This document shows, piece after piece, positions 1 to 64,000 of a stretch of DNA of 64,000 nt. The notes under the pieces are model-generated. The model made no database searches and had not been told where the DNA came from. It saw only the letters and a program-made list of their open reading frames with translations. The position numbers and the translations under genes are program-made. Within the stretch, counting starts at the first letter, position 1. Every line of letters starts with the position of its first letter. This DNA comes from Octopus vulgaris (taxonomy: Eukaryota): NCBI GenBank assembly GCA_951406725.2, contig OX597831.1:23064001-23128000 (forward strand), written 5' to 3'.

Positions 1-16
1 TACATAAAGATATATA

Positions 17-414
17 TTCTTTTCTTTTACTTGTTTCAGTCATTTGACTGCGGCCATTTGACTGCTGGAGCACCGCCTTTAGTCAAGCAACTCGACCCCG
101 GGACTTATTCTTTTTGTAAGCCCAGTACTTATTCTATCGGTCTCTTTTTGCCGAACCGCTAAGTGACGGGGACGTAAACACACCAGCATCGGTTGTCAAG
201 CAATGCTAGGGGAACAAACACTGACACATATATATATATATACATATATACGACAGGCTTCTTTCAGTTTCCGTCTACCAAATCCACTCACAAGGCATTG
301 GTCGGCCCGGGGCTATAGCAGCAGACACTTGACCAAGGTGCCACGCAGTGGGACTGAACCCGGAACCATGTGGTTGGTTAGCAAGCTACTTACCACACAG
401 CCACTCCTGCACCT
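17..414 (-). mobile_element. tRNA-derived SINE, family A (CORE-like body, internal (AT)n/(GT)n tract, stem-loop 3' tail)
   Basis: The minus strand begins GGTGCAGGAGTGGCTGTGTGGTAAG (A box) ... GGTTCAGTCCC (B box), then a CORE-like ACCTTGGNCAAGTG, and ends CAGTCAAATGACTGAAACAAGTAAAAG. There are many near-identical copies in the window. Confidence 0.9.
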
Positions 415-1034
415 AAATATGTGTATATTTATATATATGCATGCATACATACATACATACATACATACATAGAGTTATTTGTGTACATGTATATGCAGAA
501 GCACGAACACACATGCACACATACATGTTTATATGAATGTATATATTTATACAGATATAGATATATATAGGCATATGTGTACATGTATGCCTCTATGTGC
601 ATGTGTCTACATCATCCACTTCCATCTCACACACACAAAACTCCTGTATATTGTTAAATTACCCATTCATTGAAGTTAAATTGTGAAGTAAAAGAGGTTA
701 TGCCATGATTTTCCAAAGAATCAGTTGAGGTTAAGGAAAGTAAGACTATGAAATCTGTAATTAAATAGGTCAGCAGGGATCATTGTCTCCCTTCACTTAC
801 TCTTGCAGGACTCTAAAGCATAGAAGCACCTTTCTTCTGAACTGTGTTGAATAGCAGCTAATTTGAAAAATCTCGTTCACCTTGCATGTCTAAAGCCAAT
901 TTAGTCTCAATTATATCACTTAAAAGCTCTAATTACCTACAACCATTTATCATTCACACAGACATAATGATGATGCAAATAATGATGATAACAACAACAA
1001 CAACAGCAACAAGAGCAACAATAATAATGTATAT

Positions 1035-1200
1035 AAGATTTTTGTAGAGCTCATAGAGAAAGTTTGTCTCTTAGGGACAGCAAGGAGGGTTCTAAGCACT
1101 TCAAAGACAGCTGAAACTTGTGGATACCTAAAGTGATAGGTAGGAACCCGCTACCCACATAAGTCCTACCAAGAATAAGACTAAACCTGAAACAAACCAA
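1035..1200 (+). mobile_element. R4/Dong-clade non-LTR retrotransposon, extreme 3' end
   Basis: Translates ELIEKVCLLGTARRVLS, matching the terminal LQK.xLLGTA motif of RLE-type elements. Flanked by (AAT)n. Confidence 0.55.
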
Positions 1201-1262
1201 AATAATAATAATAATAATAATAATGATAGTAATAATAATAATAATAATGATAAATAATAAAT

Positions 1263-1501
1263 GCGCCCTTTTAAAGCCTAGCCAGGCTCATGGGCCCAGT
1301 TTCAGTGGCGTATGTGTTCCCTAGCTGGACAGGAGGCCAGTCCATCGCAGTGTTACTCACTTTTGCCAGCTGAGTGAACTGGAGCAACGTGAAATGAAGT
1401 GTTTTGCTCAAAAACACAACGCTTCGCCCAGTCCAGGGATCGAAACCAAAATCTTATGTTCATGATGCTGACACCCTAACCACTAAGCCACGCACCTCCA
1501 C
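1263..1501 (-). mobile_element. tRNA-derived SINE, family F
   Basis: Minus-strand head GTGGAGGTGCGTGGCTTAGTGGTTAGGG...GGTTTCGATCCC, body TTGAGCAAAACACTTCATTTCACG. Related copies at 38445-38677 (-), 20975-21300 (+), 13735-14015 (+). Confidence 0.8.
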
Positions 1502-1564
1502 TCAATTATAATAATAATGATAATAATAATATTAATGATAATAATAACAATGATGATGATAATG

Positions 1565-1608
<44 letters not shown>

Positions 1609-1743
1609 GAATTCTTACATTTACATATGATTTCTGTTATCTATTTCAAATATTTCATCTATTTTATTGTTCAGCTTGTTTCAGACAACACAATATTGTT
1701 ATAACATTTTTAACAATTTTCTCCTCCTGACTTTAAAAAGTAA

Positions 1744-1780
<37 letters not shown>

Positions 1781-2179
1781 GGCGGTGGTGGTAGTGGTAG
1801 TGTTGGTGGTGATTAGTGTGCATTTCTCAAACACTTTTAAAGATTTTGGTGATATTGTTTGAAGTACAAGAACAGTAAAAACAACAACAATAATGATAAC
1901 GATGGTGATGATGATGATGATGATGATGATGATAATAATCAGGTGAAGAATATCGAAAGTTTTCTTGTCTAAAATGTTGTGTCCAAGAACAATAAGACTT
2001 CATTAAGTTTCTCTTTTGAATTTTTATGCGTCTATATACAAGAGACATCCTACGCAAAATGGTAGACCTGCTCTGAGTTGAAACTGAATGCAATACAAGA
2101 AATATTTTAGCAAAAGATTTTCAGAATTGAGATTTCAATCACACAATCAAAAAGACAGAAACATCTGGACCAAATTCAC

Positions 2180-2210
<31 letters not shown>

Positions 2211-2250
2211 AGCGTATTGTATATTATACATACATACATATATATATATA

Positions 2251-2312
<62 letters not shown>

Positions 2313-2441
2313 AAAGCATCGTTATCACCAACAGACATCCATTTTCCATGTTCGCATGGGTTTGGCAGTTTGACAGGAGCTGACCAGCCAGGGAGCTATC
2401 TAGACTCTAATTGTCTGTTGTAGTTTCGTTTCTGCAGCTGA

Positions 2442-2442
<1 letters not shown>

Positions 2443-2512
<70 letters not shown>

Positions 2513-2572
2513 AATAATGATGATAATAATAATAAAAATAATGATGATAATAATAAAAAGTAATAATGATGA

Positions 2573-2614
<42 letters not shown>

Positions 2615-2639
2615 TAATAATAAAAAATAATGATGATAA

Positions 2640-2670
<31 letters not shown>

Positions 2671-2728
2671 AATAAAAATAATGATGATAAAAATAATAAT
2701 AATAATAATAATAATAAAAATAATGATG

Positions 2729-2762
<34 letters not shown>

Positions 2763-2770
2763 TAATGATG

Positions 2771-2807
<37 letters not shown>

Positions 2808-2815
2808 TAATGATG

Positions 2816-2891
<76 letters not shown>

Positions 2892-2904
2892 TAATGATGA
2901 TAAT

Positions 2905-2948
<44 letters not shown>

Positions 2949-2952
2949 TAAT

Positions 2953-2991
<39 letters not shown>

Positions 2992-3007
2992 CATAATAAT
3001 AATAAAG

Positions 3008-3057
<50 letters not shown>

Positions 3058-3112
3058 AATAATGATGATAATAATAAAAATAATGATGATAATAATAAAA
3101 ATAATAATGATG

Positions 3113-3165
<53 letters not shown>

Positions 3166-3177
3166 TAATGATGATAA

Positions 3178-3208
<31 letters not shown>

Positions 3209-3266
3209 AATAAAAATAATGATGATAAAAATAATAATAATAATAATAATAATAAAAATAATGATG

Positions 3267-3303
<37 letters not shown>

Positions 3304-3311
3304 TAATGATG

Positions 3312-3342
<31 letters not shown>

Positions 3343-3353
3343 TAATGATGATG

Positions 3354-3435
<82 letters not shown>

Positions 3436-3448
3436 TAATGATGATAAT

Positions 3449-3507
<59 letters not shown>

Positions 3508-3519
3508 TAATTATAATAA
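2443..3519. repeat. ~1.1 kb compound (AAT)n microsatellite punctuated by AAAAATAATGATGAT
   Basis: Seen directly. It accounts for the poly-I/N/Y ORFs. Confidence 0.97.
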
Positions 3520-3520
3520 T

Positions 3521-3962
3521 AGCTACAGCAAATGTTCTGTTCAATATCAAGATTTGCTTATCAGTTGTTTGACCTTAATCACTTGAGCATGTCCGTTGGT
3601 GACTGATGATATGTGCATCTCTGATCACCAGGAGAATAGTCATGTGTTGAGAGGAATTCTGTGGGGTTTGGATAATTCACCTCTGGAAACATGGGCGTTT
3701 TGTCCAACATCCTTAAACAACCCTTATTCAGGGACCTTTTGAGCAGCATGGCCTACTCGGCCTGACAAAAATTCTACCTGGGCCCCACCTGCAAGGTCAT
3801 GTGCTGTTTATCTTGATATGAGATCACCATGTGGTGCTCATATGGTTGTGATGCATGTGCCTGGTGTTCCCTTATCAGACGGGTAGTCCTGTTGGGTATT
3901 CTGGGCTTCGTATATTTTATCCCAGTGTCACTTTGATGGCATGCACTGCTCTCTCAGTCAAT
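3521..3962 (+). mobile_element. Non-coding interspersed retroposon-like repeat, family E, with (AAT)n tail
   Basis: Colinear with 45681-46110 (GCTACAGCAAAT...CTGCTCTCTCAGTCA-(AAT)n). Partial inverted copy at ~7990-8087. Confidence 0.8.
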
Positions 3963-4004
3963 AATAATACTACTACTACTAATAATAATAATAGTAATAA
4001 TACT

Positions 4005-4214
4005 TTCTACTCTAGACACAACGCCTGAAATTTTGCAGGAGGGGACTACTTGATTGCATCGACCCCAGTATTCAACTGGTACATATTTTATTGACATCAA
4101 AAGGATGAAAGGCAAAGCCAACCCTGGCAGAATTTGAACTCTGAACTCAGGGAAGGACAAAATGCTGCAAAGCAGTTTGTCTGGCATGCTAGCAATTCTG
4201 CCTGCTCACTGCCT

Positions 4215-4215
<1 letters not shown>
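4005..4215 (-). mobile_element. SINE family B (diverged)
   Basis: Contains ATCGACCCCAGT...AAGGATGAAAGGCAAAG...AATTTGAACTC, shared with 9837-10067. Confidence 0.75.
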
Positions 4216-4268
<53 letters not shown>

Positions 4269-4410
4269 CGATGATGACGATGATGACGATGATGACGACG
4301 ATGACGACTACGACGATGACGACTACGACGATGACGACTACGACGATGACGACTACGACGATGACGACTACGACGATGACGACGACGCAGCAGCAGCCGA
4401 TGATGATAAT
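4216..4410. repeat. (GAT)n/(GAC)n microsatellite
   Basis: Seen directly. Confidence 0.95.
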
Positions 4411-5297
4411 GTTTATTAGCTTCAAATGACCAAAGAATTCAAAAATACAGAACATACAATAGGAGTTTGCAAAGTGGGGTGCACTTGTATTTATTTTAAT
4501 GGACCTGGAAAGATAAAAAGGGAAATTTGACCTCTGAAGAATTTGAACTCAGCAATGTATCCAAATTCACGAAGACCTTAAATCTTATGCTGTACCAATT
4601 CTGCAACACACTGCTCCAGTGCCAATAACTTTTGTTGCATTGGCATCGCATCAAAACTATGGTAATTTGAGTTGGGTGCAGTTACTTAAATAAACCTTAA
4701 GTATCTGACTGGTAGATATATTACTTGCTTCAAATAACTCTTTATACAAACCAATAATAGCATAGAAATACTGGTGATAAACATATCACTAGAGTAGAAT
4801 TGCACACACACATATGCACATGCATGTGCATGTATGCCAACAGTGGTGAACTGGACAGGTTGCCAGTGAGACTGAACCCGGAACCATATGGTTGGTAAGC
4901 AAGCTTCTTACCACACAGCCACTCCTGCACCTAGCTTTTTAAAATATCTTGCTGAAATCTGCATTACTAAGGTGGAATTACTTGTTATTGTAGTTGTTTA
5001 GACACTGTCCACTTAGTTGTAAATAGGTAACATACCTCACTGCTAGACCTGACAGTAGGAAACAGCTTAAAATTAGTTATTTGATAACATGCCACTTTAT
5101 TAAGCTCTCAGTCAACCAGTGCATCTAGTTCTAAATAGTTATAAAAGGTAAGAGTATATCTCTCCCTGCGGGACAAAGAAGTGGTCGCAATAATATTAGT
5201 TCTTGTTACTTGTCTCTAGGTCAACAATAATCAGGCAGACCTATAATCAATGACATTCCAACAATGACCACCCCTTTGAATTTGAGTGTGTGTGTGT

Positions 5298-5546
5298 GTA
5301 AGTGATTTCCAACTAGGGTCAATATGGCTCCTGGGGGTCCATATCAGAATTTGGTGTTAAAATTTATCCACAATAAATTGGTCATCTTTCTACTAAACAC
5401 AAAATATTTTTTAATAGAATCCATAATATTTAATTACAAAAATATAATCAGATTTATAAAGCATTTAATGGACTGGGTAGGTTCATCCAAGTAAAACAGG
5501 AATGGAAAGGAGACCAGAGGTAAAGAAAAAATGGTTGAGAAACTCT
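5298..5546. mobile_element. Possible hAT-like MITE
   Basis: Degenerate terminal inverted repeats AGTGATTTCCAAC / GTTGAGAAACTCT with an AT-rich interior. Confidence 0.35.
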
Positions 5547-5555
5547 AATTTAGAT

Positions 5556-6120
5556 CATCATCAGCAGCAGCAGCAGTAGCAGCAGCAGCAGCTTTCCATG
5601 CTAGCATGGGTTGGACGCGTTTGACTGAGGGCTGGCAAACCAGATGGCTGCACCAGGCTCCAATCTTGATCTGGCAGAGTTTCTACAGCTGGATGCCCTT
5701 CCTAACGCCAACAACTCCGAGAGTGTAGTGGGTGCTTTTTATGTTCCACCAGCACGGGGGCCAGTCAGGTGGTACTGGAAATGACCTCGCTTGAATCTTT
5801 TACACATGCTACTGGCACAGGTGCCAGTAAGGCAACCCTGGTAATGATCACGCTCGAATGGTTCCCTTTTACGTGCCACCAGCACAGAAGCCAGTTAGCC
5901 GCTCTGGCAACGATCATGTTCGGATGGTGCTCTTGGCACCCTACTAGCACGGGCACAAGTGCCAGTAAGGCGACGCTGGTAACGATCACACTTGAATGGT
6001 GCCTTTTATGTGCAACTGGTACGGAAGCCAGTTAGCCGCTCTGTCAACGACCACACTTGTATGGTGCTCTTTGCACCCTGCTAGCACGGATGCCAGTCAT
6101 CAAATTTGATTTTGATTTAG
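5556..6120 (-). mobile_element. RTE-LINE 3' UTR-type repeat (family D) with internal tandem units
   Basis: TTCCATGCTAGCATGGGTTGGACG...GGATGCCCTTCCTAACGCCAAC matches the RTE 3' UTR at 30071-30910. Confidence 0.8.
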
Positions 6121-6829
6121 ATGTTACAGTGAAATTTAAGGGCATTTGGTCACAAGCTGAATGATCATATAATTGTATTCATCTCAGACAGCATAAAATC
6201 AATAAAACTTACCACTGTAAGCAGCAGGAATTCTGTATATTTATCAAAATATAGAACAAACATCCAGAACCTGCCAACTTACCTGACAAGATACAACCTT
6301 TCAAAGACTGATTGCACAAAAACACCCCTTGTCACATTTTGCGATTAGATTTGCAATAAACTGGTGATTGGCCTGTTTGAATTTTATTTGAGTGCAGATA
6401 TCCCACAAGGCTATACTTCACAAATGAATGCAATATATTACGGAAACCAACAACAACAACAACAACAATGGCAACACCAAAAATCTAATAAGTATTTTGG
6501 TGGCTTGTCACAGCACCTTTGTTGATTTTTAGGCTGTATATCATGGAGTGAGCAGCAAACCTGTTCAACCCACACGTTTGGAGAAGTGAATGTCAAAATG
6601 ATATTGATAATGATGATGATTAAGGAGAAGACGATGATGATGATGATGATGTTAATAACAGCAACAACAATGATGATGAAGGCAATGATGATTTGAATGA
6701 TGATGATGATATTGATGCTGATAACAACAATGTTGATGACTATGATGATGATAATCTTGATGCTGCTGTCACTGATGATGATGATGATGATGATATCAAT
6801 GGCAATGATAATAATTTCGATAACAATCC

Positions 6830-6948
6830 TTTCTATTATAGGCACAAGACCTGAAATTTTGGGAGGGGGGAAGGTCCAGTCGATTACATCGACCCCAGTA
6901 TGCAACAGGTACTTAATTTATTGACCCCGAAAGGATGAAAGGCAAAGT
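6830..6948 (-). mobile_element. SINE family B fragment inside a (GAT)n-rich region
   Basis: GTCGATTACATCGACCCCAGT...CCCCGAAAGGATGAAAGGCAAAGT. Confidence 0.7.
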
Positions 6949-7113
6949 GAGGATGATGTTGTTGACAATGATGTTGAGGGCAATGTTGTTGATGATGAGG
7001 AAGATGATGACAATGATACCACTGGGAATGATGTCATCAGTGATGATGATGATGATGATAACAATGTTGATGAAGATGATAACAATGATGATGATGATGG
7101 TGATGACAGTGTT

Positions 7114-7144
<31 letters not shown>

Positions 7145-8639
7145 ATATTGTTGACAATGATGACAGTGATGATGATGATCATGATCGTGATGGTGATGAT
7201 AACTGGAATAGTTGATGATAAATGATTGATTTTTTTTTTCTTATTTCTTTTATTTTTGTTTTTATTTATTCATTTATTTATTTATTTTTTTAAACCTAAA
7301 TCAATAATTTAATTGCTGCAATATTTTATTTTCCAATTTCCTTGAACTGTTTCTTTCTAGATGTACAGTTAATTTGTCTCGAAGGCAGAAATAAATAAGT
7401 AAAAATGTTTAAGAAACACACAAAAAAAAAAGAAAAAAAAAAGAAAAAAGCCCAAAAACTATCCACATAGATCAGTCACTCATTTAAAATGTCAGGAACA
7501 TTGCTTAAGTTCAGCAATAAATATCTTCCTTTTTTTTTTTTTTTTCTTTTTTCTTTGGTTAAGAAGATGCACAAACTGCAACATGTCTAAAGAGATTTAT
7601 TTTTGACTAGGAATCCAGGGAGAAGTCTTCAGTAAGCTTCCGTTTAAATCAATATATTTTTCTTCCTTTTTAAGTCAGTTAAGAGAAGGCTGGAGGGGAA
7701 ATTTTATTGCTATTTCTAGTAAATTGAACAACCACCTTGGAAAGTCTCTCATTTGATCATTTTCCTTTTTTTTTTTTTGTTATTAGTATAGTTGTTTAGC
7801 CCTGGGTCAGTCCTGATTAAGTCGAAGTAGATTTATAACACTGAGTAACACTATTTTTTTGTTGTTGTTCGTGGTTAGTAAACTGCTATTTCCTATCTGT
7901 TTACCCCTAAAGATTATGAAAAATGGTTAATATCTCCTTCAGACTTTGTATTTTTTTACATTTAATCAAACCCCAAAGAATCCTTCCCAACACAGAGATG
8001 CACATATTGTCAGCCACTAAGGGACATGCTTAATGTCAAGCAACCGACAGGCACATCCATGGTAGTGAGCAGAATATTTGCTATAACGATATTTCTGCTT
8101 CAGCAGCTCAGTGCTGAATCAGTCTGAAATGTAATGGAAAATAGGTCAGTTTCAAAACATTGATGTCCAGGTCACAAAGGCAAAGTGTGAAGGGAATGGC
8201 AGTCATTTCCTTTAATTTCTAGACAGAAGCAAAAAGGAAAAAACAATTACTGACCAAAGACCCTTAAAACCACCAACATAGCATAAGTCTATGTACTGAC
8301 AGGGGAGTTAACTGCCCCACAGCGTATATCAATGTGTGCATCCCTTTGTGTCTGTTTTCCTCCCACATCGCCACTTGGCAACGAGTGTTGGTGTGGATGT
8401 CTGGAGGAAGATATTTCCACAGATCGACACCCTTCCTGTCACAAACCTTCACCCGTTGCTGAAAAAACAAAACATGATACTTTGCCAGACATGCTTATTC
8501 ACAGAAGACTGGACATAATCAACACTGCTTGTATAACAGTGATGCTCATTTACAACTGTCACATAATGTCAAGACAAAGGTACACACAAACACACACATA
8601 CTCACAGACAAACACACACAGAGTTGGCTTCTTTCAGTT

Positions 8640-9042
8640 TCTTTTTTCTTGTTGCCCACAAGGGGCAAAACATAGAGGGGACAAAGGGATTAAGTCGATT
8701 ACATCGACCCCAGTGTGTAACTGGTATTTTATTTATCGACACTCAAAGGATGAAAGGCAAAGTTGACCTCGACGAAATTTGAACTCAGAACGTGGCGGTG
8801 GACGAAATACCTATTTCTTTACTACCCACAAGGGACTAAACACAGAGAGGACAAAGAAGGACAGACAAGCGGATTAAGTCAATTATATCGATCCCAGTGC
8901 ATAACTGGTACTTATTTAATCAACCCTGAAAGGATGAAAGGCAAAGTCAACCTCGACAAAATTTGAACTCAGAATGTAGCGGCAGACGAAATACCATTAA
9001 GCATTTCACCCGGCGTACTAATGTTTCTGCCAGCTCGCCGCC
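8640..9042 (-). mobile_element. Tandem pair of SINE family B inserted in a family A remnant
   Basis: Two consecutive B bodies. The family A motif TTTCAGTTT flanks both sides. Confidence 0.8.
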
Positions 9043-9462
9043 TTTCAGTTTCTGTCTACCAAATCTACTCACAAGGCATTGGTCAGCCCAGGGTTGTATA
9101 ATACAAGTCACATGCCCAAGGTGCTGCTCAGTGGGGCTGAACCTAAAACTACATCAGTTGAGTTCAGAAGCAAAACCATATACTTTATATGTTGGTAGGT
9201 AGGAAGACAGGTAGGAAGATAATAGACAAGCATGTGTGTGATATCACACGTCTTAATTAATCTTAACCTGAGATAAATTTACACAAAAGTGATTTGTTAA
9301 TAATTAATATCTTGTAATATAATTTAGAACTGTGTAAATATCTTCCAGATGATAATGGAATTGAGAAAATAAACTAAGATATATGTGTGTTTATATATAA
9401 GTGTGTGTGTGAATGTGCATAAATGTAGATATATATATATATATATATATATATACATGCAT

Positions 9463-9712
9463 AGGCATAGGAGTGGCTGTGTGGTAAGTAGCTTGCTTAC
9501 AAATCACATGGTTCCGGGTTCAGTCCCACTGTGTGGAACCTTGGGCAAATGTCTTATACTATAGCCTCGGGCCAACCAAAGCCTTGTGAGTGGATTTGGT
9601 GGATGGAAACTGAAACAAACCTGTCATATATATGTATATATGTATGTGTGTTTGTTTTGTCTGTGTTTGTCCCCCCAACATCGCTTGACAACCGATGCTG
9701 GTGTGTTTACGT
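9463..9712 (+). mobile_element. SINE family A, 5' part
   Basis: GGCATAGGAGTGGCTGTGTGGTAAG...GGTTCAGTCCC head. Confidence 0.88.
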
Positions 9713-9836
9713 CTGATTTAGCATGGTTTTCTACTGCTGGATGCTCTTTCTAACGCCAACCACTCCAAGAGTGTAATGGATGCTGTTATGTGCCACCAGC
9801 ATGGGTGCCATTTGCATGACACGGGTATCTACTACA

Positions 9837-10067
9837 GGTGGCGAGCTGGCAGAAACGTTAGCGCGCCATGCGAAATGCTTAGCAGTATTTCGTCTGTCGC
9901 AACGTTCTGAGTTCAAATTCCCCCAAGGTCGACTTTGCCTTTCATCCTTTCGGGATCGATAAATTAAGTACCAGTTACGCACTGGGGTCGATGTAATCGA
10001 CTTAATACCTATGTCTGTCCTTGTTTGTCCCCTCTATGTTTAGCCCCTTGTGGGTAATAAAGAAATA
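9837..10067 (+). mobile_element. tRNA-derived SINE family B, full length (central domain resembles the conserved Meta/Nin-type SINE domain)
   Basis: Head GGTGGCGAGCTGGCAGAA...GAGTTCAAATTC; body GTCGACTTTGCCTTTCATCCTTTCGGGATCGATAAATTAAGTACCAG. Probable TSD GGTATCTACTACA / GGTACTTACTACA. Confidence 0.88.
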
Positions 10068-10271
10068 GGTACTTACTACAGCTGTGATTTTGATCTTCTT
10101 AAGTGCAACATATTGCCAAAGGTCTTGGTCATTGCTCCCAAACCAAATTAAGGTAGCAACATAAACACAAGTACCTATAAAGGTGCATATACCAAATTTC
10201 CATCTTTAACAACCAACCAACCAACCAACCAACCAACGAACCAGCCAATCAGATATTGTTTAAAAAATATT

Positions 10272-10574
10272 TTTTACTTGTTTCAGTTATTTGACTATGG
10301 CCATGCTGGAGCACTGTCTTTAGTCGAGCGAATCGACCCCAGGATTTATTTTCCTGGCCCTGAAAGGATGAAAAGCAAACATGACTTTGGCAGAATTTGA
10401 ACTCAGAACGTAAAGATGGATGAAATGCCACAAATAATGTTGCCCAGTGTACTAACGACTCTGCCAGTACTTATTCTATCAGTTTCTTTTGCTGAACTGC
10501 TAGGCTGCAGCGACATAAACACACAAGCATTGGTTGGGAGGGGGGACAAACACAGACACACGAACAAACGCATA

Positions 10575-10630
<56 letters not shown>

Positions 10631-10794
10631 CGACAGGTTTCTTTCAGTTTCCGTCTACCAAATCAACTCACAAGGTTTTGGTTGGCCTGAGGCTATAGTA
10701 GAAGACACTTGCCCAAGGTGCCACGCAGTGGGACTGAATCCAGAACCATGTAGTTAGTAAGCAAGCTACTTACCACACAGCCACTCCTGCACCT
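10272..10794 (-). mobile_element. SINE family A interrupted by a family B fragment (~10355-10466)
   Basis: Family A tail, body and head are colinear. B motifs sit in between. Confidence 0.85.
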
Positions 10795-10984
10795 AGGAAT
10801 TTTTTTTTTTTTATCAAAAATTGGGGAAAACTTTTTTCTTTTCCATTTTATGTATTTCACTAAAAAGTGAGAAAGAAATTGTAAGATAGTTTCCAAATTT
10901 ATCTTCTTCTCCTCCTACATGAAAGAGCAATTGTTTATTTTTTTAATTTAGTAATTAAAAGCTCTCACTTTTAATCAGTTTCAA

Positions 10985-11470
10985 TCTCTCTCTTTCTCTC
11001 TCTCTTGCTCTCTCACCATGCTTTCCTCCTCTCTCATTCTCTCTCTTTCTTAGTCTGTCTTTCTCCCAGTCTCTTTTGTTTCCTCCTTGCCCTCTCTCTC
11101 TCTTTCTCCCCTCACCCCTCACCCCCCCTCTCTCTCTCATTCTCTTAGTCTCTCTCTCCTCTTTTTCTTCTCTCTCATACTCTCTTTTTTCCTCCTTGCC
11201 CTCTCTCTCTCTCTCTTTCTCCCCTCACTCCCTTACCCTCTTTCTCTCTCATTCTCATTCTCTCATTCTTTGTCAGTCTCTCATTTTCTTCTTTATCTTT
11301 CTCATTCTCTATCTTTTTCTCCATGTCCTCTCCCTCCCTCTCTCTCCCACTTCCTCTCTCTCCCACTTCCTCTCTCTCCCACTTCCTCTCTCTCCCACTT
11401 CCTCTCTCTCCCACTTCCTCTCTCTCCCACTTCCAATCTCTCCTATCCCTCTCTCACTTTTTTGCTCCTT

Positions 11471-11501
<31 letters not shown>

Positions 11502-11516
11502 TTCTCTCTCTCTCTT

Positions 11517-11566
<50 letters not shown>

Positions 11567-11700
11567 CCACTTCCTCTCTCTCCTATCCCTTGCTCACTTT
11601 TTTGCTCCTTTCTCTCTCTCTCTCTTTATCCCTCTCTCACTTTTTTGCTCTTTTCTCTCTCTCTTTCTTTCTCCCTCTCCCCCCTCTCTCTCTTTCTTTT
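10985..11700. repeat. (CT)n-rich polypyrimidine tract with CTCTCTCCCACTTCCT repeats
   Basis: Seen directly. Confidence 0.95.
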
Positions 11701-12610
11701 TATTCAAGATAAATATTTTGTTTCTTACTCAAGAATCTTTTCACTGGAGTTTTCTTAAGCTCATTTTCTCACTGACAAGTAGAAAGATTAAACAGTTTTG
11801 TTGTTTTTAATTTTTGAATGCTGTCATGATTAAAAAAAAAAAAAAAGCCAAAAAACCTTTTTTTATTTATTTATTTATTTAAAAATTTTCTACTTTCGTT
11901 TTTTTTTGTGTTTCACTCCACCTTCCTATCTATCTACCTACCTGAAATCCTGCCTGACCACCCCTATCTACAAACCACCACTTTTTTTTTTTTTCTTTCT
12001 TTCTTTCCGGAATATTCTGAGAAAAAATAAAGCTTTGTTTATAAAAGCTGTCTGTCAATCTTCGTTTATCCAAATTGGACAAAAGGAAAGCACAACAACA
12101 ACAACGACAACAACAACATCAACAACAATAACAATAACAACAACAACCATCTCTCTACGTAAACAAATAAAATAATTTTAAAACGTTGGTGTGATAAAGT
12201 GAAAGGAAATTTTTTCAAAAAGTGTCTGTCTGTATGTCTGTATGCAAGGGTGTGGAAGGAGAAGAAGACGGGTGGGGAGAGGTGTGTAGGTGTATGTATG
12301 TGAATGTATATATATGTATATGTATATGTGTGTGTGTGTATTGTCTGTGAGGAATGGTGGAAGGTTGCCTACCGCAATCAGAAGTAAGAGTGTAAGTACT
12401 CATGGACTGAAACTAATGGACATTTCCCTGTTACGCTCCAATTATTTCATATGACATGTCTGTCTGTCTGTCTGTCTACTTGTCTGCCTGTCTGATTCTT
12501 TCTCCCATGTGATAGAAAACTTTTTGTTTCAGTCTTTAATAGTTCAGATGAATTTATTTAGACTTGTTTCGAATCTTTTATTTTCATCTCTAAATGAACT
12601 TTATATATAA

Positions 12611-12992
12611 CTAGCAGTATCGCCCGGCGTTGCTCGGGTTTGTAAGGGAAATAACTATATAAGCATTTTTAAAGTGTTATAGCCAAAAAATGCAGTAAAA
12701 ATGGAAAAAAAATGATGGTAAATTTTTTTTAAATCGTTGACTCATCGTAGACATTTTTAGAGAGTTACTTCCTTTATATAATAGCGAAAAAAATGCATTA
12801 AAATGGAAAAAAATGATGGTAAATTTTTTAAAAATCGTAGACTCATCGTAGACGCGTGCTAATACCCAGAAATGCTCGATATGAATCACGACTATAAGAT
12901 ACCCGGTTTTGGTTAAACTGCACCGCAAAATGTGGGAGTAGTTAGGAATCTAAATCGTAGGAGACTGACACACAACTTCACCTTTATATATA
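12611..12992 (-). mobile_element. Non-autonomous Helitron-like element
   Basis: The minus strand ends CCCGAGCAACGCCGGGCGATACTGCTAG (subterminal hairpin + CTAG), followed by T. Its 5' end is TATATAAAGGTGAAGTTGTG. Same termini as 21761-22152. Confidence 0.75.
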
Positions 12993-12994
12993 AA

Positions 12995-13081
12995 CTAGCA
13001 GTATCGCCAGGCGTTGCTCGGGTTTGGAATCTAAATCGAAGGGGACAGACACTCACACAACTAGAGTTTTATATATATAGA
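12995..13081 (-). mobile_element. Minimal (~87 bp) Helitron-like element, head-to-tail with the previous one
   Basis: Minus strand TCTATATATATAAAAC...CCCGAGCAACGCCTGGCGATACTGCTAG. Confidence 0.7.
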
Positions 13082-13083
13082 TA

Positions 13084-13275
13084 TATCTGTAATATGATAT
13101 GTGACAATTATTTGGTTGCCATAAGAAAACTCTGAGTTTTGGATGTTGGGGTGGAAATCTGCTCCGGAATCTTGTCAGTTCTGATGAGAGCTGCTGGAGC
13201 AAATTTCTGCCCCAAAATCCACACTCAGAGTTTTATTATGGCAACCAAATAATTGTCACATATATATTACAGATA
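13084..13275. repeat. Long imperfect inverted repeat (~95 bp arms, 2-nt loop)
   Basis: TATCTGTAATAT..GTGACAATTATTTGGTTGCCATAA pairs with TTATGGCAACCAAATAATTGTCAC..ATATTACAGATA. The apex is at 13179-13180. Confidence 0.92.
13124..13182 (-). ncRNA. Decayed type I hammerhead ribozyme motif
   Basis: Minus strand: AGAA-CUGACAA-(stem II)-C-AAAA-CUC A GAG-UU-UUCU. Stem I is AGAA/UUCU. Both core lesions (CUGACGA->CUGACAA, CGAAA->CAAAA) are CpG-type changes. Confidence 0.5.
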
Positions 13276-13356
13276 AATTCCTCTATTTACATAATATCGA
13301 GGTCTCATTCATTCTTTTGTTGTCATACCTTTACTATTAATTAATATATATATATA

Positions 13357-13636
13357 TCACGTGATCACGTGACCGTCCAGACCATCAGATGTTGTTACAC
13401 ATCGCTGGTCACGTTCGAATGATGCCACCCCGCTGGCTAAGCAAGCAGGCCAACAGAAGAAAGAGTGGGAGAAAGAGTGGTGAAAGAGTAGAGCAGGGAT
13501 CACCAACCCTGCCGGAGCCTCGTGGAGCTTTTAGGTGTTTTCGCTCAATAAACACTCACAACGCCCGGTCAGGGAATCGAAACCACGATCCTGCGACCGC
13601 GAGTCCGCTGCCCTAACCACTAGGCCATTGTGCCTC

Positions 13637-13640
<4 letters not shown>
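13357..13640 (-). mobile_element. tRNA-derived SINE family C
   Basis: Minus-strand head GTGGAGGCACAATGGCCTAGTGGTTAGGGCAGCGGACTCGC...GGTTTCGATTCCC. Tail GGTCACGTGATCACGTGA running into (TA)n. Confidence 0.9.
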
Positions 13641-13693
<53 letters not shown>

Positions 13694-14020
13694 GTATGTA
13701 TATATATTTGTATGTGAGGACACATATCCTTGAAGGCAGGGTGTTGCAATCACAGTCGCAAAATCATGGTGTCATTTTCTACACCATGTGGTATGTTGTG
13801 TTCTTAAGCAAAACTCTTCATCTTACATTGAGCTGTGGTCACTTTTACACTTGACGTGTGGTGCCCAGTGCACTGTATCAGACAGCATCAATTTAGTGGA
13901 GGGAAGTGAGCTAATGTACAGCCCATACATTTGATCCTTGTAAACAAATCACTTGTGCAGGTCACTCAGCAAAAGCTGAATGTTCATACGTCATCTTCAA
14001 CAGGAGAGTTCAAAATATAT

Positions 14021-14210
14021 ACTCTCTTACTTGTTTCAGTCATTTGACTGTGGCCATGCTGGAGCACTGCATGTAGTCGAGCAAATCGACCCCAGGTCTA
14101 ATTCTTTGTAAGCATAGTACTTATTCTATCAGTCTGTTTAGCTGAACTGCTAAGTTACACACCAGCATCAGCTGTCAAGCAATGTTGGGGGGATAAACAC
14201 AGATACACAA

Positions 14211-14265
<55 letters not shown>

Positions 14266-14460
14266 CACACACGAACACAAATATATATATATATATGACG
14301 GGCTTCTTCCAGTTTCCATCTACCAAATCCACTCATAAGGCTTTTGTTGGACCAAGGCTATAGTAGAAGATACTTGCCCAAGGTGCCATACAGTGGGACT
14401 AAACCCGGAACCATGTGGTTTGTAAGCAAGCTTCTTACCACACAGCCACTCCTACGTCTA
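14021..14460 (-). mobile_element. SINE family A
   Basis: Full head, body and tail match. Confidence 0.88.
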
Positions 14461-14988
14461 TATATGTATATATGTATGATATCATCCTCATCATTGTTGT
14501 TTAATGTCCACTTTTCCATGCTTGAATGGTTTGGACAGAATTTATTGAGGCAGATTTTTTTGTGTTTTCACAAGATGTTGGAAATGAAGAACACTGTTTC
14601 CATGACAGCAACACTCATTTACAGCTATCATGTGATTTCAAGGCGAGGAGACCCTCACACACACATACACTCACATATATACACATACACACATGTATAT
14701 GAGAATACACATACACACATATACATATACACACACACATATATATATATATAATGGGCTTCTTTCAGTTTCTGTCAATCAAATCAACTCACAAGGCTTT
14801 GGCTAGCTTAAGGCTATAGTAGAAGACACTTATCCATTGCACCACACAGTGGGACTGAACCTAGAACTGCGTGGTTGAGATACAAACTTCTTATCACACA
14901 GCTACACTACTGACTCTCCTTCGTCCTCTCTCTGTCTTTATATGTGTGTGTGTATGTATGTATGTATATATATATATATATATACATA

Positions 14989-15019
<31 letters not shown>

Positions 15020-15298
15020 GTATATAGTTATATGTGTGTGTATTTAGTAGTTAATAAATTGTATGGTATACACCTGGCAGTTTACCTGTAACGCATGTTC
15101 ACTTTCTCAGTGTTCGTTAGGTATTTGATTAATGAGAAAAACAGAAGATGGAAGATGCAAGAAAGGTTATTGATCAAAACAGAGTTTTTCATCCATCCAG
15201 CATTGATCTCTCATAGGTGGGATTCTCAAAATCTCTGTCAGTGTAGAGGTGTCTCCTCAGGTGATTACAAGGTTCAGCGATCAATAAACTTTCTCATA

Positions 15299-15487
15299 GG
15301 CGCAGGGGTGGCTGTGTGGTAAGTTGCTTGCTTACCAGCCACATGGTTCCACATTCAGTCCTACTGCGTGGCACCTTGGGTAAGTGTCTTCTACTATAGC
15401 CTCAGGCTGACCAAAGCCTTGTGAGTGGAGTTGGTAGACGGGAACTGGAAAAAGCCCGTCGTATATATATATATATATATATGTATG

Positions 15488-15556
<69 letters not shown>

Positions 15557-15760
15557 CTGTGATTGTACCCCCAACATCGCTCAACAACCGATGCTGGTGT
15601 GTTTGCGTCTCCGTAACTTAGTGGTTTGGCAAAAGAGACTGATAGAATAAGTACTAGGCTTACAAAGAATAAATCCTGGGGGTCGAGTTGCTCGACTAAA
15701 GGCGATGCTTCCAGCATGGCCGCAGTCAAATGACTGAAACAAGTAAAACAGTAAAGAGTA
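15299..15760 (+). mobile_element. SINE family A, full length
   Basis: GGCGCAGGGGTGGCTGTGTGGTAAG...GACTGAAACAAGTAAAACAGTAAAGAGTA. Confidence 0.92.
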
Positions 15761-15787
15761 TATCTTCTATTTTCTGCCTCCCTTTAA

Positions 15788-15821
<34 letters not shown>

Positions 15822-16140
15822 GTACACACAGACATCAATTTATCAACAACAAAAGGGGAGGAGGTCTCTGTTGTGTTTATAAAGTTAAATAACATTCAAT
15901 AGATTAAAAATAGACATAATTAAATTATCACAGTGTGAATAATACTTGGTGATATCTAGGAATAGTTCTTAAGGTTAAATATACTTTCAATAAATTTAAA
16001 TAGGTCCGGTCAAAAATAAACAGTGTGTATATGATACCTAGGAAGCACACTTCTATATTATAAATTAAATTAGACAAATATATGAAAGAACCCAAACTAT
16101 CAAGTAATATATCAAAATAAATAAATATATTGATAGTAAC

Positions 16141-16355
16141 TCTTACTCTTTTTACTTGTTTCAGTCATTTGACTGTGGCCATGCTGGAGCACCGCCTTTA
16201 GTTGAACAAATCGACCCCAGGACTTATTCTTTGTAAGCCTAGTACTTATTCTATCTGTCTCTTTTGCTGAACCGCTAAGTTACGGGGACATAAGCACACC
16301 AGCATCAGTTGTCAAGCGATGTTGGGGGGACAAACACAGACACACAAACATACAG

Positions 16356-16388
<33 letters not shown>

Positions 16389-16503
16389 CATATATTCGAT
16401 GGCTTCTTTCAGTTTCCGTCTACTAAATCCACTCACAAGGCTTTGGTCGGCCCGAGGTTATAGTAGAAGACACTTACCCAAGCTGCCACGCATTGGTAAT
16501 GAA
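16141..16503 (-). mobile_element. SINE family A, head truncated at a duplication junction
   Basis: Tail and body intact. Similarity ends at the B box, where duplicated sequence starts. Confidence 0.88.
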
Positions 16504-16507
16504 CCTT

Positions 16508-16740
16508 TTAATTTTAAGTGCAACAAATTATCAGTATCTTTATAACATCAGACAAAATGTGTGTGTGTGTGTGTGTATGTGTTTTGGGGGTATTTTCCAA
16601 AGAACAATAATGCCACCAAGAGTTTCCATTCCAAGCTTATGTCACCTACAGGCAATGGAACAATACTGAACAAAAGGGGTATTAGAAGACATCTTTTTAG
16701 GGGCTTTGATGATTTTAGTTTTGTTTCATTGACACACACA
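16508..16740 (+). repeat. Composite local duplication of 18257-18307 and ~19462-19633
   Basis: Near-identical sequence. The ORF track shows the identical [16 protein letters not shown] peptide at 16561 and 19130. Confidence 0.9.
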
Positions 16741-18475
16741 CACACACACACACACACATAAACTTTACAAAAAATAAGTGAATAAACAAATAAGTAAAAG
16801 TAGCAACTGAGTACAGACCTAGATTGATTTTATCAAAAATAAGAGCATAGAAGAGTATATTATGGACATGGCAAATAGTACTAATGGTAGAGGCAGGCTT
16901 GTAAGCCTTTATAGTTAATAATTTAATAAAAACGGTGGAAAAAGGAAGTAAGGAATGTGTTATGGACATACTGAATAGGCTAGAAGGGAGTGGCTAGCTT
17001 CTAAACAGCCGATCAGCACTACCAAAAGGGTGAATAGTAACATGATGTAGTTCTTCTGAAATATGCCTATCCCTTGTCCAGTATGCGTAAAACCAATCTT
17101 TGGTGATGTTTAGAACAGAATCCAAGATGCACAGACTACAATTCAAGTGGAATAAACTCTCCATTCATTAGGATGTGAAAAATTTTAGTCAATCTGCCCT
17201 GAGGAGGTTTTTGCTTTTTTCAATTTCATAATGCACTTTAAATGTGTAAATATGGATGGAAGCAATTAACCGAAATGCTGTGTAGGCAATATGAATTGAC
17301 TATGATAGTAAATAAATTGATTATCCTATGTATGTATGTTCCATTTTCTTTATAGCATTAAAAATTTTTTCTCCTATATCGAAAATGGTGGAAACCTTTA
17401 TAGTGACAACTGGAATTTCAGAAGTCTAAGGTACTGACATTGAAGAAGAATCAGTGATAAACACTAATACATATGCACATGCAAAATTTCAAATTTTGTT
17501 AATTGATACAGAGCTAAACTGGTGTATGCTTGGATAAAGTTTATCCAAGGAAAGAACAACCTCTTTCCATACAGTCTTAGATATATATATATGTTTATGA
17601 ATTTGTGTTGCAAGATTCCTGATGTGAAATCATGTGTTGAATGAAATAAGTGGAGCAAGGGCACACGCAAAAATGAACAGTGTTACTGAAGTGGTCACAG
17701 ATGTGTGACGTAAGATTTTCGGACAATGGACATGAGTTAAAAAAAAAGAACAGTAATAAATGAGTGAAGAACAAATATACAGTGTGTGTGTTTATTTGGC
17801 AAAAAAAAATACAACCTTCCCAAAATACAACAAAACATATATATGTGTGTGTGTGTGTGTGTGTGTACACACACACGACAGACTTCTTTCAGTTTCTGTC
17901 TACTAAATCCACTCACAAGGCTTTAGTCTGCCTGAGGCTATAGCAGAAGACACTGCTCAAAGTGCCACACAGTGGGATAGAACCTGGAACTGTGTAGTTG
18001 GGAAGTAAGCTTCTTACCACACAGCCACACCTACACCTATATAAAAAAAAAGTTTGCTTGACCCTCATGTGACACTTACATTCTTGGTTCAAACCCTGCC
18101 AAAATCAATATTGCCTTTTATTCTTCTGGAAGTCACTAAAAGTGGAGTACCAGTCAGATACTGGGGTCGATATCGCATCACCAACTAACATCCATCCATC
18201 CATCCATCCATCCTTCCCTCCACAAATTTCAAGCCTTGTTCCTATATCAGAAACACTTAATTTTAAGTGCAACAAATTATCGGCATCTTTATAACATCAG
18301 ACAAAATTCTCTGCCAGGCTTTGTTCCAATGCTTTACCTTCCGAGTTCAAATCCTGCAAAGGTCAACTTTGTCTTTTATCCTTTCAGACTCAATGAAATA
18401 AAACGCCAGTCAAGAACTGGATTCTGATTTAATCGACTAACCTCAAAAAAGCCAAAAATCATTATAAATTATCAC

Positions 18476-18506
<31 letters not shown>

Positions 18507-19234
18507 GTTGTTGTTATTATTGTTGTTATTGTTATTGTTATTATTAACATTATTTATTTAGTTTCTTTCATCAATGTAATTAGCAAGTATTGACTTTGTC
18601 GTTATAATTTGATTCATCGACTGAATACTCTACAATTGCTGTTGATTTACTCTTTTAGAAATCATCAACAATTTATCATTGATTTAAGAAGCAGGTACGA
18701 GGAGGTGGTGGTGTTGGTGGTGGTCGGTGCAGCGGTGGTGATAGTTGTTGTGATGTTGTTGTTGTTTTTCTTCTTGGTGATGGTGGTGGCCATGGTGAGT
18801 GATCTTGTTGAAGTTGAGTGATAGTAGATGTGGCAGTGAAAGTGATAGCGGTGCTGGTAGCAGCAGCAGCAGTTGTAGTGGTGATAGTGGTGGTGGTGGT
18901 GGTGGTGGTGGTGGTGCCAATGAATATTTTGGACACAGTCGTGGTTTTGGTAGCGGCAGGATATAGTCATGGGTGTGGTGGCGGTGGTGGAAATGATGTT
19001 AGCAAAGGCATTGATGATGGTGAAGGTAAAAACAATGACAGTGACGATGACAATGATGATGATGATGATGAGGAGGAGGAGGAGGAGGATGAGGAGGAGG
19101 AGGAGGATAGTGGCTGCAGGTACTAATATGTGGTGGTGGTCTTAGTGGTGGCAGATGGCGTATCAGTGATAGCAGGAAGGAAAGTTATGCAAAATATATA
19201 TGTGCACATATGTGTATGTGTATATGTACATATG

Positions 19235-19301
<67 letters not shown>

Positions 19302-19424
19302 GCATGTATATGTCTGTATATGTGTATATATATGTGTATGCGTATATATATATATATATATGTATGTATATATACGTGTATGTATGTATGTATATATACA
19401 TATGTATGTATGTATATATCTATC

Positions 19425-19459
<35 letters not shown>

Positions 19460-19907
19460 ATGTGTGTGTATGTGTTTTGGGGGTATTTTCCAAAGAACAA
19501 TAATGCCACCAAGAGTTTCCATTCCAAGCTTATGTCACCTACAGGCAATGGAACAATACTGAACAAAAGGGGTATTAGAAGACATCTTTTTAGGGGCTTT
19601 GATGATTTTAGTTTTGTTTCATTGACACACACAAACACACACATACACACACACACACATAAATATATATATATATTGCTTTTATACACATCACTTATAT
19701 ATCAATAGTAATGTGATAGCCTCTTGCAGCCTTTCTAATTGATTCCATCTGATTTCTTTTCTATATTCCAACACCATTATCTACGAAACAGCAGGAACCG
19801 TGTTCAATTTATTAATTCCGAATAACATTACATTTGTCTGTTTGAGAGTTTTGTTTCTGGAATACAATGATCTCCTTAAGCATAAGTGTACATAAGTTTG
19901 CATGAAC

Positions 19908-19962
<55 letters not shown>

Positions 19963-19967
19963 CATAT

Positions 19968-20044
<77 letters not shown>

Positions 20045-20594
20045 AATATTATGTATATATATATGCATTATGTAGATGTGTATGGATGGATGAATAAGAT
20101 CGATGGTTGGATGGATATATGTTTATATTATGTATATATGTAATATGTATGTATATACTTACGTAATATTTGTGTATGTATGTGGATATATATAAATATA
20201 TATGTAATATATATGTGCTTGGTTTAATATGGATTGATGTTTGTAATGTGCATGTATATATTATGTATATATATATATATATATGTGTGTGTGTAATATA
20301 TAAGTATGTGTGTATAAATGTACATGCATTCTTTCTATATCTTGGTTTTATTTTTAAATAGAGAAAAAGCTGGCTTCTAGCCCAGAAACGATATTCTTTC
20401 ATTATAATTTAGTTACCATAACATCAGTTAAGTAGTCATGTATATATGTGTCTATATGCATATGTGAGTGCACCAGTGCATGCCATTGCACATGTGATAT
20501 ATCTGTATTGATGGCATATGTGCACATATACACACGTTTTTAAAGACTACATAGCATATATTTGTGTGTTTGTGTATTCTTGTGTGTGTATATG

Positions 20595-20885
20595 TAGGCA
20601 CGTGTTCAAGTATTTACAATGTTGGACTCATGATTTCTAAATTGTGGTTTCAATTCCTGGACTGTGGTGTGTTCTTGAGCGAAACACTTCATCTCCCATT
20701 GCCCCAGTCCACTCAGGTGTAAATAGTTAACCCTTCAACATACGACCCTTCTGATCAGGGAGAATGTCTGGCTGCTTATCTAGCCAAATGGGTTGCATCA
20801 TTCGATAGCTAAGATAATGCAAAGTGCATTGTGACCAGCGGTGTAAAACAGCATCTGATAGTCTGGTTGATCAGGTGAACATGTG
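20595..20885 (+). mobile_element. SINE with F-type head/body and C-type tail
   Basis: TTGAGCGAAACACTTCATCTC body followed by CATTGTGACCAGCGGTGTA...CATCTGATAGTCTGG. Confidence 0.65.
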
Positions 20886-21760
20886 ATATACATACATGCA
20901 CACATGCATACACACACATACACACACACACGCACACACACATACATACATACATACATACATACATACATACAGGTACATGGCTCAGTGGTTAGAGTGT
21001 TGGGCTCATGATCATGAGGTAGTGAGTTCAATTCCTGTACTGAGCTGCGTGTTGTGTTCTTGAGCAAGACATTTTATTTCACCTTACTTCACAGTTCACT
21101 CAGCTGTAGAAATGAGTTGCGATGTCACTGGTGCCAAGCTGTATCGGCCGTTGCTTTTCCCTTGTATAACATCGGTGGCATGGAAAAGAAAGAATGGTAT
21201 GCATGGGCAACTACTGGTCTTCCACAAACAACCTCAGAGGGGAAATTTTTAGGTGCAAGTTCATAGTCATTCATGACTGAAGGGGATCATTTCACTTTTA
21301 CCCTTTTTGCATATATACATACACACCCTCACACACACACACATATATATACAGGTTAAACTTTTTAACTGCTTTATATATTTTCTAAATTCCATTAATG
21401 ACTTAGATATGAACAATTCTATTTTACCATGTTCCTTCTGGTTTCGTGGAACCCAGTTTTTTTAAAATTGATTCTGAGGTAAATAATGATATAACCCAGT
21501 TTTCTAAAAATTATTACCTTACACAATTTAGTCCAGTTGGAATATCTGTGCATTTCTTATAAATTCAACATAGGTTTTTTTCCTTTATATTTTGCATTAT
21601 GTTAAAGTCTCCTGGAGAAAGGATTTCTTCCACATTGTTTCCTCTCCCCTAAATCCTTATATCTAGTCTGTTGTGTTGAGAGTTTATGGACTTTTTGGCA
21701 GGAACACTCTAACAGTATCCTTTCATAGAATGAGAGACTATAATCTTCACATCATTGTAA

Positions 21761-22152
21761 TCTCTATATATATAAAGCTGAAGTTGTCTGTGTATGGCAG
21801 GTTTGGTAGCCTTCAACTAACACTATCTCCTCCGAGACCCTGTGGCACAAGTTGACCAAAATTGAGAGTATGATAGAAGAAGGCTTGCTCTTCCTTTCGT
21901 AGAAGAAAGAATTCAAATCAGACCATGTTAACACCAAAAATTATTTACATTAAAAAGGTGTTTTTTTTCTATGAAAATCCCTACTTTTTACAATTTTTTG
22001 ACTGCTCTGTCGCCATTTTATGGTGTATTTCAACCAGAACAATGTTCACTTAAAGAGAATAACAAGCTACATAATGCAAAATTTTTACTTTTCAAAAATT
22101 CCAATTCTAAAGGGTCGAAACAAACCCGAGCAATGCTGGGTGATACTGCTAG
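21761..22152 (+). mobile_element. Non-autonomous Helitron-like element
   Basis: A|TCTCTATATATATAAAG ... CCCGAGCAATGCTGGG-TGATACTG-CTAG|T: TC and CTAG termini, A-T insertion site, subterminal hairpin, no TSD. Confidence 0.8.
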
Positions 22153-22834
22153 TATCATATATTTTAGTCTTCCATTGTACAAAGTTTTTTTTTTTTCTCC
22201 ATAATATCAAACTTCAAAGTTGAATAGTATTGTGATGACATTTCCAGACAGTTGCTTCTGCAGTGTCTGTCACCTTTGGTGTTAATTCCACAAAGTCTAA
22301 ATCAGGTGTTTTCCTGGCATCTTTATCCCTTTTATGCATCAGTGTTTCATCAATTAAAATTATTTCCTTTTTTTGGTTTGTTCTCTTGATTTTATGTTGA
22401 AGGCTTTGGGGGGAAATATTTTTCCTTACAGAAAAAAAATTGTAGAATAATTAACTTTTATATTTTTCCTGTTGAATAATTTATGAAGTTCCCTGTCTTT
22501 GTGAAAGTGTTTGTTGATGAAAGAACAGGAGTTGTTTCATCACGTCGGTTATTAGATTCCTGCTGAACGGTGGATTGAACCAGATCATTTCTTTTCACTC
22601 TCTGAAGTAGGCTTTTGTAGTTGTTTGTAGTGTGTGGTTATATGCTGTTGCATTTAGAAACGGCTATGAGCAAATGCTTGGCTGTACTTTTTATTCTTCC
22701 TGTGAGAAATTGTTTTATTAACGGGGTGATTACTTAAGTGTTTATTTCTATAGATGTTTACTTAGCAACATTTTGTGGATGATTGGTTTCTGATTTAGAT
22801 ATAGATATCAGTTCTAGCTTTTATACTCAATTCC

Positions 22835-23105
22835 TGGCCTCCGTGCCGGTGGCACGTAAAAAGCACCATCTGCTCGTGGCCGTTTGCCAGCCTCGTCTGG
22901 CACGTAAAAAGCACCCACTACACTCATGGAGTGGTTGGCATTAGGAAGGGCATCCAGCCGTAGAAACATTGCCAGACCAGACTGGGCCTGGTGCAGCCTT
23001 CTAGCTTCCCAGACCCCAGTTGCACTGTCCAACCCATGCCAGCAAGGAAAGCAGACGCTAAACGATGATGATGATGATTATGATGATGATGATGATGATG
23101 ATGAT
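22835..23105 (+). mobile_element. RTE 3' UTR-type repeat (family D) with (GAT)n tail
   Basis: GGCACGTAAAAAGCACC units, ...AAACGATGATGAT tail. Confidence 0.85.
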
Positions 23106-24600
23106 AGGAATGAGGTAAGCTTCATCGTTAGATTCAGAAGTTGGCAGACATCAAGCTGGTTTTGATTGACATTTAAGGGTAAAAAATGTTTAGAAGATGC
23201 GCTTGACTTTTTCATGAGTATCTTGGTTGTATGCAAACTTCAACTCCTGAAAATCATTCTGCCCTCCTCTCTATTCACTCTCATACTGTATTGTTTATCT
23301 ATTCTACTTCAACAAGGAGAAATAAATTTACACAATGCTTATATTGTTGTGACTAAACACGGAAATGTGGAATGTTTATCCATATTAATCCAAATCTTCT
23401 TTCATACAGCAATACATTCCACATCCAAGTGCACATCCAGAAAATCAAGCAGCCCACACACCCTAGTACACTCTAAACATTATCTCATTTAACAACAACG
23501 TGATACTGATGTTGCTAAATATAAATCTGTTGCAATGTTGTTGTTTTCTTGTATTGGTCAATACTTTTATCATTATCTGATTTCTGTGAATTGTCTTTCC
23601 ATTAGGCATCAGCTGTACTAGTCTCTTATCTGGTGTTGCTAAATATCATTGAATTGATGTCTGATCATTCTATTTGTTTTAGTGGTCAACTCATTGTTTA
23701 TGTTTGCTAGGTTAATGTGGCCTCTAGTTTTTCTTTATTTTCATTATGGCTACAATTCTGCTGCTAGTTCATCTTAAATAAATATTTGCAATCCAAACCA
23801 GTATATAAAATAAGCAATCATATTAATCATAATAATGTTGTTTGCGTGTGTTGTACAATGGGAATATCTATGAAACATTTATGTACAACAGGTTATATTT
23901 ATATTTTTCTCTTTTAGGCTCCAAATGTACACCAATAAAGATGTTGCATCATCTCTGTAGATATTGTGGAACAAGTGTATATGTTAAATGTACCTTGATT
24001 TAAATGTTGCTCCAGCATAGCAATTATTGTTATCTTTCCATTTATCAATAATGTTGCTAATAGGTTATTTTTCTGAAGTAATTTCAATTTAAAAGTTCCA
24101 CTTGTTATCAGTTGTGTGTAGAACATTCATTAAAATTTAGTTATTTAAAACCAAGGTGCAAATATATTTTTTTTTCTTTTGCACAGCTTACTTTTCCATC
24201 GTTTGTACTTAATACCTTATGTGTGATTGTGAAGTATTTTGTGATTAGTTTTGAAGGATTTTTGCCACATTTTTGACTATATTTAGATTGAAAGACAGGT
24301 TATTCAGTTTTCTATAAGAATAATGTTTTCCTGTGATTAGGTTAAGTACAATGATTCCAGATTTATGATGAGAATATTGATTTACATAATTATTTTGAAG
24401 TTGAACTCCTACAGGGCCATTGTATTTTTAGAATCTGATTTCATGTGGTTGAATATATTCCTCCATTTCACTAGTATGTACTGTCCTCCTATTTTTCATG
24501 TCTCTATTTCATCATTGGCATAGTAACACATCCAGCGTTGGATCACTCAATTGCTTAAAGAACAAAATATAAGCAATTTCTACTCCTACGCAATTGGCCA

Positions 24601-24760
24601 AGGAGTGGCTGTGAGGTAAGTAGCTTGCTTACGAACTACATGGTTCTGGATTCAGTCCCACTGCATGGCTCCTTGGGCAAGTGTCTTCTATTATAGCCTT
24701 GGGCCAACCACAGACTTGTGAGTGAATTTGGTAGACGGTAACTGAAAGAAGCCCATCGTA

Positions 24761-24825
<65 letters not shown>

Positions 24826-25043
24826 ATGTTTGTGTGTCTGTGTTTGTCCCCCCCTGCCAACATCGCTTGACAACCGATTCTGGTGTGTTTATGTCCCTGT
24901 AACTTAGAGGTTCAGCAAAAGAGACCGATAGAATAAGTACTAGGTTTAAAAAGAATAAGTCCTGGGGTCGATGTGCCCAACTAAAGGTGGTGTTCCAACA
25001 TGGTCACAGTCAAATGACTGAAACAGGTAAAAGAGTAAAAGAA
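24601..25043 (+). mobile_element. SINE family A
   Basis: Full-length match. Confidence 0.9.
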
Positions 25044-26090
25044 TTTACCTGGTTTGGCATAGAGAAATTCTATTTGTCAACTGGGAAATCGAAATCCTCA
25101 ATAACAAAAATAGTGGAGCTTGCAAAGGGATTTGCTACTATCAACCATGAATATAACACTGTACTCAAATATGTCCTTCCAATTCTACAGGATTCTAAGC
25201 CTTGTTAAGGAACTTGAACGGTTGGGCCATTTGTGATACCCTTAAAAGCCAGGAACTTTTCAACACTCCCTTGTAAATATAAATATATACATTTGAATTG
25301 TTTTTTGCACAAGTATGATGTATCAAAAGAATCAGAGGACAAAAGATGTTATGAATGCAAAACTAGATATGTGCTGTGTACTAGCTGACTGTTTTATCGT
25401 TTACACCAAACTGCCCCTGAACAACCTAACACTTGAAAATTAGTACTTATAAACGCCTTACCGGATAGACTAACATCGTTTACCTCCACTGATCTCTCAA
25501 GAGAATTGGTGTTCCTTGTGTTCATGTATGTGTACATGTATGTGTATATATGTATATATATGTATATATGTGTGTATGAATGTATACGTGTGCTTGTGAA
25601 TAGAATTATTATTGGCATTATTCTACACATAACATAATTTCCTATTTTCCAAAAACAATCTAAAACTATTCAATAAATATAAAAGTTATAGAAATACAAT
25701 TTTTCCTAAACTGGTTTTAGCTTTTTAACTGTAATATATTTTTACTGTATTTTTTTTTTTACATCTAATATAGAATAAAAACAGAAAGAAACGGATGTAA
25801 AACGATGATGATGATGATACTAATATCATATCATATTTTATTCTATGATATATTTTATGTTATAATACCTTTTATATTTTATGGGTTATTCATTTATTCT
25901 TCAGCTGATCTAAGGGATATATGGTTTTTATGTTTTTTTTTCTTTCTTCTTGGTGTTACTACCGCTTCTGATTTCTTACTCTTTCTCTCTCTATTTCTCA
26001 CTCTCTCTATACATATGTCTCTCTCTGTCTTTCTCACTGTGTCTTTCTAACATTACTATGTCAGACTCACGCACACAAATACACAGTCTG

Positions 26091-26124
<34 letters not shown>

Positions 26125-26239
26125 ATACACACACACACACACACACACTTGTAATATAAACACATTTACTTATAATTTTTAACTTGTTTCTGTCTAGCTT
26201 TCTCTGTTTCTATGTCAACCCTATACAAAACAAACACAC

Positions 26240-27101
26240 AAAATTTTTCTCTATATATCCCTCTCTTTCTCTCCCTAACTCCCTCTCTTTCTCTCTCTAT
26301 CTCCCTCTCTATCTCTCTCTATCTCCCTCTCCTTCTCTCTCTATCTCCCTCTCCTTCTCTCTCTATCTCCCTCTCTTTCTCTCTCTATCTCCCTCTCCTT
26401 CTCTCTCTACCTCCCTCTCTTTCTCTCTCTATCGCCCTCTCTTTCTCTCTCTATCACCCTCTCTTTCTCTCTCTATCTCCCTCTCCCCTCTCTCTCTCTC
26501 TAACTTTGTCTCTCTATCTCCCTCTCCTTCTCTCTCTATCTCCCTCTCTTTCTCTTTCTATCTCTCTCTCTTTCTTTTCCTCTCTCACATGTCCATACAA
26601 AACATAAACACACTCTTCGTCTCTTATAGTTCTCCGTTATATACATACACTGCTCCAAATCACACACACACACACACAAGATGTCTACATATATATACAT
26701 ATATATACACATACATTTTACAGGTTTCTCTATCAAGTTACATGGACCTTCATCCAAAAGAAATCACCCCTTCCTCTTTATCAACCTGTGTGTGTGTGTG
26801 TGTGTGCGTGCGTGAATATGTGTGTATGCTTATGTGCGTGTGTGTTTGTATGTGTGTGTGTGTGTTTGCTTGTGTGTGTGTGCTCATCTGTGTGTACTTG
26901 TACATGTATGTGTGTGTACTTGCTTAAGTGTGTGTGTGTGCTCATCTGGGTGTTCTTTTATGTGTGTGTGTGTGATTGTGTATCTCTCACACATATACAT
27001 GCCCATATACTGTCATCTTCACTCCTTTTCTCTCTTTCTCAAAATCCCTTTTTTCCAATTATCACTTTTTTCAAAACTCTCTCTCTCTCCCTCTTACTCT
27101 C

Positions 27102-27154
<53 letters not shown>

Positions 27155-27237
27155 AACACACCACTTCTGTCTTCTATGTTTCAAACCAACGCTATCACCT
27201 TCATAAATATTCTCTCCTCATTCTTTTTCCCTTTCTG

Positions 27238-27293
<56 letters not shown>

Positions 27294-27420
27294 ACACACA
27301 CTTGCACATAATTACACACACACACTTATACATATGGCTGCAAACACACACATAATTGTGTGGTTGAATACATACAACACATCATACACCATACTCAAAC
27401 ACACATACCACACAAACTCA

Positions 27421-27460
<40 letters not shown>

Positions 27461-27670
27461 CACATACATTCACACGTGCATACACAAACGCACAACTAAT
27501 GCACACGCACACATGCATTATGGACACACACATTGCATAACTGTATTGCAAGCGCTACATACCACATGCACACATATACGCAAAAATGCACATACAGAAA
27601 CATACAGATACAAAGACACACACACATACACACATACACGCATACACACATACACACACATGCTCACTCT
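26240..27670. repeat. Compound (CT)n/(GT)n/(CA)n low-complexity block
   Basis: Seen directly. Confidence 0.9.
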
Positions 27671-27963
27671 CTTTTTCTCATTCATATTTTACATCCCTGC
27701 AAAACACTTGAGAACAAAAAAAAAAAAGCAATCAAAATGGCAAAAAAAAACAAAACATTAAGAAAATAATTAAATGAATATGAAAATAAAATAAACTTCC
27801 TATTATCTTGATCTGATACTTGGCCTTAGGATTTCTGTCAACTTCGCCGTCAACATCACATTATCAGATTAGAAAAAAAAAAACATTTGCTCAAAAACGT
27901 GGCATCGATCATACAGCGATACAAGATTAACAACAGAATTAAATTTGTTTAGGAAATACATAC

Positions 27964-27995
<32 letters not shown>

Positions 27996-27996
27996 T

Positions 27997-28059
<63 letters not shown>

Positions 28060-28337
28060 AAGTGTATTTCTACAGATTTTCTATAGAATTTAGTGTCCAC
28101 ATTCAAAGTTATGACGTTTCATATACGAATGTGTCTTTGTAAACAAGGCAGTCAATGATAGAAAACTAGGTTATTGGTGTGTATATGCACATTTCAGGAG
28201 TTATTGCTATTTCTTCAGCTCCACATCCAACCCATTAACTATTCACAAATACTTAAATAGCCACTATGTGTAGCAGTGTAACACAATTAGATAGGCCACT
28301 TTACATATCAAACACATCCCTAGATAGTGGCATGTAT

Positions 28338-28404
<67 letters not shown>

Positions 28405-28411
28405 TATATAA

Positions 28412-28484
<73 letters not shown>

Positions 28485-28487
<3 letters not shown>

Positions 28488-28790
28488 GTGATCACATGAC
28501 CGACCAGACCATCAGATGTAGTTACACATCGCTGGTCACAATGCGTTCGCATTGTTATAGCCTTCGAATGATGCCACCCCGCTGGCTAAGCGAGCAGGCC
28601 GACAGAAGAAAGAGCGGGAGAAAGAGTGGTGAAAGAGTACAGCAGGGATCACCACCCCCTGCCGGAGCCTCGTGGAGCTTTTCGGTGTTTTCGCTCAATA
28701 AACACTCACAACGCCCGGTCTGGGAATTGAAACCGCGGTCCTGCGACCGCGAGTCCGCAGCCCTAACCACTAGGCCATTGCGCCTCCACA
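28485..28790 (-). mobile_element. SINE family C
   Basis: Matches 13357-13640. Confidence 0.9.
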
Positions 28791-28799
28791 TATATATAT

Positions 28800-29100
28800 G
28801 GAGTCAAAATGGTCCAGTGGTTAGGGCAGCAGACTCACAGCCATAGGATCGTGGTTTCAATTCCCAGACTAGGTGTTGTGAGTGTTTATTGAGTGAAAAC
28901 ACCTAAAGATCCATGAGGCTCGAGCAGGGGGTGGTGGCAATCCCTGCTGTACTCTTTCACTGTAACTTTCTCTCATTCTTTCTTCTGTTACCCTGCTTGC
29001 TTAGCCAGCAGGGTGGTGTCATTTGAAGGCTAAAACAATGCAAAGCACATCGTGACCAGCGATGTGTAGCAACATCTGACAGCTTGGTCGAGAAAAAAAA
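28800..29100 (+). mobile_element. SINE family C (more diverged, short poly(A) tail), head-to-head with the previous copy
   Basis: GGAGTCAAAATGGTCCAGTGGTTAGGGCAGC...CTTGGTCGAGAAAAAAAA. Confidence 0.85.
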
Positions 29101-29140
29101 TATATATATATATATACTGTAGACAAGGCAGCGTGGCATT

Positions 29141-29176
<36 letters not shown>

Positions 29177-29378
29177 CCCTCTCTCTTTTTCAGAGAGGCA
29201 CTGAGCAGCTATACGCACACATACACACACGGCAGTAACTTCCACCTACCGAATTCAATCACAAAGCTCCGGTCGGCTCAGGGCTATAGTGGAAGACACC
29301 TACCCAAAGTGCCACACAGTGGGACTGAACCTGAAACCATGTAGCTAGGAAGCAAGCTCCCTAGCCACACAGCCATGC

Positions 29379-29958
29379 CAAGGGTGTTACAAGTAGAAGC
29401 CCCATGCTAAAAATAGCAGTTAGAAGATGAACTACAATCACAAGTTTTCACTGAAACACATTAACTGAAATTGATGGAATGAGCAGAATTTCTAAGTCCC
29501 ACTACCAAAAGCGAGAAGAATTGTAAATTGAAAAGCCAGACATAATCATATTGTCGTGATTTTGAACTTTTTGAAAATGTCATTTAGTTATCCTCAGCGA
29601 GTCTCACTGACCCACGGTAACAGAAACTGCCATTTCAACAATGCGTGCAATGACCGTTTTTAATGCTGCTGCATTATGCATCACATACAGGAAGATTGTT
29701 GAGATGGGCAGTTTCTATGACCCTGGGTCAGAAAGACACACTGAGGATAACTAAATGACATTTTCAAAAAGTTTGAAATCATGACAATACGAGTTTGTCT
29801 GTCTTTTCAATTTACGATTCTTTTTGTTATTGGTACAGGGGCTTAGACTTTATGCTTATTCCCCTGACTTCAATTAATGTGTATCAGCGAAAATTTGTGG
29901 TTGTAGTCGTCTTCTGACTGCTATTTTTAGCGTGCTGGTACTACTTGTAGCACCCTTG
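29379..29958. repeat. 580-bp rod-like imperfect inverted repeat (~264-bp arms, 52-nt loop)
   Basis: Arm 29379-29642 (CAAGGGTGTTACAAGTAG...) pairs with 29695-29958 (...CTACTTGTAGCACCCTTG). It includes a perfect 33-bp core AACTTTTTGAAAATGTCATTTAGTTATCCTCAG. Confidence 0.95.
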
Positions 29959-30070
29959 ATTATTAATTAATAAATGTTTACCTTTATGTTATTACCTTTA
30001 TGTTTTTTTATGCATACTATGCCACCTGATATTATTGTAAACAATAACATCATATATATATATATATATA

Positions 30071-31767
30071 TCATCATCATCATCATCATCGTTTAGCGTC
30101 CGTTTTCCATGCTAGCATGGGTTGGACGGGTCAACTGGGGTCTGTGAAGCTGGAAGGCTTCGTCAGGCCCAGTCAGATCTGGCAGTGTTTCTACGGCTGG
30201 ATGCCCTTCCTAACGCCAACCACTCCGCGAGTGTAGTGGGTGTTTTTTACGTGCCACCTGCACAGGTGCCAGACAGAGCTGGCGAACGGCCACGAACGGA
30301 TGGTGCTTTTACGTGTCACCGGCACGGGGCCAGGTGATGCTGGCAACGGACACGAACGGATGGTGCTTTTACGTGCCACCGACACGGGGCCAGACAGAGC
30401 TGGCAACCGGCCATGAACGGACGGTGCTTTTACGTGTCACCGGCACGGGGCCAGCCGAGGCTGGCAACGGACGCGAACGGATGGTGCTTTTACGTGCCAC
30501 CGACACGGTTGCCAGACAGAGCTGGCAAACGGCCACGAGCGGACGGTGCTTTTACGTGTCACCGGCACGGGGGCCAGCCGAAGCTGGCAACGGACACGGA
30601 TGGATGGTGCTTTTACGTGCCACCGACACGGGGCCAGACAGAGCTGGCCAACGGCCACGAACGGATGGTGCTTTTACGTGCCACCGACACGGGGCCAGAC
30701 AGAGCTGGCCAACGGCCACGAACGGATGGTGCTTTTACGTGTCACCGGCACGGGGCCAGGCAAGGCTGGCAACGAACATGAACGGATGGTGCTTTTACGT
30801 GCCACCGACACGGGGCCAGGCAGAGCTGGCAAACAGCCATGAGCGAATGGTGCTTTTACGTATCACCGGCACGGGTGCCAGACGAGGCTGACAGCGGACA
30901 CGAACAGATGGGTCACTTAACCCCTGCTTTCTGATATATGATTTATTTTGATTGTTCTCACTGGTCTTGCCGGGTCTTCTCACGCACAGCATACTTCCAT
31001 AGGTCTCGGTCTCTGGTCATTTCCTTGGTGAGACCTAGAGTTCGAAGGTCGTGCTTCACCACCTCGACCCAGGTTTTCCTGGGTCTACCTCTTCCACAGG
31101 TCCCCTCAACTGCCAGGGTGTGGCACTTTTTCACACACCTATCTTCATCCATTCTCACCACATGACCATACCAGTGCAATCGTCTCTCTTGCACACAACA
31201 TCTGATTCCTCTTAGGTCCAACTTTTCTCTCAAGGTACTTACACTCTGTCGACTATGAACACTGACATTACACATCCAACGGAGCATACTAGCTTCATTT
31301 CTCGCGAGCTTACGCATGTCCTCAGCAGTCACGGCCCATATTTCACTGCCATGTAGCATGGCTGTTCATACACATGCATCATACAGTCTGCCTTTTACTC
31401 TGAGCGAGAGGCTTTTAGTCACCAACAGAGGTAAGAGCTCCCTAAACTTTGCCCAGGCTATTCTTACTCTAGCCGTTACACTTTCAGCACACCCACCCCC
31501 ACTACTGACTTGGTCACCAAGATAACGGAAGCTATCAACCACTTCTAGTTTTTCCCCCTGGAAAGTGATGGAAGTTGTTTTCTGCAGATTTTCAGAGGTA
31601 AATGCTCCCGAGCATCTGTCACATACAAAAACCATCTTCCTAGTTAGGCTTCCTATGACATTGCTGCACCTCTTATGTGTCCATAGCTTACACTTGGTGC
31701 ATCTTATAGAGTTTCTACCTACACCTTTTCTACAGATCGAGCAGGGCCATCTACCTGAAGGCGTTTC
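30071..31767 (-). mobile_element. 5'-truncated RTE-clade LINE: PHD finger + RT C-terminus + minisatellite-bearing 3' UTR + (GAT)n tail
   Basis: One reading frame: CSIC..CTKC..HKRC..CDRC, EVVDSFRYLG, RVRIAWAKF, MLHGSEIW, RRLHWYGHVVRM, GRGRPRKTW. A single in-frame TGA at 31366-31368. Confidence 0.93.
30239..30908. repeat. ~60-bp GC-rich minisatellite, ~11 units, in the RTE 3' UTR
   Basis: GGTGCTTTTACGTG(C/T)CACC recurs about every 60 bp. Confidence 0.92.
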
Positions 31768-31839
31768 TGATTTATATATATATACATCTTTTAACTTTTA
31801 CTTGTTTCAGTCATTATAATGTGGCAATGAAATCAAATC

Positions 31840-32183
31840 ACAATCAAAGGGAAATTGCAGTTGTGATCCCTGTGCCAGTGGCACGTAAAAAGCACCATCT
31901 GAACGTGGTCGATGCCAGCGCACCTTGACTGGCTCCTGTGCTGGTGGCACATAAAAAGCACTGTCCGATCGTGGCCAATGCCAGCCCACTCAGGCTCCTG
32001 TGCTGGTGGCATGTAAAAAGCACCCACTACACTCTCGGAGAGGTTGGCATTAGGAAAGGCATCCAGCTGTAGAAACATTGCCAGATCAGACAGGTGCCTG
32101 ATGCAGCCTCCTGGCTCTCCAGACCCCAGTTGAACCATCTAACCCATGGCAGCATGGAAAACGGACGTTAAACGATGATGATG
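31840..32183 (+). mobile_element. RTE 3' UTR-type repeat (family D)
   Basis: Three GGCACGTAAAAAGCACC-type units and a (GAT)n tail. Confidence 0.85.
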
Positions 32184-32189
32184 AAAATG

Positions 32190-32227
<38 letters not shown>

Positions 32228-32536
32228 GTATGTATGTACATATATGTAAGTATGTTCGTATGTATATATGTTTCTATGTATGTATTTATAATAATTTTAT
32301 GAGCTACATAGACACGAGAATGCTGAATATACTTTTGTATTACCTTTGACTGTTATATAATAAGGTAAAGAAAATTACACACCTCTATCAACATTTTTCT
32401 CAGTCATTCTTCTGGACAACTGTACACAAGAGTAGATTGCACAAAAATGATTGATAAAAACTGAATGGGTTAAACTGCTTAACTGCTTGTTTGATTTTTG
32501 CATCCATCAGGAGGTCTGCCTTAGGACACTCTCGGA

Positions 32537-32586
<50 letters not shown>

Positions 32587-32878
32587 AGCTGCAGGCTAAT
32601 ATAATTTGATTTTGCTTTATTATTAGAATGTACTTGGAAATGTCATGGACTTTCTCTGCAAGACATGAGCTGCAACACAATAACATAATTGTAAACATTG
32701 GTAATTTAGAAAGTATTGCCTGTAAGGCAGTGGTATAGTGGTTAGGTTGGGCTCACAATCATAATGTAATAGTTTTGATTTTTGAATCAGATGACATGTG
32801 TGTGTGTGTGAATATTGTCCTTCTCCTTCCTTGTCCTGCATGGGTAACCAAGTATCTCTTCCATCTTAAGACAACTGT

Positions 32879-33391
32879 CTTTGTCCAACTAACATAGTCT
32901 AACCGCTATCCTTTGTCCAACTAACATAGTCTAACTGATATCCTTTGCCCAACTAACATAGTCTAACAACTAACATTTGTCCAACTAACATAGTCTAACA
33001 ACTAACATTTGTCCAACTAATGTAGTCTAACAACTAACATTTGTCCAACTAACATAGTCTAACTGCTATCCTTTGTTGAACTAACATAGTCTAACCACTA
33101 TCCTTTGTTGAACTAACATAGTCTAACCACTATCCTTTGTCCAACTAACATGGTCTAACTGCTATCCTTTGTCCAACTAACACAGTCTAACTGCTATCCT
33201 TTGTCCATCTAACATAGTCTAACCACTATCCTTTGTCCAACTAACATAGTCTAACCACTATCCTTTGTCCAACTAACATAGTCTAACCACTATCCTTTGT
33301 CCAACTAACATAGTCTAACCACTATCCTTTGTCCAACTAACATAGTCTAACCACTATCCTTTGTCCAACTAACATGGTCTAACTGCTATCC
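32879..33391. repeat. 31-32-bp minisatellite, ~16 units
   Basis: Unit CTTTGTCCAACTAACATAGTCTAACCACTATC. Confidence 0.95.
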
Positions 33392-34466
33392 TGGCAAGCA
33401 GCCACTTCTTTGGTTTCAGTTACTCCCTCTCTCAACTAAGTTGTTCATCTTGCAAGTTCCTTGGTGACACTGCTGGTGCCGGTGCCATGTGAAAAACATC
33501 CAATACATTCAGTAGAGTGGTCAGCATTAAGACGAGCAACCATCGATAGAAACCACGTCAAAACAGATAAATGGAACCTGGTGTAGCTCTCTGGCTTGCC
33601 AGCTCCTATCGAGCCAGTGAACCCATGGTAGCATAGAAAACGAGCATTAAATGATGATGATGATGATGATGATGATGATAATGCTGATGATATATAACTT
33701 TGGAGTCACGCAAATGTAATAAATCTGGCAGTTTAAAAACCTTAAGCAAGTCGCTTTTTGTACTTAGAAGATAAAAAGACCCACAAAGCAACAAATACAT
33801 ATCCAACAACATCAGTTAATCGAAATGTTTCCAAAATACAAAATTACAGTTAGAAATGTATCTTGCCTTTAAAGGAAACCGTTGGAAGTAACTGACATGT
33901 TTCAATCTTGTCTCATCAATGACACTTTTTCACTTCAGCTGAGTTGATTTAGAAGTGAGCAATAATATGAAAAATACAAGGAAATCAAAGATGCCTATTA
34001 TGGGACTTAACATCTTACTGAGTTTCACTTGGTTCTTCATCTTTCCAGAGTTAATAGAATAAAGTAATAGAGATAGTTTAATCAGATATACCCTCTTCCA
34101 GAGTCGAGGCCATGTTCATATGTTAGAAATCAATAATATAAGTATGTGATAAACATTCCCGTCTAAGAGATAATCCTTCGGAAAATAGTTAGATTTTCTC
34201 CTTCTTCATGTCAACAGTCGCTGAATTCCGAAGATAAGTGGTTCCATGCAAAATGAAGGAAAAACAAAATTAAATGTAAATAATGTCTATGTGTGTGAGT
34301 ATATATATATTTGTCCATCTGTTTGTCCATATATATATATATGTATATAATATATATATATATATCTTCTCATGTACCTGTGTATTTATCTGTGTTTGTA
34401 TGAGTATATATATTTGTCTATCTGTTTGTCTGTTTGTCCATATATATATATGTATATATATGTATA

Positions 34467-34513
<47 letters not shown>

Positions 34514-35821
34514 GTATATATATGTATATATATATATATATATACACATATATTTATAAATCTTCTCGTGTATCTATGAATCTATGTGTGTGTGTGTATG
34601 TATATATACGTATATATATGTATGTATATATATATGTATATATATATATAGAGAGAGAGAAGTAGATAGATAAATGGAGAGGTAAATAGATGCATATACA
34701 TATTTGTACATATCCATGGGTTAAATTCAAATCACCAGCAATGCAATTATAACAAGCATACACCCCCACCACACACACAAACATACATGTATATACACAC
34801 ACACATGCACACACAGGCATATATACAAATATATAAGTACAATAGGCAGAGATAATCATATGTATGTGTGTGTATATATATATATATATACACACACACA
34901 CATGCACGCACAGATATATATATATATATGTATACGCATGCACACAAATATATATATATATATGCATATATCTATCTATCTCTCTCTCTCTATATATATA
35001 TATATATACACACGCACAAGCACACACACACACGCACACACACACATATATGCATATATCTCAACATGTGTACGCATACGCTCAAGCATAAACATGTGTA
35101 ATATACACACAAAACATTACAGAGATACCCAAACAGCTAGAGCTAGCAAGAAAGAGGTACAGATGTGTGAATGTGTGTGTGTTTGTGTGTGTCTGTATGT
35201 GTATATGTTTATGTGTGTGTTTGTGTGTGTCTGTTAGTGTGTGGGTTTGTGTGTGTTTGTGTGTGTATGTGCGTGTGTTTTTATGTGTGTGTCTGTTTAT
35301 GTGTGAGTTTGTGTGTATGTGTATGTTTATATATGTGTGTTTGTTTGTGTGTGTGTGTGTGTGTGCATGGCTCTTGCATGCATTATGCATGCAGAGTGTT
35401 GTCCTTGTTATTGACTACTAATAATTCGTGGCATGCGATTAAGAAACATCACATTTGAAGTGAAAACAATTTCCTTTGCTTCTTTCAAACATTGCAGATG
35501 ATGACAACTTAACGACATTCTTTCATATTTGTTGCTATTTTGATAGAAATTTGACATAAATGTTTGAGAAATTAATGTCTTTTAGACAGGATTTACGGAC
35601 GATTTCTTCCTCATTAGCATCTGATTAAGCAACGCAGTTTGCTGAGTTTGAAAGCCATTGCAACTGCATGGATTATATTTTCTCATTTGTTACCAGTGAT
35701 TCTACAAGCAGTTCTCGCATCCATATTATCAAACTGCTTTCTTCCAGTCGGAATTTACAATTTTCTCCTCGTTTTAGGAAGTCCTTCTATCTTTATTAAT
35801 TATTGATTATTTACACCCATA

Positions 35822-36041
35822 TATAGATAGATAAGTAGATAGATAGATAGGATGATTGATAGATAGATAGATAGATAGATAGACAGATAATCAGATAGAT
35901 AGATAGATAGAATGATAGATAGATAGACTGATAGTCAGATAGATAAATAGATAGATAGATAGATAGATATACAGATAGTCAGACAGATAGATAGAATGAT
36001 AGATAGATAGAATGATAGATAGATAAATAGACAGATAGATA

Positions 36042-36090
<49 letters not shown>

Positions 36091-36161
36091 CAGATAGTCA
36101 GACAGATAGATAGAATGATAGATAGATAGAATGATAGATAGATAAATAGACAGATAGATAA

Positions 36162-36218
<57 letters not shown>

Positions 36219-36277
36219 CAGTCAGAGATAGATAAATAGATAGATAGATAAATAGATAGATAGATAGACAGATAGAT
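35822..36277. repeat. (GATA)n microsatellite
   Basis: Seen directly. A similar (GATA)/(GGTA) block lies at ~37040-37530. Confidence 0.95.
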
Positions 36278-36512
36278 ATGCACACACACACACACACACA
36301 CACACACAGTGGCAGGCTGACCAGGTTGCCAGCTTGCCCGATGGCAAGTGGGCCCCTGCACCATTAGAATCCATATATGGGGGCCCATGTTAATATCTCT
36401 TCAAGTGTGAGAATTTTTTATTCACTCCCAGAAGAATACATTATTTCAGCCTGGCTGTGTGTGTAGACTGTTGAAAAGAGTACTTTTAACAAAAAAAAAA
36501 CATTAAATGATT

Positions 36513-36915
36513 GGCGCAGGAATGGCTGTGTGGTAGGTAGCTTGCTTATCAACCATATGGTTCCGGGTTCAGACCCATTACGTAGCACCTTGGGCAAGTG
36601 TCTTCTACTATAGCCTCGGGCCAACCAAAGCCTTGTATTTAGTAGACAGAAACTGAACGAAGTCTATCGTATATATGTATATATATATGTATGTGTGTGT
36701 ATTTGTGTGTCTGTGTTTGTCCCCACCCAGCATTGCTTGACAGCTGATGCTGGTGTGTTTACGCCCCCGTAAATTAGTGGTTTGGCAAAAGAGACCGATA
36801 GAATAAGTACTAGGCTTACAAAGAATACGTCCTGGGGTCGATTTGCTCGACTAATGGCAGTGCTCCAGCATGGCCACAGTCAAATGACTGAAACAAGTAA
36901 AAGAGTAAAAGAGAG
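36513..36915 (+). mobile_element. SINE family A
   Basis: Full-length match. Confidence 0.9.
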
Positions 36916-37174
36916 ATAGCATTGTAGTTTCAGCTGGGTCCCCATGTAGTTGGAGGTGGGCCTCCTTAGTCTCCTGGCAACCAATATTTTTTAGATCCTA
37001 TCTGTGACTGTTCATACACACATATATACATATAGAGAGAGAAGATAGTTAGATGGATAGATAGATGGGCAAACAGACAGACAGATGCATAGATGAATAA
37101 GTAAATAAAATAGATAGATTGATAGACAGACAGACAAATATATAAATAGATAGAAAAATAGATAGACAGATAGG

Positions 37175-37233
<59 letters not shown>

Positions 37234-37298
37234 GTAGGTAGGTAGGTAGGTAGGTAGGTAGGTAGGTAGGTAGGTAGGTAGATAGTTAGTTAGTTAGT

Positions 37299-37386
<88 letters not shown>

Positions 37387-37726
37387 GATGATGGATAGAT
37401 AGATAAATAGAGAGGGGGGATAGACAGGCAGGTAGGCAGGCAGACAAACAATAAGACAAATATATAGAAAGGCAGACAGATAGACAGAGTGATAAATAGG
37501 TAGATTAATTGATAGATACACAAGGAGATAGATGAATGTGAGTGAATGGAGAATGGTTGGGTAGCTGTTGGTATGATTCTTGACAAAATTATCCTCCCCC
37601 ATTTCTTACAAAATATTCTGCAACAAAAGAGGCTGGGTAATTATTTATGGACTAATAGCAGAAAAGATGTTAAATTTCATTTCTGCAATGAGAAAATGGT
37701 GATGTTAAAAATGGAGTGGACAACTA

Positions 37727-37789
<63 letters not shown>

Positions 37790-38444
37790 TGTGTGTGTGT
37801 CTATATTTATGTGCGTATGCATATGTGTGTGTTTGAGTACATTTTTGTGTATGTGCATGTGTATATGTTCAAGTACATTTGTGTGTGTGTGTGTATGCAT
37901 GTGTGTATGTATGTGTATATGTTCAAGTACATTTGTGTGTGTGTGTGTGTGTGTGTGTACAAGTGTGTGTGTGAGACCATTTCTGTGTGTATGCATGTGT
38001 GTGAGAGTCTGTGTGTGTACGCTTGTGTGTATGTGGTTGAGTACATGTGTGTGTGTGTGTGCATTTGTGTGCCTGGTTAAGAAGTTTGCCTTATAACCAC
38101 AGAGTTTGGAGAAGTTTTGTATTGTATCAATACCATTGGCTGATCTTTTCATACATTGTCACACACACACACACACACATTTCTGATTTATTCCAAAACA
38201 CTAATTTCATTAATAACCTCCATTGATTGTATTCTGTGTTGTTTAATAGGAACTTGAGTTTATCTGACCAAGTGCTTACCAGGTCCTCTCCTTCTTTTAC
38301 CTCATTGCAACCAAGATGCTATTCTGAATGAGATAGCCCTCTATCAGACAATATAGTTCTCTCCCCATTGGTTTCATGTCCCAAAGACCAAGTTTCACAT
38401 CAGAGCATGGTTGGAAACAAAAATGGTCAACCATCAAAAGTCCT

Positions 38445-38677
38445 TCCTGAGCCATACTTTCAGAAGGTCAGTTTTCTGGATTCTGTGGTGTAATTTCCCC
38501 TGGATGGGATGATGGTCCATTGTAGGATTGCTCACTTTTTGCCGGCTGGGTAGACCTGAGCAATGTGAAATGAAGTGTCTTGTTCAAGAAAACAATGCTT
38601 CGCCTGGCCCAGGAATTGAAACCACAATCTTATGACCATGAATGCAACATCCAAACCACTAAACCATGCACCTCCAC
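38445..38677 (-). mobile_element. SINE family F
   Basis: Colinear with 1263-1501. Confidence 0.75.
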
Positions 38678-40429
38678 GGTTAGAGACTGGAAGGAATAGA
38701 ATTTGAATTCAAAGAGCTGAAAGATAGAGGGCAAATTCTCGTATCTGACACTCTGAGTCTGCCAATCCACATGTGTCCTCCACCACTACCGCCACCACCA
38801 CCACCACCACCACTTGACTGCTACTTTATTTACATCAGAAAGAGGAAAGGCATTGTTAAACTTGGTGAGATTTGAACTGTGGATTCAAAAAGCCATGGAA
38901 GGCCCTCCCACACTCACACACACACACACATTAATACCGAATCAAATGCTCTAATAACTGCCAATCCACTCTCTTATTTCTATTTGATCTCGCCCATTAC
39001 ATAAATATTACAAATTCTATACATATATTCCTCTTGTAGAAAAACCATTCCTCTTGTATACAAACAATTATGCTAAAGTACATTACTCACATGAGACTAC
39101 CCCCACCACCACCACCACTACTTCCACCCCTTCCACCATGATTAATGCCACACCTTACCATTTCACCATTCCTTATATATTTTAGATCTTTCGCTCCTGA
39201 AATTATCAACCCGTATTATTTTCCTTTTCTTTTTTTTTATATATTTTTTTCTTTTTTACATCTGTAACTCTAAAAATACCCTTCCACATTCCAGCTAAAT
39301 ATTTTCATTTATACCCCTATGCTACCCCCATCTCACACTCATTCTTTACCAGCTTCTCACATAACACCCAACTATCACTTGCCACTCTATTAGCACAGAT
39401 GTAAACACAGACAGCAACCCCCAGGGGACTTATATGCTAAAACAACCCACTCATAATTGGAATACATCTTTTTAAGCTTAGAAACATATACCTCCTTCCA
39501 ACATTTAATTAATTTGATGATAACTACCTTTTAATTGCAATTATTTTGAATGGTTTAACCAGGATTCAGATTTATTTCTAGATCATCCACTTCAAATTGG
39601 TAACATATTCTTCATCAGTCAATGCGATTTATTACCAATTCCTTTAATTAACACTTTCAAAATTATTAACACTCATCTCAATCTGGAAAACATCATCCTA
39701 CATTTCCACAAAGTGGATCCTTATATCAATTTAAAATTCATTAAGTTATTAATTAATATTATAGTCACTTTCAGGTGGTTACCTGGCAGAATTGTTAGCA
39801 TGCCAAACAAAATGCTAAGTAATACATTCTTGGTTCAAACTCTGCCGAGGTTGACTTTGCCTTTCATCCTATCATGATTGTTGCTAAGGTAGAGGTATTG
39901 TTTGTTTGTCCGCTCTCACAAGCGAGAATGCTAAACATGAACCCAACCATGCTTGAAAATTAAGTAAAAAAAAACCCAAGAAAAATAATCCAGAATCTTT
40001 GTCCCATACCAGATCGATCCCAGAATCTAATCAGTTCGTTCCAGTCATGAGGCCAAACATCCCTGAAAATTTCATCCGAATCTATCCAGCAAAAGAAATT
40101 AAATATAAACTAAAGTGGGAGATAATAAGAAAAATCAAATTGTATAGAATTGGGAATAGACTATGGTTGTTGTGTACCCTTGTTAGCCCTGCAAGCTGCA
40201 TGCAAACACCTCAATAGTGTGGGTGATAAGTGGCACATACAAAAGCACCCAGTCCATGCTCTAAAACAATGTGGTTGGTATCCATGCTCTAAAATAATGC
40301 GGTTAATGTTAGGAAGGGCTTCCAGTTGCAAAAACCATATCAAAGCAACATTAGAACACAATGCAGTCCTTGGACACATCGATTCCTGTCAAACTGTCCA
40401 ACCCATGGCTGAATAGAACAGGATGTTGG

Positions 40430-41221
40430 CGCTTTAGTATTCACATTAATCTGTCAAATGTAATGCTTATTTATTTACATTGTTTTGAATTAATCATGCA
40501 TACCTCATTGCTTCAAGATTTCCATGATGTGATTGTATTGGGTTGTCCAGAAAGTTCGTGCCGATTTATAGTAGCTTATATTTCGACTTATGTTAGAACA
40601 TGTTTGAGTCCATAAAATAGGATTTGACTACACCTCCATTTAGAGTACAGTTTAAGCTATCTTTTCGTGGAAGAAGGTTTATGTTCCTATAATCTGTGTT
40701 AATTCTGTAACCCTTTAGAATGGAAGACAAGAAAGTTCCTTTCCGGTACTTGATGCTTTGGGAACCAGACAAAAATTGCTGCAGCTCGACTGGGATGTGT
40801 TACCCCACCCTCCATGTTCACCAGATATTGCTCCTTCAGATTTCCACTTATTCAGATCTCTGCAGAATAGACTTAATGGTAAAAATTTCAATTCCTTGGA
40901 TGATGTAAAAAGATACCTTGATGAATTCTTTGCCATGAAACCACCTCAATTCTGGGAAGAGGGTATTTTCAACTTAAAGGAAAGATGGAGACGCATTGTG
41001 CAACAAAATGGTTCATATTTGGTTGATTAAAAATGTAATGGCAAAGTATTTATTGACCTTTTTCTTTCCTTTAAAAATCGGCACGAACTTTCCGGACGCC
41101 CCAATATGTTCTTAAAATGGCATTGTGGAGTAGTTGTGAGAAGCTGGATATGGCTGGCTTGATTATAAAGCAGATAGCATATTTGGACCAGATATGGCCG
41201 GTTTGAATGCACAAGGGTTAA
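40430..41221. mobile_element. MITE ending ...AAGGGTTAA (piggyBac-like terminus), split by the mariner insertion
   Basis: Its halves 40430-40537 and 41107-41221 are colinear with copies at ~45318-45490 and ~60565-60733. Confidence 0.6.
40538..41104 (+). mobile_element. Internally deleted mariner transposon
   Basis: ~30-bp TIRs TTGGGTTGTCCAGAAAGTTCGTGCCGATTT / AAATCGGCACGAACTTTCCGGACGCCCCAA with TA on both sides. Transposase C-terminus WDVLPHPPCSPDIAPSDFHLF...RWRRIVQQNGSY (40758-41030). Confidence 0.95.
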
Positions 41222-41577
41222 ATGCCACCACTACTGAGGATGACGATGTCAATGACAACAACAATGATGACGATACACACACGTGATGTGAAGGCATGTG
41301 GTGTTGTGATAAGGATGTTATAAATAGGCCTGAATGTATCTTTTTATTGTCTCTCGTCAATGCTGAGAGGCAGTGTTCAGCTAACATATTTACATTTTAT
41401 GTAAATGTCAAAATAAAACAAAGATAAGTTTTATAATTCAATAATTCTGTAATTTAAAATAAAAATAAATGTTGGCTGCTTGAATGAATGGTAATGGGTA
41501 TCTTGGAGTAAACAATAGCAAAGATTTTCAAATTTTAACTGTTATTGTTATCATAAATATATACATACTTTACATAC

Positions 41578-41622
<45 letters not shown>

Positions 41623-41639
41623 AATATATTTATACATAC

Positions 41640-41704
<65 letters not shown>

Positions 41705-41708
41705 CATA

Positions 41709-41786
<78 letters not shown>

Positions 41787-42425
41787 AATTTGTAATATAT
41801 AAGCATATGCAAATACACATATATGTGCATGAGAATATGTGCATACATGCATATATACATACATACATATATATATACGCATGTACGTCTGCTTATGCTA
41901 TTGTGCACATATACATTTAAATAGATGGCCAGATAAGAAGTTTGTTCTTTATATAACTATGTGATTTAAAAGATTAAGGGAACATAACATACACTGGATC
42001 AGACATTAAGAAGAAAATCAAAAATTATGAAGTATGATATATTTGCTTAATGGAATATAATGTGAAAAATTTCCCAGAGTTCTTAGAAGTAGAGAATGGT
42101 AAGATTATATTAGAATATTTAAAGTACATGACGTATAATGTTTAAACACACACACACACACACACATACATAGATATACGCTTATGTTTATAAACATATA
42201 TATGCATATAAGTAAATTTATACGTGTTTATGCACACACATATATGCATAAACATACATGTGCTTATATATGTAAATATAGATATGTTTATATGCACATA
42301 TTCATAACAATTATATGTTTATGCAATTTTGGATGCATATACAAAAATATACATATATTTATGCACACACATACATATTTGTGCACTAACATAAATCTAT
42401 ACATATGATAATGCACATACATACA

Positions 42426-42636
42426 CTCTTTACTCTTTTACTTGTTTCAGTCATTTGACTGCGGCCATGCTGGAGCACCACCTTTAGTCGAGCAAATCAA
42501 CCCCAGGACTTATTCTTTGGAAGCTTAGTACTTATTCTATCGGTCTCTTTTGCTGAACTGCCAAGTTATGGGGACGTAAACACACCAGCATCGGTTGTCA
42601 AGTGATGTTGGAGGACAAAGACACCAAACATATATA

Positions 42637-42690
<54 letters not shown>

Positions 42691-42880
42691 GATAGATAGA
42701 TAGATATACATATATACGACGGCTTCTTTCAGTTTTCGTCTACCAAATCCACTCACAAGGCTTTGGTCAGCTGGAGGCTATAGTAGAAGGCACTTGCCCA
42801 AGGTGCCACGCAGTGGCAATGAACCCGGAACCATGTGGTTGGTAAGCATGCTACTTACCACACAGCTGCACCTGCACCTA
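42426..42880 (-). mobile_element. SINE family A
   Basis: Full-length match. Confidence 0.9.
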
Positions 42881-42884
42881 TTTA

Positions 42885-43048
42885 TATTTAATAATAGTTT
42901 GACTTAACTCCACATTACTAAACGTTTGGTATGCTTGTAGGAGGCATCCACCTCGTTATATGTTTCTTGACAACTGAGGAGGTGGTGCCAAAACCTGCAT
43001 GTCCACCAAATTTTAAGTGCTGTGGAAATGTGTGACGATTATCAAATA
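42885..43048. repeat. Degenerate inverted repeat (~70-bp arms)
   Basis: TCCACA..TTTGGT..TGTAGG..GGCATCCACCTC pairs with GAGGTGGTGCC..CCTGCA..ACCAAA..TGTGGA. Confidence 0.6.
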
Positions 43049-43116
43049 GATTTTAATTTCAAGGAGATGTGTTGAGTGATATTTTCTTGGGCTTGTTTGC
43101 TCTCTTCAAAGTACAT

Positions 43117-43419
43117 TTTTTTTTTCCGACCAGGCTATCAGATGTTGTTACACATCGCTGATCACAATGCGCTTCACATTGTTTTAGCCTTCAAATAACG
43201 CCACCCCGCTGGCTAAGCGAGCAGGCCAACAGAAGAAAGAGTGAGAGAAAGTTGTGGCGAAAGAGTACAGCAGGGATTGCCACCACCCCCTGCCGGAGCC
43301 TCGTGGAGTTTTGGGTGAATTCGCTCAATAAACACACACAACGCCCGGTCTGGGAATCGAAACCGCGATCCTACGACCGCGAGTCCGCTGCCCTAACCAC
43401 TGGGCCATTGCGCCTCCAC
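43117..43419 (-). mobile_element. SINE family C with poly(A) tail and 11-bp TSD
   Basis: TSD TCAAAGTACAT at 43106-43116 and 43420-43430. Confidence 0.92.
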
Positions 43420-43864
43420 TCAAAGTACATATATACCGTATTTTCTGGTATATAAGCCAATGTAATATATATTGTAAATATGAAGCGTAAACATTCAAAT
43501 ATTGTAACCATCATTTCAAATCCTGCAGCATTTCAAATGGAATTCTTGGTCCCCTAAAGTTACCTTGGTGTATAAGTTGGCCTCCCTTCGTTTTTTTGGT
43601 AATGACTTTTGACCTGAAAACATTGATTTGTATCTTTTCTTTTATTTGTTTCAGTCATTAGACTGCGACCATGCTGGGGCACCATCTTGAAGAATTTTTA
43701 GTCAAAGAAATTGACCCCATTAAATTTTTTTTTTTTTGGCCTGGTGATTATTCTGTCAGTCACTTTTGCTGAAGTGCTAAGTTATGGGGATACAAACACA
43801 CTAACACCAAGTGGTGCTGGGGGTAAAATCACAGACAAGATACACATATATATATATATATATA

Positions 43865-44240
43865 CTAGCAGTATTGCCCGGCGTTGCTCGGGTTTGTAAG
43901 GGAAATAACTATAAAGCATTTTTAGAGAGTTATAGCCAAAAAAATGGAAAAAAAATTATGGTAAATTTTTTTTTGAGAGTTAAAACGGTCGAGTTGCGTC
44001 CCCTAGACAGTCTGTGGTTTGTGTTTCTGATTCTCGACCCCATGTCGAATTTATCGATTTTTTTTCCGAACTGGGGGAGCTTTTCAAAATTTTCTCTGCG
44101 TTAGTTTTGAATTATGACATTGGGCTATGTGTGTGTTAAGTTTCATCAGAATCGGTTGAAAGCCGTGGTCAGGGTGAGGGTACAAGCTAACAGACACACA
44201 GAAACACACAGAGACAAACTGCCGTTTATATAGAGAGAGA
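43865..44240 (-). mobile_element. Non-autonomous Helitron-like element nested in the (TA)n tract of a family A SINE (~43633-44375)
   Basis: Plus strand CTAGCAGTATTGCCCGGCGTTGCTCGGGTTTG ... TTTATATAGAGAGAGA. Confidence 0.78.
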
Positions 44241-44790
44241 TACACATATGTATATACGACGTTAACCAAATCCCCTCACATGGTTTTGGTCAACCTGAGG
44301 CTATAACAGAAGACACATGCCCAAGATGCCACGCAGTGGGACTGAACTTGATACCATGTGGTTGTAAAGCAAACTTGTGAGTGTGTTTGTGTGTGTGAGT
44401 AAGTGGAAGTGTGTAAATGGTATCTTCTTGCCTTGATATCGTGTACATGTCATAAGTGAATGCCACTCCTTTCCAATGTTATGCAAAAACATGTCTAGCT
44501 AAGAGGGAATATCACCTTGTTTGGAAACCGGTGAGAGTTAGTAGCAGGATGAGAATTCAGTTGAAGAAAATCTACCTAAAAAATTCCATCTGACCCATAC
44601 AAACATGGAAAAGTGGACGTTAATATAACGAAGGTGATGTGCGGTTACAAATTTGCTTCTCAACCACATGGTTCTCGGTTCAGTTGCACATCATGTCAGC
44701 TTCAACAAGTGTCTTCTGCTATAGCCCTAGCCTGAATAAAGCTGTGGGAATAGATCTGGAAGATGAAAACTGAAAGAAACCTGTTGTATA

Positions 44791-44821
<31 letters not shown>

Positions 44822-45492
44822 GTGCATGTGTGTGTGAGTGCGTGTGTGTGTGCATGTGTGAGTGTGCTTGTGGCTGTGTGAACGTATGTGCATGTTGTGT
44901 GTGTGTGTGTGTATATGTGTGGCCTTTGTACAGATTCTGTCAACTAAGTTTACTCATGAGGCAATGTTACATTGGTTAGAGAAGGTCTATAGTGTACAAC
45001 ACTGGCCTCGAGTGTCATGCAATGGGATTGAACCTGAAGCTATGCATTGAGAAACGAACATCTTAGCCACACATCCATGTTTGTGTAAACTTTGGTGTTT
45101 ACATCATCAATATTTTAAGGCAATCACCCATCTAAGGACCCCTAAGGGCCAACATACCTGAACTTAGTGAATGGATGGAAACTGATGCTTTCCACATGAT
45201 ATGGCTTTAAGATTATTGTCTAGAAAATAATCCAGGGTGGGCATGATGGAAGTACCTTTCACTGTGGGTTGGCTGAAGAATGACTTCAATGACATCAATA
45301 CCAATGGGAAATCCTTTGACCTTTTAGCATTCAGATTACTCTGTCAAATGTAATGCTTATTTATTTGTTTCGTTTTGAATTAATCATGTATTACATCATA
45401 GCTTTGAGATTTTGATGATGTGTTTGACATTGCAGGGTAGGTGAGAAAAGTTGGATCTATATGGTTGGATCATAAAGCCAGTAGAATATTGT

Positions 45493-46110
45493 AGGTGGCA
45501 AGCTGGCAGAATCGTTAGCACGCCAGGCAAAATGCTTAGCAGCATTTCATTCGTCTTTATGTTCTGGTTTCAAACTCTGCAGAGGCCGACTTTGCTTTTC
45601 ATCCTTTCGGGGTCGAGGAAATAAGTACCAACTGAATACTGGGGTTGATGTAATTGATTTACCCTTCCCCTAAAAGTTGGGCTACAGCAAATATTCTGCT
45701 CAATACAACAGATTTGCTTGTCATTTGCTTGACCTTAACCAGTCAAGTAATTCTGTTACTGGCTGATGATATTTGCATCTTTTATCACGAACAGGAATAT
45801 TGGCGGGGCATCATAGACATTTGTTGAGAAGAATTCTTTGGAGTTTGAATAATTCACCTCTGGGAACATGGGTGTTTCATTCATCATCCTTACTTAGGAA
45901 CCTTTTGAGTGGGATGTGCTAACTCAACCTGATGAAAATTTTAATCGAGTCCCACCTTTAAGGTCATGCACTGATTATCTTGATGTAAGATCACGATGTC
46001 ATGCACAGATGGTGTACCCTTATCAGATGTGTAGTCATGATGTGTATATTGGGCATAGTATATTTGTACCCTAGTGTCACTTTGATGTCATGTACTGCTC
46101 TCTCAGTCAG
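45493..46110 (+). mobile_element. SINE family B head joined to the family E body, (AAT)n tail
   Basis: B head and body at 45493-45680, directly followed by GCTACAGCAAAT... (family E). Confidence 0.75.
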
Positions 46111-46183
46111 TAATAATAATAATAACAATGATAATGATAATGATCAAAATATATCGACATAAATCAATGTGAGAAATAAAAGA

Positions 46184-46244
<61 letters not shown>

Positions 46245-46270
46245 TTAACATAAATACAACTCTTAAGTTC

Positions 46271-46550
46271 AAAATAGCCCGGCTATGGAAAATGAAGAAG
46301 GTGAAGATAGTGTCAATTATTGTTGGATCCTTGGGAACAGTTTCAGAGGGCATCAAGAGGAATATAAAGGAAACTGGAATATTGGGCCCAGCAGAAATGT
46401 TACAAAAGGCTTGCCACCTTGGCACAGCCAGAATAATCTGGAAAATATTAGATAGCTGAAAAGAATGGATAGCTTGGCTGCAGGTAGTAAGCCTGCTGCA
46501 CATGCAAGACTCCAGGAGTTCCAATAAAACTTGTGTTAAAAAGAAATAAA
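46271..46550 (+). mobile_element. R4/Dong-clade retrotransposon 3' end (RLE endonuclease C-terminus + 3' UTR)
   Basis: KIARLWKMKKVKIVSIIVGSLG...MLQKACHLGTARIIWKILDS*. Embedded between (AAT)n tracts. Confidence 0.8.
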
Positions 46551-47039
46551 ATGATAATGATAATAATGATAAGGGGGCTATAGTTATATATATGGAAAGA
46601 TAAAATTCAGTTTTTGAATTCAGAATTATAAACATGTTCATAATATTGATATTAAGAAAACTAGCCTTGTGTCAAAATTTGAAACAATATTAATCTTCAG
46701 AAAGTAAGTGAGGGAAATTATTTAATCACCATAGAGTAAAACTATCATATTCATCCACCAAAAATTTGACTGAAATTTGACCTTTTCCAAAGGTAAAATT
46801 AGACAGTATCTCAACTCAAAATTAGCAAAATGAGTAAAATCAATAATGTGAATTATGGAATTAATTCTAATAATAATTTTCCTGAACTAGATTTTGATAC
46901 TTTAGGTAAAAATAATTCTGACTCTGAAATTGATACCTTTAAGGTAACACCTAGTAATAATATTGATTATAATACTGCTAATGATATCCTGCTTTAACAC
47001 CTACTTGTGAGAAGAGAAGGAAAAATAATTCCTGTAAAC

Positions 47040-47497
47040 ATGAGTACCTCATACAAGAGAATAAATGTCTTTGTAGTTTCAAAAGCAAATTTATCTGTAC
47101 TTTAGAAAAAGTGTATTTAAGGAAGAATATATTGCATCGATTTAAGGTCATTACAGGGGATCAGATGTATTGTTACATAATTTTACTATCACAATTTGGA
47201 AAGCTTAGATTACATAACCATTCTTCTTCATTTAATTTTAGAAGAAAATATAATTCTATAAATCTAAGTAAATGTATTTGGGATTTAAAAGACAGGAATA
47301 ATAGCTTTAACATAAAATGGTCCATTATTAGTTATGCCCCATCATTCAATACTGGTAATTTTAAATGTGGTCTTTGCCTTGAGGAAATGTATTATGTAAT
47401 TACTTCTAAATTAGAATTATTGAATGGTACAAATAATTTTACATTGAAATATTCTCATAAGTATAGAAAAACATTTAAATATTCCAATAATAAATAA
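47040..47497 (+). pseudogene. Penelope-like element GIY-YIG endonuclease remnant
   Basis: KLRLHNHSSSF...NSINLSKCIWDLK...IKWSII...CGLCLEE...LLN, the typical Neptune-type PLE C-terminus. The GIY/YIG motifs themselves are degenerate. Confidence 0.8.
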
Positions 47498-47980
47498 CCC
47501 ATTAATTGTAATTGCTTTTCCTATAATCTAATATGCATAATTTTTCTAAAACATTTTTAGCAGATTTAATAGATAGATAATTGTTGTGACTTAGAATTTC
47601 TATGTTTTAGTTTTTATTCTTTCATTATCTACTGACGTCATCAAAAGTTAAATACTAAACTGGCTCTTCTTAGAATATCATATTTCTTCTTAACATTCTT
47701 TTTGTATGTGTTCGTCTATTGGAAATATTTTCTCAGTTCACTTTGAATTTAACCCATTTTTTGATTGTCTTGATAATGCTGCGTTAGCATATATTTTTGG
47801 ATATATTAATTTGAATGGGATTTTATACCATTTTCCTGCATCTAAATATGCTAGCAAAATAGAAATAATCATTGGTAATATACAGTATTACCATCAATTA
47901 AAGATGTAGTTTTCTCCATTTTTGTTCTAGTTGCCTTATATATATATACAATAATAATAATAATAATAATAATAATAGGG

Positions 47981-48094
47981 AACCTGAAGAGTGTCTATAT
48001 TTTTTAAATGAATTGATTTTAAATTGAATCAATTTTAATAGTATCGATTTTATTATTATCGATTTAAAGATATAGTCATGAAACATGCGTAGTC
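47981..48094 (+). ncRNA. Type I hammerhead ribozyme motif (PLE pLTR-type)
   Basis: CUGAAGA (47984-47990), long stem II GUGUCUAUAUUUUUUAAAU/AUUUAAAGAUAUAGUCAU, GAAA (48080-48083), C-AUGC-G stem III, GUA site at 48089-48091, weak stem I AC/GU. Confidence 0.7.
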
Positions 48095-48283
48095 AATTTA
48101 ATGTTTATTTAATTTAGTGATTTTTTAAAATAATATTTATTATAGTATATTTAAATTCTTCTATATGATATAGATAAAGTCTTTCACTATTGAATTACTT
48201 AATAGAGGTTATTTCTCTTAATTATATACATATTTATAGATATATATATCTCCAAATTTAGGGAATGGAGCAGGTAAAAATCC

Positions 48284-48368
48284 AGGCTACATATGTTTCC
48301 TAGCTAGCAGAATCTCGGTAGAAGTAATAACCCAAACTAGTGGTACTCCACTAGCTACTCATCAGGCT
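48284..48368 (-). ncRNA. Type I hammerhead ribozyme motif
   Basis: Minus strand GC-CUGAUGA-GUAGCUAGUGGAG...UUCUGCUAGCUAG-GAAAC-AUAU-GUA-GCCU. Palindromic ACAUAUGU stem III. Confidence 0.72.
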
Positions 48369-48577
48369 AAAGACACCTTCGTCAAATGAAGGTTACATTG
48401 TCATAAAGGAAGCCTAAGATAACTCAGAGGAGATTTGATCATAAATGAATGGAAAGCATTTTTGATCAAATATCCTGCAAGTTAACTTGGGATCCCTTGA
48501 TGACAATATAAACTTCATTTGAATGAGGTATCTTAGGCCTGATGAATAGCTTGCAGAGTACTGCTCGTTTGGGTAAT
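48327..48577. repeat. Gap-free imperfect inverted repeat (~120-bp arms)
   Basis: ACCCAAAC..TCATCAGGC..TCAAATGAAG..ATTGTCAT..ATTTGATCA pairs with TGATCAAAT..ATGACAAT..CTTCATTTGA..GCCTGATGA..GTTTGGGT. Confidence 0.9.
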
Positions 48578-48764
48578 ATATATGTATATGTATGTATGAT
48601 AAGCATCATTCTCTTTCTGTCTACCAAATCCACTCACAGGGGTTTGGTTGGACTGAGGTTATAGAAGACACTTTCCCAATGTGCCATGCAGTGGGACTGA
48701 ACCCGGAACCATGTAGTTGAGAAGCAAGCTTCTTACCACACAGGAATGCCTGCTTAAAATTGTT

Positions 48765-49065
48765 GTTTGTTCCTTCTTGAGCCATGCCTGGCTCATAGGG
48801 CCGGTTTCCCAGTTTCCTTGGCGTATAGGTTCCCCACCTGGACAGGACGCCGGTCCATTGCAGGTGAGCTGCAAGATACAGGAGGAAAGAGTGAGAGAAA
48901 TTTGTAGCGAAAGAGTCAGCAGAAGTTCGCCATTACCTTCTGCCGGAGCTGCGTGGAGCTTAGGTGTTTCGCTCATAAACACACACATCGCTCGGTCTGA
49001 GATTCGAACCCACAATCCCTCAACCACGAGTCCACCGCTCTAACCCCTAGGCCATGTTCCTCCAC
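48765..49065 (-). mobile_element. SINE with C-type head/body and F-type tail
   Basis: The head matches 43117-43419. The tail GGCTCATAGGGCC...CTGGACAGGACGCCGGTCCAT matches 1285-1350. Confidence 0.75.
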
Positions 49066-51019
49066 CCTGCTTAAAATAGTAGCTAAATATTCATGCCACA
49101 CCATATCATATTCATAAAGGAAAGACACATTATATAATTTAGCCTTAGATACACCATTCCCAGAAAAATAAGATAGGGTGGTCACGGGCGTTTGTATATC
49201 TTTTAGATCATAACTTGATTTGAGAGTTTATGACAGCAACATGAATGACATCAATAACAACATGACCAACTCAACTGATTGATGAAATGTAGGCTAAGAT
49301 ACGAAATGTCTAGAAATGGTAAAAAAAAATGTGATGGTCATGGCATGAATGTCTTTTGTCACAAGTTTGTTTGATTAGAGCTTAACTGAGGCTACTGCTG
49401 ACCACCAGCACCAGCACCACCAGCACCACTAGTACCACCACCACCACCACCACAGCCACCACCAAGAAATGGAAATGACCAAGAATTTCTTGACTCCGTT
49501 TTTGTTAATTTAAGCTTCAAACAAACGCAATACATAGTTTGACATTAAAGCATCATTTACAGAATTCCTTTTGCTTCTAAGAGTTTTCAGATTTTGGTGT
49601 TGGATTTATTCTCCCTTTCGTTTCTAGAAGACATGCACACACATGCAAATGCATGCACACCACATACATTCAGACGCACATGTTATTCATCCTTGCTAAG
49701 TGGATTAAAGCTTCTCTTTTTGTGTTTAATGAAACAAGCTTTGGAAACCCTGCGACTTTATTCTCATCATGCATGCTTGACTGTTAGGTGTGGTGGAACT
49801 CTGTTTGGTATAGGACGCGAGGAATGAAATGGAAAAAGGAAAATGGGAAGGAAGACAATGGTGGTGGTGGTGGTGGTGGTGGTGGTGCGGGTGGGTGATG
49901 GTGATGGTGATGGTGATGATGATGTGGAGGAGGTGGAGAAGGAGGAAGGAGTTGCAAAGATGAAGAAAATGAAGGGAGATGATGATGATGATGATATGGA
50001 AGGGAGAAGGAGGAGGAGGAGGAGGAAATGGAGAAGAAATGTGGGAAAATGAGAAGAAATGAAGAACTGGAGAAGAAAGGAGGAAATGAAAGAGAATAAG
50101 AAGAAAAAGAAATAGAAGAAGAAGAGAAAAAGAAGTAGAAAACAAAAAGAAATAAAGAACAGTATGGAGAAATAAAGATGACATGAGAAAGAAATGAAAA
50201 ACAAGAACCATGAAAACAAGTGAGAAAGAAGAAAAGAAAATAAGAAAAAAATGATGAAAGTGAAGAAGAAAAGGAAGATGAAAGTGCAAAGGAGAAAGAA
50301 GACAAAAGTGAAGAGGATAAAAAAAAAAAGTGATGTAGATGCAATTGAAGCCTGGCAAGATGGTAACGGGGGTTGCGGTGTGCAAGGTGCTGGCTGGAGT
50401 TGGTGGAATGAAGAAATGGCAGCAGGTCGAAAGGTGTGAGCAAGGTTGACAGTATTGATCCCAATGAAAGGTCACTTGATCGTTCCATGAATTGTAACGA
50501 GTTGTTTGTGAGAAATTGCTGTTGCCTTAATTGAGAGAATGAGCAATAAAAACCACGCTAATAACGGCAATGAACAAGCAGCAAAGATTTAATGATTGCC
50601 AGTGTGCATCTTGTGCATGTGTGCATGCGTATCTGTCTTTGGTAAGGTGCTCCGCTTCTCAGCTACGTGATTCTGGGTTCAGTGGCACTGCATGGCACCT
50701 TGGGCAAGTACCTTTTGCTATACCACTGGGTGGGCCATCGCCTCTAGCTAGCCATATGACACACGAACTTGTGTCCATTATAAACTTTGAACAGGGGAGG
50801 TCAGCTGCTTCCCCTTGCTGGTCAGGCATTTGCCCTTTATTAATGTAGAGTAGCCAAACCCAGCTTGCATTGCTACTGACCATCTGTTTGAAGGATTATT
50901 TACCTAATTTCAGTAGAATACATCCACTGGTTTTCAAAATTAGATGGTCTCTTGGAGATAATCAATGGCAGCTTTTGTCCTCTATTCATGGACTGCCATA
51001 TTAGCTTGGCGATGACTGT

Positions 51020-51232
51020 TAGGCTGGTCCAAAAGTAGGTTTACAGTTATTCAACTATCTCTTTCGCATTCATATGTTAACAGTTTAGATCTTAATCATA
51101 ACAAAAAATATGAAACCATTATTCTGTGCTAATTTAGTTAATTGTAAGATAGAAATTTAAATGAAATAAAATATTTTAAAGAAATTTAAAGTACCTTCAT
51201 GATAACTGTAAGCCTACTTTTGGGCCAACTTA
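51020..51232. mobile_element. Tc1/mariner/pogo-type MITE
   Basis: ~31-bp TIRs TAGGCTGGTCCAAAAGTAGGTTTACAGTTAT / ATAACTGTAAGCCTACTTTTGGGCCAACTTA. Confidence 0.8.
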
Positions 51233-51402
51233 CGTATATATATATATATATACATATAAGTGTGTCTGTGTGTGTGTGAAGGTGCATGTGATAATGATTA
51301 GGATGTTTGGCTCGTAATTACAGGGTTGCGGGTTTCACTTTGGACTCGGTGGTACATTGTATTCTTGAACAAGACACTTCATTTTACATTGTTTTGCTCC
51401 AT

Positions 51403-51826
51403 AGGCGCAGGAGTGGCTGTGTGGTAAGTAGCTTGCTAACCAACCACATGGTTCCGGGTTCAGTCCCACTGCGTGGCATCTTGAGCAAGTGTCTTCTGCT
51501 ATAGCCTCGGGCCGACCAAAGCCTTGTGAGCGGATTTGGTAGACGGAAACTGAAAGAAGCCTGTCGTATATATGTATATATATATATGTATGTGTGTGTT
51601 TATGTTTGTGTGTCTGTGTTTGTCCCTCTAGCATTGCTTGACAACCGATGCTGGTGTATTTACATCCCGCGTAACTTAGCAGTTCGGCAAAAAGAGACCG
51701 ATAGAATAAGCACTGGGCTTACAAAGAATAAGTCCCGGGGTCGATTTGCTTGACTAAAGGTGGTGCTCAAGCATGGCCACAGTCAAATGACTGAAACAAG
51801 TAAAAGAGTATAGAGAGTAAAGAGTA
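51403..51826 (+). mobile_element. SINE family A, full length
   Basis: Consensus-like head to tail. Confidence 0.92.
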
Positions 51827-51989
51827 TTCCACTGAAAGCGGATCTCAGATGAGTGTTGGTTCAGCCCTCTTTCACTTCAACTGTCACAACCCCAGATGTC
51901 CTGCTGTGACAAGGGTACATGATGCAACAGTGTCTTTATGTCAGCTTGCAGTTCCATAGGCACCTAAAACAATTAGCAAAGATATGATA

Positions 51990-52152
51990 GTAGGTGTGGC
52001 TGTGCGTGGTAAGAAGTTTGCTTCTGAACCACATAGTCCCTGGTTCAGTTCCCACCAGCATGGCACTTTGGGCAAGTGCCTTCTACTACATCCCAGGTCT
52101 GATGAGAGTCTTGTGAGTGCATTTGGTAGACAGAAACAGGAGAGAGACTTGT

Positions 52153-52205
<53 letters not shown>

Positions 52206-52555
52206 ATATATATAAAGTTCAGTCATGGCTGGGTGATAAGAAGCTCACTTCCCAACCACATGGTTTTGGGTTCAGTCCCACTGCATGACACCTTGCATAA
52301 GTGTCTTCTACTATTGCCTCTGGCAAACCAAAGCCTTGTGAGTGGATTTGGTAGATGGAAACTGAAAGAAGCCCGTGGTATAAATATATACTCTCTTTTA
52401 CGTGTTTCAGTCATTTGACTGCAGCCATGCTGGAGCACCGCTTTTAGGATGAAAGGCAAAGTCAACCTCGGCAGAATTTGAACTCAGAACGCGGTGGACG
52501 AAATACCCCTAAGCAGTTTGCCCGGCGTTCTAAAGATTCTGCCAGCTTGCTGCCT
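51990..52555. mobile_element. Cluster of SINE A heads (+), an A tail (-) and a B fragment (-)
   Basis: Motif matches to families A and B. Confidence 0.75.
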
Positions 52556-53569
52556 TTTTTATAATATACATATATATTAATATATATATAATATATATAT
52601 ATATTTTATAATATACATATTATTCATAACTATGTGTGTGTCTTTGTGTTTGTGTTTGTCAACCATCACTGCCATAACTTAGCAGTTTGGCTAAAGATAT
52701 CAATAGAATAAGCACTCAGCTTACAAAGAATAAGACCTGAATAAATTCCGTTGACTAAACAAAACCCTTTCTGTGTGAGTGTTTGTGTGTTTGTGTTTCA
52801 GAGTCTTCTTGCCATCATGTGGCTTGATAGCTGTACATGATTGTCACCCTCATACAAGCATCCCTCCAGGATGGTCACAATCTAAAGGCTGAAACAAGTA
52901 AAATAATAAGAGTAAGAACAGACACACATGCACACACACACACACACACACACACAACAAATACAGTATATAACTAATGCAATGTTCTTCTTTATATTGT
53001 TTTGCGATATGTCGCTGTAACTTGGGAAATTGACCTATAGAAACTGATAAGGTGAGTGCTTGATTGAGATAAGACTGAAAGAAGTTTCAAACATTCATAT
53101 AATAGCTGAAAACATTTGAAACACTGCCCCAGCCTGGCCACTGTCCAATGACTGAAACAAGTAGCAAAAGATAAAAGGAATGACTGTGTGTGTTTAGATA
53201 TATGAGTAAATGCATGTGTATATGTATGTGGATATGAATATATTTATACATACATCCATCCATCCATCCATCCATACATACATACATACATACATACATA
53301 CATACATACATCCATACACACATACACACATACATACATACATACATATATATATATATTCACAAATATATATGTATAAATGTATATAGATATATGTATA
53401 TATCTATACATGCATAAAGGCTTATATATATATGTATGTATATCATATATTCATAAGTATATATGTAGAAATGAATATATATATATATATACACATATGT
53501 ATATGTCTATACATGCATAAATACATAAAGGCATACAGACATACACACATGCATAAATATGTATGTATG

Positions 53570-53606
<37 letters not shown>

Positions 53607-54012
53607 ATCTATATATGTATGTATATCATATAAATATTAGATCTTTGATTAGCGCCTTACATCAAATGTTGAGATGAAGACAAATAAATTATTACCGCTA
53701 TCATTACCGTGCTGCTATAATGAATTATTTCATTACCTCCTATGTGAAGAATTTCCTTTGGTGAGCGGCAACACCTCTCATTCACACGGACACATGGACA
53801 CACACACATACTTGCGCACATATGCAATAATGCACACACTGTTTGAACTTCGGAAACACATAAATTGCCATAATTCCATCTTTTAATGTTGGATGTGGAA
53901 AGAACTTTGCTTTGGAAACTCATGGTTCCACTTTCAGTCCTACTCCGTGGCATGCTGGACCAGTGTCTCCCACTAAATGCCATTGTATATATATGTATTT
54001 ATATATGTATGT

Positions 54013-54660
54013 AAAGGTGAGATCCAAGGATCCAGGTATTGGAAGCTAATGAGCTTCAAGTAGTCCATAAAAGGAATGAAAGCCAGCTTTCAGAAACTTT
54101 AGTGGTTTATTGATGTAGAAGATTGTAAATATTTCCCATATCGAAGTTTGATAAGCAGGAAAATGTTATTTCATAGTTCCCTGTTAGCAACAGAAATTTC
54201 AGTGTATGAGAATAATACTCCCAATGCCAGCGCTGCCTCGACTGGCTTCCGTGTCGGTGGCACGTAAAAAGCACCATCCGAATTGTGGCCGAAGCCAGTG
54301 CCGCCTCGACTGGCTTCCGTGCCGGTGGCACGTAAAATACACCAATCCGACCGTGGCCGATGCCAGCCTTGCCTGGCACCAGTGCAGGTGGCACGTAAAA
54401 AGCACCCACTACACTCACGGAGTGGTTGGCGTTAGGTAGGGCATCCAGCTGTAGAAACATTGCCAGATAAGACCGGAGCCTGGTGCAGCCTTCTGGCTTC
54501 CCAGATCCCCGGTCGAACCGTCCAACCCATGTTAGCATGGAGAACGGACGTTAAACGATGATGATGATGATTCTGGATTAGGGAATGGAGCAGGTAAGAT
54601 CCAGACTACATATATTTCCGAGCTAGCAGAAAACTGGAAGTAGTAAATATCCAACCAAGG
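54013..54660 (-). mobile_element. Hammerhead-family element, split by an RTE tail (~54222-54571) and truncated by a LINE
   Basis: Colinear with 55685-56028 (AAAGGT(G/A)AGATCCAAGGATC...GGGAATGGAGCAGGTAA...CTACATAT). Confidence 0.8.
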
Positions 54661-54662
54661 AA

Positions 54663-55143
54663 TTTTTTTTTTTCTGTAGTTTCAGCTCAGGGCTGTGGCC
54701 ATGCTGATGCACCACCGTTTTGTGCTACACTGTTATTACGACGAACCTCCTCCAACATGTGGCACTTGGTGAAGAAGGCAGTTTGATGTAGCTACCCTCA
54801 TTTGCACCTCTTGCCGTGAAGTAGGTTCATCTGGGACTCTCGACAGGAAGAGGTTCCAGTCTTGATATTAAAATGCCTACATCTACTTTGTGCAGGTTTC
54901 TCAGGCTCTTTAGGGGAATATTAAAAAGGTTTGGGCCCCTGAAACCCAGGCTGTTGCAGTAACAGTCCTGAAACACGATGGCGTTGCTGGGATCTTTGGC
55001 ACGATGCAGTGTTGTCCCATTCTGGCATTGGTGTAGCTTTCATTGCCAAAACTTGGCACAATTCATTCCAGGATCTTCTAGATGTATATTACTGCATACC
55101 TCTCCTGCCTTCTCTCCAGGGAGTAGAGTCTTAGCTGTCTCAG
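54663..55143 (-). mobile_element. CR1/L2-group LINE 3' end with poly(A) tail
   Basis: Minus-strand peptides LRLYSLERRQERYAVIYI*KILE, SLGFRGPNLFNI, RVPDEP. Confidence 0.8.
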
Positions 55144-55164
55144 TTATATATATAAATATATATA

Positions 55165-55242
<78 letters not shown>

Positions 55243-55245
55243 TTT

Positions 55246-55644
55246 TTTTACAGTCAATTGACTGTGGCCATGCTGAAGCACTACCTTTTGTCAAGCAAAT
55301 CGACTCCAAGACTTATTCTTTGTAAGCCTAGTACTTATTCTATCAGTATTTCTTGCCAAACTGCTAAGTGACGGGGACGTAAACACACCAGCATCGGTTG
55401 TCAAGCAATATTTGGGGGACAAACACAGACACACAAACATATACATACATACACACACACATATATATATATATATAAATATATATATATACACGACAGT
55501 TTCCATCTACCAAATCCACTTACAAGAGTTTGGTCAGCCCGAGGCTATAGTAGAAGACACTTGCCCAAGGTGCCCCGCAATGGGACTGAACCCAGAACCA
55601 TGTGGTTTGTAAGTAAGCTACTTACTACACAGCCACTCCTGTGC

Positions 55645-55645
<1 letters not shown>
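55246..55645 (-). mobile_element. SINE family A
   Basis: Full-length match. Confidence 0.88.
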
Positions 55646-55684
<39 letters not shown>

Positions 55685-55685
<1 letters not shown>

Positions 55686-56028
55686 AAGGTAAGATCCAAG
55701 GATCAAGGTGTAGGAAGCTAGTTAACTTTGAGCAATCCACAGAAGGTATAAAAATAAAACTTTGTGGAACAATAGTGGTTTACTGACGTAGAAGGTTGTA
55801 AATTTTGCCATATCAAAGTTTGATTAGCAGAAAAATGTTATTTTATAGTTCATGCTTAGGAACTGGCATTGCTGTGTATGCAAAAAACAATCTAGTAACA
55901 ATCCAAACTTTGGGAATGGAGCAGGTAAAATGTAGGCTACATATGTTTCGTAGATTACAGAACCTTGGAAGTTGTTATTACTTAATGAGGGGTACTCTAC
56001 TAGCTATTCATCAGGCCAAAGATATCTT
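55685..56028 (-). mobile_element. Hammerhead-family non-coding element flanked by (TA)n
   Basis: Homologous to 48251-48378 and 54013-54660. Confidence 0.8.
55935..56017 (-). ncRNA. Type I hammerhead ribozyme motif with intact core
   Basis: Minus strand GGC-CUGAUGA-AUAGCUAGUAGAG...UUCUGUAAUCUAC-GAAAC-AUAU-GUA-GCC. Stem I is GGC/GCC. Confidence 0.72.
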
Positions 56029-57416
56029 ATATATTTATGTGTGTGTGTGTGTGTGCATATGTGTGTGTGTACGTGTATATGTGTGTATGCATGTGTGCGC
56101 ATATGTGTGCATGTGTGTATGTGCATGCATGTGTTGTGCATGTGTGTGTGTGTGTGTTCATGCTTGCGTGTCTTTGTGCCTGCATTTGTCCTCCCATTTA
56201 TGCTTGGCAACTGGTGTTGGTGTGTTTACATCCCCATACATTTTAGCAGTTGGGCCAAAGAAACAGAAAGAAGCACCAGACTTTAAAACAACAACAACAA
56301 CAAAAGTGAAAAACTAAATACTGGGGACCTCTTTGTTTAATTGTGATTTATCTTGCCTGACTCAATGTTAAGTCTGTCAACCCATTGCATAAGACTGGTA
56401 CCCTTTTATCCACCCTGAAAAAGTGAAAGACAAAATCGACCCTAGTGAGATTTGAACTCAGACTGTAGTGAACTGGAACAAATACTCATACACTCTATTC
56501 AACTCTCTAATTACTTTACCAATCCACCAACCTCTTAAGAATATATGAAGTCCAACACCAAATGGAAGTTGGCAATTTCCTGCCATTGCATTTAGGTGAT
56601 GTGGAATGGAAATGATGCCGTTTAATGTTCTGTTCTGTTGACCCTGTGGCCAATAAATAAATGATTATCTTACACTGCAAAGCCTGGGTTTAATAAGTTA
56701 AACTTCTTATAGAAACCTCTAACTTCGAAGTGACAGCCAAGTCAAAGCAAATTTCATATAATGCTGAAGGACCACTTTCAGAAAACTTCCATGTGCACTT
56801 ACATACATACATACATACACACACACATATATACACATATATAGACACATTCTTTCTTACACACTGCAATAATAAACCGCAGTCAGGTACGGTTAACACA
56901 ATCAAATGATGTCTGAGATATTTCTCACGTTGAATTATCTGACAATGCTGACATCTACCGGCTTTTACTGTTTGGAAAGGTCAAAAACTGTACTGAATTT
57001 ACCAAAATTCTGTATAGCATTCAAATGACAGAAAGTGGAATGTATCAGAATAGTAATCAGATTTTATCCAATATATTTCTGAGAGGCCGGTTCTTCAAGC
57101 ATTTTCTCGGTGCTCGTCTCTGCATTGTTATTCTTTGAAAATCGACCCTAAAACTTGTTGGAAAGTTTTATTATTCATTCCCCGGAAAACTTAATTATTC
57201 TGCTCGTTTGTTTTTCTTTTTCATTTCTAATTATCTATCCAATCCTTTAGTCTGTGTCTGTTTGAAAACTTTGTCTTTTTTCATGACATGTACAAAGATA
57301 TTTGTAACATCTGTGAAGTTACTTGGCCTGGTGGTTAGGGTGTTCAACTCATGATCACAACATCACAGGTTCTATTCTTGGGCAAAGTGGCATATTGTAT
57401 CCTTGAGCAAGGCATT

Positions 57417-57602
57417 GCCTGGGTTTAATAAGTTAAACTTCTTATAAAAACCTCTAACTTCGAAGTGACAGCCATGTACAAAGATATTTGTGACATCTGT
57501 GAAGTTACTTGGCCTGGTGGTTAGGGTGTTCAACTCATGATCACAACATCACAGGTTCTATTCTTGGGCAAAGTGGCATATTGTATCCTTGAGCAAGGCA
57601 TT
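57417..57602 (+). repeat. Composite duplication of 56682-56739 and 57287-57416
   Basis: Near-identical copies, one mismatch each by eye. Confidence 0.92.
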
Positions 57603-58176
57603 CCATTTAAAGCTATTCTTGTCTACTCAGTTGTAAATTAATACAACCAAATATTGGTGCAGCTCTCTCTAACCTTCTGGCTGTCACAACATGGCTATGC
57701 TACTGGGTCCTGGATAGAAGGGCTGAGAGGCTGTTCATGACTACAGAGGCACCTCAAACAATTAATTAAAGTATTGTAATGTCATCAAAACATACTTGCT
57801 GATGAACAGCAGCTGACAGTACAATATTTTATTCAAAGTTATTTGTAAATATGTTGTCAGATCTTTATAACAAATGCTAAAATTTATTATTAGAAATGTA
57901 AGTTGAATGCGTTCAAAATAGTACTCTGTATATCATACTTAATGTGGATATACTGTACAACACCAGAGCACAACTTTATTTGTCTTGAGAAAGCATCTCA
58001 TGTAGATATCACATGTCGTGATCACATGACAAACCAGACTATCAGATGGCATTACACGTTGCTGATTACAATGACATGCATAGACAAATCTAGCCTCTGT
58101 TGATATATAGAAAGGCAGGGATTAACAAATCTCTGGTGGTGTCAAAAGCTGGTAGACAAAGAAAATTATTTGTTAT

Positions 58177-58343
58177 AGGCTTGGGAGTAGCTGTGTGGTA
58201 AAAAAGCTTGCTTACCAACCACATGGTACCGGGTTCAGTCTCACTGCGTAGCACCTTGGGCAAGTGTCTTCAACTGTAGCCTCAGGCTGACCAAAGCCTG
58301 GTGAGTGGATTTAGTAGACGGAAACTGAAAGAAGCCCGTCATA

Positions 58344-58390
<47 letters not shown>

Positions 58391-58570
58391 ATATGTTTGT
58401 GTGTCTGTGTTTGTCACCCCAACATCACTTGAGAACCGATGCTGGTATGTTTACATCCCCGTAACTTAGTGGTTCGGCAAAAGAGACCGATAGAATAAGC
58501 ACTAGGCTTCCAAAGAATAAGTCCTGGGGTTGATTTGCTCAACTAAAGGCGGTGCTCCAGCATGGCCACT
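58177..58570 (+). mobile_element. SINE family A
   Basis: Head and body match; the tail is clipped. Confidence 0.88.
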
Positions 58571-59310
58571 CTATTTACATTTGATGGATATATTTGTCAA
58601 CAGCAACAGCCACAACAACAATTACAACAAGATCAAAAATATCATCAATGACAACAAAGATAATGCTGACCTCATCAGCTAAATATCAGAAAAGATGCTT
58701 CATCGACATATAACTGCTGTCAAGACTGATGGTGATTCTTCCGATTCGTTTAAACAATCTATGTATTTCGATTATTGATTTTTCAACATCCTCTCTCTCT
58801 CTCTCACACCCTCACTCACTCACCCACTCACTCACTGTCTGTCTATCAATCTCTCTCTTTTATCTGCCTTCTCTCTTCACTAAATGTGTACTGATTACTT
58901 TTGGAGGTCCAAATAAAACAAGATCCTAATGCCAAAATATTAAGTCAAATAACAACAACAATCATACTAATAACGATATTTATAGAAAATTAGAAAGAGT
59001 CATTTATATATATATATGTGTGTGTGTGTATATGAGTATATATATATATATATATATATATATGCATATGTATGTATATATATATCTATATGTATATTTG
59101 TCTATCTGTTTATATATATATGTGTGTGTATGTGTATGCATGTATGTATATATATACGTGTGTGTGTGTGTGTGTGTGTATATGAGTATATATATATATA
59201 TATATATCATATATAATGTGTATATATGCATATGTATGTATATATATCTCTATGTATATCTATCTATCTGTCTATATATATGTGTGTGTGTGTATGTGTA
59301 TGCATGTATG

Positions 59311-59343
<33 letters not shown>

Positions 59344-59614
59344 ATGTATGTATGTATTTGTATTTCTATCGTTTCTCTTCTTTCGTTAGCGAACGCATAA
59401 TTATCTCATTATAAGCCATTAATGCTCTCTGGTTTGGGATGACTTCAAGAGAAGTTATGATGAACCGTTTGTTCTTAATTAAATAAGACAGGCTGTGAGC
59501 TAAAAAGCAAATAATAGATCATTAGCTTGAACAAAAATATTTTCTATTCTACACAATCTTAATATAATCTAACGAACCGCTAGATTGCTTCAGCACAAAG
59601 GACATGCATATATA

Positions 59615-59650
<36 letters not shown>

Positions 59651-59708
59651 TGTATGTATGTATGTATGTATGTATGTATGTATGTATGTATGTATGTATG
59701 TATGTATG

Positions 59709-59747
<39 letters not shown>

Positions 59748-60015
59748 ATGTATGTATGTATAAAGATTCTGTTATTGGTTTTAGTAATTAGACTGAAGCA
59801 ATGATATGACACAGCCTTCAAGGGTTTCAATCAATTATATTGACCCTTACACTTAATGTAGTGTGCATTTTATCGGTGCCTATTTATCAAACAGCAGATG
59901 TCATCTATTTAGTTTGTTAATTATTGGAGTCACCTCCCTTTATGGCATAAGTAATTAGTACTATAAGAAATTTTTCATCAATAGAACACAGAAACATCAA
60001 TAGGACCACATATGA

Positions 60016-60081
<66 letters not shown>

Positions 60082-60949
60082 ATATCTATCTATCCAACTA
60101 CCAATCCATCCATCCATCCATCCATCCATCTATCTATCTATCTAAGCAAAAATTTAGATTCAGATGAATTAGGTACTTCGGTTGAGGCACAAGAATTTAG
60201 TATGGTATCATCCATACAGTTTCAAAGTAAGGCTTTGATCAGTCCGAGGCTATAGCAGAAGACACTTGCCCAAAGTGCCATGCAGTGGGACTGAACCCGG
60301 AACCATGTGGTTGGTGGTAAGCAAGCTACTTACCACACAGCCACTCTACTCCCATGCCTGCCATATAAATTTACATATATTGGCTAGAAAAATCCGTAAT
60401 GTACTGAGTGTGTGATAGGTGAACCATGAAGAACTAAGTGTGCAATAGGCGAACCGCGATATGGTGAGGAATTACTGTAGTTTGTTCCAACGGAACCTGC
60501 ATGTTTCATTGGAGATAAGTATTACTTCTTGGTATTAGCACTGCTTTTGTTACTAATAGAAATATTTGGATTAATCCTGCATTATCTCATAGCTTTAAGA
60601 TTTCAATGACGTGTTTATTTTTTTTTTAGAATGACATTGTAGAGTAGGTATGAAAGGCCTGATCTAACCAGTTTGAAGATAAAACAGGTTCAAATTTTAG
60701 GTTTGTTATGGCTGGTTTAAGCACTAAAGGGTTGCACAAGAACCGTAGTTCTTGATATCCGTAAAGATATGTAAGGTTTGGAAGCTTCAGATTTGACCAA
60801 GAGCTTAAGAGCAACATTATCAGCAACAACAACATTATGAACAACAGCATTATTAACAACAATAATGAAAACAACATTATCAGAAACTCTCATGGTGCTT
60901 CTTACTTTATGTTTCAGTTTCTGTCTACCAAATCCACTCACAAGATTCA

Positions 60950-61177
60950 AGCAATGTCATTGCCATTACAGCCTGACTGGCCACTGTGCCGGTGGCATGT
61001 AAAAGGCACCCACTACACTCTCGGAGGGGTTGGCATTAGGAAGGGCATCCAGCTGTAGAAACTCTGCCAGATCAAGATTAGAGCCTGGTGCAGCCATCTG
61101 GTTCACCAGCCCTCAGTCAAAAGCATCCAACCCATGCTAGCATGGAAAGCGGACGTTAAACGATGATGATGATGATG
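60950..61177 (+). mobile_element. RTE 3' UTR-type repeat (family D)
   Basis: ...CAACCCATGCTAGCATGGAAAGCGGACGTTAAACGATGATGAT. Confidence 0.85.
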
Positions 61178-61649
61178 TAATAGAATCTGAATGCTGTAAC
61201 GTGTGTATATAATATGAGGGAGTGTTGGCTATCATTTCTAACAAGTTGGTTGACCATGCAAAAGTTCTACTTGGCTTCGTCAAAGTTTATCTTGTGGATG
61301 TTTCTGTTGCTGGCAGACGACCAAAATTTCCATTCCAATTGTGTTTGCAGTATTAAGTCTATTTCCTTGTCAGTCGTGGGACATTTGCATATAAATTTAC
61401 TTCTAGCTAAAGGTATTACCATAGGAAAGTGAGAGAGAGAGACGAGGGGGAGGAGAGAGTATTAGACACAAAGAACGTTTAGACAGAGTGACAGGGATAG
61501 AGAAAGGGGGAGAGAGAGGGTGATGGTGGTAAGGAAGAAATGAAAATGAAAACAAAAAATAAAACGAGAGTTTAGTTGTGATTTTGCCAACGGTAATTCA
61601 CTTAAATTCGTGATTCAATAATCTTAATATGATGATGCTGATGATGATG

Positions 61650-61705
<56 letters not shown>

Positions 61706-61790
61706 GTATATCTCTCTCTCTCTTTCTCTGTATATATATATTGAGAGAGGACACAAATGTGCATGCACACCTATATCATATTAAGATTAC

Positions 61791-61857
<67 letters not shown>

Positions 61858-62016
61858 AATGTAAGTATATATATGTAGACAGACACACCTATATATATGA
61901 AGAGATATAGATGTAACCCAATATGTAGGTATGTATACATATATATATGTGTATGTGTGTGTGTGTATATATGCGTGTGTGTATATATATATAGATACAT
62001 ATATGTATATGTATCT

Positions 62017-62068
<52 letters not shown>

Positions 62069-62157
62069 GCATATATGTATTTATAGAAAGGGATAGATAA
62101 AGATGTATATATATATATATATATAAATATAAATATAGACAGACAGATGTGTGTGTT

Positions 62158-62188
<31 letters not shown>

Positions 62189-62639
62189 CATAATTTGGTT
62201 TGTGTGAGACTTCAAATTTTGCCTTTCAGCACATCATTTACACCGGTTGATTAAACTGGCAGATGAAACTCAAAATCCTTCGGAAAATGAATTTTAAAAC
62301 AACAGCAGTAGCAACAGGAAGAAAACAATGGAAGCTATTATCAATATATTCAAAGCTTCCCATCATTGAAAAATTATTCCCCAAATCGTTACTAAACTGT
62401 GGGTTAACCCTGACTTCCAGAAGAGATTTATAATCAAAGTGTTTCTGGCCATGACAATCTAATTTTTTTAGGTGTATTTAGCATTACATCATTTAATATG
62501 TCATTACTTGTTGAAAACAATTAGGGTTAATTTGTGAAAGATTTGGCTGTTATTTCTAGCAGGTTGCTGAGATGTTTGTATTGACTCAAGTACTTTTCCT
62601 TCAAATTCCTTTCTATCAACACACATAAAAGTATATTTG

Positions 62640-63205
62640 TGTATATGTATAAAAAATTTCGTTTTTCTTCCCGAATTTTCTATTTTCTGTTTCCTGCTCG
62701 GCAACCATTTGTCAAAAATAGAACGATTTTTTCTGGAAAACATCAAATTTGTGGGTGACCTACCTGACTCTGCATTTGGATTCACTGTTATTCTATACAC
62801 CTGCAATGACTTTGTCATATTTGTATCTTCAAGGATTTCCCGTCTGGTCTTCCTTAATGCTCTCTTGAATGTGTCGATGAATCTATCTGCTAAGCCATTT
62901 TAACTTGGATAGTATGCTGGAGTTAACACATGCTTCATCTGAACCGACTTACAGAATCTTTCAGGCTCCTTCGCCGTGAATTGTGTACCATTATCTGACA
63001 TGATCGTATCTGGCACTCCATAACGAGTGAACAGTTCTTCCAAGAAATCAGTAGTCACACTTGTGGTTGACCTTGAACATTTACACACTTCACGCCATTT
63101 GGAATAGCTATCCACCACAATGATATAATGAGAACCATTTATTGGTCCTGCAAAATCCACATGTAATCTAGATTATGCCGAATCTGTTTTTGGCTACGGC
63201 TGAAT
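62640..63205 (-). pseudogene. Gypsy/Ty3 LTR-retrotransposon integrase fragment
   Basis: HVDFAGP..IIVVDSYSKW..FTRYGVPDTIMSDNGTQF..AYYPS*NGLADRFIDTFKRAL..GRSPTNLMF. ORFs 62900-63160 and 62504-62818 are in one frame across a stop. Confidence 0.92.
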
Positions 63206-63211
63206 CTGCAT

Positions 63212-63630
63212 AACTGGTACTTATTTTATTGACCCCTAAAAGATAAAAGGCAGAGTCAACCTCGGTGGAATTGAACTCAGAAGGAAAAGATGGACAAAAT
63301 ACCGCTGAGCATTTAGCCTAGCCTTCTAAATATTTTACCAGCTTGCCACCTTCCAATGATATGGCACAAAGCCAGCAATTTAAAGGGCAGTGTAAGTAAA
63401 TTGCAAGAGTCAACCTCAATAGAATTTGAACTCAGAATGTAAAGACAGACGAAATACTGATAAACATTTTGCCCAGCATGTTAGTAGTTTTGCCTGTTTG
63501 TCACATTCCAGTGATGTAATAATGGCTTCAAATTTTGGCAGAGGACCAACAATTTAGAGGGAGTGGTAAGTCGATTACATTGACCCCAGTACTTGACTGG
63601 TACTTATTTTATTGAACCTGGAAGGATGAA
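63212..63630 (-). mobile_element. Three diverged SINE family B fragments
   Basis: ACTGGTACTTATTTTATTGA and GAACTCAGAA motifs. Confidence 0.7.
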
Positions 63631-63934
63631 ACATGGATCTTTACCTTTTGACCTACAGATTTAAAAAATAACTTTTTGTAACTAAATACTTTCAAACTTA
63701 GGACACTGGTAGAATATGTCATATAAAACATGTATTACTCTTAGAATTTTTGAGAAAAATTTATATTTACGAAGTTATTTCACATTAAAGTTCTCGTATT
63801 TTGGTAATTTCAACCATCAATGATGTGTATTCAGCTGAATAAAATTACTGCTGTTGTTTGTCAACAAGAACTTCCGGCAGTGTATATTTCGTTTGTCTCT
63901 GTTATTTATGACATCGTTCACGTGTTTGTACTGG

Positions 63935-64000
63935 TTTTAAGGTTTTAGAGTTAGGGCTTTAGGTTTAGAGTTTAGGGTTTTAAGGTTAGGGTTTTAAGGT
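63935..64000 (+). repeat. Degenerate TTAGGG-like repeats running off the window end
   Basis: TTAAGGTTTTAGAGTTAGGGCTTTAGG...TTAGGGTTTTAAGG. Confidence 0.6.

Follow-up and report, generated by a model that had tools for sequence, protein, structure and literature searches.

The four imperfect inverted repeats in a 64,000-nucleotide stretch of Octopus vulgaris DNA (GCA_951406725.2, contig OX597831.1, positions 23,064,001 to 23,128,000; here called the window) are each read as a head-to-head pair of 5'-truncated 3' ends from one repeat family, lying beside (TA)n-type DNA, likely laid down by one insertion of a Hydra-clade Penelope-like element (PLE) and decayed since (probability about 0.9). The observed support comprises the geometry of the pairs, a variable apex, the occurrence of solo copies, a tail on one side only, linkage to PLE coding sequence in families A, D and G, and 99% identical arms in young copies. 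Rather than viroid-like RNAs, the hairpins are probably ordinary remains of transposons. An earlier note on this DNA had offered decayed tail-to-tail pairs of PLE pLTRs as its simpler alternative, and such pairs are what we find, except that they are joined 5' to 5' with their 3' ends outward.

Inverted repeats and related copies in the window

All four inverted repeats are present (Table 1), and those compared with shuffled sequence fold better than it: z is -19.3 for hairpin A (13084-13275), -6.5 for hairpin C (42885-43048) and -15.1 for hairpin D (48327-48577), with 0 of 200 shuffles equal in each case, and for hairpin B the fold energy is -341 kcal/mol. Their reported lack of mutual similarity also holds: at E<=0.01, blastn matches none of A, B, C, D, G and the 17050 element to another. 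The solo copies E and F, previously described as related hammerhead copies, both belong to the family of D, and E is interrupted by a high-copy repeat at 54225-54573. A hammerhead had been placed next to a PLE endonuclease remnant; both are present but come from different families, and a link of the remnant to the 47981 hammerhead was rejected, its 3' UTR being matched at 0 of 14 other G-family loci.

The CUGANGA motif, described in the earlier note as mirrored on both strands of every hairpin, is intact on both in B and D, whereas A and C have it on the plus strand only; in hairpin A its position is the apex. Its count in the window equals background (32 against a shuffle mean of 26.1 and maximum of 42). 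Similarly, TACCTTT was rejected as a shared end of all families: it occurs 16 times in the window against a mean of 11.8 and maximum of 24 in 100 shuffles, in 2 of 30 family A copies (25 of the 30 have TACCATT or TACTATT) and in 3 of 27 family B copies, and it is a genuine 3' end only of the D/E/F family.

Table 1. Features in the window (positions are those of the window).
Feature	Position	Strand	Description
Family A left arm	13084..13180	-	Tailless inverted pLTR copy, 5'-truncated; damaged hammerhead core
Family A right arm	13181..13275	+	pLTR 3' end of Hydra-type PLE; CUGAUGA at 13181; GAAA lost; predicted cleavage site directly after 13232
Family A one-sided tail	13276..13337	+	About 55-60 nt, then (TA)n
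Family B left arm	29379..29675	-	Inverted truncated copy; stops at short 3' end; apex boundary approximate; CUGAGGA at 29597, GAAA mutated
Family B right arm and about 90-nt tail	29694..30050	+	Belongs to non-coding tandem unit of ~430 bp; CUGAGGA at 29741 with core letters kept; stem I broken
Hairpin C	42885..43048		Old, decayed head-to-head pair
GIY-YIG endonuclease remnant, Hydra-type PLE	46985..47497	+	Linker of CxC type; lacks internal CCHH; CxxC...E...N...H
G, solo truncated 3' end of separate PLE family	47982..48235	+	Hammerhead 47981-48094; type I scaffold, stem II ~90 nt
Family D main arm	48255..48452	-	Stops at short 3' end; CUGAUGA at 48365
Family D inverted arm	48456..48577	+	Ends short of GAAA
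E, solo family D copy	54013..54663	-	Full ~210-nt tail; without CUGANGA
F, solo family D copy	55685..56029	-	Full tail; near-complete hammerhead; CUGAUGA at 56014
17050 element, further repeat copy absent from the earlier note	17050..17481	+	Hammerhead 17195-17288; 66-nt stem II

Hammerhead cores

Judged from sequence, the families carry a predicted type I hammerhead with CUGANGA, GAAA, UH and three stems. A type I descriptor (CUGANGA, stem II of at least 2 bp, GAAA, UH and stem I of at least 3 bp) recognises natural copies of A, B and D and of the families to which the 17050 element and the intact ORF belong, and in relatives of G and C the hammerhead was recognised by eye. Stem I has seven different sequences across families, each of which pairs. 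Stem III reads ACUC-G-GAGU in A copies and ACUU-U-AAGU in the C relative, and the stem II inserts of these families span 27-90 nt, with 58 nt in the main arm of D, whose hammerhead is completed beyond the hairpin reported before (to 48285).

The earlier note had seen CUGANGA followed, in the better preserved cases, by stem II, GAAA and a short near-palindromic stem III. The core letters do survive in the plus arm of B and the minus arm of D, but in a scan of the window none of the eight hairpin arms passes the full descriptor, whose only matches are at 17199 and, doubtfully, 3603; the 17050 element is the sole hammerhead there that passes convincingly. By eye, GAAA is missing from both A arms and from hairpin C and is replaced by AAAA in the minus arm of B, while in the minus arm of D the kept core letters are accompanied by a stem I of 2 bp and a stem II with G.G at its base. 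The G.G recurs in six of seven core-bearing copies of family D and may weaken its hammerhead. No Rfam model matched the window at gathering score, and no hammerhead was among the 150 of 339 matches listed in an E-value run, which were mostly TA/TG-repeat microRNA models.

These motifs had been taken as signs of non-autonomous, rod-forming, viroid-like retroelements, self-cleaving in both polarities and copied as a unit. The strong folding of A, C and D fits such rods, as does the retention of both cores in 4 of 30 family A hairpin copies; against them stand the failure of all eight window arms and the burial of the cores, which in those four copies would cost about 28-33 kcal/mol to open (predicted P(unpaired) 0-0.15). 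Each strand holds one sense hammerhead and no head-to-tail hairpin multimer occurred in any locus viewed, so a circle could not be excised. No RNA record was listed for the A hairpin, which tells neither for nor against the rods. Reads of family A are present in RNA-seq at the family level, nearly all from other copies, and their A>G/T>C counts, which A-to-I editing would raise, are equalled by C>T/G>A; over A, no back-joints or end pile-ups were found in three unstranded cDNA libraries of uncertain species, searched at about 6% each, a weak test.

Arms, tails and parent element of family A

Arm statistics cover family A only, and the genome-search counts given here are biased samples in which the best 40 candidates were scored per search. 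With the A hairpin as query there were 3433 first-look candidates, and all of the best 40 were two-armed and similar in size, as the rod reading would have it. The left-arm and right-arm consensuses expected to be distinct agree: majority letters are identical in 104 of 104 columns over 43 two-armed copies, and the apex varies. Equal arms around a variable apex are, for A, the very outcome that the earlier note had named as speaking against its own proposal. Arm 5' ends spread over 55-132 nt and 43-260+ nt, arm lengths run from ~20 bp to >260 bp, and solo and kilobase-long versions occur. Among 30 loci selected by their tail alone, an inverted arm is clear in 19 and missing from 9 solo copies, with 2 loci ambiguous. 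The hairpin is thus an optional or minority form (6 of 28 loci in family D), and both A and D represent the truncated ends of elements that carry an ORF. For these two families the rod reading is largely refuted, and overall we consider it highly improbable.

Arm divergence is 0.110 within a copy and 0.133-0.136 between copies, the former only modestly lower. Minor alleles are common to both arms at 0.154, against 0.053 (maximum 0.091) in 1000 shuffled pairings, and at 0.134 against 0.031 with CpG sites removed; later gene conversion or apex deletion in the palindrome could yield part of this signal. Such sharing, three times that of shuffled pairs, argues against MITE-like DNA transposons with long TIRs and against chance neighbours inserted independently in one TA run. 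The TA flanks and inverted termini would suit either, and the window does contain independent head-to-head SINE-like neighbours (28490-29090). Both are nevertheless already contradicted by the one-sided tail, the 5' truncation, the continuity into RT/EN sequence and the absence of a TA run at the apex of A copies, and they can hardly be credited.

No left arm among the 43 copies has a tail, the right arm having been chosen for it; all five long A pairs with both ends visible combine one tailed and one tailless arm. A hairpin might instead arise by fold-back (snap-back) second-strand synthesis of a single cDNA, or by later rearrangement of a palindrome. Several short A copies (L112, L114, L119) have their turning point in self-complementary sequence, for instance the palindrome of stem III, and the near-identical arms of young copies would be expected of fold-back. 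It predicts arm ends set by the target, however, whereas two discrete, element-defined ends are seen; moreover, either arm can be the long or tailed one, and in L107 and L121 unpaired sequence of the element, hundreds of bases long, lies between the arms. We regard fold-back as unlikely and prefer the paired insertion of two truncated ends.

In its longer copies, family A continues into PLE coding sequence. An arm is joined to a GIY-YIG domain in L102 (which carries KCGLC and GPCPY), L172 has the order pLTR-RT-EN-pLTR and reads RMRWKTFF and FPDKTKNLY, and in L173 a head-to-head pair extends over 3.8 kb and has the RT at its apex. The RT and GIY-YIG ORF copies of this parent are interrupted by stops and frameshifts. 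The linker CSCRDKNLC appears in seven of eight parent copies read out (20 loci scanned), and the GIY-YIG domain has no pair of cysteines separating its two core strands. The Hydra clade is defined by a C-terminal GIY-YIG that lacks CCHH and by the motifs RWK, DKT (in place of DKG), CxCX5C and, around conserved E and N, CxxC and CxH (PMC8557442 section 11), and the A parent agrees in all of these as well as in its (TA)n insertion preference and pLTR hammerhead. A Neptune-type mobiliser had been proposed, but neither a CX2-5CxxC linker nor an endonuclease CCHH occurs in the window remnant, its relatives or the A parent. On sequence motifs, rather than a reference tree, the mobilising clade is Hydra-type and not Neptune.

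Elsewhere in the genome, L144 is a young Hydra-type copy with an intact 899-aa ORF and direct pLTRs 99.1% identical; it has RWL where RWK is expected, and its CxCX5C linker is not clear. Inverted arms of other young Hydra-type copies are 99.3% (L146, 1573 bp) and 98.6% (L148) identical. No Pfam RT or GIY-YIG model matched the endonuclease remnant or the 899-aa ORF, a PDB sequence search gave no useful match, and protein searches brought up numerous unnamed relatives of ~700 aa besides one Argonauta protein under a wrong name.

Families B, C, D and G

The proposed PLE link is upheld for A, D and G, which are tied to coding sequence and share type I hammerhead scaffolds and (TA)n sites. In family D, endonuclease remnants lie upstream in the same orientation at 6 of 25 loci, and in family G at 4 of 14 other loci, with inverted partners in 5 of the 14; in both, the upstream coding sequence consists of decayed segments resembling a Hydra-type endonuclease. 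The 3' UTRs of these families reach ~1 kb, and tails measure about 55 nt in A, 90 nt in B and 210 nt in D.

Non-autonomy, claimed for all the hairpins, appears to apply to family B, unlike A and D with their ORF-bearing elements. B is a non-coding head-to-tail unit (432-bp spacing in L081) in which each repeat contains a single type I hammerhead and the longest stop-free stretch is 71 aa; no ORF-bearing parent or adjoining ORF was found in 30 loci, and 9 of 30 junction-selected loci wrap strictly. Its copies are mostly partial tandems and monomers of ~80% identity with frequent inverted ends. Both discrete ends can be made out at seven of 18 inverted loci, always long with short (counted by eye); likewise, 9 of 13 head-to-head D loci are long with short and none is long with long. 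Family B is likely a non-autonomous, retrozyme-like tandem unit of ~430 bp inserted by the same Hydra-type PLE machinery. For both B and C, mobilisation by Hydra-type PLEs is proposed from the (TA)n flanks, the asymmetry of the tails and the type of hammerhead. Hairpin C has two partial relatives by DNA search, one with a recognisable hammerhead; its hammerhead pattern search gave 0 matches and no ORF-bearing parent was found.

Proposed mechanism

In the favoured explanation, the GIY-YIG endonuclease would cut both strands of a TA repeat and each cut strand would prime reverse transcription on the element RNA, one at a distal site (with tail) and the other at a proximal site (without tail). 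Both cDNAs would halt early and be joined where they were truncated, in many cases within brief self-complementary sequence, for example the palindromic stem III of the hammerhead. The hammerhead would appear on both strands solely from the double copying of a hammerhead-bearing pLTR. The hairpin is predicted neither to self-cleave nor to circularise, because on either strand the antisense arm would be transcribed first and would bury the core. An inverted, 5'-truncated copy with a one-sided tail is standard PLE anatomy (PMC8557442 fig. 2 legend; PMC8969392; PMC4209133), and two start sites of reverse transcription are known to delimit the tail while both target strands are cut and extended (PMC11167929). 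That two-primer mechanism was described in vitro for a Poseidon-clade protein, one lizard element (PMC11167929), and its use for the Hydra elements here is an extension from that work.

Relation to known systems

With Hydra-clade PLEs (PMC8557442) the octopus families have in common, in the parent of A, a C-terminal GIY-YIG that lacks CCHH and the presence of RWK, DKT, CxCX5C, CxxC and CxH, and further (TA)n targets (as in Hydra-1_Obim), a pLTR type I hammerhead with a near-palindromic stem III of 7-9 nt, and an inverted 5'-truncated copy that puts hammerheads on both strands, as in the Hydra-clade Penelope-13_HM. Stem III of A copies equals that of Penelope-16_HM and Hydra-2_aMil, and that of the C relative equals Penelope-13_HM. 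The likeness is one of motifs; stem II is longer here (27-90 nt, while 26 Hydra entries of PMC8557442 File S2 have roughly 10-27 nt), as are the tails (55-210 nt against 30-40 nt reported for PLEs). The whole geometry equals that of the PLE insertion unit (PMC8557442; PMC8969392; PMC4209133; PMC11167929), including opposite-strand hammerhead pairs, which in PLEs lie 100-700 bp apart (PMC4209133), but truncation in the octopus is extreme, and the 160-600 bp hairpins resemble separate elements.

Family B shares with metazoan non-LTR retrozymes (PMC7229834; bioRxiv 10.64898/2026.07.22.740005) a head-to-tail non-coding unit, its 432 bp lying within their 150-450 bp, with a type I hammerhead in each. 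Unlike retrozymes, B is mostly found as partial tandems or monomers of ~80% identity, and A, D and G are not short tandem units. A literature search, mostly outside subscription papers and Repbase, found no description of these octopus families.

Viroids and other rod-shaped circular RNAs carry ribozymes in both polarities. The octopus hairpins resemble viroids in their rod-like fold with a hammerhead motif on each strand. In the hairpins, however, the second motif is an exact inversion of the first, and whichever strand is read, the antisense arm comes before the ribozyme. The rod, moreover, does not propagate as a unit, and no circular form was observed.

Significance

As found, the hairpins are of little importance in themselves and neatly illustrate an insertion structure already published for PLEs. 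They also carry a warning, in that a ribozyme motif mirrored in a genomic hairpin does not count as evidence of a viroid-like agent. Present in the thousands, such hairpins might supply transcripts with dsRNA. The by-products are of modest value. The rule of one tailed and one tailless end in three families supports an extension of the two-start-site priming model to the Hydra clade in vivo, and L144, whose frame is intact and whose pLTRs are 99% identical, could serve in tests of (TA)n-targeted insertion. The same one-tail signature is borne by the tandem non-coding unit of family B. It is conceivable, and we suggest it tentatively, that B is a cephalopod non-LTR retrozyme, with a self-cleaving circular RNA of ~430 nt as its unit and genomic copies that bear the two-ended, one-tail signature of the Hydra clade, and that the 27-90 nt stem II marks a hammerhead variant missed by Rfam and retained in a young, intact Hydra-type element usable for in vitro work. 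If true, family B would directly reveal the machinery and the priming mechanism that move animal retrozymes.

Hairpins and hammerhead motifs

The four hairpins that an earlier note had proposed in this window are real, and its statement that hairpins A to D share no sequence similarity was borne out. The mirrored CUGANGA that it ascribed to all four is intact on both strands of B and D, but not of A and C. Within the window this motif occurs at background frequency (32 vs 26.1 in shuffles), as does TACCTTT (16 vs 11.8). A type I hammerhead descriptor (CUGANGA, stem II, GAAA, UH, stem I) matched 0/8 of the window's hairpin arms and Rfam found no hammerhead over the window, the latter likely because stem II is so long, spanning 27 to about 90 nt across the hammerheads. 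At 32290-32540, a unique-looking stretch between TA runs contains TACCTTT (32341) and, in minus orientation, CUGAUGG; it is possibly another decayed pseudo-LTR (pLTR) end of a Penelope-like element (PLE).

Positions of the hairpins, related copies and other elements
Feature	Position	Strand	Description
Hairpin A	13084-13275		
17050 family	17050-17481	+	another repeat family, 292 candidates; complete type I hammerhead, 66-nt stem II
Hairpin B	29379-29958		
Hairpin C	42885-43048		
G	47981		hammerhead-bearing 3' end
Hairpin D	48327-48577		
Copy E	54013-54660		
Copy F	55685-56028		
L144	G000:C5:7065500-7073500		Hydra-type PLE found via the endonuclease-remnant search; ORF at locus 1706-4402

At the level of families, the predicted hammerheads are convincing as sequence patterns. 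The descriptor was passed by natural copies of A (L040), B (L081) and D (L018), by the 17050 family and by the ORF-bearing L144 family, and the same layout is seen in G and in one relative of C. Stem I has seven different sequences, every one of which pairs. The full core pattern is retained in 9/30 right and 14/30 left arms of A, in 12/27 B copies and in 7/28 D copies; at the base of stem II, most family D copies carry G.G in place of G-C, and copy F carries A.C. Several candidates of the 17050 family have inverted partners nearby. By eye, a CTCCATT-like stretch lies 25-70 nt 3' of the predicted cut site in the D, L144 and 17050 families, which are otherwise unrelated.

Family A and its arms

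Searches covered the 2.8-Gb assembly (227 contigs), in which the window lies at G000:C18:23064001-23128000. With hairpin A as the query, the best 40 of 3433 first-look candidates were scored and 30 copies fetched; their outer ends are common and lie at TA, TG or CA repeats, and the apex differs between copies. A tail-only query, used so as not to select hairpins, gave 30 loci, of which 9 were solo, 19 had a clear inverted arm and two (L099, L122) were ambiguous. The shortest inverted arms measure about 20 bp and the longest exceed 260 bp; two sit 600-900 bp upstream.

Once three duplicate loci had been removed, 57 distinct copies remained, and in 43 of them both arms were projected on a natural solo copy. 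The majority letters of left and right arms differed in 0/104 columns, divergence was 0.110 within one copy vs 0.133-0.136 between copies, and minor alleles were common to both arms of a copy at 0.154 vs 0.053 in shuffled pairings. Taken together, these statistics indicate that both arms came from one template per insertion and that hairpin A has not been passed on as one piece. Longer copies extend 5' through a UTR of ~1 kb and then into an endonuclease (EN) domain of the GIY-YIG type (L102). Searches with this domain and larger stretches revealed a complete but broken pLTR-reverse transcriptase (RT)-EN-pLTR copy of the parent (L172) and a 3.8-kb head-to-head pair with its apex inside the RT (L173). 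The window's hairpin A is the short end of a continuum up to these two loci.

Penelope-like parents

The A parent carries RWK, DKT, a CxCX5C linker and CxxC/CxH-type motifs and lacks CCHH, in agreement with the set that defines the Hydra clade in PMC8557442. This clade call rests on protein motifs. The Neptune-type mobiliser proposed earlier finds no backing here, as the motifs required of Neptune are absent from the A parent.

The window also holds an EN remnant of this type (46985-47497), with 150 scored matches genome-wide; it was rejected as the parent of G. L144 has an open 899-aa RT and EN frame with a low-complexity insert, in which Pfam matched neither RT nor GIY-YIG. Direct pLTRs of 331 bp flank the frame; they share 99.1% identity, and each bears a hammerhead with a 55-nt stem II. 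The element is young. Among its relatives (L145-L151), inverted arms are 99.3% (L146) and 98.6% (L148) identical. A short coding remnant at 46240-46460 (+) looks similar to the C-terminal end of a LINE with a restriction-like endonuclease.

Families D, G, B and C

Hairpin D and copies E and F belong to one family, in which 6/28 loci, the window's included, have an inverted arm and 6/25 further loci have EN remnants upstream. Its 3' ends fall at two discrete positions, separated by about 210 nt. Head-to-head pairs occur at 13/50 loci (two overlap), and these join a long to a short end in 9/13 and two long ends in 0/13. G forms an abundant family of its own (1146 candidates), with EN upstream at 4/14 and inverted partners at 5/14 other loci. 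Copy E is interrupted at 54225-54573 by a high-copy repeat with 34 blast matches within the window.

Family B (270 candidates) occurs in solo, tandem and inverted forms, and the window's B hairpin was not repeated at any other B locus viewed. Inversion was seen at 18/30 loci, and all seven with both discrete ends were long plus short. L081 contains a non-coding head-to-tail wrap with a 432-bp period, and no ORF adjoins B in 30 loci; B is therefore, judging from these sequence features, the one apparently non-autonomous, retrozyme-like family here. Of the class suggested for all the hairpins, the non-autonomous state probably applies to B, but not to A, D and G, which have PLE parentage. C is too decayed to place; of its two partial relatives, one carries a stem III of the Hydra type.

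Other repeats nearby include two SINE-like copies head to head round a short (AT)n (28490-29090), which form a 750-bp hairpin without a hammerhead, and a tandem repeat of about 21 units of 32 bp (32815-33486). At five loci (L005, L010, L015, L021, L023), the D copy has beside it another self-inverted stretch, unrelated and 130-500 bp long, which suggests a high density of hairpins of this kind in the genome.

Against a viroid-like role

A viroid-like role is unlikely because, as the 3' ends point outward, the antisense arm comes first on either strand and there is a single sense hammerhead per strand. In addition, at equilibrium the core is predicted to be buried in the rod by about 28-33 kcal/mol, as calculated for four A copies in which neither core is damaged. 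Three RNA-seq runs, matched to the host by species label only, were mapped at 85% likeness onto 12850-13630. Family-level read depth was about 180-270 on the A tail vs about 5000-7700 over the SINE-like repeat next to it, and only 59/10764, 46/9204 and 48/7049 reads were at least 99% identical to the window locus. No end pile-ups or back-joints were seen over A in these unstranded cDNA runs, of which about 6% each was covered, a weak negative. The repeat at 12850-13065 had high contig depth in run X1 and zero raw RNA reads in the three runs, which may be a filtering effect.

Origin of the hairpins

Much of this arrangement has precedents. PMC8557442 describes the inverted 5'-truncated copy and one-sided tail of PLEs and lists a (TA)n preference for Hydra-1_Obim; in its entry for Penelope-13_HM, the 5' copy is inverted and both strands carry hammerheads. 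Similarly, PMC4209133 reports opposite-strand hammerhead pairs spaced 100-700 bp apart, PMC8969392 notes inverted pLTRs, and retrozymes are defined and tied to PLE pLTRs in PMC7229834 and bioRxiv 10.64898/2026.07.22.740005. Literature searches listed no paper on these octopus families; supplements of the latter preprint may list relatives. PLE tails are reported to measure 30-40 nt, a length that the one-sided tails of A, B and D (about 55, 90 and 210 nt) exceed.

The head-to-head geometry, truncation at varying points, the distinct long and short ends and the parentage of A, D and G are direct observations. Fold-back synthesis of the hairpins remains a rival explanation for them. The mechanism proposed here is instead modelled on a Poseidon-clade protein (PMC11167929), which cuts and extends both strands, begins at two positions that mark the limits of the tail and can do without cleavage by the hammerhead. 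By this model, the two strands of a TA repeat would be cut, priming would occur at two RNA sites, one for each target strand, and copying would stop early before the products were joined at microhomologies. The observations and interpretation of the earlier note thus stand in part, and the simpler alternative that it offered, decayed PLE pLTRs, is the reading that prevails.
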